Origin: an uncultured Spirochaetota bacterium
Lineage (GTDB): Bacteria > Spirochaetota > Brevinematia > Brevinematales > JAOACQ01
Reading direction: 5' to 3'
Assembly: GCA_963783575.1 (NCBI GenBank)
Contig: CAWAOD010000013.1
Location: forward strand, 128,001 to 192,000
DNA: 64,000 nucleotides
Shown here: positions 1 to 64,000 of the stretch, piece by piece
Numbering within the stretch: position 1 is the first letter of the stretch
Layout of the letters: the number at the start of each line of letters is the position of its first letter
The notes under the pieces: generated by a model
Databases searched by the model: none
What the model was told of the DNA's origin: nothing
The model's input: the letters and a program-made list of their open reading frames with translations, nothing else
Translations under genes and position numbers: made by a program

Positions 1-1
1 T

Positions 2-604
2 GTCAACATTACGGATAAAGATGGCAAAACAGCTTTAATTTGGGCGGCCGAATGGGGACATACGAATGCGGTTATAGCATTGGTCAAGGCGAAGGCCGAT
101 GTCAATGCCGCTGATGAAGACGGAAAGACGGCTTTGATGTGGGCGGCATTGAAAGGCGCCCCTCAGGGAGTAGTAAAAACATTAATCAAAGCGGGCGCCG
201 ATGTCAACGCTGTGGATGTGGACGGCTGGACAGCTTTGATATACGCGGCCGCATATGGTAAAAGAGAAGAAGATACATATGGGTTATTGAAAGCCGCATT
301 TGTTAATGTTAAGTCGGCGGATAAAATTAATGGTATGACAGGTTTGAAGATGAAGGCAGGGTACGGGCACAAAGACATAGTTAAAACACTTATCAAAGCA
401 GGGGCCGATGTTAATGTTGTGGATAAAAATGATGGATGGACGGCTTTAATATACGCGGCAAATCGTGGAAATACAAAAATGGTTAAAGCATTGATAGCGG
501 CAAAAGCCGATATCAACGCAGTGAATAAAGATGGTAAGACGGCTTTGCTTCTGGCTGAAGATCCTGTTATCATCAAGCTTTTAAAAGAAGCCGGGGCGAA
601 ATAA
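2..604 (+). CDS. Ankyrin-repeat protein, 5'-truncated by the window edge
   Basis: Repeated ADVNAxDxDGxTALxxAA units; the frame is open from position 2 (VNITDKDGKTALIWAA) to the stop at 604. Confidence 0.93.
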   Translation, partial: VNITDKDGKTALIWAAEWGHTNAVIALVKAKADVNAADEDGKTALMWAALKGAPQGVVKTLIKAGADVNAVDVDGWTALIYAAAYGKREEDTYGLLKAAFVNVKSADKINGMTGLKMKAGYGHKDIVKTLIKAGADVNVVDKNDGWTALIYAANRGNTKMVKALIAAKADINAVNKDGKTALLLAEDPVIIKLLKEAGAK

Positions 605-608
605 CTCT

Positions 609-686
609 GCAACATCGTGTTGCTGCCGAACAGAGTTCGGCTGGATGATGACTATTGGGTGGATGTCATGGGACATCCTTGTCCCC
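609..686 (+). repeat. Three-hairpin dispersed repeat, copy 1
   Basis: GCAACA-tcg-TGTTGC, GCCGAAC-aga-GTTCGGC, GGGACA-tcct-TGTCCC; related copies at 1702, 34063, 49241 and 56464. Confidence 0.8.
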
Positions 687-1068
687 AAGGTTACTTGGTT
701 CGCTTGTTTAAAATTATAATATACTTTCCTCAGAATGATCAGCATTTCCAGGTACGCATGAATCAAATTGCGCTAGCAAAAGTAACATTCTTCCTGCGCT
801 GTGCTTTCCCGTGAATCTTGTAGAAAAGAACACCGGGAGATTGATAAACAATTCTTTTATGATCAACAAAAATCTGAATTAACCGGTTCTCTATGGTTAT
901 TGGCCGGTTGTTCAGTAAGGATGAATAATATAACGGAAGCATTATTTCTAATATTCTTTTTTTGAAATATACAACTACTAAGTAAAATATTCCTTAGCAG
1001 GATTAATAAGGAATAATTTATGAATATTAAGACAGAAAAATCTATTTTTATACAATATTTCATTTCTA

Positions 1069-1433
1069 ATGAATGCTATCTGCAAAATTCCCCTCGATAC
1101 GGAAATCGCTATTGTCTTAAGTGAAGAACTTGAAATTGAAATAACCACTGATATGGTAGAAAGTGCGAGAGGAAAAGAGGAAGGCATAAACCAAATAGTA
1201 AAGAACAATAATTCAAAGATAGAAAAAAGCCAAATATAGCAGAAAAACTATTTGAAAATTTGTTCAAGAAATATTCGCAGGATAAGGATAATACATTTTT
1301 TGAAAGGCCGATTTTTATAGTTATTGATAAAATTGCAGAACTTGCGGCTCTTAACCATCCTCCGGTAAATAGACAGATTGAATTGGAAAATAAAAATTTT
1401 ATTGAAAATATTTTAAAAACAAAGCATAAATGA
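1069..1433 (+). pseudogene. Degraded or frameshifted coding remnant of unknown family
   Basis: Two protein-like frames (MNAICKIPLDTEIA... and ...KKPNIAEKLFENLF...KTKHK*) joined by a shift near 1210; family not recognised. Confidence 0.35.
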
Positions 1434-1701
1434 AATAGTTTTAATTTGGTTAATCGTTTATTCCCGAGCTTAGTATTAATAAACAAAACCCGTTTAAACG
1501 CCCTCCGCAGCATTAGCACCATTTCTGATTGAGCTTTTGTGTGGTTAAATAGGAATCTCTGTATTAATACTGTTGTTATTCCCATTTAATAATAAGAAAA
1601 TCTTTTATAAAACCCGGAATAACAACGCCAAAATTCTAAAAGCTTTTATTTAATATATCATTCCCCCTTAATAAATAATCTATTATTTACTTTAACCAAG
1701 A

Positions 1702-1777
1702 GAACAGGATGTTCAATGGAACTTTTTATAGACTATGCAGATAGCCGAACGCTAGTTCGGCAGCAACACGATGTTGC
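1702..1777 (-). repeat. Three-hairpin dispersed repeat, copy 2
   Basis: Reverse complement reads GCAACA-tcg-TGTTGC-T-GCCGAAC-tagc-GTTCGGC...GAACA-tcc-TGTTC; lies downstream of tsaB. Confidence 0.8.
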
Positions 1778-1883
1778 AGAAATGGTGCTAATGTAAAGGA
1801 GCGGTTCTTTCTTTCGCTTCCTTTCATTCTGTCCGCAACAGAAAGAAAGGAAGAAAGCCATATGCCGTGGCTTTACGGTAAAA

Positions 1884-2585
1884 TTATTTTTTATCCCGCT
1901 GCGCTTCCGCCTCGCTCATCCTTAGATAAACCGGAGAAATGTCTTTAACATCACTTATGATCAAAGGATCTTTTGCCGCTTTTTCAAGCGCCTGACGGCA
2001 GATGATATTTCCCCGGATAAAAGCATCGGGCATAAAATGAATTATTTTGCCAGGAATATTCTGAAATATAGAGCCATGCCGCTGAATACCGTCACCTAAA
2101 ATCATTATATTTTCTTCATCAAATTTCATGATCATATTCCTAAGTTTCGCAGGTTCAATGTCCATATCTTCTGAAATTTTTCCCCCATTCCTGTAAATTG
2201 CCGTAAAAACCTTGTTCATTCTCGCGTCGGTCATCGGTATGGAAATGACATTTTTGTCTGCAACTTTAATACCGGCTGAATCGGTTAAAAGATCAAGGGA
2301 TGAAAGCGGGATAATTTTTTTTGAAAGGCTCCATGCCATTGATTTTACAGCGGCTATCCCTATCCTTAAACCGGTGAAGGAACCTGGCCCGATTCCGACG
2401 GCAAAAACATCGACATCTTTAATATCTTTTTTCAGGATTTTCAATCCCGAATCGATGGCAAAAAATAATTTTTCTTCCTGGCTTAATGGTGCTTTAAGGT
2501 TTATTTCCATCATTTCTTCATTGGAAAAATAAAAGCCGATGGATGTGTAGGTTGCGGATGATGTATCGATTCCAAGTATTGTCAT
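1884..2585 (-). CDS. tsaB: tRNA threonylcarbamoyladenosine biosynthesis protein TsaB
   Basis: ILGIDTS, GPGSFTGLRIG, DARM and P-x-YLR motifs. Confidence 0.95.
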   Translation of the reverse strand: MTILGIDTSSATYTSIGFYFSNEEMMEINLKAPLSQEEKLFFAIDSGLKILKKDIKDVDVFAVGIGPGSFTGLRIGIAAVKSMAWSLSKKIIPLSSLDLLTDSAGIKVADKNVISIPMTDARMNKVFTAIYRNGGKISEDMDIEPAKLRNMIMKFDEENIMILGDGIQRHGSIFQNIPGKIIHFMPDAFIRGNIICRQALEKAAKDPLIISDVKDISPVYLRMSEAEAQRDKK

Positions 2586-3136
2586 AATGAAGCCTCTAAA
2601 TTTTTCCGGAAAATGGATAATCTTGTATCCCCGTAATCTTTTTGTTCTTTAAAAAATGGATAATATGATAGGTCATCCCTGCTGCTGTGCTCTGCAATAA
2701 AGATCCCGCCCTCTTTCAGGCAGGATAAGGCTATCTGAAATATTTCATCGAAATATGGCTTTAAATCAATGTAAAATGGGTCCGCGAAAACAATATCAAA
2801 AAGCTTGTCACCGAGAATTTCGTTATCCAGCTGGGTAACATTGTGTTTTATAGTCCTGTAAGATGATTTATCCTGAACAATGGATTCAAGGTTATTTTTG
2901 AGTATGGAATAAGCCTTGCCCGCGCTTTCGACAAAACATACAAAACCGGCTCCGTTGCTAAGTGCTTCAATGCCTATAGCGCCGGTACCGCAAAATAAAT
3001 CCAGAAACCTTGAATGTTTTAACTTGTTCTGCAGAATATTCATTACAGCCTGTCTGACTTTATCCGTTGTCGGCTTAATACCGGATTTCGGTACGATAAG
3101 GCTTTTGCCTTTATATATACCCGAAGCGATTTTCAT
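2582..3136 (-). CDS. rsmD: 16S rRNA m2G966 methyltransferase RsmD
   Basis: MKIASGxYKG, PTTDKVRQA, LDLFCGTGAIGIEALSNGA, DPFY. Confidence 0.92.
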   Translation of the reverse strand: MKIASGIYKGKSLIVPKSGIKPTTDKVRQAVMNILQNKLKHSRFLDLFCGTGAIGIEALSNGAGFVCFVESAGKAYSILKNNLESIVQDKSSYRTIKHNVTQLDNEILGDKLFDIVFADPFYIDLKPYFDEIFQIALSCLKEGGIFIAEHSSRDDLSYYPFFKEQKDYGDTRLSIFRKNLEASL

Positions 3137-3150
3137 AATACTTAATTACC

Positions 3151-3867
3151 CTAAGAACTGCTGCCGGCGTTGATAAGCGTCCCGGCTTTCTCGCCAAGTA
3201 TCGCGTTTTTAATGTTCCCCTCGGTAAAGATATTAAGGATCATTATGGGAAGATTATTCTCCATGCAAAGCGTAATTGCCGTTGAGTCAACAATCCGTAA
3301 CTGCTGGTTCAGAACTTCCTGATAGCTGATCTCATTGAATTTAACCGCATCTGAAAATTTTTTAGGATCTTTATTATAAACCCCGTCAACTTTTGTCGCT
3401 TTCATCATAATTTCAGCGTTTATTTCAATGGCCCTAAGGGCTGCCGCGGTATCGGTTGAAAAATAAGGATTACCGGTCCCGCCCGCGAAAATAACAATTC
3501 TTCCTTTTTCAAGATGCCGGATTGCCCGCCTGCGTATAAAGCTTTCGGCAACCGACGAGACTGTAATGGCCGATTGAACCCTGGTTTGAAGGTGGAATTT
3601 TTCTTCCAGAACGGCCTGAAGGGCAAGTGAATTTATGACCGTGGCGAGCATGCCCATATAATCCGCGGTTGTTCTGATTACGCCGAAATCTTCCGCGTCT
3701 ATTCCGCGGATGATATTTCCGCCCCCGACGACAACACCAAGATCAACATTGAGAGAGCTGGCTTCGGCTATCTGCTTGGCAACTTCGCTGATTGCCTGAT
3801 AATCAAGGCCGCCTTTTGTTCCCCCGAATACTTCGCCGCTTACTTTCAGCAGGACCCTTTTATACAT
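3151..3867 (-). CDS. pyrH: UMP kinase
   Basis: RVLLKVSGE, GGGNIIRG, DYMGMLAT, GNPYFSTD; start placed at MYKRV after an AGGAGG RBS. Confidence 0.97.
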   Translation of the reverse strand: MYKRVLLKVSGEVFGGTKGGLDYQAISEVAKQIAEASSLNVDLGVVVGGGNIIRGIDAEDFGVIRTTADYMGMLATVINSLALQAVLEEKFHLQTRVQSAITVSSVAESFIRRRAIRHLEKGRIVIFAGGTGNPYFSTDTAAALRAIEINAEIMMKATKVDGVYNKDPKKFSDAVKFNEISYQEVLNQQLRIVDSTAITLCMENNLPIMILNIFTEGNIKNAILGEKAGTLINAGSSS

Positions 3868-3909
3868 ACAGCCTCCTTTTTTATTGATTAAAGGAAGAAC
3901 CAACCGTTC

Positions 3910-3935
3910 AAAAAAAAACCCCTCAAACTGAGGGG
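3910..3935 (-). terminator. Intrinsic terminator between tsf and pyrH
   Basis: CCCCTCA-gtt-TGAGGGG hairpin followed by a T-run on the minus strand. Confidence 0.75.
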
Positions 3936-3943
3936 CTTAATCT

Positions 3944-4777
3944 TTATAAAGAAGCTCTGACGAAAGTGTTAATTTTAAAAGTAACACCTTTAGTTTTTAT
4001 AAAATCATTTAAAATTGACCTGACTTTCTTTTCTTCATCCAGAATAAATAGCTGTTCCAGTAATATGGATTCGTTATAAAACTTTTCCAGTTTTCCTTTT
4101 ACGATGTTTTCAAGTATTTTTTCCGGTTTGCCGGTTGCTTTGGCTTCTTCCATAAACACCGATTTCAACTCGGCAAGCTTATCGGAAGGAATAGTATCAG
4201 TATCGACCGCTACAGGATTCATCGCGGTAATCTGCATCGCTATATTCTTCTGTAATTGCTTGATATCATCATCGATATTGTCCGTTTCAAAATCAACAAT
4301 TACGCCGATCTTGTTAGGACGTAATGAATCCGAATGCATGTAAGGGTATAATTCTCCCTTTGCTTTAATGAACTTCCATTCCGAAATCAGGATGTTTTCT
4401 CCAAGCTTCGCGATGGCATTCCTTCTGAGGTTCTCCAATTCTTCAGGCAATGCTGAAGAGAAAGCGGAATCTTTTTTAAAAATCAATTCCGTAGCATCTT
4501 TGACAAAACTTTTAAAATCTTCCGTCTTGGCCACAAAATCGGTTTCGCAATTTATCTTCACTACCAGGCCTTTTTTGCCCTCTATTTTACACGATACAAT
4601 CCCTTCGTTAGCGGCTCTTCCAACTTTTTTATCGGCTTTATTCAGACCTTTTTTCCTTAAAATTTCTACGGCTTTCTGCATATCCCCGCCGGTTTCTACA
4701 AGTGTCCGTTTGCAGTCTACCAATCCTGCTCCGGTCTTTTCCTGTAACTCTTTTATCAAACTTACGCTAATTTCCAT
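3944..4777 (-). CDS. tsf: Translation elongation factor Ts
   Basis: IKELQEKTGAGLVDCK, NCETDFVAK; located between rpsB and pyrH. Confidence 0.97.
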   Translation of the reverse strand: MEISVSLIKELQEKTGAGLVDCKRTLVETGGDMQKAVEILRKKGLNKADKKVGRAANEGIVSCKIEGKKGLVVKINCETDFVAKTEDFKSFVKDATELIFKKDSAFSSALPEELENLRRNAIAKLGENILISEWKFIKAKGELYPYMHSDSLRPNKIGVIVDFETDNIDDDIKQLQKNIAMQITAMNPVAVDTDTIPSDKLAELKSVFMEEAKATGKPEKILENIVKGKLEKFYNESILLEQLFILDEEKKVRSILNDFIKTKGVTFKINTFVRASL

Positions 4778-4795
4778 AATTTCTCCCTGCACGAT

Positions 4796-5605
4796 TTATA
4801 TTTTCTTTATCAGCTCTTCTTCTATAGCTTCAGCCTCATCAATATCGGCTGTTTCGGATGTTTCATCCAGGACTTCTTCAATTTCCTGCTCCACGTCTTT
4901 CTTAGCCGCAAAAGTCGACCCTTCAATAACGGCATCGGCTATTACGGAAGTCAAAAGCTTAACCGAACGGATAGCGTCGTCATTACCGGGAACGACATAG
5001 TCCAGCAAATCAGGATCGCAGTTAGTATCGGCAATACCGAAAACCTTTACTCCGAGGGCTTTAGCTTCCATAATGGCGTTTATTTCCCTTTTAACATCGA
5101 CAACCCACATCGCATCGGGGATTTTTTTCATATCACGAACGCCTTCGTAGAAGGATTTCATTTTGGTAATTTCTCTTTCAATTTCAAGAGCATCCCTTTT
5201 TGATATGCTTTCCCTTTCACTTTCCAGCTTTTTCTCAAGCCTTTTTAGTTTGTCAATGCTTTTTTTAATGGTTGAATAGTTTGTCAGCGTACCGCCGAGC
5301 CATCTTTTTGTAACATAAGGCATTCCGCAGCGGGAAGCCTCTTCCAGAACCGAACTCTGTGCCTGTTTTTTTGTCCCGACAAACAGAACGGTTCCATCTC
5401 TTGATATCAATTCCTTCATAGAATTGTAAGCTTCTTTAAGCTTGTCCATGGTAAACCGTAAATCTATGATATAAATTCCGTTCCTCTTCATAAAAATAAA
5501 CTGCTTCATTTTCGGATTCCATCTTTTTGTCTGATGCCCGAAATGAACTCCAGCTTCCAGTAAACCACTCATCAGTGCTTTTTCGTCATAGATTATACTT
5601 GCCAT
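4796..5605 (-). CDS. rpsB: 30S ribosomal protein S2
   Basis: LLEAGVHFGHQTKRWNPKM, RWLGGTLTN, PGNDDAIRS. Confidence 0.98.
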   Translation of the reverse strand: MASIIYDEKALMSGLLEAGVHFGHQTKRWNPKMKQFIFMKRNGIYIIDLRFTMDKLKEAYNSMKELISRDGTVLFVGTKKQAQSSVLEEASRCGMPYVTKRWLGGTLTNYSTIKKSIDKLKRLEKKLESERESISKRDALEIEREITKMKSFYEGVRDMKKIPDAMWVVDVKREINAIMEAKALGVKVFGIADTNCDPDLLDYVVPGNDDAIRSVKLLTSVIADAVIEGSTFAAKKDVEQEIEEVLDETSETADIDEAEAIEEELIKKI

Positions 5606-5673
5606 ATCTTCACTTTTCCTCCACATGAATTTTAAATAATTAATTTAAGGGGAATAATGATTTATGTCAAATT

Positions 5674-6948
5674 TTAAACGGAATATGTTCCAAAAAGGCG
5701 GTATATTTTAGCGAACTCGGGATTATTTAAAACGGTGAGTTGAAATGCAAGTTCAATTTCCTCGGGTTGAAAAATGCCGTAAAAAAACTCAATGTCCGAT
5801 GAGAAAAAATTTTCCTGTTCGTCAGATATCTCAAAAGGTGAAGCAATAACGTATTGAGAAGTATTTTTTAAGAATGATGAAGTGATACCTCCGGCAAACA
5901 TTCCGGTTTTACAGCAATTTAAAAAAGCAAAGCCTATATTATCAGCGAAAGGCAGTTCTTCAAGAAGTTTTCCCTCAATTTCAATCAAACCTTTTTCTCC
6001 TATTAATTCTCCATGGCCCGAAAAATGAAAATAATGGGCATTCCTGAGCCCTGTTTTATAATCTGAGAAATTATCGGATGAAAAACATTCGGCTTCATAA
6101 TGTGATTTCACAAGCTGATATAAATTGAATACTTCTTCCCGGGAATTGTTCAGGCGGTTTGAGTAAATAAAGGAGAACCCCCCTGTTTTTTTTAATAAAC
6201 CTGGTTTCCGGTCTATAACCGGAACTAAATTTTTAATATACAGGCTGCCGGATAAAAACTCAAACGGCATGTAAAGGTTTTTATCCTCCCAGAGGATAGA
6301 AAGGCGGTTGCTACGATTCATCCGGCTTTTGTCTTTATCAAAGAGCAAATCAATAAAACCCGGGCTGCTTTTTTCAAATACATCGCGTATTGTTGAAAAA
6401 TGCTCGATTAAATCTTCCCTTCGATTGTTTTTAATCGAAAAATCGGCATTATCCATTATATCATGAAATTCATTTTCAAGTTTTTTCCAGTCATTCCAGT
6501 TAATATAATTTTCCCTGAAAATATTACCCGCCGGATCTATAAAAATAAACCGGACATACATATCCTTTTTTGTTTTAATATGAAGAATATTATCAGGCAT
6601 ATCAAGGTTCCGACCAAATTGGGAAATTTTTTCGAGGTATGTCAAATCAAGGCATAAAAAATCCCGGTTTGCGAATAATACGTTTATGATTCTTTTATGA
6701 ATGGGAAGTTCTTTTAGAGGCTGCCCTTTTATATTCCACCCGGTAAAAGTTTTATCATTTGAAGAATGGATCTGTTCAATATTTATTATACGAAAAAGGT
6801 TCAACTTTTCACTTGAAAATAATGCTGCCATATCTCCCTGATTAAGGGCCGGGTTAATATCCGGCAGGGAGATGGTTGTTTCAAGCAGTTGTTTTGAAAT
6901 CTTTAGATTAGAGCCTTTCAGGCATAATATCCGTTTTACCCCGGCCAT
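5674..6948 (-). CDS. CHAT (caspase-like) domain-containing protein
   Basis: C-terminal HFSGHG and FLNCC motifs match the CHAT His/Cys dyad, preceded by MPFEFL. Confidence 0.65.
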   Translation of the reverse strand: MAGVKRILCLKGSNLKISKQLLETTISLPDINPALNQGDMAALFSSEKLNLFRIINIEQIHSSNDKTFTGWNIKGQPLKELPIHKRIINVLFANRDFLCLDLTYLEKISQFGRNLDMPDNILHIKTKKDMYVRFIFIDPAGNIFRENYINWNDWKKLENEFHDIMDNADFSIKNNRREDLIEHFSTIRDVFEKSSPGFIDLLFDKDKSRMNRSNRLSILWEDKNLYMPFEFLSGSLYIKNLVPVIDRKPGLLKKTGGFSFIYSNRLNNSREEVFNLYQLVKSHYEAECFSSDNFSDYKTGLRNAHYFHFSGHGELIGEKGLIEIEGKLLEELPFADNIGFAFLNCCKTGMFAGGITSSFLKNTSQYVIASPFEISDEQENFFSSDIEFFYGIFQPEEIELAFQLTVLNNPEFAKIYRLFGTYSV

Positions 6949-6958
6949 GATTACCTCT

Positions 6959-7855
6959 TTATTGAGGGGATTTTACTATAACAACGCGGGATTGGTTAAG
7001 GAACTTGACTGTTCTGGGATTTGCGAAAAGGCGGGCCGCGTCTTTTTTGTTTAATACAAGATATGTATTCATCCTTCCTGTTATTGAATAAGGAATGGTA
7101 TAAAAAATATGGGTGCCGCTCCGTGGGGAGTTATAAGCATAGCTGAGGCTTGTAGTATATTCGCAGACGCCGTAATTTTCGAGGGCGTCTTTATCCACAG
7201 TTTCAGGCCCGTAAAGAAGGATGCCGTCCTCATCATAAATCCTCATCTGTATGCTCGGGTTAAACTCTTTATAAGTCATTGTATCAATGATCAGACCGTC
7301 AAAATACTCCATATTTTTTGAGTCTTTCTGTACATAATTTGTCAGCGCAACCTTTTCAATGTCCCGGTAGAAAATACCGGCAATGCCTTCTTTTCCATAC
7401 AGGTTAAGTTCAACCAGCCCCAGGAAATGACCGCTTTGCTGAATAGCAGGATAATAAAACGCGCGGTCGGCATGAGCAATAATTTCGTAACGAACATCGC
7501 TTTTCATTGTATAATAGTCTTTCAGCAAAAAGATGTCAGAAATGCGCACATAGCCCATGGCTTTTATCAGCTTCTGCCTCAATTCGTCCCTGACTTCTGA
7601 ATAATTGTTGTCAACATATCTTCCATAATTTACCGGGCTTTCACTCATAAGGTTATCAATCTGCGATATTACTTTCCCTGTAGTCCAGTTGATGAGGCTG
7701 TCATAGTCGGGAATATTTTCCACAAGCTCATATTTTACCTTTTCACCTTTATTCCAGAGCAAATTAATGCTGTTTGTCTGGGCATTTATTTCATCGGAAA
7801 TCTTTACCGAAATAAAAAAAAGAATAAAAAAGAAAATAGATATTTTTTGCAACAT
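6959..7855 (-). CDS. Exported hypothetical protein
   Basis: 298-aa ORF with a hydrophobic N-terminal signal or anchor and a GGGAGG RBS. Confidence 0.8.
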   Translation of the reverse strand: MLQKISIFFFILFFISVKISDEINAQTNSINLLWNKGEKVKYELVENIPDYDSLINWTTGKVISQIDNLMSESPVNYGRYVDNNYSEVRDELRQKLIKAMGYVRISDIFLLKDYYTMKSDVRYEIIAHADRAFYYPAIQQSGHFLGLVELNLYGKEGIAGIFYRDIEKVALTNYVQKDSKNMEYFDGLIIDTMTYKEFNPSIQMRIYDEDGILLYGPETVDKDALENYGVCEYTTSLSYAYNSPRSGTHIFYTIPYSITGRMNTYLVLNKKDAARLFANPRTVKFLNQSRVVIVKSPQ

Positions 7856-7935
7856 TACCCTCCCGGAAAACTCTAATCTGTAAGATATCCATTCAATTTA
7901 TCGGCCGGATTCTATTTTTATTAATAGGCAATTAT

Positions 7936-7966
7936 AGTCGCTAGTCGCTAGTCGTCAGTCTTTAGC
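7936..7966. repeat. Short heptamer tandem repeat (TAGTCGC)n
   Basis: tagtcgc-tagtcgc-tagtcgt-cagtctt; similar tagtc/gacta units occur at about 49010-49083. Confidence 0.6.
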
Positions 7967-8190
7967 CTTTTTCTTCACATTCTTTCCAGCAACTTTATTT
8001 TAATTGTTTCAAATAATAGCCAAACAACCAAGCCTAACCCGTCTCATCCCCCGCCTTATTGGTCCCTATATTTATCGATCCCGCTGTTGGCATTCTCTTG
8101 TATTGGAATGGGAGCTCTTACCCCTGTAAACCCATGTCTCTATATTATAATAATTAGACCAATAACCAGATTTTAATCACGATGAAAAAG

Positions 8191-8445
8191 CTATTCAGCT
8201 TCCAGCAAACCTTTAACGGAAATATCTTCATCAATAGATTCCCAATGTATTCCGATCCCACCGCCTATAAACTCCCATTCGCTCAGTTCGGCTTCCGAAG
8301 CGTTCCTTAATCGTGGAAACCATTCCAGTGGCGCGGAAACAACGCGGCCGTCTTCAAGAAATACCGTCAATTCTTCTTTTGTAACCTTAACATCTATAGC
8401 TCGCGACGACATTACTACCAGCTTTTGTTTAATCAAAGTATCCAT
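8191..8445 (-). CDS. DUF2442 family protein, putative antitoxin
   Basis: LEDGRVVSAPLEWFPRL...GIHWESIDEDIS; overlaps the upstream DUF4160 gene. Confidence 0.88.
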   Translation of the reverse strand: MDTLIKQKLVVMSSRAIDVKVTKEELTVFLEDGRVVSAPLEWFPRLRNASEAELSEWEFIGGGIGIHWESIDEDISVKGLLEAE

Positions 8446-8665
8446 GCCATGCCTCCTTGAGCAGTTCAAGATTTTCCTCAATGATCCCGCGGATTTCGGT
8501 TAATTCGTGATTTTTAAACCTTATGTTTTCCGCAAGCGATACATCCGGTTTAATCCAGTATTTAGCGTACTGATCACCTTTCGCTATGTGTATATGCGCT
8601 GGTTCATTCCTTTCATTACTGAAAAAGAAAAACCGGTAACCCCGAATATATAAAATCCTTGGCAT
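8429..8665 (-). CDS. DUF4160 family protein, putative toxin
   Basis: MPRILYIRGYRFFFFSNERNEPAHIHI...AWHGYF; AGGAG RBS. Confidence 0.88.
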   Translation of the reverse strand: MPRILYIRGYRFFFFSNERNEPAHIHIAKGDQYAKYWIKPDVSLAENIRFKNHELTEIRGIIEENLELLKEAWHGYFD

Positions 8666-8802
8666 CTGCTCATTACTCCTAAAACATATTTTAACTATCA
8701 GGCAACTTTTTATCAAATTTATTCCATTCAAAAGTATAGCTTTCTCTCAATAATACATCAAAATACAATTCATATCAAAATATTAAATTTCCATTTCCAT
8801 TA

Positions 8803-8831
8803 TTGACAGGTGTATCAGTTTAATCTATAAT
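8803..8831 (+). promoter_or_regulatory. Consensus sigma-70 promoter
   Basis: TTGACA-17 nt-TATAAT, ending 29 nt before the ATG at 8860. Confidence 0.85.
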
Positions 8832-8859
8832 AGACATATTTATACAGGGGTATGTCATT

Positions 8860-10218
8860 ATGGTAAAGCAATCAATCCTGGTGATTGATGATGAAAAAAA
8901 CATTCGTGAAGGGCTGCGCGCGGCTCTCAAACTTGAGGGCTATGATGTCTTGGCTTCCGAAGACGGGCTTGACGGGCTTGAGAAGCTTAAAACAATCGGC
9001 GCAGATGCGGTAATTCTGGACCTGAAAATGCCGAACCTCGGCGGAATGGATTTTCTTGTTCAGGCTCATTCGATAAATAACGAAGCTCCGATAATTATTT
9101 TGACTGGACATGGCGGAGTTGACGAGGCTGTTGAGGCAATGAAGCATGGCGCTTATGATTTCCTGACAAAGCCCGTCAATATAGATAAGCTGTCGCTGGT
9201 TTTAAAGAGAGCGATAGATGAAAATACCAGGCTTCAAAGGCAGAATCAGCTTGAGGAAATGGTTGAGGAAAAATATAATTTCAATAATATCATAGGAAAT
9301 TCCAGGGCTTTTTTAAAGATACTCCAGATTGTCAAGCAGGTTGCCCCGACAGATGCTTCTGTTTTGATCACGGGTGAAAGCGGAACGGGTAAAGAGGTAA
9401 TAGCCAACAGCCTGCATATGAATAGTAAACGTGCAAAAGGACCTTTTATTAAAGTACATTGCGCAGCATTGCCTGAAACTCTTCTGGAAAGCGAACTATT
9501 CGGTCATGAAAAAGGTGCTTTCACCGGAGCGATTGCCAGAAAAAGGGGAAGGTTCGAACTGGCTGACGGCGGAACGATTTTTCTGGATGAGATCGGGGAG
9601 ATTTCACAAAATGTCCAGGTTAAACTGCTCAGGGTTCTTCAGGAACAGGAATTTGAGCGTGTCGGAGGGGAAGAAACTTTAAAGGTAAACCTAAGGATCA
9701 TTACAGCGACAAACAAGGACTTGAAAAAATCTGTAGAAGAGGGAAAATTCCGCGAAGATCTATTTTACAGGCTGAATATTGTAAATATCCATATTCCGCC
9801 GCTTCGCGACAGAAGGGAAGATATACCCCTTTTCGCTGATAATTTCATCAAATACTTTTCCAGAAAACACGGCAGGGATGTGCGGGATATTCAGCCGAAA
9901 GCATTGAAAATCCTTGAAAATTACCGCTGGCCCGGAAATGTCAGGGAACTGCAGAATTTGATTGAAAATCTGGTAGTTTTAAATACCGGAAATACTATAA
10001 CCGAAGATATGCTGCCCCTTTATATAACAGGTTATGCCGGCAGCGGGGGTTTTCAGGTGGAACCCGGCACTCCCCTGGATGAAATAGAGAAGAGAGCCAT
10101 ACTTTCCACGCTTGATTATTCCAATGGGAATAAGTCTCATGCCGCTAAAATATTAAATATCGGGCGTAAAACACTCCTGCGGAAACTTGAAGAATATGGT
10201 TTACAGAATAAAGAATAA
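8860..10218 (+). CDS. Sigma-54-dependent response regulator (NtrC family; REC-AAA+-Fis HTH)
   Basis: REC domain (DLKMP), [30 protein letters not shown]-terminal HTH. Confidence 0.96.
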
Positions 10219-10313
10219 TATTTTCTAATATTATATCGATCTTTTACAAAATTTATTTTTTATTGTATAATTTTCGTCCATAATTAGTTTGTATTATATA
10301 TTTCCGGAGGTTT

Positions 10314-11405
10314 TTGATCGTGAAAGAAAAATTTAAAGTTGGGGTTTTGGGAGCTACCGGGATGGTAGGTCAGAGGTTTATATCGATTCTGGAAAATCAT
10401 CCATGGTTTGATGTGACTTTAGTTGCGGCAAGTCCGCAGTCAAGTGGCAAGTCTTATATAGAAGCCATTAAGAACCGCTGGGTTATGAAGTCAGCAATAC
10501 CAAAAAAAATAGAAAATCTAACGGTACAGAACGCTTCCGATGTTGAAAAGATTACATCACAAATAGATTTTGTTTTCTGCGCGGTCGATATGTCAAAAGA
10601 AGAAATATTTATAATGGAAGAACAGTACGCAAAAGCCGAAACGCCTGTTATTTCAAATAACTCGGCCCACCGTTTTACGCCTGATGTTCCTATGATTCTG
10701 CCTGAGATAAACCCTGAGCATACCGGTGTTATTGATGCACAGAGGAAGAGGCTTGGAGTTAAGCGGGGTTTCATTACCGTAAAACCGAATTGTTCTCTTC
10801 AGAGCTATGTACCCGCCCTTCACCCATTGATAAAATTCGGCATCAAGAATGCGGCTGTCACCACTTATCAGGCAATTTCAGGAGCGGGCAAAACATTTGA
10901 AAACTGGCCCGAAATGATTGATAATGTGATACCTTTTATTAAAGGCGAAGAGGAAAAGAGTGAGAAGGAGCCGTTAAAAATATGGGGCCATATTGAAAAT
11001 GGAATTATTATTCCATCAACAGGTCCGGTTATTTCATCGCAATGTATAAGGGTTCCGGTTACTGACGGGCATCTTGCCGCTGTTTTCATTTCTTTTGAAA
11101 AAAAGCCTTCGGCTGAAGAGATAATTAATCTCTGGAAGAATTATGAAGGCAAGCCGCAGAAATTGAATCTCCCAAATGCGCCGAAGCCTTTCCTGACTTA
11201 CTTCACAGATGAAAACAGGCCTCAGACGAAACCGGACCGAAATCTCGGCAATGGGATGGGTATTGGAATAGGAAGATTAAGAGCTGATAATATTTTTGAC
11301 TATAAGTTCGTTTGCCTCTCACACAACACTATCAGGGGGGCCGCCGGAGGAGCAGTGCTAACCGCGGAACTTCTTGCCGAGGAAGGGTATATACAAAAGA
11401 AATAA
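10314..11405 (+). CDS. asd: Aspartate-semialdehyde dehydrogenase
   Basis: GATGMVGQRF, KPNCS, QAISGAG, HNTIRGAAG. Confidence 0.96.
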   Translation: MIVKEKFKVGVLGATGMVGQRFISILENHPWFDVTLVAASPQSSGKSYIEAIKNRWVMKSAIPKKIENLTVQNASDVEKITSQIDFVFCAVDMSKEEIFIMEEQYAKAETPVISNNSAHRFTPDVPMILPEINPEHTGVIDAQRKRLGVKRGFITVKPNCSLQSYVPALHPLIKFGIKNAAVTTYQAISGAGKTFENWPEMIDNVIPFIKGEEEKSEKEPLKIWGHIENGIIIPSTGPVISSQCIRVPVTDGHLAAVFISFEKKPSAEEIINLWKNYEGKPQKLNLPNAPKPFLTYFTDENRPQTKPDRNLGNGMGIGIGRLRADNIFDYKFVCLSHNTIRGAAGGAVLTAELLAEEGYIQKK

Positions 11406-11423
11406 TTAACATTAGAAAAAATA

Positions 11424-11447
11424 AAGGCTGCCTCTTCGGGCAGCCTA
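11424..11447. terminator. Hairpin terminator between convergent asd and hsp20 genes
   Basis: AGGCTGCC-tcttcg-GGCAGCCT stem with an A-tract on the left. Confidence 0.7.
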
Positions 11448-11488
11448 ATTAATTAACCTCAATGTAACAGGGTTAAGCATCATGCTTA

Positions 11489-11827
11489 TTATCCGGCTTT
11501 TACTTCGATTTTCTTTGGTTTTGCCATCTCTGATTTTTCCAGTTCGATTCTGAGAATTCCGTTTTCATACTTTGCGTTAATATTTTCGCGGTTTACTTTA
11601 TTTCCGATTGTGAATTCCCTTTTATAATCTGCAAGTGAAAATTCCGTTACTACCGGTTTCCAGTCTTTATCTGCCTCAAGGATTTTACCGCTTACGGAAA
11701 GTGTGTCAGCATTGGAATCAATCTCAATCGCGTCCTTATTAACTCCCGGCATATCCATCACCAGTATATATTTATCTGATGTTTCAAATATATCGACGGG
11801 CGGTGTCATATAAGTTCTTTCACTCAT
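11489..11827 (-). CDS. Hsp20/alpha-crystallin family protein
   Basis: PPVDIFET, DMPGV, AKYENGILRI, KPKKIEV. Confidence 0.93.
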   Translation of the reverse strand: MSERTYMTPPVDIFETSDKYILVMDMPGVNKDAIEIDSNADTLSVSGKILEADKDWKPVVTEFSLADYKREFTIGNKVNRENINAKYENGILRIELEKSEMAKPKKIEVKAG

Positions 11828-11840
11828 ACTATCCTCCTAT

Positions 11841-12263
11841 TTATTGTACTTTTATAGAAATTTTTTTCGGCTTAGCCTGTTCTTTCTTTGGAATATGTAC
11901 CATCAGCATTCCGTTTAAGAGCTTAGCCTCGATCTTATCCAGATCGGCATCGTCGGAAATCCTGTAGCTTCTGGTAAAATTAATGACGGATCTTTCATTT
12001 CTCAAAATTCTTTTATCTTTATCCGCCTTCATATCAGGAATCCTTTTAAGCGATATAGAGAGTATACCATTAGAATAATTTACCGAAATATCTTCAAGTT
12101 TTACTCCGGGAGCAAGGAACTGAAGCATATAACCGCTATTGTTCTCAAAAATGTTTGTCAATTCAGCTTCCTCATTTTTATATTCACCGGTACCGGAATT
12201 TGATAACAAGTCATCAAGTAATGATCTCATTCTTTCAAACTCATAAACAGGATTATAAATCAT
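11841..12263 (-). CDS. Hsp20/alpha-crystallin family protein
   Basis: APGV, FTRSY, AKLLNGMLMVHIPK. Confidence 0.92.
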   Translation of the reverse strand: MIYNPVYEFERMRSLLDDLLSNSGTGEYKNEEAELTNIFENNSGYMLQFLAPGVKLEDISVNYSNGILSISLKRIPDMKADKDKRILRNERSVINFTRSYRISDDADLDKIEAKLLNGMLMVHIPKKEQAKPKKISIKVQ

Positions 12264-12297
12264 ATTTTCCTCCTTTAATTTATTATTTTACTTACTT

Positions 12298-12756
12298 TCA
12301 GGAAACTTTCACGCTTATCTTTTTAGCATCGATTTCCTTGCTTTTCGGTATGGTCACGGTTAAAACACCCTTTGTATAATCAGCACCGATTTTATCCTGC
12401 CGAATATTTTCAGGTAATGTGACACTTCTTGTAAATGAACCGTAACTCCTTTCCATACGGTGATAATTCTTAGAATTTGTTTTATGTTCTTCCTGTTTTT
12501 CACCGCTGATTGTCAAAATATTCCCTTCAACTTCCACATTCAGATCCTTTTCTTCAATTCCCGGGATATCGGCTTTTACAATCACGCTGTTGTCCTTTTC
12601 GTAAACATCAACTCTCGGATTCCAGTCAGTTCTTACCAGGTCAGTTGAAAAGAAATCATCATCAAAGAACCTGTTGAAAAGGTCTGAAAAAGTCTGGCTT
12701 ACATCTCTTCTCAGGGCTGACCCTTCGGGTTCCCTTTTAATCAATTTCATAAACAA
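12298..12756 (-). CDS. Hsp20/alpha-crystallin family protein
   Basis: WNPRVDVYE, ERSYGSFTRS, KGVLTVTIPK. Confidence 0.95.
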   Translation of the reverse strand: MFMKLIKREPEGSALRRDVSQTFSDLFNRFFDDDFFSTDLVRTDWNPRVDVYEKDNSVIVKADIPGIEEKDLNVEVEGNILTISGEKQEEHKTNSKNYHRMERSYGSFTRSVTLPENIRQDKIGADYTKGVLTVTIPKSKEIDAKKISVKVS

Positions 12757-12785
12757 CCTCCTAAAATAACAATATATGAAATTTA

Positions 12786-12801
12786 TGCAAAATTTATACC
12801 A
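12786..12801 (-). promoter_or_regulatory. Sigma-54 (-24/-12) promoter of the hsp20 operon
   Basis: Minus strand TGGTAT-AAATT-TTGCA fits TGGCAC-N5-TTGC, 30 nt upstream of the first hsp20 gene. Confidence 0.75.
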
Positions 12802-12895
12802 GAAGTCAACTATTATTAATTAATTATTTTATTATTTACAGGTTAATAAATTATGAATCATAATATAACATACTATAATTACTTTATAACTAATA

Positions 12896-12920
12896 TATTT
12901 GTATCATAATGATACAAATA
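12896..12920. promoter_or_regulatory. Palindromic candidate enhancer (bEBP binding site)
   Basis: TATTTGTATCAT-A-ATGATACAAATA, about 100 bp upstream of the sigma-54 promoter; weaker copy TGAATCATAATATAACA at 12854. Confidence 0.6.
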
Positions 12921-12990
12921 AATACCATGGGTATTATTGACACATTTAGCATATATTGTATTAAAGTCTTGAATAGATACAACAAAATGT

Positions 12991-13563
12991 TTATTCCAGG
13001 AAGATAAGTAAAAAAATTAAAAGGGAAGGAAATATTTTTGGATTTTCAAGTTTCAGAAGGATATTTTTTATTTCAATACCGCAGCCGAATCCGCCTATAA
13101 ATTTCTGTTTATCATGCACGGTAAAAAACTTTTTATAAACAATCCTGTGGCATGGAATTATAATAGGAAACGGATTTCTGGAAAGGGCCAAGGCAACAGC
13201 CCGCCTGTAATTATACCCTCCCGACATCAGAGCGAGTTCCTCATACGAAATGACTTTACCGTAAGGAACTTTTAACAATGCTTCAAAAACCCTTTTTTGA
13301 AAGATTGATAATCTACCCATATTGAGGGGCAGAATTTCTTTTCCGAAAGAGTTCAATCCGGTCGGTTTATTGCCCGATAAATAATCGTTGAACCAGTCTA
13401 AAATGACTTTATTCATTCCGTATGATTTTTCTGGGACTTTTACATCGGTGTTCCAATCTCCTTCAAACCTCTGCGATAATTTTATTTCATCTATTTTTTC
13501 ATTACGGAGGATTATATTGACTGACAAAAGTCCTTTAGATATAGTCAATTCTGGACCACTCAT
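12991..13563 (-). CDS. ogt: Methylated-DNA-[protein]-cysteine S-methyltransferase
   Basis: VPYGKVISY, RAV, NPFPIIIPCHR active site. Confidence 0.92.
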   Translation of the reverse strand: MSGPELTISKGLLSVNIILRNEKIDEIKLSQRFEGDWNTDVKVPEKSYGMNKVILDWFNDYLSGNKPTGLNSFGKEILPLNMGRLSIFQKRVFEALLKVPYGKVISYEELALMSGGYNYRRAVALALSRNPFPIIIPCHRIVYKKFFTVHDKQKFIGGFGCGIEIKNILLKLENPKIFPSLLIFLLIFLE

Positions 13564-13703
13564 ATAATTTCTCCGATATTATTTCAGTCTTTAAGAAACC
13601 CAATTGATTCCCTAATAGTTGATGCATATTATAATTCCACAATAGATTATAGTCAAAATTAGATAAGCTCCACCCTCCCTCTTCAGAACAAGGGGGCATG
13701 CCC

Positions 13704-15054
13704 CATAAGCGCTAACTTGATTCTTGATATTTTTACAAATCATAGCTATAATATTTATATGGAGGCGGCTATGATTAATGAAGATTGGAATATTTTAGTT
13801 TCAATGTTTCCAATAGGTTGGCGTGAAAAGGCAAAGGAAACGGGTGCATTAAGGGGATTGCGTAAGTGCAAATCTGAGGAGGACTTGCTCAGAACCCTTT
13901 TGATTCATCTGGCTGGCGGGTTTTCTCTAAGAGAAACAGTAGTAAGGGCTCGTGAAGCCAATTTAGCAGATTTATCTGATGTTGCCTTGCTGAAGCGATT
14001 AAGAAAGAGTTCGGATTGGTTGGCGTCATTATGTGAAGGTTTATTTGAGGAGCGAGGTGTGAAACTGGAAAATAAAGATGGATTTGAAGTTCGCCTTCTT
14101 GATGCTACTGTAGTTAAAGAACCTGGAAGGACGGGAAGTTTATGGAAGGTTCATTACAGTCTTAGACTACCTACATTCAAGTGTGACTACTTTCGCGTAA
14201 CTCAAATGAACGGTATAGGGACGGGTGAGTCGTTTAAACAATTTGATTTGAAACCGGGTGATTATATTATAGGTGATCGAGGTTATGGTCAGGCTCCGGG
14301 AATAAAGTTTGCCGTTGAGCAGAAAGCTTCTCTATTGGTCCGCATCAGCCCTCATCATGTTGTAGTTAGCGATTCATCCGGTAAGCCATTTAATTGGCTG
14401 GATAGATTATCAGAAGTTTCGAAATCGGGACAAGCATGTTCATGGAATGTTCATTTACAATGCCCTGATAAAACCACTGTTTCCGGTAGAGTTTGTGTTA
14501 TAAGAAAATCTGAACAAGCTATTCTTAAGGCTCACAAACGTATTAAAAAGCATGCTATAAAAAAGAGTCAGAAGTTAAAACCGGAGACACTAATATATGC
14601 GGAGTTTGTGATTGTATTCACAACTTTTGAAGAGTCAAGTTTTCCGCCGGCAGAAATACTGCGATGGTATAGATTACGATGGCAGGTTGAATTAGTATTT
14701 AAACGTTTTAAGCAACTTGCGGAACTTGGGCATTTGCCTAAATATACAGATGAAAGTTCCAAGGCTTGGCTGTATGGCAAATTGTTTGTGGCCCTGTTAA
14801 ACGAAAAACTTATCTGGCAAGCCCAGACTTTTTCCCCCTGGGGTTATGATATTATTAATCAGGGCAGGGATAGTAAGCCGTTGGCGTGAATTTGCATTTA
14901 TGCTTCATGAAATGCAGAGAGTAATTATTCCATGCCTTTCGCTTACCGGTATTTTTATAAATTGGATAAGAATTTCCAGAGGACTTATTAATAAAAAGAG
15001 AAGAAGAAAAATGCAAATTGTGGAATATTTTTCCTTAACAAGTTAGCGCTTATG
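13704..15054 (+). mobile_element. IS4-family insertion sequence
   Basis: 16-bp perfect TIRs CATAAGCGCTAACTTG / CAAGTTAGCGCTTATG; 11-bp target duplication GGGGCATGCCC at 13693-13703 and 15055-15065. Confidence 0.92.
13717..14889 (+). CDS. IS4-family DDE transposase
   Basis: LLDAT, GDRGY, YRLRWQVELVFKRFK (YREK motif); the true start is probably 13759 or 13771. Confidence 0.92.
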   Translation: MILDIFTNHSYNIYMEAAMINEDWNILVSMFPIGWREKAKETGALRGLRKCKSEEDLLRTLLIHLAGGFSLRETVVRAREANLADLSDVALLKRLRKSSDWLASLCEGLFEERGVKLENKDGFEVRLLDATVVKEPGRTGSLWKVHYSLRLPTFKCDYFRVTQMNGIGTGESFKQFDLKPGDYIIGDRGYGQAPGIKFAVEQKASLLVRISPHHVVVSDSSGKPFNWLDRLSEVSKSGQACSWNVHLQCPDKTTVSGRVCVIRKSEQAILKAHKRIKKHAIKKSQKLKPETLIYAEFVIVFTTFEESSFPPAEILRWYRLRWQVELVFKRFKQLAELGHLPKYTDESSKAWLYGKLFVALLNEKLIWQAQTFSPWGYDIINQGRDSKPLA

Positions 15055-15160
15055 GGGGCATGCCCCCTTGTTCTGAAGAGAATGTCCATCATAGTTTCTT
15101 TATAATAACTTGACTTTTACCCTGACTGAATTTAGAATTTTTATCCTTGGTAAAAGAAAT

Positions 15161-15236
15161 CGGGGTGTAGCGCAGTTTGGTTTAGCGCACTACCTTGGGG
15201 TGGTAGGGGCCGTCAGTTCGAATCTGACCACCCCGA
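15161..15236 (+). tRNA. tRNA-Pro(GGG)
   Basis: Cloverleaf CGGGGTG...CACCCCG-A; anticodon arm CTACC-ttGGGgt-GGTAG; TTCGAAT T-loop. Confidence 0.95.
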
Positions 15237-15241
15237 ATGAT

Positions 15242-15271
15242 AAAAAAGGACACGGAAAGCCGTGTCCTTTT
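15242..15271 (+). terminator. Bidirectional intrinsic terminator after tRNA-Pro
   Basis: AAAAAGGACACGG-aaag-CCGTGTCCTTTTT. Confidence 0.85.
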
Positions 15272-15322
15272 TACATAGAGTAATTCATCTAATTTTACTA
15301 CGCCTAAAAGGTTGGTTTTATT

Positions 15323-16210
15323 ATGATAAAAGAAATTTCAATAATAACTACTGAAATTAAAGAGCTGAAAAAATTATTCAGCGGTAAAGTCCGTGATATT
15401 TATGAGATTTCAAATGATAAGTGGCTTATTGTGACAACGGACAGGATATCCGCTTTTGATGTCGTATTCAGGGAAGGAATCCCCGGCAAAGGTATAATCC
15501 TTAACAGGATTTCTAATTTCTGGTTTTCCAGGATCAATTTTATTGAAAATCATATAATTTCAACAACACCGGAAAAAGAACTTCCATTTCTCACCGGTTA
15601 CGAAGGCATTCCGGAACGTTCTGTTATCGTACGGAAAGTAAATCGCCTTCCTATAGAATGCGTGGTTAGAGGTTATTTATTCGGCAGTGTTTATGATGAA
15701 TACCGAATCAAGGGCACAGCCGGAGGCATAAAGCTGCCTTTGGGTTTATCATTGGCGGAAATTCTTCCTCAACCTATTTTCACACCGTCTACGAAAGCGG
15801 AAACCGGGCATGATGAAAATATTGGAAATGAAGAATTTATAAAGACAGCCGGTAAAAAATATGGAAGCAGAATCAAACAGTTTGCTTTAGAAATTTACAA
15901 AACTGCCTGTAAGTTAATGGAAGAAAAAGGAATCATACTTTCGGATACAAAATTCGAGTTTGGGATTGATAATAACAACAAGCTGATTCTTGTAGACGAA
16001 GTTCTTACACCCGATTCCTCACGATATTGGGTGAAGGAAGGCTATAAAACCGGGGAAAGCCCGAAAAGCTACGATAAACAATTTTTGAGGGATTATTTAA
16101 ATACGGTCATCTGGGATAAAAAACCCCCGGCGCCGGTATTGCCCGATGAAATAATAGAAAAGACTAAAGAAAAATACAGGCAGATTCTTGAAATTATTAC
16201 CTCTTTATGA
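15323..16210 (+). CDS. purC: SAICAR synthase
   Basis: GKVRDIY, TDRISAFD, ECVVRGY, DTKFEFG, DEVLTPDSSR. Confidence 0.97.
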   Translation: MIKEISIITTEIKELKKLFSGKVRDIYEISNDKWLIVTTDRISAFDVVFREGIPGKGIILNRISNFWFSRINFIENHIISTTPEKELPFLTGYEGIPERSVIVRKVNRLPIECVVRGYLFGSVYDEYRIKGTAGGIKLPLGLSLAEILPQPIFTPSTKAETGHDENIGNEEFIKTAGKKYGSRIKQFALEIYKTACKLMEEKGIILSDTKFEFGIDNNNKLILVDEVLTPDSSRYWVKEGYKTGESPKSYDKQFLRDYLNTVIWDKKPPAPVLPDEIIEKTKEKYRQILEIITSL

Positions 16211-16217
16211 CTAATTT

Positions 16218-16710
16218 ATATATAAGTTAATCCGGTCTTTTTAATTTTTGGTTCATCCGACTAAAGCGTACTTCGAATAAACTATCCCCGTAGCAAGCTG
16301 CGGGGTATTATGAATGCAGAATAGCGGGAAGCCAACTTGATAGGTAGCGCAGTAAACTGCGGGGAATCATACCCGGGTCAAGCGGCGCTTGTTGAAAAGA
16401 AACAATTCACAGGAAGACTAGAAGCGATGCCCTGAGTATATCGAAGGGTCGGGAAGCAAGTCCTGAGCTTGTCGAAGGATTAAGTATTGGAATGGGGAGA
16501 TCCCAATCCAAACAGATGGGGATGTAACCATTATTTACACGAATGGATTCGATAGGTTCACCACTGGTTTTTACTAATTCTTGTTAATTAGTGCAATTCG
16601 TGGCAAAGATTCTTCGTGGCTTCTTGCCTTCCTGTGAAAAACATATAAACACCCACTTAAATATTCGCTTAGAAGTGACCATATATAAGTTAATCCGTTC
16701 TTTTTAATTT
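16218..16710. repeat. Mosaic repeat cluster flanked by a 30-bp direct repeat
   Basis: ATATATAAGTTAATCCG(G/T)TCTTTTTAATTT at 16218-16247 and 16681-16710; the interior holds CCCCGTAGCAAGCTGCGGGG, CCTGAGCTTGTCGAAGG and a TTCACAGGAAG...CTTCCTGTGAA pair. Confidence 0.8.
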
Positions 16711-16740
16711 AAATGCCGATTTTAACAGGAGAATTATTAA

Positions 16741-17328
16741 ATGGAAACAAGGGAAGAAATAACATCAGCTGAGTTGAAAGATCACCACCCGATCTTTTTA
16801 AAGTTCGCGCCGGCATGGAAAAGGGTGTTGGCTTATATAATCGATATTGTAGTACTTGAAGTCATTGTTAGTATAATGTTCACAGTCACATTTTACAGGG
16901 ATTTATCTCAAATAATAACTCAGAACGATTTTAACCTTCAATATAAATTAATACTCGCTTTCTGGAATAACCACAGTTTTCAAAAACTTATAGTCGATTA
17001 TATACTTCAGGCGGCATATTTCAGCCTGCAATGGACCGGAAGCAGTCGAACCCTTGGGGCAAGACTGCTTAAAATCGCAGTAATTACAATGGACAAAAAA
17101 AAGCTCACCCTGATTCAGGGCATTGTCAGGTATTCCATTCTGTCTTTATCTTCAGTGGCTTTTTATATACCGCAGATTTTTGTTATCAATTCAACTTACC
17201 ATCAGCGTATACATGATATATTGACAAATACGGTAGTTGTCGAAGTGCCTGAGATGCCTGATAAGAATGAACCCGAACATGACTCCGGAGAAACTGTAAA
17301 TGATAAGACCAACGATGAAAATGTTTAA
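16741..17328 (+). CDS. RDD family membrane protein
   Basis: APAWKRVLAYIID, TLGARLLKI, HQRIHDILTNTVVV. Confidence 0.9.
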   Translation: METREEITSAELKDHHPIFLKFAPAWKRVLAYIIDIVVLEVIVSIMFTVTFYRDLSQIITQNDFNLQYKLILAFWNNHSFQKLIVDYILQAAYFSLQWTGSSRTLGARLLKIAVITMDKKKLTLIQGIVRYSILSLSSVAFYIPQIFVINSTYHQRIHDILTNTVVVEVPEMPDKNEPEHDSGETVNDKTNDENV

Positions 17329-17703
17329 CAAGCGTGTCGCTTGATCCGGTTTATGCTGCGATGTTTATTTATATTTATTCCATAAAATATTAACATTCAC
17401 ATAGTATAGTAAAAATATTTGCTAAAAATAAATCTTGAATTTATACTATCTTAGTTTTTATGGCTAATTCAAATAATAATGATGGATAAGGGATTGTTAA
17501 TAAGACAATTATACAAGCTTGCCGGCTTCTTGAAATACTTTTTTTTGAAAATTATTGAAGATTGCTTTAAACCGGAGTATATTTATTAAAACAAATTAAG
17601 AGGTTTGTTCTGGTTGCAGTTGTTCCGGTTTATGTTTTTCAGAAAAACTTGACAGGATTATTTATAAAGTGATAAAATATACCGATTAAGGGGAAATTAA
17701 ATC

Positions 17704-18249
17704 ATGTTAAAAAATCGAGTTTTGCCGGGTGCTATGTTGATTGCGTTATCTTTGTTTTTATCGGGATGCTTTTTAAATTTCGGTATGCAGTTCAATCTGA
17801 AACCCGACGATTTAAGGCATTACAAGATAAAAGGTGCGCTTGTTTATGGCTGTGTCGAAACATTAAAAGATATGCCGTCCGGTTCTACGGTTATGCTGAT
17901 GTTTAAGAATGCTCCGGACTTTAATGTCTATATTCATAACCCGCAGGAATATTTTTTAATCGATGTCCCATTGAAATGTAAAGGCATAGCCAGGATCGGG
18001 TTAAGGTATGATAACCAGGGAACAATGCAGGAAAACTGGTATTATAATGACATACTGTTTACGGTCCAGAGCAATAAAATTAATTACCTGGGCAGCATTA
18101 TTATTACTAATGTCGATATTACCCAGAACCGCCTGGATAAAATCGAGTTTTCGCTTACAAATTATATGGAAGAGGATAAACAGGACTTTTATTCCAATTA
18201 CACAAGGCTGGCCGGGTATGAATTTTATCCGGTAGATATTAAATACTGA
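17704..18249 (+). CDS. Putative lipoprotein
   Basis: Signal peptide ending in the lipobox LSGC; upstream TTGACA at 17649. Confidence 0.75.
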   Translation: MLKNRVLPGAMLIALSLFLSGCFLNFGMQFNLKPDDLRHYKIKGALVYGCVETLKDMPSGSTVMLMFKNAPDFNVYIHNPQEYFLIDVPLKCKGIARIGLRYDNQGTMQENWYYNDILFTVQSNKINYLGSIIITNVDITQNRLDKIEFSLTNYMEEDKQDFYSNYTRLAGYEFYPVDIKY

Positions 18250-18414
18250 CTTTATAAGTATCTACCCGGTTTTTTTCCGCTGAAAAGAATGCCGGATTGG
18301 AAATATTTTTAATGTTTATGTTTAGATTATGTTTTCACAGGCCGAAAATACCGTAGAGTTTTTTAATGTTTGGCTGATTTTTGCTTAAATATTATGAGAG
18401 AAATGAAATTTCTC

Positions 18415-18443
18415 TTGACATTTAGGGAAATTCAAGGTATATT
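18415..18443 (+). promoter_or_regulatory. Sigma-70 promoter
   Basis: TTGACA-17 nt-TATATT, followed by an AAGGAGG RBS. Confidence 0.75.
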
Positions 18444-18479
18444 AAATGAAAAAAAAAATCTATTAAGGAGGATTTTCTG

Positions 18480-19904
18480 ATGAAGAAAATTTTAGTAGTT
18501 CTAGCTCTGCTTTTCGTAAGTGGTTTGGCGTTTTCGGTAACGGGTGATGTCCATGCTAGGCTTGATGCTAATGGAACCATTCACCAGACAGAATGGGGAA
18601 CGCTGGATGATATTTCGATGGCCGGCAGAAGTGAAACCGGTTTTGACATCAATTTTGACAGCTTTGGTTTTCATTACCTTTTAAGAAGCGATTTAGCTGT
18701 TCCCGCCTCTCTTGGCGCTGCTTATGGCGCGGCTGGGGTTGGTTCTCTTTCAGCAAGTTCACCGGGTTATTTTGAGGTTACCGGTATAAAGCTTGGCAGT
18801 ATGGCTCTTGCTGTTGGTGCTTCTTTCTGGCATTTTGATGAAACAAAGTCTGCATTCGCAACTAACGCTTTAGGCGCAACTAATGCCAATGCTGTAGGGA
18901 ATATCGCTTTCAACCATTTTGCTGTCAATGCTTATTACAGCATTCCCCTCAGCGACACAATGAAGCTTCAGACACTCGGCTGGGACCAGATTCAGATTGA
19001 TCTCGGCATGGGTTCTTCTTCACAAACTGGTATCGCTACAAATAGTGCTACTCATTCTATGTTCAATCTATATTTTCCTATCTATCTTGAAATGACTTTC
19101 GATAAGCTCAGCCTAGAGATTTATCCGAAACTCATCTATGGTAATTCTTTGGATTCAGACATGGAGAGTGCCGGAACAACAAATGCTACAGCGACATTGA
19201 ATTTGTATACAGGTGCTTTGGTTAGAGTAGGGTATCCCTTGAACGACCAGTGGAGTATTTATGCTCACGTTGGTGTTTTCGCTTTAAGTTCTGGATCAGC
19301 TACAATAGCTCAAACCGGCGCTACAGCTACTACCAACGCATCCGGGACTGCTGGCGTGCACGTTCCTATTTTCGCTGGTTTTGCATTCAAACCGGCAGGC
19401 TGGTCAACATGGAATCTGGGAATCGGCTATGTTGTTAAAAATGATGCAACTGCTACGATTGTTACCTCCGGATCAACAGCTACTACTAACATAGTAACAT
19501 CCGGCGGCGGTCTTGAAAATATTTACCATGAAAACAACGACCAGGAACATGCTTATGCTGAGCCTTTCCTGAATTGGGGCGGCAGCGCGAAATTCGCTTC
19601 CGACTGGACACTTGCTTTCACAGGTATAATGCTTCTGAACTCTTCACAGGGTTTTGCTGACAGTCCGTTTTATACCAGCAGTTCAGCAACTGGCACATCA
19701 GGCGTCAATAATACATCTTCCAGCCAGTTAGTACACTTTACCCAGATATGGGATTGGGATGGCGGCGGAGCAGGCGGTGGCGCTTGTTACATACAGTATG
19801 CTAAAGACGCTGTTAGTTTGAAATTCGTAATGGGTGGAAACGGTACTGGCGGAAGTTCCATTATGGGAATGTTCGGATTCGTAGATATGTCAATCAATTT
19901 CTAA
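18480..19904 (+). CDS. Putative major outer-membrane or surface beta-barrel protein
   Basis: Signal peptide MKKILVVLALLFVSGLAFS, alternating aromatic strands, A/T/S/G-rich loops, terminal Phe; own promoter and terminator. Confidence 0.7.
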   Translation: MKKILVVLALLFVSGLAFSVTGDVHARLDANGTIHQTEWGTLDDISMAGRSETGFDINFDSFGFHYLLRSDLAVPASLGAAYGAAGVGSLSASSPGYFEVTGIKLGSMALAVGASFWHFDETKSAFATNALGATNANAVGNIAFNHFAVNAYYSIPLSDTMKLQTLGWDQIQIDLGMGSSSQTGIATNSATHSMFNLYFPIYLEMTFDKLSLEIYPKLIYGNSLDSDMESAGTTNATATLNLYTGALVRVGYPLNDQWSIYAHVGVFALSSGSATIAQTGATATTNASGTAGVHVPIFAGFAFKPAGWSTWNLGIGYVVKNDATATIVTSGSTATTNIVTSGGGLENIYHENNDQEHAYAEPFLNWGGSAKFASDWTLAFTGIMLLNSSQGFADSPFYTSSSATGTSGVNNTSSSQLVHFTQIWDWDGGGAGGGACYIQYAKDAVSLKFVMGGNGTGGSSIMGMFGFVDMSINF

Positions 19905-19936
19905 TAATAACAAATTTAATTAACCGAATAAACGCC

Positions 19937-19966
19937 AGCGGCGGGGGTTTCCCCGCCGCTTTTTTT
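19937..19966 (+). terminator. Intrinsic terminator
   Basis: AGCGGCGGGG-gttt-CCCCGCCGCT followed by a T-run. Confidence 0.9.
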
Positions 19967-20063
19967 AGCCACGAATTGCACGAATTTACACTAATATGAG
20001 CCACGAATTACACGAATTTTCACGAATGAATAATATTAGTGTAAATTAGTGCAATTCGTGGCT
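19967..20063. repeat. 9-nt-periodic inverted repeat (CCACGAATT family)
   Basis: AGCCACGAATTGCACGAATTTACACTAAT...ATTAGTGTAAATTAGTGCAATTCGTGGCT directly upstream of the GxxExxY gene. Confidence 0.85.
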
Positions 20064-20082
20064 TATTCTTCATGGAGATAAA

Positions 20083-20365
20083 ATGGATGATTTGATTTAT
20101 AAGGAAGAATGTTTTCAGATTATTGGTATTTGCTTGAAAATTCATCGGGAATTGGGGCGTGGATTTTTAGAAATTGTTTATAAAGACGCAATTCAATATG
20201 AATTAAAATTAAATAAAATTTCATTTGAACGTAAAAAGGAATATTCGATACATTATAAGGATATTGTTTTACCATAATAATTATCTTGCTGTTTCAAAAT
20301 GCAAATTAGGAATTATTGTAAACTTTGGAAAAGATTCACTGGAATATAAACGTATTCTTTTGTGA
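20083..20365 (+). pseudogene. GxxExxY family protein with internal deletion
   Basis: N-terminus ...IHRELGRGFLEIVYKDA... stops at 20277; the family C-terminus NYLAVSKCKLGIIVNFGKDSLEYKRILL* follows out of frame and the central region is missing. Confidence 0.85.
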
Positions 20366-20437
20366 TGAAAACAGTTACTAATTAACACAAAGAAAGGCCA
20401 CGAATTACACAAATTTACACGAAGAAAAAATTAATTA

Positions 20438-20685
20438 GTGCTTGAACGGAAATTGAAATTTTCACGCAGAGACGCAGAGCACGCAAAGAAAGAATCAATA
20501 GAAGCATTTAAAATTTCAAAAAAATTCCGCGAAGATTTTCATAAATTTTATAAATTAATTTATAAAGTATTTGATATCTCTGCGTTCTTTACGTCTCTGC
20601 GTGAAATTATATCCTGTTCTTCGATAGAAATTTATTTAATCTTTTATAATAATAGCAATGTATATTGGAATTTCCGTTCAGCCAC
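20438..20685. mobile_element. 248-bp MITE-like element
   Basis: TIRs GTGCTTGAACGGAAATT / AATTTCCGTTCAGCCAC; TAATTA duplicated on both sides; the paralogous site at about 21635 lacks it; internal CACGCAGAGACG...CGTCTCTGCGTG hairpin. Confidence 0.75.
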
Positions 20686-20775
20686 TAATTAGTGATAATT
20701 CGTGCAATTAGAAGGTGAGCTTCGTGCCCTTTCAATGAGCTTATGATATCGTCCCTGTGAACTTTGAAAATTGGA

Positions 20776-21141
20776 TTAGAGGGATTCGATTCCACGAATT
20801 CTGATTTTTTTGTTTGAAATAATCACAATTTTTTCTTTAATTTTATGAGAATCTATTGCCTCAAAAGCCTGGAGTGTTTTATTGACTATCTCCAATATAG
20901 TGAGTTGGCGGAAGCGCAGGATGACCCTTCCCAGTGTTTGCTGAAGCGGATATGTGATAAGATTTGAAAAGTCTGTGTCCATAGTAACTAAAGTAAGTCC
21001 ATGCTGGTTTGCATATAAGAATATTTCCGAATCCGCTGTGCCGCTTAGGTTCAGGAGATTGATCGATTGACTGAGAGGATATTTATCGATTAATTTACTC
21101 TGTAGAATCAATGGAATATTTTCATCAAGAAGCAATTTCAA
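20776..21141 (-). CDS. DUF5615 PIN-like protein, putative toxin
   Basis: LKLLLDENIP, DSEIF, LVTMDTDF; probable TTG start overlapping the DUF433 gene. Confidence 0.88.
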   Translation of the reverse strand: MKLLLDENIPLILQSKLIDKYPLSQSINLLNLSGTADSEIFLYANQHGLTLVTMDTDFSNLITYPLQQTLGRVILRFRQLTILEIVNKTLQAFEAIDSHKIKEKIVIISNKKIRIRGIESL

Positions 21142-21358
21142 AAATATCCTCCTCATATTTAAGCAGATCGGAAGCGAATCCTATAGCCTCCAGAACGGCT
21201 TCTTTTGAAAGAGAAGGATAGTTTATGAGGATTGTTTCAATCGTTTCACCGGCTGAGAGCATATCCAGAATGAGATAAACCGGTATCCGCGTTCCTTGAA
21301 ATACAGGCTTCCCATGACAAATATCCTGACGAATAACAATATATTTAAAATCTCTCAT
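21125..21358 (-). CDS. DUF433 domain protein, putative antitoxin
   Basis: ICHGKPVFQGTRIPV...GETIETILINYPSL; GGAGG RBS before MRDFKY. Confidence 0.9.
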   Translation of the reverse strand: MRDFKYIVIRQDICHGKPVFQGTRIPVYLILDMLSAGETIETILINYPSLSKEAVLEAIGFASDLLKYEEDIFEIAS

Positions 21359-21482
21359 TGGGAAAACCTCCATTAACTTAGTATAAGATATATATATAAA
21401 AAAAACAAAATATTGAAAAAAGATTGATAGTGCTAAAAACGAGGATTTACCGCACATAATTTAAAATATCCGGCAAATTTTA

Positions 21483-21642
21483 AATTATCTTGCTGTTTCA
21501 AAATGCAAATTAGGAATTATTGTTAATTTTGGAAAAAATTCTCTTGAATATAAGCGTATTCTTTTGTGTTGAAAACAGTTACTAATTAACACAAAGAGAG
21601 GCCACGAATTACTAATTAACACGAAGAAAAAATTGATTAGTG
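21483..21642 (+). repeat. Second copy of the GxxExxY 3' end plus flank (about 160-bp direct repeat of 20279-20440)
   Basis: aattatcttgctgtttcaaaatgcaaattagg...gccacgaattac...attagtg is near-identical to 20279-20440. Confidence 0.9.
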
Positions 21643-21732
21643 ATAATTCGTGTGATTAGTGGCTAATTTCCCAAATCTTTATTTTTCTTATCGTTTATGG
21701 TATCATTAAATAATCATAAAAAAGGAAATCTA

Positions 21733-22018
21733 ATGAGCGGATTTGATAATTTCTATTTGAAAATTCTCACTCTGATAATAATATTGGTTTTTCAGAGCTT
21801 TGTTTGTTTCTTCAAAAACTTGGTTTTGAAATGAGGATATCTTCTAGTCATCATATATTGTTGAAGTTCCGGAACTTCCCGGATGTATGGCTGATGGGTC
21901 GACTTATGAAGAAGCTGCAAAAAATGCTGAAGCAATAATTTCAGAATGGATCGAAACTGCAAAATCCCTTTCACGGGAAATACCTGAACCGAAGGGTCGA
22001 AAACTGATGTACGCCTGA
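21733..22018 (+). pseudogene. Deleted HicA-HicB toxin-antitoxin remnant
   Basis: Frameshifted HicA-like N-terminus (MSGFDNFYLKIL..SDNNIGFSELCLFLQKLGFEMRISSSHHI) joined at about 21857 to a HicB C-terminus (IVEVPELPGCMADGSTYEEA...IPEPKGRKLMYA*). Confidence 0.8.
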
Positions 22019-22142
22019 ATATTGTTAAAACAATCCAATTTCTCAATTCTTTATTTTTCTTATCGTTTATGATATCATAAATCTTATTAAAAAATAAAAT
22101 TTGTTTGAAAATAAATCACAATATAACTGGCAGGATTGAAGT

Positions 22143-23873
22143 ATGAATAAAATAATAATTTTCATATTAATATTCTTATGTATTCAGAGAATTAATTCAC
22201 TTGAATTTATAAGTCCGTCCGAAATTCAGCCCGGGATGAAAGGCTGCGGGTTGACTGTATTTAGGGGCTGGGAACCGGAAAGGTTTGATGTTGAAATCAT
22301 TGATATAATTAAGAATGCCCAGCCGAAAGGGGACATAATCCTGGCTAAGGTGAGCGGCAATATTCTGGAAGAAAGCGGAATTATAGCAGGGATGAGCGGG
22401 AGCCCTGTTTATATCAACGGTAAATTAGCGGGAGCGATTGCATTTACCTGGTCAAATTCAAAAGAACCTATTTGCGGAATAACTCCTATCGGAGAAATGT
22501 TAAAGGAAAAAGATAATGCAGATGCCCCATCCGGCAATATTTCAATGAGGGATGACGGCAGGTTTAAAGAAATAGCTACACCGCTTTACATTAATGGATT
22601 TTCCGGCGAAGCTAAGAAATACCTGGAGGATATTTTTAATAATGTAAAAGAAGTTAATGGCTATATGGTATTGTCCGGCGGAGAAACCGGCAGTGAAATA
22701 ATTACTGATAAGGCAGATTTAAAGGCCGGAGACGCTGTTTCAGTCAATTTAATAGACGGAGATTATCTTGCCCAGGGGATCGGTACAGTTACTTATGTCT
22801 CAAACGAAGATGTTTATATTTTCGGCCATCCCATGGATCTTGCCGGTAATGCTGCCCTGCCGATTTCAAAATCATATATTTATACCGTTGTACCTTCAAC
22901 ATATTTATCGTTTAAATTAGGCTCATCCTCTAAGGAAATCGGGAGCGTTCTGTATGACGGACAGAATGCGGTCTACTGTAAATTAGGGAAGGATTCGGGA
23001 ATGATTCCCATTAGATTAAAAGTCAAAAATCAGGGAAAAGATTTTGATTATAATTTCAGGGTAGCAGATAACCGTTATTATTTCCCCGGCCTTGCATCTT
23101 CGGCAATTTCTTCATCGCTGCAGAATCATACCGGATTTCTTGACGATAAAAGAATTTCTATGAGTATTAATTTAAATCTGGTAATTCAAAATAAAGATTT
23201 TATGGTAAATAACAATTTCCAGTATGCGTTTAATCCTAGTTATTTCAATATATACGGGATGCTCTCGGATTTAAACCAGTATTTTGCGGCTTTTTTTGAC
23301 AGGAACTATGGTAAGATAGAAATAAAAAATATAAAAATAGACATTAATGTTGAGAATGGTATAAAATATTACTCTCAGGAAGGGTTCAGCATTGATAAAC
23401 AATCCTATTCACCGGGAGAAATCATCCATTGCAAGGTTCTACTTAGAGAATTCGGAGGTAATTACAAATATCAGAATTTAAACATAAAAATTCCCGATGA
23501 AAGTAAGAATGGACAATATTTGATAATTTCCGGTAATGAAATGGCGTTTAACAGCGAGATAGTAAAATTATTCCCTAAGTACTTATCGATCAACAGTATC
23601 GAAGACCTCTTGACTATGGCTAATTTTCATGAGGACACATCATTATTTACTGTAGGTATGGTATCGGCAAGGCCGGGAATAATTGATAAAGATAAAAGAT
23701 TGGAGAGTTTTCCGGAAAATTATATTTCCTTTATTAATCGTACTTCAGATAAAGCATACGCATATTTTTCACCAGATATCATAAAAGAAACTGTCAAAAT
23801 TGACGGTGTTGTTTTCGGCAGCATGAAAATAAGCGTGAATATAGTTAACAGAATATCGCAAGCAGTGGAGTAA
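22143..23873 (+). CDS. SpoIVB peptidase S55 domain protein, exported
   Basis: PGMKGCGLTVFRG, GIIAGMSGSPVY, GITPI, FGHP; signal peptide. Confidence 0.88.
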   Translation: MNKIIIFILIFLCIQRINSLEFISPSEIQPGMKGCGLTVFRGWEPERFDVEIIDIIKNAQPKGDIILAKVSGNILEESGIIAGMSGSPVYINGKLAGAIAFTWSNSKEPICGITPIGEMLKEKDNADAPSGNISMRDDGRFKEIATPLYINGFSGEAKKYLEDIFNNVKEVNGYMVLSGGETGSEIITDKADLKAGDAVSVNLIDGDYLAQGIGTVTYVSNEDVYIFGHPMDLAGNAALPISKSYIYTVVPSTYLSFKLGSSSKEIGSVLYDGQNAVYCKLGKDSGMIPIRLKVKNQGKDFDYNFRVADNRYYFPGLASSAISSSLQNHTGFLDDKRISMSINLNLVIQNKDFMVNNNFQYAFNPSYFNIYGMLSDLNQYFAAFFDRNYGKIEIKNIKIDINVENGIKYYSQEGFSIDKQSYSPGEIIHCKVLLREFGGNYKYQNLNIKIPDESKNGQYLIISGNEMAFNSEIVKLFPKYLSINSIEDLLTMANFHEDTSLFTVGMVSARPGIIDKDKRLESFPENYISFINRTSDKAYAYFSPDIIKETVKIDGVVFGSMKISVNIVNRISQAVE

Positions 23874-23876
23874 AAT

Positions 23877-24501
23877 ATGAAATCTCTTGTTCCGGCATCA
23901 GACCGTTTTTGGACTATTCCTAATGTTTTGTCAATATTCAGGGTGATACTTATCATTCCGATAATCAATCAATTGAAGCTTAACACTCCGGAATCAAATT
24001 TTATGGCTTTTATTTTAATCGGAATAGCCTATCTTACAGATTTTCTGGACGGGTTTCTTGCACGCACTTTAAAAAGTACGAGCAAGGTAGGGCAGATACT
24101 GGATCCCGTCGGCGATAAACTGCTTGCTATTACAGTTTCAGCGGTATTATACATAAGTAAAAGATACTCCATTTTATTTTTTTATATTGATTTTACTGAG
24201 GGATTTTATATTTTCACTTGGTGTATTCTATGCGTTGAATACAAGAAAAATAATTATGACTCCAATGCTGATAGGTAAGATTACAACTTTTGTTCTTGGG
24301 ATTGTACTTGGATTTTATCCGTTGAAACATTCTTTTTTGATGCAGTATGAAATATTGAACATTATTATAAGGGATATTGTAGTATTTGGAACCTATTTGG
24401 CGTCAGGACTCCTTGTTATTTCAGGAATATTTTATACTGTAAATTATTTTACTAATTTTTTAAAACAAAAAAAATCACAAATGAGTAATATTTCTAAATA
24501 G
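23877..24501 (+). CDS. CDP-alcohol phosphatidyltransferase (PgsA-like), frameshifted near 24160
   Basis: TIPNVLSIFR, DFLDGFLAR...GQILDPVGDK; the C-terminal half (LLRD...GKITT) is in the +1 frame. Confidence 0.85.
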
Positions 24502-24526
24502 AATATTTATTTAGCCTGGAGATATT

Positions 24527-25753
24527 ATGAAATACGCAGCTTTTTTAATTGACGGAATGGCTGATTACCCTGTTGAAGAAATATCAAATAAAACACCGCT
24601 TGAGGTTGCTAAAACACCGGTTATAGACAGTCTTGCGAAGAGTTCTCAATTCGGTACTTTTATATCTTTACCCGAAGGTTTCCCTACATCGTCGGATGTA
24701 GCAAATATGTCGGTGCTCGGCTGGGACCTTTCGAAATATTATACCGGGAGGGGAGCTATTGAGAGTTACGGAATGGGTATTCCTCTTGATGATATAACAA
24801 TCGCTTTCAGGATGAATCTGATTACCGTAAAAGACGGTATTTTAGTTGATTACTCCGCCGGCCATTTATCCGAAAAAGAAGCTGAAAGTATAATATTGTT
24901 TTTGCAGAACAAGCTTGACAGTAAACAGGTAATTATCAGGAAGGGTGTAAGTTACAGACATCTTTTATATCTAAAAGGAACGGAATTCAGCCCCGAGATA
25001 TATTATGAAAAGCCCGATTCATCGCAGGGCCTGGAATGGGAAAAGCTTCTTCCAAGGGCAAAATCTAAGGAAGCTGATCTTACGGTAAAAGTATTGACTG
25101 AATTGATATTTAAATCAAAAGAAATTCTGAAAAATCATCCCGTTAATATCAAAAGGATTGAAAACGGCCAGAATCCTGCAAACATGATCTGGCCCTGGTC
25201 CGGCGGAAGAAGGCCCGATATGCCGACATTTTTTGAAATGTATAAAAAAAGAGGTGCTATTATTTCGGCAGTAGACGTGATTCTTGGATTGGGAAGGCTG
25301 GGATCCATGGAGATATTAAGGCCGGAAGGCGCCACAGGTTACATAGACACAAATTATGAGAATAAGGCAAAAGCCGGGGTTGAATTCTTAAAAAAGAACG
25401 ATTTTGTTTATATTCATATTGAAGCCGCGGATGAATGCTCGCATGAGGGTGATTTGACGAATAAGATTAAAGTTATTGAGGACTGTGATAAAAGGCTGAT
25501 TAAAGTATTCTTGGATGAATACAGGGAAAACATTAAAGAGCCTTTAAGAATAATGATTCTGCCGGATCATCCTGTACCGATAAAACTCCGGAAGCATACA
25601 CGCGATCCGGTTCCTTTTATGATAACAGGCGATGGTGTGGAACCCGATAAAAAAATACATACTTATAGTGAAAATAATTGTAAGAAGGGAAGGCATCTCA
25701 ATCTAAAGGGCAAAGAACTTATGGATCTTCTATTCTCGGGAAAAATAGGATGA
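24527..25753 (+). CDS. Cofactor-independent phosphoglycerate mutase (ApgM-type)
   Basis: DGMADYP, KTPLE, SDVANMSVLG, HIEAADECSHEGD, PDHP. Confidence 0.9.
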   Translation: MKYAAFLIDGMADYPVEEISNKTPLEVAKTPVIDSLAKSSQFGTFISLPEGFPTSSDVANMSVLGWDLSKYYTGRGAIESYGMGIPLDDITIAFRMNLITVKDGILVDYSAGHLSEKEAESIILFLQNKLDSKQVIIRKGVSYRHLLYLKGTEFSPEIYYEKPDSSQGLEWEKLLPRAKSKEADLTVKVLTELIFKSKEILKNHPVNIKRIENGQNPANMIWPWSGGRRPDMPTFFEMYKKRGAIISAVDVILGLGRLGSMEILRPEGATGYIDTNYENKAKAGVEFLKKNDFVYIHIEAADECSHEGDLTNKIKVIEDCDKRLIKVFLDEYRENIKEPLRIMILPDHPVPIKLRKHTRDPVPFMITGDGVEPDKKIHTYSENNCKKGRHLNLKGKELMDLLFSGKIG

Positions 25754-25771
25754 AAATTATTTGAAGGAAAA

Positions 25772-26563
25772 ATGATGCATAAAGAATTTATAAAACTCGC
25801 AATTCGTGCCGCGGTTAAAGGTGGAGAGATTATTAAAAAGGGTTTTTACATTGATAAAAATATTGAGTACAAGGGATTTTCAAATCCGGTAACTGAATTT
25901 GACATGGAATCTGAAAGAATTATTGTCGATTGCATACTGAAGAAATATCCGAATCATTCAATTCTTGCCGAAGAAAAATTAACCAGTAAGGGCCTTGATG
26001 ATGTTAAGTGGATTATTGATCCCCTTGACGGAACCGTAAATTTTACTCATCAAATTCCTTTTGTGTGCGTTTCCATCGGTATTGAAATTGAAGGTTCGAT
26101 TAAAGCAGGCGTTATTTATAACCCGGTAATGGATGAACTCTATCAGGCTGTGAAGGATTGCGGCGCCTATCTGAACAAAAAAAGGATCGGTGTTTCTAAA
26201 ATTTCCGATAAGGGAAAGTCACTGATTGTTACAGGATTTCCATATGACAGGGGAGATAGAACCGATTCTTTAATTCAGCCATTGAAAGAAATATTACCTG
26301 AATATTGCGGTTTCAGACGGCTTGGTTCTGCGGCTATGGATATGGCTTATGTCGCCAGGGGAAGCATAGAGGGATTTTATGAGGAAAAGCTCAATCCCTG
26401 GGATACAGCTGCTGGGAAAATAATTGTGGAAGAAGCCGGAGGAAGGGTAACGGATTATTACGGGAAAGATTACAGTATATACGGCAGGACTATTATCGCT
26501 ACAAACAGCCTTATTCATGACGGTCTTGTGAATATAATGAAACATGTTAGTGAACCTGTTTAA
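25772..26563 (+). CDS. suhB: Inositol monophosphatase family protein
   Basis: WIIDPLDGTVNF, RRLGSAA, PWDTAAG. Confidence 0.9.
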   Translation: MMHKEFIKLAIRAAVKGGEIIKKGFYIDKNIEYKGFSNPVTEFDMESERIIVDCILKKYPNHSILAEEKLTSKGLDDVKWIIDPLDGTVNFTHQIPFVCVSIGIEIEGSIKAGVIYNPVMDELYQAVKDCGAYLNKKRIGVSKISDKGKSLIVTGFPYDRGDRTDSLIQPLKEILPEYCGFRRLGSAAMDMAYVARGSIEGFYEEKLNPWDTAAGKIIVEEAGGRVTDYYGKDYSIYGRTIIATNSLIHDGLVNIMKHVSEPV

Positions 26564-26800
26564 ATTAATGCTTCAATCGGTTTATACACTTTCAAAAACA
26601 TTAGGGCAGTGAAAACTTGCCCACAGTTCCGGTTAATTAAAAAACTGGTTTTTAATGAGATGTTTGAACTGCCCACATATCTTTATCGATATATCATTAT
26701 TGATATTATTTTAATAAATTTCTTGTGCAATTGTCTGTGTTATGCTATATTGGTTAAGATTAATTTATTACTAAGTCAATAAAGTATTTTTTATTGCTGT

Positions 26801-27161
26801 TTTACAGGAAGACGGAAAGATACAAAGTTAGTAAAAAATGATGGTTAATATATTAAACCTGAACTGAACGATTCTTTATTCTATTTTTCCTGAAGAGGTC
26901 ATCTCGATAATGCTGTAAATAAAGTAGCGGTGAACTCGATGACTGTTCCCTGAGCAACGCACTGAGCCCTTCAATTCTTCAGGGCAGGCTCTGTCGAATG
27001 TGTTTACAGCTTAATTGTTCAGCAGCACTATCGAAGGGAACACTAAAAGAATCACTCAGTTTAAGATAAATTCAATAACTTTCAAAAATAATATTTATTG
27101 AAATAATAATTATTGATTATTAAAAATACTGGTTCTTTGCGTCTTCCGGTCTTCCTGTAAA
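26801..27161. repeat. Nested inverted-repeat element
   Basis: Outer TTTACAGGAAGACGGAAAGA...TCTTCCGGTCTTCCTGTAAA; inner GTTCCCTGAGC...TCGAAGGGAAC, itself containing CACTGAGC...TCGAATGTG. Confidence 0.7.
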
Positions 27162-27175
27162 TTTAATAATTATTA

Positions 27176-27190
27176 TGGCATAAACATTGC
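27176..27190 (+). promoter_or_regulatory. Sigma-54 (-24/-12) promoter
   Basis: TGGCAT-AAACA-TTGC, 60 nt upstream of the operon containing a histidine kinase and a bEBP. Confidence 0.7.
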
Positions 27191-27249
27191 GAGATAAATT
27201 AGTATTCCCTTCAAAATGTATGACAATTAAATTAATTTTGGAAGTATAA

Positions 27250-27780
27250 ATGATTGGTATTGGTTTGAAAATTGGAGAAACCATCAAGGTTATACTCGCT
27301 GTTCTTGGTATTATAAGCGCTTACCCGGAAGTCAACAGTGAGATAGAGAATATATTTATCTATAGAAATTTGAAAAATGCTGAAATCGTGGATATGCAGT
27401 TCAGATCTTACAATTTGATCAATCCGGCGATCAGGGACATTATAGAAGGCGGGATTGACGTCAACATAATTTATCAAATTAAAACAACCTTTAAGAATAA
27501 TATAATTTACAGAGGTTTATCCAACCAGAAGATATCATATAAAGGCGGAATCTACTCCGTGAATAATAAAGGTAATTTTGATTTTAACATATTAACGAAT
27601 GTAATCTCTGTCAATGAGGTCCCGATTCTTACAAATGCTTCAAGTTTTACGAATTGCCTGATGCGTACGGAAATCAAATTATTGATTAACTGTGATGCAA
27701 CACCGGAAATCATAAATCTATGGGGGAATAAACCAAAGTATTATATCAATTTTGTTTTGGGTGTAAATAATGAAAATTAA
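27250..27780 (+). CDS. Exported hypothetical protein upstream of the sensor kinase
   Basis: 176-aa ORF with a hydrophobic N-terminus overlapping the kinase start; position resembles DUF4390-type genes before NtrY-like kinases (inference). Confidence 0.7.
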   Translation: MIGIGLKIGETIKVILAVLGIISAYPEVNSEIENIFIYRNLKNAEIVDMQFRSYNLINPAIRDIIEGGIDVNIIYQIKTTFKNNIIYRGLSNQKISYKGGIYSVNNKGNFDFNILTNVISVNEVPILTNASSFTNCLMRTEIKLLINCDATPEIINLWGNKPKYYINFVLGVNNEN

Positions 27781-28846
27781 TTTTATCATAATATTTCTTT
27801 TAGCCATGGTTCTGATATTATTGTCAACAACGGTAACAACATATACGGCAATAAGGGACTCCCAGAAATCCTTTGAAAAAGAGCTTACATTTTTAAAAGA
27901 ATCTATTTCAAATAATAGTGAATTTCAAAAAAGAATCAGTCTTTACAAAGCCTTTGCAGAAAAACAAGCCATTGATACAACCCGCCGGGTTCTCGGTGTA
28001 TTTTTCCTTGAACTTTTAATTATGGTTGCTTTATTCCTTATTTTTATTTATGGCGTAACTCTTCCAATCAATAAGCTTTCTTCCGCCGTAAAATCCATAT
28101 ATTTCGAGAAGACCGAGAATGACCTGCTCCTTGAAGAGGCCGGCACCGAAGAAGTAAGGGTGCTGGTTAGGGCGTTTAATGAAATGGTGATAAAATTGAA
28201 GAATTATGAAAAAATACTGGGTAATGTGCAGAAATATAGGGGCTGGAAAGAAATTTCAAGAATAATAGTTCATGAGATTAATAATATCATTTCACCCGTA
28301 CAGACTTACATGGAATTCCTTATTGATAAAGTTGAGGAAAAAGAAAAAGTTTTTTTTATATTGACAAAATTGAACGATATGAAATCAGTACTCCAGAAAT
28401 TCCGTGAAATTTCACATCTTCCCGATGCTCTTCTGGAAATGCAAAATATTGTACCGATTGTCAGGGAGATAGGCAAGGAATTCAAGAATGTTTTTTTTTC
28501 GACAAATGATACGGAGGAGGTATTGATAAAAATCGATAGGGTTCTTTTTAAGGAAATTATTCGAAATTTAATAAAAAACGCGGTTGAATCGTGTGAAAAT
28601 GTGTCGGTTGAAGTTGGAATAAAGGAAGAGAATAAACAAACCTTTGTTTTTATAAAAGATAATGGGAAGGGTATGAGCAAGGAAACTTTGGCAAAAATTT
28701 TTGAGCCGGGCTTTTCAACAAAAAAGGGAAATATCGGTATTGGGCTATCGATTGTAAAAAGCCTTGCCCAGGAACAGAATGCGAGGGTTGAAGTTGATAG
28801 TACGGTGAATAACGGCACCTGTTTTAAAATCATATTTGAAAGTTAA
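27770..28846 (+). CDS. HAMP-domain sensor histidine kinase (NtrY-like)
   Basis: Two TM segments, HAMP (AFNEM), H-box HEINN, NLIKNAVES, DNGKG, GIGL. Confidence 0.92.
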   Translation: MKINFIIIFLLAMVLILLSTTVTTYTAIRDSQKSFEKELTFLKESISNNSEFQKRISLYKAFAEKQAIDTTRRVLGVFFLELLIMVALFLIFIYGVTLPINKLSSAVKSIYFEKTENDLLLEEAGTEEVRVLVRAFNEMVIKLKNYEKILGNVQKYRGWKEISRIIVHEINNIISPVQTYMEFLIDKVEEKEKVFFILTKLNDMKSVLQKFREISHLPDALLEMQNIVPIVREIGKEFKNVFFSTNDTEEVLIKIDRVLFKEIIRNLIKNAVESCENVSVEVGIKEENKQTFVFIKDNGKGMSKETLAKIFEPGFSTKKGNIGIGLSIVKSLAQEQNARVEVDSTVNNGTCFKIIFES

Positions 28847-28855
28847 ATTAATATA

Positions 28856-28953
28856 ACCGCTAATTCCGCAAATTAACACGAACAAACAGCCATTAATTAT
28901 GTGAATTCAACAAACAAAAGATAAATTGGTGTGAATTAGCGCAATTCCTGGCA
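28856..28953. repeat. Degenerate CCACGAATT-family inverted repeat between the kinase and regulator genes
   Basis: accgctaattccgcaaattaacacgaa...attggtgtgaattagcgcaattcctggc. Confidence 0.6.
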
Positions 28954-29000
28954 GAATTTATGAAAATGTTATGAAATAATAAATATTTTAAGGATGGATT

Positions 29001-30338
29001 ATGAAGATATTGATTGTTGATGACAACGAAGATGTGATTATCAGTCTTAAGGGAGTTTTTCAGGAATACGAAGTATCAGGAGCCGACTCAATAAAAAATG
29101 CAAGGAAGATTCTTGACGCCGAAGGTGATAATATTGACATTGCGATAATAGATATCAAACTCGGCGAGGAAGACGGAATTGAACTATTAAACTATATAAA
29201 AAGCAAGGTACCGTCAATTGAATGCATAATGATCTCCGGGTATACGAGCGTTGAAAAAGCCGTGCTATCGATTAAGCTGGGGGCTTTCGATTTTGTGGAG
29301 AAGCCGATATCATATCAGAAAATGAAGGTTGTGATTAATAACGCGATCGAGCATAAACGCTTTTCAAACCTATTAAGGAAGGAGATTGAGAAATACAGGC
29401 TTGTCGGTACATCGCCGGCCGTTAATAAAATGAATGAAATGATCGAAAAGGCTGCCCAGACTGACTTTCCGGTGATGATAACCGGGGAGAGCGGTGTTGG
29501 GAAAGAGCATATCGCTAATCTGATTCATTTAAAAAGCAGGCGGGGGAAGAACGAGATTATCAAACTGAACTGTGCAGCGATTCCGGAAAATCTTTTTGAA
29601 AGCGAGCTTTTTGGGTTTCAAAAAGGGGCTTTTACCGGCGCGAATGTTACAAAAAAAGGCAAGATCGAAATGGCAAGCGAGGGAACTCTTTTTCTGGATG
29701 AGATCGGAGAACTTCCGTTATCACAGCAGGCAAAATTATTAAGGGTGCTTGAGGACAGGGAAGTTACCAAGCTTGGGGGTGAATTGAAAACAAAAGTTGA
29801 TTTCCGGCTTATCAGCGCGACAAACAGCAATTTAAAAGAGTCCGTGGGCAAGGGCAAATTCAGGGAAGATTTTTATTACAGGATAGGGGTTTTAATAATT
29901 GATATACCGCCGTTACGGGAAAGAAAGGAAGATATAATCAATCTTGCCGATCATTTTTTCAAGCAGGCATGCATGGAGAACGGAAGCATTATAAAAAACA
30001 TATCGGCGGAAGCAATGGATTTGATCTCATCATTACCGCTAAAAGGTAATATCCGTGAATTGAAAAATTTAATGCAGCGTTTGTTCGCATTCTCGGAGGG
30101 TATAGAGATCAAGCTAGGCGATGTAAAACGGATCATCAGCAGCAATCAGAAGGATGAAGGGGATTCAATTTTTCAAAAAACGATGCCTTACAGCGAGGCG
30201 AAAAGGATTCTTGAAAGAAAATATATTGAAGCCCAGCTTAAACTGAACGATAATAATATATCAAAAACCGCGATAAGTATCGGTATTCTTCCAAATAACC
30301 TTGTCAGAAAAATAAAAGAGCTGGAAATGAATTCATAG
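29001..30338 (+). CDS. Sigma-54-dependent response regulator (NtrX-like)
   Basis: REC domain, GESGVGKE, GAFTGA, FLDEIGEL, GNIRELKN, HTH. Confidence 0.94.
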   Translation: MKILIVDDNEDVIISLKGVFQEYEVSGADSIKNARKILDAEGDNIDIAIIDIKLGEEDGIELLNYIKSKVPSIECIMISGYTSVEKAVLSIKLGAFDFVEKPISYQKMKVVINNAIEHKRFSNLLRKEIEKYRLVGTSPAVNKMNEMIEKAAQTDFPVMITGESGVGKEHIANLIHLKSRRGKNEIIKLNCAAIPENLFESELFGFQKGAFTGANVTKKGKIEMASEGTLFLDEIGELPLSQQAKLLRVLEDREVTKLGGELKTKVDFRLISATNSNLKESVGKGKFREDFYYRIGVLIIDIPPLRERKEDIINLADHFFKQACMENGSIIKNISAEAMDLISSLPLKGNIRELKNLMQRLFAFSEGIEIKLGDVKRIISSNQKDEGDSIFQKTMPYSEAKRILERKYIEAQLKLNDNNISKTAISIGILPNNLVRKIKELEMNS

Positions 30339-31028
30339 TGATTTTACATATAACAGTTCTCTTTTAATTTTACCTGCAGGTTTTAATAGGCCCATTCTTT
30401 TAAGGCTGTAAGTTATTTTTGTCGCCATACTCCTGCTGATTTCTGCCGTATTTGCAAGGCTGCTGTTTGTGAAAGGTTCAATAAGGTTATCAGGAAGGAA
30501 CCGTTTGAAATCCGCTCGCGTTTTAAAAACAACTCTGTCATGGACATCCAGAAGTTTATGATCTTCCACACTGGCCCATTTTCTTCTCCAGCTGCCAAGA
30601 CCGTCGTTTTTCAAAATCAGTTCTTCGCTAATTAACAATACTTCTATTGAGATATTTTTATTATTGATCAACTCGGGTATCCTTACCAGCTCATCGAAAA
30701 TATTTATTATATTACCAGACTTGGGCAATTTTCTCCTGTTGATTTCATTCCCTTCATTGTCAAGCCTTACAATCCATTTATTTTTTGGAATCGGGTATAC
30801 AAGGCTTATTAAATGATCTTCCGAGAGTTTCAGGATTTTTTTCTTTATCTTATACAAATATTTTGTCTGGATCTCTATAAGATGATTGTCCCTGACAATA
30901 TCAATTACATATCTGCCGATTTTTTCTTCCAGCCTGTCACCCGGCCTTGCATACCAGTTTTTAATCGCCGCGTGGAGGGATTTCTCGTTTAACAGACCGA
31001 TATGATTATCTTTAATTTTTTTACTCAC
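30333..31028 (-). CDS. Hypothetical protein with a possible PD-(D/E)xK-like fold and C-terminal winged HTH
   Basis: EKSLHAAIK...IDIVRDNHLIEIQT; C-terminal FTNSSLANTAEISRSMATK. Confidence 0.6.
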   Translation of the reverse strand: MSKKIKDNHIGLLNEKSLHAAIKNWYARPGDRLEEKIGRYVIDIVRDNHLIEIQTKYLYKIKKKILKLSEDHLISLVYPIPKNKWIVRLDNEGNEINRRKLPKSGNIINIFDELVRIPELINNKNISIEVLLISEELILKNDGLGSWRRKWASVEDHKLLDVHDRVVFKTRADFKRFLPDNLIEPFTNSSLANTAEISRSMATKITYSLKRMGLLKPAGKIKRELLYVKSL

Positions 31029-31181
31029 AAAAACAACCTTGCTTATTTTTAATGATAATTCGCGATACTTTAATTGTTCCGTTAAATAATTATATCATAA
31101 TTCTCTGAATTTTGCAGGGCTTGACTATTTATAACAGTTGCCATATCATCTATGGCAGCATAATAGCCTGCCCTGAGCCTG

Positions 31182-32872
31182 CAGACTGTGTGAAAACACA
31201 GTAAATATGCTATAATTATTAGAACAAAAATAATCGGAGTAAAAGATGAAGCATATTGAGGGAGAATCAAGGGATCAGATAGTTCTGTTCAATGAAACAC
31301 TGGAAGATCTGTTAGGAGAAGAAGATCCGGTAAGGTTTATAGATATTTTTGTTGATAAGCTAAATATGAAAGGAGTTGGTTTTAAAGTAAAAGAAGCATC
31401 AACCGGCAGAAGTTCATATAAATCCGAAATACTTTTAAAAATCTATATTTACGGATATTTGAATAAAATCAGGACAAGCAGGAAATTAGAGAGAGAGTGC
31501 CGAAGAAACACAGAGTTGATGTGGCTGACTGGACGACTAGCGCCGGATTTCAAGACGATTGCCGACTTCAGGAAAGATAATAAGAAGGGAATACAGTCGA
31601 TATTCAGAGAATTTTTGAAGATATGTCATAAAGCCGGGCTTTTATCATTTGACGTTGTTGGAATTGATGGAACCAAGATCAGTGCGCAAAACCACAATAA
31701 CAATGTTTATCATAGGAAAAACATAGAAGAAATCATACATAGAATAGATCAAAAGATCGAAGAATATTTGAATGAGATGGATAAGAACGATAAGGAAGAA
31801 AAGAATGAATTTGAATTTCTTTCCGGAAAGATAGCGGAACGTTTAAAGAAAATGAAAACAAAAAAGGATAAAGTTGAGGCTATTAAAAAGATTTTTGAGG
31901 GAAATCCTGAAATGGAGAAATATTATTCAAATGACCCGGAAAGCCGGTTTATGAATGATAAAGGGAAATCCGACATTGCATATAATCTGCAGATGGCAGT
32001 AGATGATGCGAATAAACTGATTGTGGTGATTGATGTGACGAATGAAAACAATGATATCAAACAGATGGCAGGAATGTGTGACCGAGTAGAAGAAATAAAG
32101 GACGAGCTTAAGGTAGAGACTGAAACGGTCAAAGTATCGGATGCCGGTTATTACAGCGAACCGCAGATACTGGAATGTATAGATAAGGGACATAACGTAT
32201 ATATGCCGAATCCGGATGACGGACATAAGGCAAGGATTCGAGGCAAAGAAGATAATAAAGGAGTACCTGCTGAAGAATACCAGGTTGATAAATTCAAATA
32301 TGATCCGGGACAAAATGTTTATTATTGTCCGGAGGGAAACCCATTAGTGAGAAATGGGAAAAAAGTAGAGAAGGTCAATGGAGGAAAAGAGATAGTCAGG
32401 TACAAGTGCGGCTTATGCAGCCAATGTGAAGTAAGAAATAAGTGTACTGAAAGCGTGGAAGGACGAAGTATCAAAGTACCAGTTAGAAAAGAAGAAATTG
32501 AGAACTTCAAGAGGAAAATTCGTTCTGAAGCCGGGAAAAAGATCATAGAGAAAAGGAAAGAGATATGTGAACATCCATTTGGATCGATAAAAAGGAATAT
32601 GGGTTACAGTTATTTTTTAATGAAGGGAAAGGATGGCGTTCTGACGGAATCCAGTTTGGCAGGATTCATTCATAATTTAATAAAAGTATTGAATATATTG
32701 GGAATAAAGAGACTTATGACTCTGGTTTGATGCTAATAAACCATCGTTTATCGTATTCGGATAGATTTTTTAAACTAAGATTTTTTTAGCTTGAAAAATA
32801 TATCAAAAAATGGAGTTTTTGTATAATTAATCGATTTTACTATAAAATTTTACTGAGTTTTCACACAGCCTG
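31182..32872 (+). mobile_element. IS1182-family insertion sequence
   Basis: TIRs CAGACTGTGTGAAAAC / GTTTTCACACAGCCTG flanking the transposase; no clear target duplication. Confidence 0.9.
31246..32730 (+). CDS. IS1182-family transposase
   Basis: SRKLEREC, PDFKTIADFR, IDGTKI, DAGYYS, CPEG and CxxC, EHPFGSIK. Confidence 0.95.
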   Translation: MKHIEGESRDQIVLFNETLEDLLGEEDPVRFIDIFVDKLNMKGVGFKVKEASTGRSSYKSEILLKIYIYGYLNKIRTSRKLERECRRNTELMWLTGRLAPDFKTIADFRKDNKKGIQSIFREFLKICHKAGLLSFDVVGIDGTKISAQNHNNNVYHRKNIEEIIHRIDQKIEEYLNEMDKNDKEEKNEFEFLSGKIAERLKKMKTKKDKVEAIKKIFEGNPEMEKYYSNDPESRFMNDKGKSDIAYNLQMAVDDANKLIVVIDVTNENNDIKQMAGMCDRVEEIKDELKVETETVKVSDAGYYSEPQILECIDKGHNVYMPNPDDGHKARIRGKEDNKGVPAEEYQVDKFKYDPGQNVYYCPEGNPLVRNGKKVEKVNGGKEIVRYKCGLCSQCEVRNKCTESVEGRSIKVPVRKEEIENFKRKIRSEAGKKIIEKRKEICEHPFGSIKRNMGYSYFLMKGKDGVLTESSLAGFIHNLIKVLNILGIKRLMTLV

Positions 32873-32960
32873 ATGGCGAAGGGTTGCACTCAAATATATT
32901 TCATTTATTTTTATAAATTATCATGCTTCATTCGACTAAAGCATAAATTGTAAATAAAAA

Positions 32961-33223
32961 ATTCACAGGAAGACAGGAAGATATAGAAGATTTTAGTCAC
33001 TAATTGCGCGAGTTAACGCTAATTAAATAAAGCATATTCATAAAAACCCGTGGTTTGGTTCGATAAGCTAACAGGCCAAGGCTTTCGTGTAATTCGTGCA
33101 ACTTGTGGTGAACAAACCGAATCCATTATTGGATACTTATTCATCCATTCGGAATTGTGGCTCAAATATAATTATTAAAAATCCTAGCATATAACTTCTC
33201 GCCTTATAACCATCCTGTGAAAA
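32961..33223. repeat. Nested inverted-repeat element
   Basis: TTCACAGGAAGACAGGAAG...CATCCTGTGAA enclosing CCACGAATT-type arms and a TTCGATAAGCT unit. Confidence 0.65.
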
Positions 33224-33342
33224 TACGATTGTCCGGCTAAACTATTCGTTAAAAATTTGTATTAAGTATACAAAAATCGGAAGAGACATTATTATATGGA
33301 TCAAATATCTGTTTGCAAACATCATGTTTAAGGAGGAAGGCT

Positions 33343-34071
33343 TTGATAGTATATGGTAGAAATTCTGTTGATGAAGCCCTGATTGAGGGTTTAAAAATTC
33401 AAAATGTTATGGTGGAAAAAGGTAAAGAAGAAAAGTTTTTTAATTTAACAAGCCGGTTAAAAGAAAAAGGGATTAAAGTTCAATTCGCTCCCCGGGTAAT
33501 TCTTGATAAAACATCACAAACATTGAAACACCAGGGAATTCTGGCTGAATTGATCCTGCCCGAAAATATCATAGAGGATGATAAGGATTTTGACGGCTGG
33601 GATTCCATGAATGCTGTGATCGCACTTGATGGAATTACAGATACCGGCAACCTTGGTGCCGTCATTCGATCCGCCCTGTTGATGAAGTTTGATGCCGTTG
33701 TCCTTCCCAATGACAACAGCGCCAGGATTACTCCGCAGACAATCAAGGCGTCAGCAGGGGCGATTTACAAGGAAAAAGTTGTTTATATAAACAGCCTGAA
33801 CCGCTTTATCGATAAAATAAAAGAAACCGGGTTCTCGGTCTACGGACTTGAAGGGGAGTCCGAAACTCCAATTACGGATGTAAAATTTCCTGAAAAGGTT
33901 TGTCTGGTTGTTGGGGCGGAAAGAAAGGGGATCCGCAAATCCGTTAAGCAGAAGTGCGACATGCTTATAAAAATACCGACATCCCGCAAAATTGACAGTT
34001 TTAATGCGTCTGTCGCGGGGGCGATTGCTATGTGGGAAGTTTACAGAAACAAGCGTGACCGTGCGACATAG
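33343..34071 (+). CDS. rlmB: 23S rRNA Gm2251 methyltransferase (TrmH/SpoU family)
   Basis: YGRNSV, HQGI, GNLGAVIRSA, GAERKG, SFNASVA; TTG start after AGGAGG. Confidence 0.9.
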   Translation: MIVYGRNSVDEALIEGLKIQNVMVEKGKEEKFFNLTSRLKEKGIKVQFAPRVILDKTSQTLKHQGILAELILPENIIEDDKDFDGWDSMNAVIALDGITDTGNLGAVIRSALLMKFDAVVLPNDNSARITPQTIKASAGAIYKEKVVYINSLNRFIDKIKETGFSVYGLEGESETPITDVKFPEKVCLVVGAERKGIRKSVKQKCDMLIKIPTSRKIDSFNASVAGAIAMWEVYRNKRDRAT

Positions 34072-34187
34072 TGTCGCTTGGCGAACTTTCGTTCGCCACT
34101 ATCTTTATGTTACTTGAAGAGCTCGTCATGGAACATCCTGCTCCACTTTTGGTTTTGTGGCATCGTGCAGCTAAATATCTCATTGCG
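34063..34187 (+). repeat. Three-hairpin dispersed repeat, copy 3 (long form)
   Basis: GCGACA-tag-TGTCGC, TGGCGAAC-tttc-GTTCGCCA, GGAACA-tcc-TGCTCC; 3' extension shared with the copy at 56464. Confidence 0.8.
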
Positions 34188-34291
34188 TTTCTGTGCGTGG
34201 TTTGATGAGCCAGCCTACACCGGGATCTACAGCAGGTAGACGGCAGACAGGTCGGATCACAGGACAGGCTCCTTGGCCAGTTTTTAATTGA

Positions 34292-35498
34292 CTATTTTCC
34301 ATTAATTACCCAATTGGTTTCCAGGGCGATCATAAGCTCTTCATTTGTAGGGACAAGAAGAACCTGTGTTTTAGAACCTGAAGCGCTTAAATTTGTAAGC
34401 TTACCCCGTACTTCAGAGGAAGAGTTAAGTTTTACATCTATATTTATTCCGTAAGCTTCAAGACCTTCCACACTTTTCTCCCTGACCCAGGCGTCATTTT
34501 CACCTATTCCCGCTGTAAAAATTATAGCGTCAACCCTGCCAAGCTCAACCATATAAGAGCCGATGTATTTCCTGATGCTTTTTATAAGGACTTCCCGCGC
34601 AAGCTGAGCCCACTTATTCCCATTTTTAGCCGCGACAGTAACTTCCCGCAGGTCATTGGAAATTCCGGACAGCCCGATCAAACCGCTTTTTTTATTTAAA
34701 ACATCATTCACCTGCTTTGTGTTCATGTTGAATGTTTCCATTAGGAAAAAAACGATATACGGATCGATCGAACCGCAGCGTGTTCCCATGACAACGCCTT
34801 CCAGAGGTGTAAAACCCATAGATGTGTCTATGGATTTACCGTTCTTCACGGCCGTAATGCTGGAACCGTTGCCAAGATGGCAGGTTATGCAGTTGAAATT
34901 ATCCAGTTTTATATTAAGAAATTCAGCAGCCTTCATTGTTACATAACGGTGAGATGTCCCATGAAACCCGTATCTGCGTATCCTGTATTTATCGTAGTAA
35001 TCGATTGGAAGAGCGTACAGAAAAGAACTCTCAGGGCATGGTTTGATGGAATGCCGTATCAAAAACCGCTACCTGCCTGGTATCCGGAAGTACTTCCCTG
35101 CAGGAATATATTCCCTGCAGATTCGGAGGATTATGAAGCGGCGCGAGTTCGGAAAACTTTTCAATCGAGGCTATAACTTTATCGTCAATTATAACCGATC
35201 CGGTGAATTCCTCTCCCCCGTGAACTACCCTGTGACCTATTGCTTCAATTTCATCAAGGGAATTAATGAATGCGTTTTCTTTACTTATCAATCTGGCTAT
35301 AACTTCTTTTAAAGCCGCGGTGTGACTGGAAACCTTAAGTTTTTCAACTGCTTTTTCACCATTCTTTTTATAATATGTCAATTCCGAATCTCCGCCGATT
35401 TTTTCGATAATGCCCTTTGTTATTACACCCTCATTTTCAGTTGTAATAAGCTGATACTTAAGCGATGAACTGCCGCAATTTATAACCAGCACTTTCAT
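34292..35498 (-). CDS. ackA: Acetate kinase, frameshifted at about 35035
   Basis: LVINCGSSSLK, HRVVHGG, FDTAFHQTMP, then YGFHGTSH, CHLGNG and TNEE in another frame; one extra C in ATGCCCTGAG. Confidence 0.93.
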
Positions 35499-35644
35499 AA
35501 AAACTCCTTAAACAACAGACATTATGCCTGGTATGTAAGCAATATCTTGCGTCTCTTTAAGAACTAATACTTATATTTTATAACAGATTAATTAAAAAAA
35601 CAATAATTAACCGACCAAAAGAGAAAATATGTCCAATTTGTTAT

Positions 35645-36595
35645 TTATAAAAATTTACCCTGGAATAAACCTTTTTCAGTCATAAGATTTTCAAGTGCTG
35701 CAATATTTTTCGACTTGTCAAGCGTCCATAGCGGACTTATCAAATTATCCCTTTGACATTGGCCGAATAATCTGTGGATAACGATATTTTCAGGCAGGAT
35801 CGGTATGATTTTTAATAATATATCCAGATATTCACTTAATTCAAGAGGTCTGAATTTGTTTTCCAGGTACAATCTCTCAAGCATTGTCCGGCGCTCGACG
35901 TAGAGGTGATGGAATTTGAAGGCATCTATTCCGAGCTTTATCAGTTTTTGGATGGTATTTATCATATCACCGGAAGACTCGCCCGGCAATCCGAAAATAA
36001 CATGAGCGAGAACCAGAATCTTTTTTCTTTTTTTTGTTTGAATGATCGCGTTGATCGTTTCTTCCGCGGAATGACCGCGGTTAATAAAGTTAAGAGTTTC
36101 ATTTTTCAGGCTCTGGACGCCGAATTCAATAATGACCAATTTATTCTCGGCGATTGATTCCAGGAGTGAAAGTTTTTCTTCATCTATACAGTCAGGGCGC
36201 GTGCCTATGGACATTCCGACGACATCATCGAATTTTAAGGCTTCACGGTAAATAGATTCGAGAACATTAACAGGCGCGTAAGTATTTGTGTAAGGCTGGA
36301 AATATACCAGGTATTTACTTGCCCTGTAGCGCTTGTTTATTATTTCCATACCGTTTTTCAACTGTATGGTTATGCTTGTTCCGGGAATTACATATCCCGA
36401 TCTCGATCCTTCTTCATTGCAGTAAATACATCCGCCTGTTCCTTTTGTCCCATCCCGGTTCGGGCATGTAAAACCGGCGTCTATGGATATCCTGTATACT
36501 TTTTCGCCGAATTTTTCCCTGAAAAAGGCATTAAGTGAATGATAAGGCTTGCCCAGCCATTTATCTGGATTGGTTTTATTTATGGATTGAGTCAT
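35645..36595 (-). CDS. TIGR01212 (YhcC-like) radical SAM protein
   Basis: GFTCPNRDG...GGCIYC, YFQPYTNTY, IGTRPDC. Confidence 0.93.
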   Translation of the reverse strand: MTQSINKTNPDKWLGKPYHSLNAFFREKFGEKVYRISIDAGFTCPNRDGTKGTGGCIYCNEEGSRSGYVIPGTSITIQLKNGMEIINKRYRASKYLVYFQPYTNTYAPVNVLESIYREALKFDDVVGMSIGTRPDCIDEEKLSLLESIAENKLVIIEFGVQSLKNETLNFINRGHSAEETINAIIQTKKRKKILVLAHVIFGLPGESSGDMINTIQKLIKLGIDAFKFHHLYVERRTMLERLYLENKFRPLELSEYLDILLKIIPILPENIVIHRLFGQCQRDNLISPLWTLDKSKNIAALENLMTEKGLFQGKFL

Positions 36596-36602
36596 ACTGA
36601 TA

Positions 36603-37247
36603 TTATTTCCTTATTGATATAATAATCCCGTCATCGATATTAAGAAAAAGGCTTTTAAAACTTTTGTGGCGGGAAAGCTTATAGTTAAACTGTTTTAAAA
36701 GATCAACACCGCCGGAATATTTTTCCTCATTACCGTCTTCCATTTCAATAACCTTTCCGTTAAACAGAAAATTATCGGTAAAAAAAATTCCCCCGGGAAT
36801 AACCCTGTCTTCAAGAATTTTTAAAAATTCGGTATAATCCCTTTTCTGAGCGTCCAGAAACACAAAGTCAAATTGCCCGGTAGAATTTTTCAGGTAATCG
36901 AATGCGTCAAGATATAAAAGGTCAATATTCCTGTAATCATGGAAAAGCTTTTGCGCTTCAATAAACCTGTTTTTATCCCTTTCGATTGTTGTGAGCTTGG
37001 CATCACCTGAAAGCCCCTTATGAATCCATAGCGTTGAATATCCGCTTCCTGTTCCGATTTCCAGGAAGTTTTCCGGCCGTTTGAATTTGATTAAAAAATA
37101 AAGCAGTTTAGCTGTTGTCTTCCTGATTATGGGTATTTTATTCTTCACAGATTTTTCATAAAGATCATCCCATTCTGCTTCGTCCAGATCATTGTTCAGT
37201 TCATCGGTATAAGCCTGGACCGCCGCATTAAAACTATTCAAATCCAA
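36603..37247 (-). CDS. SAM-dependent O-methyltransferase (YrrM/TrmR-like)
   Basis: IPII, LEIGTGSGYS, FDFVFLDA, DNFLF; probable TTG start after GGGAGG, since the ORF-track start lies inside a MITE. Confidence 0.88.
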   Translation of the reverse strand: MDLNSFNAAVQAYTDELNNDLDEAEWDDLYEKSVKNKIPIIRKTTAKLLYFLIKFKRPENFLEIGTGSGYSTLWIHKGLSGDAKLTTIERDKNRFIEAQKLFHDYRNIDLLYLDAFDYLKNSTGQFDFVFLDAQKRDYTEFLKILEDRVIPGGIFFTDNFLFNGKVIEMEDGNEEKYSGGVDLLKQFNYKLSRHKSFKSLFLNIDDGIIISIRK

Positions 37248-37271
37248 AAAATCCTCCCGGGGCAGCATGAT

Positions 37272-37420
37272 GGGTTCACTGAAAATCAGCATAAATCTTA
37301 AAATGTTTAATAAACAGTATTTTATTGGTGTCCTATCCTATTTTATAACAATGAGTTATAAATGCAATTAGAAACGGTTGATTATAGTTTTCAATTTTTA
37401 ACTCATTTTTCAGTGAACCC
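37272..37420. mobile_element. 149-bp MITE, copy 1
   Basis: TIRs GGGTTCACTGAAAA / TTTTCAGTGAACCC; ATGAT duplicated on both sides; near-identical copy at 56594. Confidence 0.9.
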
Positions 37421-37450
37421 ATGATGCCGCATCCAAATTTTTTGTAATAA

Positions 37451-38626
37451 TTATTGTATTCTTTCAAGAAGTATAGATTTTATTTCATCAATGTTCAGTT
37501 TAACCGGATTATTTTTGCAATCGGTTTCACTGGCGATCTTTTCAGCATCGGTTTTTTTAATGCCGAAATCGCTCAATAGCGGTAGACCAAACTTAACCGT
37601 CATTTCCTTCAGGATTTCTATAAACCTGGTACACGATTCTTTTTCCGAAAGACTCCAATCTCCGGTAAATAGTCTTCCAATATTAGCATATTTTTTAAGC
37701 GCGGTATTATTACTATCCGTATTCAATTTCCTGATAACAGTCCTATTAACCGAAGCCATAAGGGTGCCGCAGGCAACACCATGGGGAATTTCAAAATAGC
37801 CCCCGATAACCCCGGCAATACCATGAAGCGCGCCAAGACCGGCATTGGTTAATGTTATTCCGGACAAATAAGCCGCGTAAGACATTCCGCAACGGGCTTT
37901 TATATCCGAACCGTCGGTAAAAGCCTGCATCAAACTTTCTTTAAGGATTTCAAGGCCGTTCCAGGCAAGTGTATCGGTAATGGGCGATGCTTTTAACGAT
38001 AGGTAAGATTCGAGAAGCTGTGCAAATGCATCCATTCCGCTTGCGGCTGTTACAGGCTTCGTACATGATACAGTGAGTTCCGGATCTATTAATGCAATAT
38101 CCGGAATAAGATTATCATGCCTGAGAGATTTTTTGAAACCGTTTTTCCCTGTAACGCTTAAAACAGCGTTCTTTGTGGCTTCGCTTCCGGTTCCCGCCGT
38201 GGTAGGAACCGCTATAAAAGGCGCCTTAATACCGTTGTGATTTGATTTTCCAATTACTTCAAGATAATTGATAACCGAATCCTTTTGCGGCAGCATCGCC
38301 GAAATTGCCTTTCCGGCATCGATAACACTGCCCCCTCCGATTGAGACTACTAAGTGAATTGCTTTATTCCTGAATTCGGCAACCGCGTAATCAATAATAT
38401 CTGGGGAGGGTTCCTGCTCTACCCGGAAAATATAATAATTTATGTTGTTTTTCTTAAGTTCGGATTCAAGGTTTTTCAATCTACCTGAATTTTCAAGGGA
38501 TGACGAACCCGTAATAATAAGGACTGTATTTCCAAAATCTTCTATAATTTCCGGAAGTTCATTAAAACAGCCCGGGCCGAATAAAAGTTTAGGGTTTGCA
38601 AGAAATGTAAAATTATTTATTTCCAT
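37451..38626 (-). CDS. Iron-containing alcohol dehydrogenase
   Basis: GGGSVIDAGK, PTTAGTGSEAT, ALHG, PHG. Confidence 0.93.
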   Translation of the reverse strand: MEINNFTFLANPKLLFGPGCFNELPEIIEDFGNTVLIITGSSSLENSGRLKNLESELKKNNINYYIFRVEQEPSPDIIDYAVAEFRNKAIHLVVSIGGGSVIDAGKAISAMLPQKDSVINYLEVIGKSNHNGIKAPFIAVPTTAGTGSEATKNAVLSVTGKNGFKKSLRHDNLIPDIALIDPELTVSCTKPVTAASGMDAFAQLLESYLSLKASPITDTLAWNGLEILKESLMQAFTDGSDIKARCGMSYAAYLSGITLTNAGLGALHGIAGVIGGYFEIPHGVACGTLMASVNRTVIRKLNTDSNNTALKKYANIGRLFTGDWSLSEKESCTRFIEILKEMTVKFGLPLLSDFGIKKTDAEKIASETDCKNNPVKLNIDEIKSILLERIQ

Positions 38627-38934
38627 CGCCTGATATCCTCAGGGCATATTACGCTGTGCTGTATGCCTTCCCTCGGCTTTGCCATCCAGCCCGCGACTGT
38701 ATCCCTCCATTTTGCATAATGAGAAGTATTTTTATGTGCTGCTGCGGATTCTTCGGAATCGTATACCTCGTAAAGGAAAAAACGCGAAGGATCATTCGAG
38801 CACTGGAGGAAATCAAAGCGCAGGTTGCCAGGTTCCTTTATGGATTGATTGTGATTTTCAATAGTGGCATTAATAAAATTAATGATATTTTCCTCTTTAA
38901 CAAAAATAGTAATGCAGGTTATTTTCATTTTCAA
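38617..38934 (-). CDS. Antibiotic biosynthesis monooxygenase / LsrG-like protein
   Basis: EPGNLRFDFLQ, FFLYEVY, AAHKNTSHYAKWRD. Confidence 0.88.
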   Translation of the reverse strand: MKMKITCITIFVKEENIINFINATIENHNQSIKEPGNLRFDFLQCSNDPSRFFLYEVYDSEESAAAHKNTSHYAKWRDTVAGWMAKPREGIQHSVICPEDIRRWK

Positions 38935-38962
38935 GGCCCCCTATTTTTATAATAAGATTCCG

Positions 38963-40661
38963 CTACCACTCATATTTCGGTGATACCCTTATCGACTTGT
39001 CCATTTCTTTCTTGCTGAGGTGCTTTTTTTCCTCTTCCTGGATAAGATTGAGCAGGTTATCTATATCTGACGGTGAAATTGGCTTTGTTTGCTGCTGCTT
39101 CTGATCCTGTTTATCTTGAGATTTTTTATTATTATTCCGGTTATCCTGATTTTTATTATTGTTTTTATTATCTTTATTTTTATCTTTTTGATCCTTGTTA
39201 TCCTTGTTATTTTGATTGTTTTGTTTCTGCTCCCTTATTTGTTCTTTAGCGAAAAGAAAATTCTGCAGGGCCTTTTTGTAAACACCGGAATTTTTTTCTT
39301 CTCCTTCAAGAATTGAGCGGTAGCTGTTTATCGCTCCGTTATAATCCTGCTTTTCCAGTAATGAGTTTCCATAATTATAAATTGTTTTATCTCTGATTAT
39401 TTTATCCTTTGAATTGCTGAGGCCCGAAAAAGAGGCTGCTGACTCATCGAATTTTTGGAGCTGGTAATAGCTGTCTCCTTCGTTAAAACGGAATTTTTCA
39501 TTCTTTGGGTCCGTTATAATAGCCTTCTGAAAATTTGACAGAGCACTGTCAAATTTACCTTTCCGGTATTCACTTGTTCCTGAAGATGCGTCGGAAGTAT
39601 ATGATCGGTTAAAAATCATTATAATCAATATAAAGATAATCATAAACTGCGGCAATCTGCCGTTAAGTCGTATATTACGATCGGGCAGAAGGATAGAAAT
39701 TAAGAGAAAGAGCATGCCCATCAGCAGGAAATACTGGAACTGCGGTTCCATGAAATTCATAGATATTGCTACCGAACCTTGATTTCTTGATTTCATCAAG
39801 CCTTTTTGCAAGTGAAATCATCGAGTTTTCATTTCCGGAGATATAAAATCCTTTTGTTTCCTCGGAAATTTTTGTAAGAAGAGCTTCATTAAGTCTTGAT
39901 GTAACCGTTTTACCGTCTTTCTTCAGATAATCTATGATATTTCCTTTATCATCGTATAAGGGAATCTGCCCTCCATTCGGTGTACCGATCCCGACAGTAA
40001 AAATGGTAATTCCCTTTTCCTTTGCCAGTTGAACCTGATTCAAGGGTGAAAACTCGTAGTCTTCACCGTCTGTAAATATTACTATTGCTTTATGCGTTAA
40101 TGTGTCTTTTTCAAAAAGCTCCATTGCCTTTTTTATTGCGTCTTCGAGATTGGTTCCCTGAACATCTATCATATCAGTTGTCAGTTCGTTTAAAAAAACC
40201 GATGAAGCATTTATATCGGTGGTTAAAGGTATAATGTTGAAAGCATATCCGGCAAAAGCCGTAATTCCGATTCTATTTCCTAAAAGCAGGCTCATAAGCT
40301 GTGATGATAATTTTTTGGATACTTCGAGTCGGTTTGGAACAACATCCGGAGTTGTCATGCTTTTTGAAATATCAAGTACAAATACTACATCAATTCCTTC
40401 GATGGTTGCCTGGACGCTTTTTGTACCCCATCTCGGGTCGAGAACCGCGAAACAAATAAAGAACAATGCAAGTATAAGCGATATAATTTTGACCGCTCTT
40501 GCAGGCTGGCTGAGGTTTGATAGCAAAAGATTCTGCTGGCTTTTCGAAAAAAGTTTATTTATCAGATTTTTCTTCCGGAAATACGAATATATGATTATTG
40601 CTGTAATTATCGAAACAAAAATCAAAATCCAGCTCCAGATGCTGCCGTTGGCAAGGTGCAT
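38963..40661 (-). CDS. VWA + TPR protein (BatB/BatC-like fusion), frameshifted at about 39754
   Basis: PRWG, DISKSM (MIDAS), PLTTD and TDGED, then a TM segment, TPR-like repeats and a Q/N/K/D-rich linker; removing one T gives a continuous YEFMEPQFQY. Confidence 0.82.
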
Positions 40662-40887
40662 ATTTCCTCCTTTGAAAGATGGTTTTATTTTATAATCTGT
40701 TACTTAAATATATTTATTTCTTCTTGAGCTTATCATAAATAAGAATAAAGAAAGACAGTATGCTAATGAATGTGATAACAAAATCTTTTATCTTATCGCT
40801 TTTTTTAATATGTTATTAGTTACATTATTATTAATGTAAGTATTGCAAAGAATAAAATAAGTATTATTTGATCGATAATTCTATTCA

Positions 40888-41019
40888 TTATTTAGCTTGG
40901 GTTTTGTGGATGTATTTTTCAACTGCTTTATCTGCCGTCGATTCGATTATTTTTGAAATAATTCCATAAACACATACGGCAATTCCTATAGATGCTAATA
41001 TCATAACATATAAGGGCAT
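40888..41019 (-). CDS. Small single-TM protein (43 aa)
   Basis: AGGAG RBS, then MPLYVMILASIGIAVCVYGIISKIIE... Confidence 0.5.
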   Translation of the reverse strand: MPLYVMILASIGIAVCVYGIISKIIESTADKAVEKYIHKTQAK

Positions 41020-41084
41020 AATTATCTCCTGATATTTAAATACAATATTAAATATAACAATATTAAAAATGATTGTCAATATAT

Positions 41085-43931
41085 TTAAAAATCGATGCCA
41101 ATAAGCCAGAAGCTCGGCCAGTCAGTGATGGGCGGCAGAGTTACACCGTCGTATGGCGCGGCGAAATCAACCATCAGCTTGATTCCCGGTACAATTACAA
41201 GCCTGAAACCGAAGCCGATCCCACTCTTCAGATCCTTAAACTGGAATCCGTTTGAAGAATCGTATAATTGATAGGGCAAACCGCTTTCCCAGGCACTTCC
41301 AAAATCCCAGAAGATTACACCCCAGATGGTTGGCATACGGATTGGAATAGGAAATCCCACAGTCCAGTCATAAATAAACGGCACCCTTAGCTCAAAATTA
41401 AATAAAAATATATTGTCTCCGCTGAAGCTCCATAGAGGGTAGCCCCTGACAGAATTGAAGCCGCCGATATAAAAAGGATAACTATCCCTGTCGGTATCGA
41501 ATATTTTTCCGGCAACGGCGCGGAAAGCGAAAGAATATCCGGGGAATAACATCCAATAGCTTCTAAAGTCCAGCACAATTTTCTCATAATTCAAAGAATC
41601 CGCAAAGAATGGGAAAGATTTGGATAAAAGTACCTCGTATCTTATGCCGTCTACAGGCCCTGTGTAGTCTTCAAGAGTCGAATCATGTACAAAAGATAGG
41701 TTGACGAGATTACGGCTCTGGTAAGAAAGATCATAAATATAGCCGGTATCGTTCGTTTGAATGTTGTTGATATAACTGAATCCGCGGTAACCGATTTCAG
41801 CATCCAGCCGGTCGAAGGTGGTAAAAGGATAACTGTATAAAATAAATGCTCCGTATGTGGAATTATATACTTTTTCCATATTAAAGAAATCCTGAAAAGT
41901 TGAAAATTCATAAAAATAATTACTGTAATGGAAAATCCTGAATCCGTAATTATGGCGGTATTTTAGAGAAAGATATGTAAAATCGATGTTTAAATAATTT
42001 AATATCGTATTATCGAAAACGAGAGACGTATCCATCAGAAGCTGGTACCTGTCATCTCCCAGCAAATCGCTTAAACTCAATACTCCTATGGCGGCTATAC
42101 CGAAAGAAGTATTTAATGTCAGCGCTCCAAAAAGGTTATCGATTGATACTTCAGGTTTATAATCCTTTTTAGTCAGCCCCGGTAACGGTGTAAAATATAC
42201 TGAAGTCTCTTTATCCTTATCATAAATCAGGAATGAATTTGTGACCCTGTTTTTGTATTGAGGAGTATATTCAAAAATATTATAGGAATTTTTATGATAA
42301 GCCGTAAATATTATACTGCCGTCATCCTCGAAAGATGGGGTTAAAATTCCTCCAGTGGGTTTTAATTCTTCATAAAGAGTTTTTTCATCGATGGAATATA
42401 TCATAAGAGCCGGATGAACATCCATTCTGACAAAAGCAATTTTTTTACCGTTCTTTGAAATTGAAGGATATTCGTCGGAAAATCCCGTATCCAGAACCTG
42501 CTCGATTTCATTGGAATCGAGATTATATATAATAATATCCATATTGGGACTCCGGTCGCCTTTTTTCCGGTTGGATGAATACACGATTCTGTTTTGTCCT
42601 AAAAATCTGGGCTGGGTATTATAGAATTTACTGTCTGTAATTTTTTTAAGCTGTTTATTTTGAAGGTTATAAATATATATATCAGTTTGCTGATCCGCTT
42701 CACCTGAAAAGGTTATATTGAGCCCATCGCTTGAAATATCCGGTGAATTGATAATCCGGAAAGGCAGTGTAAACCGTTCAATCTTTTTGCTCTTTATATT
42801 GTACAAATGGATGGCATCTTCTCCCCCGCTTCTTGAAACAAAGCAAAGAATTCCATTAGAACTCACCGATAAATTATTTCTTTTGCCGTACTGAAATTCA
42901 AGAAATTCTTCATTAAACCCCCCTTTAATAACACGTTTGAGTGATTTTTTTTCCCGTTCAAAAAGAAGTATAGACGGATAGATTTTTCTATCACTGATAA
43001 AAGCGACAAGATTTGAAGACACACAAACCGGGTTCATATTGAAAATGCTGTCTTCTTTAATCAATTTTTTAGCGGCGACTTCAACGCTTGAAAGATTGCT
43101 TATTTCGGGCAGATATTTTTTTCTTAAGTGATCAAAAAATTCCGCGTTTATTTCATCTAAAGTCATATTAAATGTATTGGTAATAATTATATTGAAGGAT
43201 CTGTTATCAGCGATTGAATTATTTAACTTTGAAAAAATACCGCTGCCGAATTTTGCGTTTATAAAATCGTAAAATATTTGTCCCTCTTTATAAATGTAAT
43301 AATAATCACTGCCGCTAAGTCCGTATGGGTCTGACAGTTTCATCAGGGACGGCAGCGAGCCGTTGATAACGCCATCCGCTATCATCATTTCGCATTCGGG
43401 ATCGACCCCGATGGAATTATATTCGGCGGCGCCTTCCACCATCCATAGAGGAATATCGATATCCCTTACTGTCAGGATTGAAAATGTCCCTTTTCCCCAG
43501 ACATGTCCCTGAAATGCATGTGTTAATTCATGTGCAAGGACATGGTTAAAATCCGGATAGAAGGTTGAAAAAGGCACTACTACCCTTCCTTTTACAAATT
43601 CCGTGAACCCCCCCGTTTCCGGTCCCAGCCAGTCGCTGATATTGTTCTGCTGAAAGTCTATTTGATTACGGTACAACAGGATCTTGATCTTTGTTTTAGG
43701 GACATAATTAAATGTATTGGTATGATGCGTGAATATTTCTTCCGCCATGCTGCTTATCTGGTTTGACAAAAAAAGATCGTCTCTGGCGATATATATTCTA
43801 AAATGAGCAGTTTCCAGAATTTCCCATTTATAGGTATAATAAGCAATCTTGTTTTTTCCGAAAGGATAAATAAACTCAGAAACTATTATAAAAATTATGA
43901 GTAAAATATAAAACTTCATGATCACACACAC
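41085..43931 (-). CDS. Outer-membrane protein: HExxH metallopeptidase + TolB-like propeller + Omp85 barrel
   Basis: FGKNKI, GGFTEF, AHELTH, WMVEG, PD40-like repeats, GGFNSVRGY, GIGFGFR, terminal F. Confidence 0.85.
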   Translation of the reverse strand: MCVIMKFYILLIIFIIVSEFIYPFGKNKIAYYTYKWEILETAHFRIYIARDDLFLSNQISSMAEEIFTHHTNTFNYVPKTKIKILLYRNQIDFQQNNISDWLGPETGGFTEFVKGRVVVPFSTFYPDFNHVLAHELTHAFQGHVWGKGTFSILTVRDIDIPLWMVEGAAEYNSIGVDPECEMMIADGVINGSLPSLMKLSDPYGLSGSDYYYIYKEGQIFYDFINAKFGSGIFSKLNNSIADNRSFNIIITNTFNMTLDEINAEFFDHLRKKYLPEISNLSSVEVAAKKLIKEDSIFNMNPVCVSSNLVAFISDRKIYPSILLFEREKKSLKRVIKGGFNEEFLEFQYGKRNNLSVSSNGILCFVSRSGGEDAIHLYNIKSKKIERFTLPFRIINSPDISSDGLNITFSGEADQQTDIYIYNLQNKQLKKITDSKFYNTQPRFLGQNRIVYSSNRKKGDRSPNMDIIIYNLDSNEIEQVLDTGFSDEYPSISKNGKKIAFVRMDVHPALMIYSIDEKTLYEELKPTGGILTPSFEDDGSIIFTAYHKNSYNIFEYTPQYKNRVTNSFLIYDKDKETSVYFTPLPGLTKKDYKPEVSIDNLFGALTLNTSFGIAAIGVLSLSDLLGDDRYQLLMDTSLVFDNTILNYLNIDFTYLSLKYRHNYGFRIFHYSNYFYEFSTFQDFFNMEKVYNSTYGAFILYSYPFTTFDRLDAEIGYRGFSYINNIQTNDTGYIYDLSYQSRNLVNLSFVHDSTLEDYTGPVDGIRYEVLLSKSFPFFADSLNYEKIVLDFRSYWMLFPGYSFAFRAVAGKIFDTDRDSYPFYIGGFNSVRGYPLWSFSGDNIFLFNFELRVPFIYDWTVGFPIPIRMPTIWGVIFWDFGSAWESGLPYQLYDSSNGFQFKDLKSGIGFGFRLVIVPGIKLMVDFAAPYDGVTLPPITDWPSFWLIGIDF

Positions 43932-44196
43932 CTAAAAACTATTCAAGAAAGAACACATTCAAGCGGCTCGGAAAGCTTTTTGAAAGCTTTTAAACTTTTA
44001 CCTTTAGCAGATTCTTAAATAATAATTTGATAAGAATATCTAAATTCGGATAATATTAAAAGTATAACAATATTGGCAAATATTTTCAAAATTAAAGGGC
44101 TTAAAAAGCAGGCTGCTTGCCGCGATTGTTTTCTTAAATATATTTATGATTGTGTTTTAAATTCATTATCATTTTAGAATGTTTTCAGAAAAGCTT

Positions 44197-45105
44197 CTAT
44201 CCATATGGTTCTTTAAAGTGGGTTTTTGCTACTTTTTTAAATAAATCCTGTTTATCCCCGGTTTTTAATTTACTGAAAAGCATTCCGGCTTCTTTTCCGC
44301 TGCCTTTGATTAGTTTAATACCAAAGTTATCTTCAGAATGTTCAATCCAGTCAATAAAATGCTTGCGCGCAATAATTGAAGCTGCAGCTACAGCAAGAAA
44401 TCTCTCTCCTCTTTCAATAATAATAATTTCTTTATTAACCGAGTTTTTAATCTTATTATTCTGTTCATTGGAGCCGGAAAATCTATCCAGAATAATTTTA
44501 TCGTAAATGTCAGGATTAAATTCCCGGATAAGATGTATATATTCTTCCAGCATTAATTTATTAAGGTTTTTATGCTGAAAATATAATTCATTATATTCTT
44601 CCGGATTGATGATTCTGGCCCTATATGATACAAGGCCGATAAACTCCTGGTAAATCCGTTGAATCGAACTGTCTGACAATTTTTTAGAATCCATTACTCC
44701 GAGATTTTTAACAACATTGAATATTCCGGGTTTGATTATTGCCCCTGCAAGAATTAACGGTCCAAAATAATCCCCCTTGCCGGATTCGTCCAGGCCAAGC
44801 AGAGTTATGGAACCGGTATCAAAGTCTTTATAAGCATCAAACATTGAATCTACTGATTCCGATTGCCCGTCCGTGAAAATCTTTGATGAAGATATCTGCA
44901 ATTCCGAAATAATTTCATCGATGCCTTTTTTATCTCCCTGGAAAAGTAAAGTTCCATTAGAGTAAAAGATAATTGTCATATTACCTTTTTTTGCACGCCA
45001 GAAAGCATATTTATGATCATAAAAGACAAATTTTAATTCTTCCAATATTTTATGAAGAGTTTCATTTTTTTTTATTTCAATATTTATTTTTTGTGAAACA
45101 TTCAT
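44197..45105 (-). CDS. rnhC: Ribonuclease HIII
   Basis: N-terminal YSNGTLLFQG domain, GLDESGKGDYFGP, DSKKL, VAAASIIAR, AKTHF. Confidence 0.92.
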   Translation of the reverse strand: MNVSQKINIEIKKNETLHKILEELKFVFYDHKYAFWRAKKGNMTIIFYSNGTLLFQGDKKGIDEIISELQISSSKIFTDGQSESVDSMFDAYKDFDTGSITLLGLDESGKGDYFGPLILAGAIIKPGIFNVVKNLGVMDSKKLSDSSIQRIYQEFIGLVSYRARIINPEEYNELYFQHKNLNKLMLEEYIHLIREFNPDIYDKIILDRFSGSNEQNNKIKNSVNKEIIIIERGERFLAVAAASIIARKHFIDWIEHSEDNFGIKLIKGSGKEAGMLFSKLKTGDKQDLFKKVAKTHFKEPYG

Positions 45106-45415
45106 ATATTAATCCCTCAATTGTCATGTCATCGATCGACAAAATAAATTTTATTAATAATTGTTATTCAGATTATATAACATATAATATAGATTATATA
45201 ATACATAATATAAAAAATAAATATTATTAATAAATCTACCCTTATCTTATTCTATGAAATAAGGAATCATTTTTATTATTTATTTGACAAATTCAGGATT
45301 TGTATTAAAATTAAAAAGAAGTATTATTCTTTATTAGGTGATATAGAATATTATTAGGAACAATTTAAAAATTGAAAAAGATCCTTTTAAGAATTTATCT
45401 TAGGAGGTTGATTTT

Positions 45416-46135
45416 ATGGCAAGAATTTTAATTATTGATGATGAAAGGAATTTAGCTTTAGCAATTAAAGACAGCCTTGAATTTGAAGGTTATGAACCTG
45501 TGGTGTCATTGGACGGCAGAGACGGTTTAAGCCGGGCTTTAAATGAAACCTTTGATTTGATTCTTCTTGACCTTGTTCTGCCTGAAGTGGATGGTTATGA
45601 AATATTGAGGGAACTCAGGAAAGTTAATAAAGAAATTCCTGTAATAATCATATCCGGTAAGACTAATGAAGAGGATAAGGTTTTCGGCTTGAATCTCGGT
45701 GCCGATGATTTTGTTATAAAACCTTTTTCAATAATGGAGCTTGTTGCAAGAATAAGAGCGCAGCTGCGGAGAGTAAATATATTAAGGGGTTCTTATATTG
45801 TCAGCGTAGGATCATATCCGGGTTATGAGCCTGTGACAATAAAGATAGGTGACGCTTTGATTTTTCTTGATAGAATGGTTGTTAAGCTTGGAGAGGAAGA
45901 ATATCCCCTGACTCCTAAAGAAATCGGTATTATCCGTCTTCTTTATAAAAACAGGGGAAAAGTGGTTTCTAGGGAAATGATGATGAAGGAAATATGGGGT
46001 GACGATGTTTATATTACCGAGAGGGTTATTGATACAAATGTTGTTTCAATTCGTAAAAAAATCGGTGATATAGGAAGAAAGGCAAAGTATATTAAAACAG
46101 TATTCGGTGTAGGTTATAAAATGATTGAGTATTAA
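45416..46135 (+). CDS. OmpR-family response regulator
   Basis: REC domain (DLVLP, GADDFVIKPF) plus winged helix (LTPKE, TVFGVGY); no adjacent kinase. Confidence 0.93.
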   Translation: MARILIIDDERNLALAIKDSLEFEGYEPVVSLDGRDGLSRALNETFDLILLDLVLPEVDGYEILRELRKVNKEIPVIIISGKTNEEDKVFGLNLGADDFVIKPFSIMELVARIRAQLRRVNILRGSYIVSVGSYPGYEPVTIKIGDALIFLDRMVVKLGEEEYPLTPKEIGIIRLLYKNRGKVVSREMMMKEIWGDDVYITERVIDTNVVSIRKKIGDIGRKAKYIKTVFGVGYKMIEY

Positions 46136-46145
46136 GCTTAATATT

Positions 46146-46763
46146 ATGAATAAAATTCTTTTTTTTTGTTTATTGACAATGTTTTGTTCAGGTTTGTTTT
46201 GCGCTCCATCTTTTCTAAGCATAACGCCCCTTGATTCGGGTAAAGTAATGCTTCAGGCAGGAGTTGATATTTTTCTCAGCACAAATGATTTATCCTCCCT
46301 GTTTGATGGCGGAATTAGAGTTGGGTTACCCATTCCGAAGGGCAGTGATTTCGGGTTTAGATTATACAGTAGCGGAGCTATATTCGATCTGAAATTACCT
46401 TTATTTTCTTTTGAGCCTCTAAGTACCGCTGTTGATATGGAATGTGATATATATCAAAGAACCTATATCCTGTCATCCATATCACCGGCCTTTATCGTTG
46501 ATGTTGCACTGTCGCCATATCTTAGCTTTTATTTCTCACTTAGATGGCGTTATCCGGCCGTTCAGGAAATAGATTCGACAAACCCTTTTCCTGATTTACA
46601 AACCAATGTTTATGTCAGCGGTGTAGTATTTTATCCCCGGGTAGGCATAGAATTATTCAGAAAATGGAATTTCTCAATTATCCTGGAGGGCGGACCTGTG
46701 ACAAGCTGGTACTCGAGAGATCTTGGAATAAACGGAGGCGGTGTTCTGGAATATAAATTTTAA
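46146..46763 (+). CDS. Exported, probable outer-membrane hypothetical protein
   Basis: Signal peptide MNKILFFCLL...; C-terminus GGVLEYKF. Confidence 0.7.
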   Translation: MNKILFFCLLTMFCSGLFCAPSFLSITPLDSGKVMLQAGVDIFLSTNDLSSLFDGGIRVGLPIPKGSDFGFRLYSSGAIFDLKLPLFSFEPLSTAVDMECDIYQRTYILSSISPAFIVDVALSPYLSFYFSLRWRYPAVQEIDSTNPFPDLQTNVYVSGVVFYPRVGIELFRKWNFSIILEGGPVTSWYSRDLGINGGGVLEYKF

Positions 46764-47099
46764 TAAGCATGCCCCTTTGCTATTCTCAAGGCTTTATCAA
46801 AATTTTAAACATTAAATTGATCATAAATTGAGCAAAGTTTATATTAATGGCTACTATATTATTATAAAATATTAACTCTATAACATATTTAAAAATTCTA
46901 ATTTTGGAAATAAAAATATTCCTGTCAACTAATTTTCCATTTATCACAATAAGGATTGAATAAATTTGTAATTTTAAAATAAAGAATTTTAAATTAATAA
47001 TTTAATTTGCCGATATAATTATTCTTTGAGTATTATAAATATATTATTATTTCAAAAATCTCGAAATTTTTATAATTAAAAAATTATTAAATGAATAAT

Positions 47100-47129
47100 T
47101 TGACACTTTTTATTAAGCCATGTTATACT
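47100..47129 (+). promoter_or_regulatory. rRNA operon promoter
   Basis: TTGACA, then TGnTATACT (extended -10), with an AT-rich upstream region. Confidence 0.75.
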
Positions 47130-47215
47130 ACTCACCGCCTGTGGAAAGACAGGGGTGAAGAAAAAGGGAAAGATAGAGTAAAGGTAATAGAACGAAGGTG
47201 AGTGTTCAGAAGAAG

Positions 47216-47283
47216 TCTACCGAGAGGTAGAAACTATCGAAAGATAGTAACCTATCGAAAGATAGTAACCTATCGAAAGATAG
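47216..47283 (+). repeat. Tandem GNRA hairpins in the rRNA leader
   Basis: TCTACC-gaga-GGTAGA, then three 18-bp-period units of CTATC-gaaa-GATAG. Confidence 0.85.
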
Positions 47284-47373
47284 GAGAGCAACAAATAAAC
47301 GCGAAGCGAAGAGCTAAGCGTGAAGCGAAGTATCAGGTCAAACCAGTGAGGAAGAAACGAAGAGATAATATTT

Positions 47374-48905
<1,532 letters not shown>

Positions 48906-48935
48906 ATAGGGAGAAAATAATGTGGTAGTAGAGTA

Positions 48936-48963
48936 GTAGAGACACAAGAGATTGTGTCTCTAC
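48936..48963. repeat. GTAG-type REP-like palindrome in the ITS
   Basis: GTAGAGACACAA-gaga-TTGTGTCTCTAC; a related GTAGAGATGCAT...ATGCATCCCT lies on the minus strand at about 56791-56816. Confidence 0.7.
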
Positions 48964-49089
48964 GAAAGCCACACAAAAAGTCTGAACACTCATCTTTTAT
49001 ATATAAGTTAATTAGTCAGTTAGTTTGCCAGTCGGATAGTCGTAGATGACTGAAAGGCTGGCTGACTAACCGACTAATCGACTGTATTG

Positions 49090-49163
49090 GGGTGTATAGC
49101 TCAGTTGGTTAGAGCGCAGCCCTGATAAGGCTGAGGTCGGTGGTTCGAAACCACCTACACCCA
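49090..49163 (+). tRNA. tRNA-Ile(GAT)
   Basis: Cloverleaf; anticodon arm CAGCC-ctGATaa-GGCTG. Confidence 0.97.
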
Positions 49164-49168
49164 TGTGC

Positions 49169-49241
49169 GGGGATATAGCTCAGCTGGGAGAGCGCCTGCC
49201 TTGCAAGCAGGATGTCAGGGGTTCGATTCCCCTTATCTCCA
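49169..49241 (+). tRNA. tRNA-Ala(TGC)
   Basis: Cloverleaf GGGGATA...TATCTCC-A; anticodon arm CCTGC-ctTGCaa-GCAGG. Confidence 0.97.
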
Positions 49242-49323
49242 GAACATCGTGTTCTTCGGCAAATCAGAGATTTGCCATAGTTTAAGGTAAAAGGGAAGAT
49301 ATCATGGAACATCCTGTTCCCAT
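49241..49323 (+). repeat. Three-hairpin dispersed repeat, copy 4
   Basis: AGAACA-tcg-TGTTCT, GGCAAATC-aga-GATTTGCC, GGAACA-tcc-TGTTCC, directly after tRNA-Ala. Confidence 0.75.
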
Positions 49324-49471
49324 TGTTTAAACGTATGGTAGAAAGGATATTTCAAATAAATGTTTTTATTTAAGATAAAAGTAGTAGAGAATTCGTTCAG
49401 AATTCTCCTAAATTCAAAAAGCTTTGCGAAGCAAAGCGCATTTGAATAAGGTTATAGGAATAAGGTAAGAA

Positions 49472-52388
<2,917 letters not shown>

Positions 52389-52414
52389 TTCTTTCCTTAT
52401 TCCAGACAAGGGAG

Positions 52415-52439
52415 GACAAGGGGTTTAAACCCCTTGTCG
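52415..52439. repeat. REP-like palindrome in the 23S-5S spacer
   Basis: GACAAGGGGTTTAAACCCCTTGTC has the same ACAAGGGG/CCCCTTGT arms as the IS4 target. Confidence 0.7.
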
Positions 52440-52460
52440 TTTACCTTGCCGTCTTTTTTT

Positions 52461-52567
52461 GCCTGATGACCATAGCGAAGGTGTTACACCCGGTCCCATT
52501 CCGAACCCGGAAGTTAAGCCCTTCGTCGCCGATGATACTCGCAAGGGGAAAGTAGGTGTCGTCAGGC
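52461..52567 (+). rRNA. rrf: 5S rRNA
   Basis: GCCTGATGAC...CCCATTCCGAAC...GTCGTCAGGC. Confidence 0.95.
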
Positions 52568-52610
52568 TTTTTTATTTCATGAGTACATCCCAGAGGTTTG
52601 GTATTTTAAT

Positions 52611-53258
52611 ATGAGGATAATATCTGCAATAATTTTAAGACTATTATTACTGACCGGCATGTGCATTATTACCTTAAATCTCTTTGGAGAAGATCAGATA
52701 AAAAGTCCGGATTCACCCGATGAGCCAAAGGTTGAAGAAGTACAAATACCTGAATTGAAAGTTGAAGAAGTTTCAAATTTTGAAAATAACAAATTGTATT
52801 TATTCAGGGTAAAAGTAGACCTTTCTGACGGAACTGCAATCACCGGCACTATGAATCTAACAAATAACCCGATATTTGTAATCACAAATCAAATCATAGG
52901 ACAGATTAATATTTCAACGATATCAATATATCAGCTGGATAAAATAGAAATAATAAAATGGCAGCCGGAAAGAAAAGATAAAGATTTATTCCTTTTCAAA
53001 CCGGTTGAATTTCGTTTTTATACCAATCAAACAGATAATTATATATCATACCGAAATCCAATTAATGAGTTAAGCGATATTCAAATAAGCAATGATTCTT
53101 ACGGAAGAAAACATATTTTTTCCATATTCTACGACCGATGGATAGAAGGAAAAAAGAACGCTTTCCGCTGGGATAATTCAAAAGCCTCGGTTTTTCCCTA
53201 CAATTATGACCATCCGATTCCAGGAGTTATTCAATCGATTACTTTTATAAAAAATTGA
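52611..53258 (+). CDS. Exported hypothetical protein
   Basis: 215-aa ORF with a hydrophobic signal region. Confidence 0.75.
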   Translation: MRIISAIILRLLLLTGMCIITLNLFGEDQIKSPDSPDEPKVEEVQIPELKVEEVSNFENNKLYLFRVKVDLSDGTAITGTMNLTNNPIFVITNQIIGQINISTISIYQLDKIEIIKWQPERKDKDLFLFKPVEFRFYTNQTDNYISYRNPINELSDIQISNDSYGRKHIFSIFYDRWIEGKKNAFRWDNSKASVFPYNYDHPIPGVIQSITFIKN

Positions 53259-53278
53259 TCATTCCATGAAATAATATA

Positions 53279-54895
53279 CTAATCCAAGCTTTTTTGTTCT
53301 TCTTCCTTCAAAAGGTATTTTTTCGCCGCATCTAATAATTCTGCTATATAGCTGATACGATTGAGGTACTTTGATTGTCCCGTTGTTGATGTGCAAAGGC
53401 GTTTTAAATTGATTTTAAATTGAGTAAAAGTTCCGAATACGCGGATATCATTATACTCATTTTTTGAAGGAAGGAAAAGTGTTTTTACATCATCTATAAA
53501 AAGACGGGCTTTATCCAGTATTATGCCTTCCTTTGAGATACGGTAGTATTTTATAATAGTAGCGATTCTATCATACAGCCAGTAGGTGGATTTAATTATC
53601 ATTTGATCGGAAGTCCTGTAATTTGCTGTTTCTTTTGGGGAAATTTTTCCAGGCAGGATTACATCTTCGAAATTTGTACTTCTTGCATGGTCCGGTACAT
53701 CGAATTGATTGAACCCCAATTTATGATGAAGGATTTCCCCTTTTTCATTAACGATGGGGGCAAGATCGAATTTTAGCCTTTCTATGAACTTGGCCAATGC
53801 GGTATATAATTCAATAAAAAACCGTGAATCTATTATCCTTTCCTCCGGCACTTTTTTATCATTATCCGAAGGAGTTATTTTGGAGACGGATGGTTTATCA
53901 GAAATAATATTACTTGATGAAATGCCGCCGGTTTGAGGAGAATAATTAATGCCAGTCCTGATTTTTTTATTATTTCCGTATTCAAATAAATCCAGGAAAT
54001 AATCGAATATCCTTGAAAATATATCCCTTTCTAGCTCATCTATATCTGTTAGTCTAACCCGTCCTTCAATATATTCAATTTTACAGTTCATTGATGAAAA
54101 AAGAGGGGAGACTAGATCGATCGAGAAACAAATCAATATATCTTCCAATCTTTCTTTAAAGTTGCGGATTTTCTTTACAGGAGGGATTTCATTATTAAGG
54201 CTTACAACTGCCAGGCCATACTCCGTAAGTAAGATTTCCAGGTCTTTTATATAACCGTAAAGTCCGCCGATAAAACTTATAAGATGTCCCGATTTTAAAG
54301 GCGGTATATTTGAGCTTCTTGATAGTAAATATGAATCCTCAATAAAGTTACATATTGAATAAATATTTTCCAGATCCTGACAGTTGATTTCAATTACCTG
54401 GAGTTGTTCGGTCGACTTATTTTCAGCGGTTTTAATGCTTTCAATTATGGTTTTTAAATCATTTATGATTGATTTGAGTTCCTGGTTTATGGGTTGTATC
54501 TTCCCGCCGAAAAAATTTGTAAAAAAAACACCGTCCGGGGATTTAATTTCTTTAAAATAACCTATCAATAGATTTGCCTCGATTGAATTTCCGGGAACAG
54601 CATGGGACAGATTTTCGATTTTAATATTATCCTTATAAATCAAATCAGGGTATTTATCCGGATGAGCTTTATAATCAAGATCAAAAATAAATTTTTTGAT
54701 TGAATAAAAATATTTGCTTTTATATCTCTGTTTAAAATAATACTCGTTTTTTACGAAATCGATGATTTCCCGGCTTTCCCTGTTAAGAATTAATTCATTA
54801 TCAAAATGAAAATAATAAAAAGACATTTTTTGTATTATTTCTTTTAATAACAAATAAATTTGCTTTGGTGCGGCGGCCTGTTCCATTGATAACAT
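53279..54895 (-). CDS. Hypothetical protein
   Basis: 538-aa ORF with no recognised motif. Confidence 0.75.
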   Translation of the reverse strand: MLSMEQAAAPKQIYLLLKEIIQKMSFYYFHFDNELILNRESREIIDFVKNEYYFKQRYKSKYFYSIKKFIFDLDYKAHPDKYPDLIYKDNIKIENLSHAVPGNSIEANLLIGYFKEIKSPDGVFFTNFFGGKIQPINQELKSIINDLKTIIESIKTAENKSTEQLQVIEINCQDLENIYSICNFIEDSYLLSRSSNIPPLKSGHLISFIGGLYGYIKDLEILLTEYGLAVVSLNNEIPPVKKIRNFKERLEDILICFSIDLVSPLFSSMNCKIEYIEGRVRLTDIDELERDIFSRIFDYFLDLFEYGNNKKIRTGINYSPQTGGISSSNIISDKPSVSKITPSDNDKKVPEERIIDSRFFIELYTALAKFIERLKFDLAPIVNEKGEILHHKLGFNQFDVPDHARSTNFEDVILPGKISPKETANYRTSDQMIIKSTYWLYDRIATIIKYYRISKEGIILDKARLFIDDVKTLFLPSKNEYNDIRVFGTFTQFKINLKRLCTSTTGQSKYLNRISYIAELLDAAKKYLLKEEEQKSLD

Positions 54896-55237
54896 CCTAA
54901 AAGATTAAACGTAATTCTTGATTAATGAAAAGAATCCCTAAATTGTAACTAAATTTATTAAGTAAATCAATATTATTGAAGCCATAGTAATCAATATTCC
55001 TTGTAAAACCGAATTTTTGATTTAATAAAAAGTATATTTTATTATTATAATCGGATTAAACAGCATAATTTTTACAACAACTGTTTTTTTATATTGACAT
55101 ATTTTTAGAAATTAAGTATATTTATCCTTCAATTAATTATTTTTTCAATTGATTGAATATCTTTTATTATAACCATCGGTGATAAAGCAGATTATTAAAC
55201 CGATTTAATTTTAATATTTTATGAAAAGGAGGAAAAA

Positions 55238-55396
55238 ATGGATAAGTATGTTTGTGATGTTTGCGGATATGAATATGATCCGGCGGTCGGAGACCCGGAT
55301 TCCGGGATTAAACCCGGGACAAAGTTTGAGGATTTACCGGCGAATTGGCTATGTCCGGTTTGCGGTGCCGCTAAAGATCAGTTTTCAAAAGTTTAA
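55238..55396 (+). CDS. Rubredoxin (52 aa; absent from the ORF track)
   Basis: [15 protein letters not shown]...[22 protein letters not shown]. Confidence 0.95.
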
Positions 55397-55434
55397 AATC
55401 TGGTTAAAAGAAAAATTGATCGATAGGAGGTTTT

Positions 55435-55842
55435 ATGCTGTTATTTGAATGGAATGATAATTATAGTGTTAATGTAAAAGAATTTGACAACCAACATAAA
55501 AAGCTTATTGATCTTATTAATGAACTTTTCGAAGCTATGAAAAGCGGCAGAGGAAAAATTATTCTTGAAAAAGTTTTCCTTGATTTAATTGAATATACTA
55601 AGGTGCATTTTTCAGCTGAAGAAAAACTCATGAATCAATATGATTATCCGGACAAAACTGTTCACATTAATGCACATAATGAATTAACCGGTAAAGTTAT
55701 TGAATTGCAGACGGAATTTAAAAACGGGAAAATATTTATTTCAATAGATACAATGAACTTCCTGAAAGACTGGCTGACAAAGCATATTCTTGGAATGGAC
55801 AAAAATTACAGCAGTTTTTTTAATAGTAAAGGTATAAAATAA
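55435..55842 (+). CDS. Bacteriohemerythrin
   Basis: WNDNYSV, DNQHKKL, HFSAEE, HxxxH, WLTKHILGMD. Confidence 0.93.
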   Translation: MLLFEWNDNYSVNVKEFDNQHKKLIDLINELFEAMKSGRGKIILEKVFLDLIEYTKVHFSAEEKLMNQYDYPDKTVHINAHNELTGKVIELQTEFKNGKIFISIDTMNFLKDWLTKHILGMDKNYSSFFNSKGIK

Positions 55843-55866
55843 ACTAAAATTAGAAGGGGGAATACA

Positions 55867-56457
55867 ATGGCTAATTTGAAAGGTACAAAGACAGCGGAAA
55901 ATTTATTAAAGGCATTTGCCGGTGAATCTCAGGCAAGGAACCGCTATACATTTTATGCTTCTCAGGCAAAAAAAGAAGGTTTTTTGCAGATTGAGTCAAT
56001 TTTTCTTGAAACCGCTGAAAATGAAAAAGAGCATGCCAAGCTCTACTATAAACACCTGACACAAAATCTGGATCCTGATTCTATGCAGGAAATCCAGGCG
56101 GGTTATCCTGTCGCATTGAGCGGGAACACTGTAAATAACCTATCCAGTGCGGCAGCAGGTGAGCATGAGGAATGGGTAAAACTTTATCCCGAATTTGCGA
56201 ATACTGCCGATCGCGAGGGCTTTACCGAGATTGCCACCACATTCCGGAATATAGCAAAGGTTGAAGAAAGGCATGAGGCTAGATATAAAAAGCTTGCCGA
56301 TAATATTAAAAAGAATTCGGTGTTTAAAAAAGATGTTAAAGTATTCTGGATATGCAGGAATTGCGGACATATTATCGAATCAAAGGAAGCGCCTCAAAAA
56401 TGTCCGGTTTGTCAGCACCCGCAGGCGTATTTTCAGCTCTTTGTCGAAAATTATTGA
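55867..56457 (+). CDS. rbr: Rubrerythrin
   Basis: AFAGESQARNRY, EKEH, EERH, C-terminal CRNCG...CPVC. Confidence 0.95.
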   Translation: MANLKGTKTAENLLKAFAGESQARNRYTFYASQAKKEGFLQIESIFLETAENEKEHAKLYYKHLTQNLDPDSMQEIQAGYPVALSGNTVNNLSSAAAGEHEEWVKLYPEFANTADREGFTEIATTFRNIAKVEERHEARYKKLADNIKKNSVFKKDVKVFWICRNCGHIIESKEAPQKCPVCQHPQAYFQLFVENY

Positions 56458-56463
56458 CCATTG

Positions 56464-56586
56464 TGCCCATGCGGCATCGCTGCCGAACTGGCGTTCGGCT
56501 GTCTGTTGAATCTTGGGTGGCCCTCATGTAGCATCCGTGCTCCACTTCTGGCTTTGTAACGTCGTGTAGCTATAGTTATTATTGCG
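56464..56586 (+). repeat. Three-hairpin dispersed repeat, copy 5 (long form)
   Basis: GCCGAAC-tggc-GTTCGGC, AGCA-tccg-TGCT; 3' extension ctccactt...tcgtg.agct...attgcg shared with 34063. Confidence 0.7.
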
Positions 56587-56593
56587 CATCCAT

Positions 56594-56742
56594 GAGTTCA
56601 CTGAAAATCAGCATAAATCTTAAAATGTTTAATAAACAGTATTTTATTATCGTCCTATCCTATTTTATAACAATGAGTTATAAATACAATTAGAAACGGT
56701 TAGTAATAGTTTTCAAATTTTAACTCATTTTTCAGTGAACCC
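56594..56742. mobile_element. 149-bp MITE, copy 2
   Basis: GAGTTCACTGAAAA...TTTTCAGTGAACCC; ATCCAT duplicated on both sides. Confidence 0.9.
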
Positions 56743-56802
56743 ATCCATGCTCGGTTGGTGAGCTTGTCGAACCATCAGGGCAGGCGCAATAGGGATGCAT
56801 TA

Positions 56803-57828
56803 CTATGCATCTCTACAATGCGCAACATTTCTCATTTCTTCGGCGGCTTTTTCCGGCATTACAGGATTTACATACAAGCCACCGGCATATTCAAGGCCGC
56901 CTTTACGCTTTATTTGTGGGATTACGCTCAAATACCAGTGGAAATAATAGCTTTCTCTTTCAAAATGCGCGAGTGATTGTATAACAAAATTAAAATCCGG
57001 ATTTCGAAGAAGGAAAAACATCTTGCCAAACGCGGTTTTCATACAGTCGGCCAATGATTCGATAATTGCTCCGGAAATTAATGAGAACGAAGGGCTGTGT
57101 TTTTTCGGAACAATCCAGAAATGATATGGGGAAAGATCGGCATAGGGCATAAGGCATATAAAGCTGTCGTTTTCATAAATGATTCTTTTCATTTCTATCA
57201 ATTCATCTTTTAAAATATCGCAAAGGAGGCAATTGTCATTTAAATCATGATACCTTTCCGCCTCTCTGAGCCGGTTATTTGTCTCGAATGGTATAACCGG
57301 CAGTCCATAAATTTGTGAGTGCGGATGCTCAAGCGACCCGCCTGCTTTTATTCCCTGGTTTTTAAAAACCACGATATGCCTGATTTTTTCATTTTTCTGA
57401 AGCTGTTTATATCTTTGCTGATAAGCATCGATCAGATCCACGATTTCTTTTTGCTCCATAAGGGCGATTGTAGTATTATGCCTGGGATTGTCTATTATAA
57501 CATCATGAACCCCGAACCCGTTGATTTCTTTCCGAAGGGAATGCTTTTTTTTTGAAAGATCCGCATGCCTGTCCACGCTTGAGTATTTGTTCTCAATAAT
57601 CCTGACCTTCCAGCCTTCATTGTTATCAATTCTTAAGATTTCATTATTTTCAGTTGATTCGTTTCCACGGCAGAAAGGGCAATGTTCTTTATATTGCGGG
57701 CGCTCGGAAAGAATTTTTATATTATCGGTTTCATGTTCATGGCCCTTCAATTCAATCGGCCTCTCCGCTCTGTTTGGAGCAAAAATAACCCAGTCATTTG
57801 TAATCATATTTTTTCTGAATACAGACAT
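56803..57828 (-). CDS. galT: Galactose-1-phosphate uridylyltransferase
   Basis: WVIFAPNRAERP, CPFC, FKNQG, SLEHPHSQ. Confidence 0.9.
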   Translation of the reverse strand: MSVFRKNMITNDWVIFAPNRAERPIELKGHEHETDNIKILSERPQYKEHCPFCRGNESTENNEILRIDNNEGWKVRIIENKYSSVDRHADLSKKKHSLRKEINGFGVHDVIIDNPRHNTTIALMEQKEIVDLIDAYQQRYKQLQKNEKIRHIVVFKNQGIKAGGSLEHPHSQIYGLPVIPFETNNRLREAERYHDLNDNCLLCDILKDELIEMKRIIYENDSFICLMPYADLSPYHFWIVPKKHSPSFSLISGAIIESLADCMKTAFGKMFFLLRNPDFNFVIQSLAHFERESYYFHWYLSVIPQIKRKGGLEYAGGLYVNPVMPEKAAEEMRNVAHCRDA

Positions 57829-57944
57829 AATTCCCCCTCTGTGTCGGCCGAAAGTTATAAATAAAAAATCAATTGAGGTCTATTCTCAAATTATCTTTTA
57901 TTGTATATCATTTTTAATTTTTTTGGAATTATTTTGAAATACTC

Positions 57945-58000
57945 TTGACAGAAAATCTAAAATTAATTATACTATACTCTCAGTATAAACTAAGAGTTTA
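57945..58000 (+). promoter_or_regulatory. Sigma-70 promoter with tandem palindromic operator for the TetR regulator
   Basis: TTGACA-17 nt-TATACT, followed by TATACT-ctc-AGTATA and TAAACT-aag-AGTTTA. Confidence 0.7.
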
Positions 58001-58034
58001 ATATTTAAGTATAATAAATATTGCAGGGAAAAAT

Positions 58035-58682
58035 ATGGATGGAATAAAACCTGTTGAACTGACTAAAGAAAAAATTCTTAATGCGGCCCGGGATGAATTC
58101 ATAGAAAAGGGTTATGAAAAAGCAAAAATGGAAGATATAGCAAAAAGAGCGGGTCTGACAAAAGTCATGCTTTATTATCATTTCAACAGCAAAGAAAATA
58201 TTTTAAAAGAGATCATTATTAAAACGGTTGATTTGGCAAAATCGGGATTTAACGAGGAATTCAGCAGCCTCACCGATATGTACCATTTCAATTTTAATAT
58301 TGTTAAAACCAAGATTGAAAATATACTTAAACCCAACCTTGAGATAATTAAATTAATTATTATCGAGAATATCAAAGGGAATTTAAATGAATTGATAATC
58401 CTGGAGCCTTTGAGGAATTTCTTTGATAATATGATTAACATGTTTGAAAAGGCGGGAATTAAGATTAAAGACAGGGAAGAATTATATATAAAAATATTTT
58501 TCTTTCAAACTGCCCCGCTGCTGTTTAATTTGATATTTTCCACAAAGTTTAATCATGATTTTAACATTCCAAGCGGAAAAACAGATATGGTTTTTTCTGA
58601 AAAATTTGTGGATAGTTTTGCGGCATCAATAAAAAAGTCTTCGACCGGATTGATTTCGCGGAAAAAATTAAAGAAGAAATAA
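58035..58682 (+). CDS. TetR/AcrR family regulator
   Basis: ILNAARDEFIEKGY...IAKRAGLTKVMLYYHFNSKE. Confidence 0.93.
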   Translation: MDGIKPVELTKEKILNAARDEFIEKGYEKAKMEDIAKRAGLTKVMLYYHFNSKENILKEIIIKTVDLAKSGFNEEFSSLTDMYHFNFNIVKTKIENILKPNLEIIKLIIIENIKGNLNELIILEPLRNFFDNMINMFEKAGIKIKDREELYIKIFFFQTAPLLFNLIFSTKFNHDFNIPSGKTDMVFSEKFVDSFAASIKKSSTGLISRKKLKKK

Positions 58683-58746
58683 CTATTTTGATATTTAATA
58701 AAGTGTTTTTACTTTTTATATAATAAAGCCTGTCCGGAGGAAAACA

Positions 58747-59544
58747 ATGAAGACAATTATACCTATCGGGATTGTGGTCTTGGTGCTTATTGCCGCCACA
58801 TTTTATTTTGAGTATTTCAGGTATCAGGGTGAAAGTAAAACCAGAATAGAAGGTTCCGGTACATTTGAAGTTACTGAAATCGATATCAGTTCTAAAATCT
58901 CAGGCAGGGTGGCCGAACTACCTTTCGATGAGGGCAGTTTTGTCAGGAAAAATGATCTTCTTGTAAAATTGGAATACAATGAATTAAAAGCCCAGAAGAA
59001 TTCCGCATCGGCAAATCTTACAAATGCGGAAGAAAATTTGACCAGGATCAGAACTTTGTATGATGCTGGATCAGCTTCAAAGCAAAGCCTTGATAATGCC
59101 GATGCAAATTATAAGGTCGCTAAATCCGAACTTGATTTAATAAATGCAAATATTCAGGATGCAGTCATTACTTCACCTATTGACGGTGTTGTGCTGAATA
59201 AGAATCTCGAGATCGGAGAAACTGCTTTTCCCGGTTCTGCAATAATGACAATGGCAGACATCCGGAAACCATGGATAAAGATTTATGTGGATGAGAAAAA
59301 ACTTGGCCTTGTCAAGCTTGGGCAGGAAGCCAGAATTAAAGTTGATTCTTTCCCCGGTACAAATTTTTCCGGAGTTGTTATTAATATCGCAAACCAGGCC
59401 GAGTTTACGCCAAAAACGATTCAGACAAAGGATGAAAGGGTTAAACTAATGTTTGCCGTAAAAATTTCTGTGGACAATCCCGAACTTAAGCTTAAACCGG
59501 GAATGCCTGCCGATGTTGAAATTATAACGGAGGCCTCCAATTGA
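58747..59544 (+). CDS. HlyD-family membrane fusion protein (YbhG-like)
   Basis: N-terminal TM, SPIDGVV, AEFTPKTIQTKDER, LKPGMP. Confidence 0.92.
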   Translation: MKTIIPIGIVVLVLIAATFYFEYFRYQGESKTRIEGSGTFEVTEIDISSKISGRVAELPFDEGSFVRKNDLLVKLEYNELKAQKNSASANLTNAEENLTRIRTLYDAGSASKQSLDNADANYKVAKSELDLINANIQDAVITSPIDGVVLNKNLEIGETAFPGSAIMTMADIRKPWIKIYVDEKKLGLVKLGQEARIKVDSFPGTNFSGVVINIANQAEFTPKTIQTKDERVKLMFAVKISVDNPELKLKPGMPADVEIITEASN

Positions 59545-60458
59545 TTGAAGTCAGGGATGTTTCAAAAAAATATGGGGGAAAACAGGCGGTCCGTTCGATT
59601 AATTTTTCTGTAAATACCGGAGAGATTTTCGGTATTGTCGGTCCGGACGGTGCAGGTAAAAGCACGCTGATGAGGCTTATGTCGTCTATTCTTGAGCCGG
59701 ATTCCGGTTCAATCTTGATAGATGGAATAAATATTTTCAAAAACAGGTTTGTTATTAAAGAAAATCTTGCTTATATGCCGCAAAGATTCGGTCTTTATGA
59801 GGACCTGACGGTGGAAGAGAATATACATTTTTTCGGGAAGCTTTTCGGGGTTTCCGGGAAGGAAAGAATAAAAAGGGAAAAGAAACTTTATGAATTCAGC
59901 CATCTGGAACCTTTCAAAAAGAGGCTTGCCGGAAAACTCTCAGGCGGTATGAAGCAGAAACTGGGGCTTGCCTGTTGTCTGATCCACAGTCCCGGGGTTA
60001 TCCTTCTCGATGAACCGACAAACGGCGTTGATCCTGTTTCAAGAAGGGAATTCTGGAAGATTCTCTATGACCTTTTAGGCGAAGGAGTGTCGATTGTTGT
60101 AAGTACGGCTTACCTGGATGAGGCTGAAAGGTGCAACAGGGTTGCTTTTATGTATGAAGGCAAATTCATAAGGACCGGTACGCCGCTTGAAATAAAGCAG
60201 AGCATCAGTGAAAAATTTATTGTGTTTACAACATCGGATCCCAGACAGACCGAAATCTTACTGCATGAGGAACCGGATTACGGCGGCATAATATTAACCG
60301 GCTCCAGCCTTCGTATCTTTGTGGATGAGGCGGAACCGGTAAAAGAAAGAATTACACAAATTTTATCCGAAAAAGGAATAAAAGTTTTATCATTTATGGA
60401 AACAGTTCCAACCCTTGAGGATTGTTTTGTTGACATTGCGGCAAAAGGGGGCATTTAG
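59541..60458 (+). CDS. ABC transporter ATP-binding protein
   Basis: GPDGAGKS, LSGGMKQK, LLDEPT. Confidence 0.95.
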   Translation: MIEVRDVSKKYGGKQAVRSINFSVNTGEIFGIVGPDGAGKSTLMRLMSSILEPDSGSILIDGINIFKNRFVIKENLAYMPQRFGLYEDLTVEENIHFFGKLFGVSGKERIKREKKLYEFSHLEPFKKRLAGKLSGGMKQKLGLACCLIHSPGVILLDEPTNGVDPVSRREFWKILYDLLGEGVSIVVSTAYLDEAERCNRVAFMYEGKFIRTGTPLEIKQSISEKFIVFTTSDPRQTEILLHEEPDYGGIILTGSSLRIFVDEAEPVKERITQILSEKGIKVLSFMETVPTLEDCFVDIAAKGGI

Positions 60459-60459
60459 A

Positions 60460-61611
60460 ATGAAATTGATCCGGTCATTTATAAGAATCGGCGCTATTGC
60501 CGAAAAAGAGTGGATTCAGATACGAAGGGACGCGCGTAGTCTCATCCTATCAGTTTTCCTGCCGGCTTTTCTCCTCCTGCTTTTCGGTTATGCCCTGACA
60601 ATGGATGTCAAGCATGTCAGTACAATTATCTGGGACCAGAATAAGACCGTATTTTCCAGGGAGCTTCTTGAAAAATTTTCCCATACCGAATATATCGATA
60701 TTTTTCAATATACTGATAATTACAGGGATATCGACAAATCTATAAATAACGGGAAAGCCGTAATGGCGATAATCATCCCGGCTGATTTTGAGCAGAAGTA
60801 CAAATCGGGTAAAAACGCCGATATCCAGCTGATTGTCGACGGCTCGGATTCCACTTCCGCCACGGTTGCGATCGGTTATATCAAATTGATACTCTTTAAT
60901 TTCAATAATCAATTGAAGGTTTCCGAATTAAATAAAGACGGTATTTCGGATGTTCATTTGCCCGTTGATGTCAGGAGCAGGATCTGGTATAACTCCGAGC
61001 TAAAAAGTAAAAATTTTATAGTGCCGGGCCTGATCGTAATTATTATGGCTATAATCTCCGCCCTTATAACATCACTTACGATTTCCAGGGAATGGGAAAG
61101 AGGAACAATGGAAACTCTCATCACAACACCTGTAAGGAAGTATGAGGTTTATTTCGGAAAATTGATCCCGTATATTTTTATCGGGTTGTTTGATGTTATT
61201 CTGGCCGTTTCGGCGGGATTCTTTGTTTTCAATGTCCCGATCCGGGGAAATTTTATTGAATTGTACCTTGTAGCTCTTCTATTCTTAATCGGTACTTCAA
61301 GCCTTGGGATAATGATATCATCAGCGACAAGGTCGCAGGTTCTGTCGGTACAGGTTGCCATTATCAGCACTTTCCTTCCTTCGATAATATTGTCAGGCTA
61401 TGTTTTTCCAATTAAGAATATGCCGGTAATTGTTCAGGCAGTCACATATCTTGTCCCGGCAAAGTATCTTATAATGTATATGAAGGGGATTGTCCTGAAA
61501 GGCATTGGGTATAAAATTCTCTGGGTACAGATTATATTTTTATTTTTATATGCCTTACTGACCGGCATTATAAGTATGAGAAGGCTGTCTTTCAAATTAC
61601 CCGATAAATAG
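60460..61611 (+). CDS. ABC-2 type permease (YbhS-like)
   Basis: KEWIQIRRD, LFGYA, REWERGTME. Confidence 0.92.
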   Translation: MKLIRSFIRIGAIAEKEWIQIRRDARSLILSVFLPAFLLLLFGYALTMDVKHVSTIIWDQNKTVFSRELLEKFSHTEYIDIFQYTDNYRDIDKSINNGKAVMAIIIPADFEQKYKSGKNADIQLIVDGSDSTSATVAIGYIKLILFNFNNQLKVSELNKDGISDVHLPVDVRSRIWYNSELKSKNFIVPGLIVIIMAIISALITSLTISREWERGTMETLITTPVRKYEVYFGKLIPYIFIGLFDVILAVSAGFFVFNVPIRGNFIELYLVALLFLIGTSSLGIMISSATRSQVLSVQVAIISTFLPSIILSGYVFPIKNMPVIVQAVTYLVPAKYLIMYMKGIVLKGIGYKILWVQIIFLFLYALLTGIISMRRLSFKLPDK

Positions 61612-61620
61612 AGGAAAATC

Positions 61621-62772
61621 ATGATCCGATGGAATATAATTTTTTCTTTTGTTAAGAAAGAGTTCAAGCAGATGCTTCGCGATCCCAGGATGCGTCTGGT
61701 TCTCTTTGCCGCGCCTGTAATTATGCTGCTCCTCTTTGGGTATGCGGTAAGCACTGATGTGCAGAATGTGAACATGGTCATTCAGGATGATGATCAGACC
61801 CAGCAATCAAGGGCGTTAATCGAGAAATTCACATCCTCGAAATATTTTTTGCCTTACGCTTATATCAAATCCGATGCAGATGTTCAATCCTACATAGATA
61901 CCGGCAAAGCGGAAGTATTTCTTCATATTGAAAAAGATTTTTCAAAAAAGATCCGCTCCGGTAAAACAACTGCCGTCCAGCTTATTGTTGACGGAACTGA
62001 TTCGGGAAGGGCGGCGGTAATTGTGTCCTATGTCAATATTATAACCTCGGGCTTTTCAATGGATTTTCTGCAGACCAGGATCCGTTCGCTGATGCTGAGC
62101 AAACAAATCAATTCGGCTTCACTTAATAAAAATATTGAGCTGAAAGAAAGGATTCTTTTCAATCCGGAACTGACAAGCAAGAATTTTTTTCTTCCCAGCG
62201 TTCTTGCGCTTCTGGTTTCAATGGTTACGATAACGCTGACCTCCATGTCAATTGTCAAGGAAAGGGAAACCGGTACCGTGGAGCAGATAATTGTTTCGCC
62301 GATGCACCCGATGGAACTTATTGCCGGCAAGACAATACCTTTCGCCCTTGTCAGCTTTGTAATTGTTTTTTTCATTACGCTGATAACGATATTCTGGTTT
62401 AAGGTGCCATTCCGCGGAAGCTTTTTGTTTTTGATGTTATCCGGTTTTATCTATATATTTTCCACAATTTCCGTGGGACTTTACCTCTCTACAATTTCAA
62501 AAACCCAGCAGCAGGCTCTACTGTCAACCTTTCTTTTTTTCCTTCCGTCCCAGCTTTTTTCGGGCTTTGTTTTCCCGATCTATGCTATGCCCGTTGTTAT
62601 GCAGTGGATAACCCTGGTTAATCCGATGCGCTATTATATAGAAATTATCAGGGGTATATTTCTAAAAGGAATAGGAATTGATATACTGTGGAGAGACATT
62701 CTGATGCTGACTATCCTAGGGGCCGTATTGTTCTTTCTAAGCTCCAGAAGGGTCAGCAGGAGACTTGAGTAG
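61621..62772 (+). CDS. ABC-2 type permease (YbhR-like)
   Basis: KEFKQMLRD, LFGYA, KERETGTVEQ, NPMRY. Confidence 0.92.
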   Translation: MIRWNIIFSFVKKEFKQMLRDPRMRLVLFAAPVIMLLLFGYAVSTDVQNVNMVIQDDDQTQQSRALIEKFTSSKYFLPYAYIKSDADVQSYIDTGKAEVFLHIEKDFSKKIRSGKTTAVQLIVDGTDSGRAAVIVSYVNIITSGFSMDFLQTRIRSLMLSKQINSASLNKNIELKERILFNPELTSKNFFLPSVLALLVSMVTITLTSMSIVKERETGTVEQIIVSPMHPMELIAGKTIPFALVSFVIVFFITLITIFWFKVPFRGSFLFLMLSGFIYIFSTISVGLYLSTISKTQQQALLSTFLFFLPSQLFSGFVFPIYAMPVVMQWITLVNPMRYYIEIIRGIFLKGIGIDILWRDILMLTILGAVLFFLSSRRVSRRLE

Positions 62773-62794
62773 CAAGATATAATGGAGGGATGCT

Positions 62795-63730
62795 TTGGAT
62801 AAAGCTGTTGATGTTGAGGGGCTTTTAAAAAAATTCGGTCATTTTACGGCTGTCGATCATATATCATTTTCGGTGGAAAAAGGGGAAATTTTCGGATTTC
62901 TCGGCCCGAACGGAGCCGGGAAAAGCACTACTATTAAAATGCTTTGCGGAATTCTTCTTCCGTCGTCCGGGAAGGGGCATGTAGCAGGTTTCGACATAAT
63001 TAAAGAACAGGAAAAAATTAAAACGATAATCGGCTATATGTCGCAAAAATTTTCGCTTTATGACGATTTGACGATTGAGGAAAATCTTGATTTCTTCGGC
63101 AGTATTTACGGCTTGAAGGGAAAATTCCTTAAAAACAGGATTAATGAAATCCTGGGTATAATTGGAATTAAAGAAGACAAGGATACTATGGTAAACAGTC
63201 TTCCGATAGGGATCAAACAGAGGCTCGCGCTTGGAGGCGCTATCCTTCATGACCCTCCGGTATTGTTCCTGGACGAACCGACATCCGGCGTTGATCCGAT
63301 CATGAGGAGGAATTTTTGGGACCTGATATATGAATTTTCCAGCCGGGGAAAAACAATTTTTGTCACGACTCATTATATGGATGAAGCCGAGCATTGCGAC
63401 AGGATCGCTCTTGTTATTGCCGGTAAAATAATCGCACTTGATACACCGGCGGGGTTAAAACAAACCCTGCCTTATGATGTTTATTCTTTAAAAACCGAAA
63501 AATTTATCGAAGTTTTCGATATGGTTTCCAGGTATGAGTTTGTCCATGAAGCCGCCATATTCGGAAGCGACATTCATATTTTATGTAACAAAGACTTCCC
63601 TCTGAAAAAAGAGCTGGATGCGGTTATAAATAGTTCCAGAACGGGGAATTATATTCTTGAAAAAATTCCGCCGACTCTCGAGGATGTTTTTGTAACAAAC
63701 GCGAGAGCTTATGGAAATGGGACCAAATAA
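62795..63730 (+). CDS. ABC transporter ATP-binding protein
   Basis: GPNGAGKS, LPIGIKQR, FLDEPTSGVDP, TTHYMDEAE. Confidence 0.95.
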   Translation: MDKAVDVEGLLKKFGHFTAVDHISFSVEKGEIFGFLGPNGAGKSTTIKMLCGILLPSSGKGHVAGFDIIKEQEKIKTIIGYMSQKFSLYDDLTIEENLDFFGSIYGLKGKFLKNRINEILGIIGIKEDKDTMVNSLPIGIKQRLALGGAILHDPPVLFLDEPTSGVDPIMRRNFWDLIYEFSSRGKTIFVTTHYMDEAEHCDRIALVIAGKIIALDTPAGLKQTLPYDVYSLKTEKFIEVFDMVSRYEFVHEAAIFGSDIHILCNKDFPLKKELDAVINSSRTGNYILEKIPPTLEDVFVTNARAYGNGTK

Positions 63731-63806
63731 GGCATTTTGAAATATTTTTTTACTTCAAACGTCATAATTACGGGTATTATTAAAATTTTATTGAGGAGAT
63801 ATTAAT

Positions 63807-64000
63807 ATGCGCTGCCATGTTAATAGAAAGCAATTTAACGCAAAGATGTGCTTTGTTTGCGGATTGGATAATAATTCAGGGTTAAAAGCATCTTTTTATG
63901 AGACGGAAAATAATCAGCTTGTAGCTATTTTTAATCCGAATGAATTCCATCAAAGTTACCCGAACCGTTTACATGGAGGCGTAATCACAGCTATTCTTGA
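63807..64000 (+). CDS. PaaI-family thioesterase, 3'-truncated by the window edge
   Basis: GAGGAG RBS; MCFVCGLDNNSGL...HQSYPNRLHGGVITAIL. Confidence 0.85.
   Translation, partial: MRCHVNRKQFNAKMCFVCGLDNNSGLKASFYETENNQLVAIFNPNEFHQSYPNRLHGGVITAIL

Follow-up and report, generated by a model that had tools for sequence, protein, structure and literature searches.

The three-hairpin repeat in the window

The window analyzed here, a 64,000-nucleotide stretch of an uncultured Spirochaetota genome, contains five copies of a short repeat in which two adjacent hairpins (H1 and H2) are followed by a spacer and a third hairpin (H3). A preliminary description had proposed these five copies, and all are present. 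A covariance model was built from 24 copies, including four from the window and leaving out copy 5, and it scored copies 1 to 5 at 88.3, 85.4, 75.5, 73.8, and 53.7 bits, respectively. The flanking genes were also named correctly, with Pfam assigning ankyrin repeats, the TsaD/TsaB family, SpoU methylase, and rubrerythrin, and with tRNA-Ala confirmed.

Copy 1 (605–699, plus strand) comprises a lead-in (605–608), H1 (609–623, TCG loop), H2 (625–641), a spacer ending in TCAT, H3 (670–685, with a TCCT loop that is a GGA-type loop on the minus strand), and a tail (686–699). Its H1 starts 4 nt past the TAA of the ankyrin gene. Downstream lies another multicopy intergenic module (760–920, plus strand; 5–20 blastn matches per position), and at other loci this module carries an inserted three-hairpin unit.

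Copy 2 (1688–1781, minus strand) has its H1 from 1777 and its H3 at 1701–1715. It had been described as following tsaB, and a tsaB-family gene is indeed present; the copy is not a simple 3′ tail, however, but lies within a larger inverted-repeat element (1511–1793, strand not assigned), nested directly behind one of its arms. This host element has 17-nt perfect inverted arms (1511–1527 and 1777–1793) and an inner stem pairing 1572–1582 with 1616–1626, and it belongs to a separate repeat family of ~240 bp, three members of which match the TwoAYGGAY family (RF01731) below cut-off.

Copy 3 (34059–34158, plus strand; H1 34063–34077) supplies the stop codon of rlmB from its H1 loop, TAG (34069–34071), and the last rlmB codons differ from those of the orthologue in the same-genus genome G001, where the element is missing. 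Copy 4 (49237–49336, plus strand; H1 49241–49255) sits in the rRNA spacer, where its H1 starts on the final base of tRNA-Ala, and it has a near-identical twin in another rRNA operon. Copy 5 (56467–56560, plus strand; H2 from 56482) is the first module in a ~340-bp repeat stack in the rubrerythrin–galT gap, which is ~20 bp in G001. Its H1 had been called degenerate, and it is shortened by a small deletion that recurs at two further loci.

The sequences of H1 and H2 match their earlier description. Direct reading of the sequence shows a fully paired 6-bp H3 stem only in copies 1 and 4, with one mismatched pair each in copies 2, 3, and 5. The conserved 4-nt lead-in, the 14-nt tail after H3, and the other-strand GGA loop are features absent from the preliminary description.

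A diverged family with conserved pairing

A search of the genome gave 117 matches at E ≤ 0.01, whereas a locally shuffled genome yielded none better than E = 2.1. This places the five copies in a real repeat family far above chance. The unit is ~100 nt of three short hairpins, dispersed intergenically in ~120 copies; we counted 119 units in 97 clusters, 78 of them single units and 19 tandem arrays with a maximum of three units. About 90 copies are full length but diverged, and mean identity between copies is 60%.

The consensus fold consists of three separate hairpins of 5–7 bp with no enclosing stem. As proposed, the stems vary in sequence yet keep pairing: 96% of stem cells pair, and the covariation score was reached by none of 500 shuffles. 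A tree-aware test, which is blind to whether selection or template-switch repair is the cause, found 66 same-branch double changes against 8.6 expected (control ratio 1.46). The TCG loop of H1 is conserved, its G being kept in 79 of 87 copies, and reads CGA on the other strand; an unpaired T stands on either side of H1 (72/87 and 80/87). For H3, 63 of the 72 copies parsed show an A(N)GGA loop and a CA/UG-closed stem when read on the other strand, the loops being TCC, TCCG, TCCT, and TCCC on the first. The lead-ins are C-Y-N-T ahead of H1 and TCAT ahead of H3. Stem mismatches on the TCC strand were G.T in 66 cases versus A.C in 40, in G-C and A-T columns alike, a weak excess (p = 0.015, with copies not independent). 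Folding z-scores, taken alone, were more extreme on the GGA strand in all five window copies, which speaks against the explanation favored below.

We discarded a fourth hairpin in the spacer, which showed no consistent column pairing, and a mini-ORF from the ATG at H3, whose frame length varies and whose frame is shifted by the 3- or 4-nt loop. Matches to a ribosome site were somewhat above random on both strands.

Among the genomes searched, the unit is confined to this genus. RNA-model searches found copies in one of 60 other relatives (only 67 candidates scored per genome) and in none of 150 genomes of the phylum (only 27 per genome). Exact-pattern searches returned none and then two matches in GTDB contigs, none in viral contigs, and 16 in metagenome contigs; because all 18 loci scored ≤17.7 bits and lacked the three-hairpin layout, we regard them as chance matches and not as copies. 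Rfam searches, of the window at gathering level and of positions 450–2000 by E-value, returned just rRNA, tRNA, and chance matches. No description of the three-hairpin unit was found in the open literature searched. Direct tests are limited by the fact that no laboratory system is known for the organism.

Position and orientation relative to genes

The proposed rule, by which every copy lies sense and directly 3′ of a gene, is true within the window only. Genome-wide, the upstream gene is on the strand of the cluster in 54 of 91 cases and on the opposite strand in 37, and the bias is strong only within 20 nt of a stop codon (29 sense, 5 antisense). Those 29 among the 54 sense clusters compare with 12.7 expected. 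Co-directional gaps held 31 sense and 22 antisense clusters (p = 0.27), and gaps between convergent genes were enriched (23 of 91 clusters versus 246 of 1,894 gaps). Relative to replication, counts showed no bias in co-directional (26/53) or divergent (8/15) gaps and stood at 20/23 in convergent gaps, with a noisy skew. Eight pairs of copies are close neighbors on opposite strands, divergent by 7 to 1 when read on the GGA strand.

The sense excess at gene ends, the enrichment in convergent gaps, and a slight wobble preference for the strand carried in sense transcripts are what would be expected had copies been kept as 3′ mRNA stability or processing elements, the bias reflecting selection for that role. 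We consider this improbable. As a reason for the family's existence, which the preliminary description had offered as one option, such a role is unsupported, because 37 of 91 clusters lack a same-strand upstream gene and copies are not retained at orthologous genes. The co-directional difference is not significant, copies intrude on coding ends (rlmB) and on other repeats, and a scan of 560–1900 found no intrinsic terminator on the sense strand of copies 1 and 2; the tail consensus has no T run. Individual copies may nonetheless have side effects on some mRNAs.

Insertion sites and boundaries

G001 lacks the element at each orthologous site tested, three in all (rlmB, the rRNA spacer, and rubrerythrin–galT); as coding DNA of G001 is only ~72–78% identical, these empty sites do not fix the exact element ends. 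Within the family the 5′ edge is sharp, with conservation beginning abruptly 4 nt ahead of H1. Base counts over 81 such junctions were C (62), pyrimidine (78), any base, and T (71), and the unit thus begins with the T after a C-Y-N (sometimes T-Y-N) target. In host repeats, the base after the junction is always T when filled and G (3/3), A (14/15), or A (18/19) when empty. Direct repeats of ≥4 nt across 57 distinct full copies, as expected of target-site duplications, stood at the level of permuted pairs. No terminal inverted repeats of ≥9 nt join both ends of copies 1, 3, and 5, and the inverted arms around copy 2 are a property of its host element.

The 3′ side is imprecise. Known host repeats do not resume cleanly past the tail, a pattern that exchange of modules would explain as well as insertion would. 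The H3 end is absent in 12 matches versus 4 non-array matches for the H1 end. Tandem-array junctions fall in the H2 loop, the H3 loop, and the H3 foot. Copies are nested in one another and in other repeats, and IS1182-like elements either contain a single copy or are located in a further hairpin that is itself nested within the H3 loop; six near-identical copies of the unit are carried by an IS1182-like element.

The empty G001 sites, the sharp 5′ edge, and the nesting back the earlier suggestion of a mobile hairpin unit, and we conclude that the repeat is very probably a mobile parasitic element. Spread could instead have proceeded by recombination between repeat modules, either as a BOX-like mosaic or as tyrosine-recombinase cassette traffic, with stems kept paired partly by template-switch repair and not by selection. 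Modular tandem units without H1 would fit such an origin (of 9 matches lacking the H1 end, 5 begin at H2), as would the replacement of host sequence on the 3′ side and the transport of copies by an IS1182-like element. At copy 4, moreover, the H1 left arm extends over bases that are also present in the empty G001 site, and the right arm matches these. Yet the upstream flanks of most copies are unique and their boundary is sharp, and unselected repair would be expected to lengthen the H1 stem, whose flanking T's are unpaired. We consider module recombination improbable as the way the repeat spread.

Relation to known hairpin repeats

The closest known relative is TwoAYGGAY, and no copy matches it formally: at the 43-bit cut-off, RF01731 had no match in the window, and its three matches in the genome (27–37 bits) all lie off the copies. 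RF01731 calls for two AYGGAY-type loops, of which the unit has one, since H3 has A(N)GGA and H1 mostly reads CGA on the other strand. The basal stem common to both hairpins is missing from the unit, whereas true RF01731 matches in the spirochaete G128 have a long one. The unit further differs in having its hairpins strung out in a line, with H2 as an extra one and a spacer of fixed length, and in its strong adjacency to stop codons.

The two nevertheless share hairpin stems: G128 has 37 occurrences of the H1 stem sequences with TCCN loops, all within RF01731 matches above cut-off. The unit also resembles TwoAYGGAY in being multicopy and intergenic, in having hairpins that read CA-TCC(N)-TG on one strand and show a GGA loop on its complement, and in its divergent doublets (PMC2864571; PMC4333381; bioRxiv 10.64898/2026.09.22.753630). 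Both, too, differ widely in copy number among relatives and behave like mobile elements, and for neither is an enzyme known. The preliminary remark that the unit is not assignable to any known family is formally right in that no Rfam family matches, but its hairpins connect it with the TwoAYGGAY class, which lowers its novelty. The repeat is probably kin to the TwoAYGGAY hairpins, and it falls outside RF01731, REP, and MITE membership.

The consensus of CsrA-binding hairpins is of the GGA-loop type. On the opposite strand, the unit might act as a dispersed CsrA-binding RNA, either a sponge or a regulatory site, as has been suggested for TwoAYGGAY (PMC4333381). With its A(N)GGA loop and CA/UG-closed stem, H3 is a CsrA-type hairpin, csrA is present in the genome, and three flagellin leaders of the same genome carry an H3-like GGA hairpin. 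However, CsrB/Rsm sponges bear several GGA hairpins per independent transcript, while the unit has one GGA loop, at most three units per array, and no evident promoter or terminator (a promoter-like match is absent from copies 1 and 2). The H1 loop is conserved without the motif, and mRNA at gene ends mostly has the non-GGA strand (29 to 5). A CsrA-binding role as the basis of the family thus seems quite improbable.

REP/BIME/REPIN elements, moved by TnpA-REP/RAYT, share short extragenic hairpins in ~100 copies, conserved loop bases, conserved 4-mers at hairpin feet, mosaic arrays, and no target duplication seen (PMC3333891, PMC8266576, PMC3116915). Unlike them, the unit has C-Y-N-T and TCAT in place of a GTAG guide and flanks no RAYT gene, and in contrast to their inverted doublets most of its clusters are single and each unit holds three different hairpins. 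The BOX, RUP, and SPRITE repeats of Streptococcus pneumoniae are similarly genus-restricted, present in ~100 copies, built with modular tandem middle units, nested in other repeats, enriched in convergent gaps and near gene ends, and derived from an old burst (PMC3049150). The terminal inverted repeats and target duplications of BOX and RUP, and the U-rich tail of SPRITE, were not found in the unit (PMC3049150). Integron attC sites differ in being one long imperfect hairpin with R″/R′ boxes and extrahelical bases.

Search for a mobilizing enzyme

The preliminary description had suggested looking for copies that flank an HUH/RAYT gene; none was found in the genome, which is 90% complete. The search covered Y1, GIY-YIG, integrase, reverse transcriptase, IS110, and DUF559 genes, and their distances to copies showed no sign of flanking by the repeat. 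The two Y1 genes near copies, at 0.8 and 2.8 kb, are broken and bear a different hairpin of their own; we therefore rejected RAYT as the mover. IS1182-like elements were also rejected and are read as passengers and squatters. The C-Y-N junction may recall HUH single-strand cleavage at a C|T-type site, a likeness that is suggestive only.

Seven reverse-transcriptase matches in the genome, together with the precise H1 end, the variable opposite side, and the more frequent loss of H3 ends, would suit a SINE-like RNA retroposed by copying of the GGA strand from a precise H1 end to a ragged tail end, but the lack of target duplications and of any sequence link to a reverse-transcriptase element, the nearest such gene being 2.7 kb from a copy, makes this very improbable.

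Origin and significance of the repeat

Our favored explanation, held with moderate confidence, is that the repeat is an old, non-autonomous, TwoAYGGAY-like mobile element, its mover being an enzyme encoded at another locus that probably acted on the folded single-stranded DNA. For the single-stranded DNA route taken by itself, the case is evenly balanced. The mover would read the fold and the near-invariant loop bases, and the stems would then stay paired while their sequence drifts. The strand with the TCG and TCC loops would be joined into exposed single-stranded DNA, for example on the non-template strand immediately beyond a stop codon or within an untranslated rRNA spacer. Such joining would produce the sense bias at gene ends, though later selection could have the same outcome. 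Effects on mRNA stability or through CsrA, if any, would be a by-product.

A September 2026 preprint on TwoAYGGAY treats as unresolved both the spread of GGA-hairpin repeats and the question of whether the loops are there for CsrA or for mobility (bioRxiv 10.64898/2026.09.22.753630). A wider proposal, speculative and on balance unlikely, is that GGA-hairpin repeats of the TwoAYGGAY class are jumping elements of single-stranded DNA defined by structure and moved by an undescribed enzyme, their loops being recognition marks for the mover and not CsrA sites; the present element, homing to the strand exposed past stop codons, would then be transcription-targeted. If this were true, the lineage would represent a natural experiment, in that one loop is now CGA and should escape CsrA, and yet is equally conserved.

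For the organism, this is another lineage-specific intergenic repeat, one that rewrites some gene ends, such as that of rlmB, and that annotators should mask and not record as a regulatory RNA. For the wider class, its diverged copies, defined 5′ junction, GGA-to-CGA loop switch, and stop-codon bias provide testable constraints on how GGA-hairpin repeats spread and on the role of their loops.

Distribution and fold of the unit

All five copies of the three-hairpin unit in the window lie where the preliminary description had placed them, with boundaries now drawn at 605..699 (+), 1688..1781 (-), 34059..34158 (+), 49237..49336 (+), and 56467..56560 (+), and score 54–88 bits with a covariance model trained on 24 copies. 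The window is part of contig C13 of genome G000 (4.9 Mb, 90% complete), in which an iterated nucleotide profile returned 117 matches at E ≤ 0.01; on the locally shuffled genome, the best match reached only E = 2.1. The unit is a real feature. Relaxing the threshold to E ≤ 0.05 raised the count to 119 units, grouped in 97 clusters, of which 78 hold one unit, 16 hold two, and 3 hold three. Most copies are old, because pairwise identity averages 60% and the median to the nearest neighbor is 79% (95 sequences). Contigs C7 and C17 carry no copy and have a G+C content of 52% and 49%, against 37% elsewhere, and are possibly mis-binned or foreign DNA. Repeat coverage is five-fold or more over ~79 kb of the 873 kb of intergenic DNA. 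Multicopy modules are stacked behind copy 3 (34200-34260, about 32 blastn matches) and copy 5 (56590-56790, about 22), and another (760-920) lies between copies 1 and 2, ahead of an apparent remnant of a frameshifted gene (1020-1434 (+)).

The unit is ~100 nt long and opens with a 4-nt lead-in (C in 62 of 81 copies, a pyrimidine in 78, any base, and T in 71), upstream of which conservation stops. H1 (6 bp, TCG loop) follows, then a single T and H2, a stem of about 7 bp with a variable loop. A spacer rich in A/T, mostly 25–30 nt and ending in TCAT, separates H2 from H3 (6 bp, with TCC or TCCN in the loop), after which conservation fades out over a 14-nt tail. As first described, the stems change sequence but keep pairing: when 24 copies are aligned, 96% of stem cells are paired, 12 of 17 pairs show double changes, and none of 500 shuffles matched the covariation score. 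In a tree built from 87 distinct copies, 66 same-branch changes were counted in partner columns where 8.6 were expected; as a control, non-partner stem columns gave a ratio of 1.46. The tree-aware and shuffle results together indicate that the covariation is real, though it is compatible with selection or template-switch repair alike and cannot separate them. Mismatches on the TCC strand comprise 66 G·T vs 40 A·C, which weakly suggests that it is the TCC strand that folds; single-copy folding z-scores instead favor the opposite, GGA strand in all five window copies.

Orientation relative to genes

Gene calls came from a script that simply took the longest ORFs (≥120 aa), a crude approach that overlooks short and RNA genes, and 91 of the 97 clusters were counted, leaving out five duplicates borne on insertion sequences and one cluster at a contig end. 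The initial claim that copies always lie in sense just 3′ of genes was overstated and is false genome-wide, since 54 clusters share the strand of their upstream gene and 37 are opposite to it, and co-directional gaps hold 31 and 22, respectively (p = 0.27). Among clusters no more than 20 nt from a stop codon, sense outnumbers antisense 29 to 5 (p = 4e-5); these 29 of the 54 exceed the 12.7 that uniform placement within those gaps would give. H1 starts directly 3′ of TAG in five cases, and a gene reads into the unit in four, as in rlmB. Clusters are overrepresented in convergent gaps (23 of 91 clusters vs 246 of 1,894 gaps), and close opposite-strand neighboring units favor one arrangement 7 to 1.

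Evidence for mobility

A mobile hairpin unit, the second option of the preliminary description, is supported by empty sites, junctions, and self-nesting. The sole same-genus genome, G001, is 57% complete, with coding DNA ~72–78% identical to that of G000, and none of its three orthologous sites that could be compared carries the unit: rubrerythrin and galT are separated by about 20 bp rather than about 340 bp, the rlmB end differs, and the rRNA spacer has other sequence in place of copy 4. At this last place (locus L066), an apparent protein-coding insert follows tRNA-Ala, suggestive of a hot spot for insertion. G001 itself yielded four strong matches and three weak ones, but two of the four are on a contig sharing 98% identity with G000 DNA and may not be independent. 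The unit was not found in 59 other relatives or 150 phylum genomes among the candidates scored by RNA model search, nor in GTDB, viral, and metagenome contigs by pattern scans.

The unit also sits in other multicopy repeats, whose empty and filled members were compared. In empty host repeats, the base following the host is G (3/3) or A (14/15 and 18/19), whereas it is T in 7/7 filled hosts, which are all that were found and include copies of one event; the unit thus begins with T after C-Y-N or T-Y-N. Units are also nested in one another at the H2 loop, H3 loop, and H3 foot. No target duplication of at least 4 nt beyond chance was seen in 57 copies, and on the 3′ side, host sequence is not cleanly resumed.

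Candidate movers and proposed mechanism

No HUH/RAYT gene flanked by the unit was found; two broken RAYT-like Y1 genes (L001:1429-1991 and L002:1426-1782) lie 0.8 and 2.8 kb from a copy. They were rejected as the mover, being broken and associated with their own GC-rich hairpin rather than that of the unit; another insertion sequence appears to land in this hairpin. No mover emerged either among genes for GIY-YIG, tyrosine recombinase, reverse transcriptase, IS110, and DUF559 proteins, which showed no flanking pattern with the unit. Two elements that we take to be IS1182-like are associated with it. One, of 405 aa and in six near-identical copies, bears a unit copy in antisense directly past the transposase stop codon (G000 C5:474951-481331, C10:76058-82498, and C9:386593). 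The other, a 494-aa transposase, lies repeatedly within a different hairpin, itself nested in the H3 loop (C5:363991-370457, C9:291080-293148, and C11:247476-249379).

We propose that the unit is non-autonomous and moves in the form of folded single-stranded DNA, because fold and loop bases are conserved over sequence, the pyrimidine-site junction is sharp, duplication is absent, and copies self-nest. These are traits of HUH-type systems, in which the enzyme reads loop bases and short sites (PMC8266576). An enzyme would join the folded single-stranded unit into its target, and the TCC strand would be joined to the non-template strand, exposed on ribosome release at the stop. R-loops form behind untranslated RNA. 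Sense bias at stop codons would follow from such entry, but could equally be explained by selection against antisense copies, which would place GGA sites in mRNA tails.

Relationship to known families

The preliminary description had not assigned the unit to a known family, and the Rfam search returned no match to it. In 63 of 72 parsed copies, H3 forms a hairpin with a GGA loop when read on the opposite strand; csrA is present in G000, and three of its flagellin leaders have a hairpin of the same kind. TwoAYGGAY (RF01731) is described as multicopy and mobile-like, enriched in divergent doublets, with CsrA binding proposed but not settled (bioRxiv 10.64898/2026.09.22.753630; PMC4333381; PMC2864571). 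It exceeds its cut-off in 2 of 141 phylum genomes. Its three matches in G000 are sub-threshold, all on a separate ~240-bp family that hosts copy 2 and occurs at window 1511-1793 and some 20 other loci; it combines long inverted arms with an inner stem. Some members have two TCC-loop hairpins and score just under the cut-off, and these are therefore nearer true TwoAYGGAY than the unit is. The H1 stems of the unit occur with TCCN loops 46 times in another phylum genome, G054, and 37 times in a second, G128, there inside above-cut-off RF01731 matches, from which H1 is probably a TwoAYGGAY-type hairpin whose loop has turned to TCG. The unit is not itself a TwoAYGGAY member, because the basal stem and second GGA loop are missing. 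Nor does it have the GTAG guide and RAYT partner of REPs (PMC3333891, PMC8266576, PMC3116915), or the terminal repeats and duplications seen in BOX and RUP (PMC3049150, PMC3184786). The unit family adds a new architecture to a recurring class of repeats.
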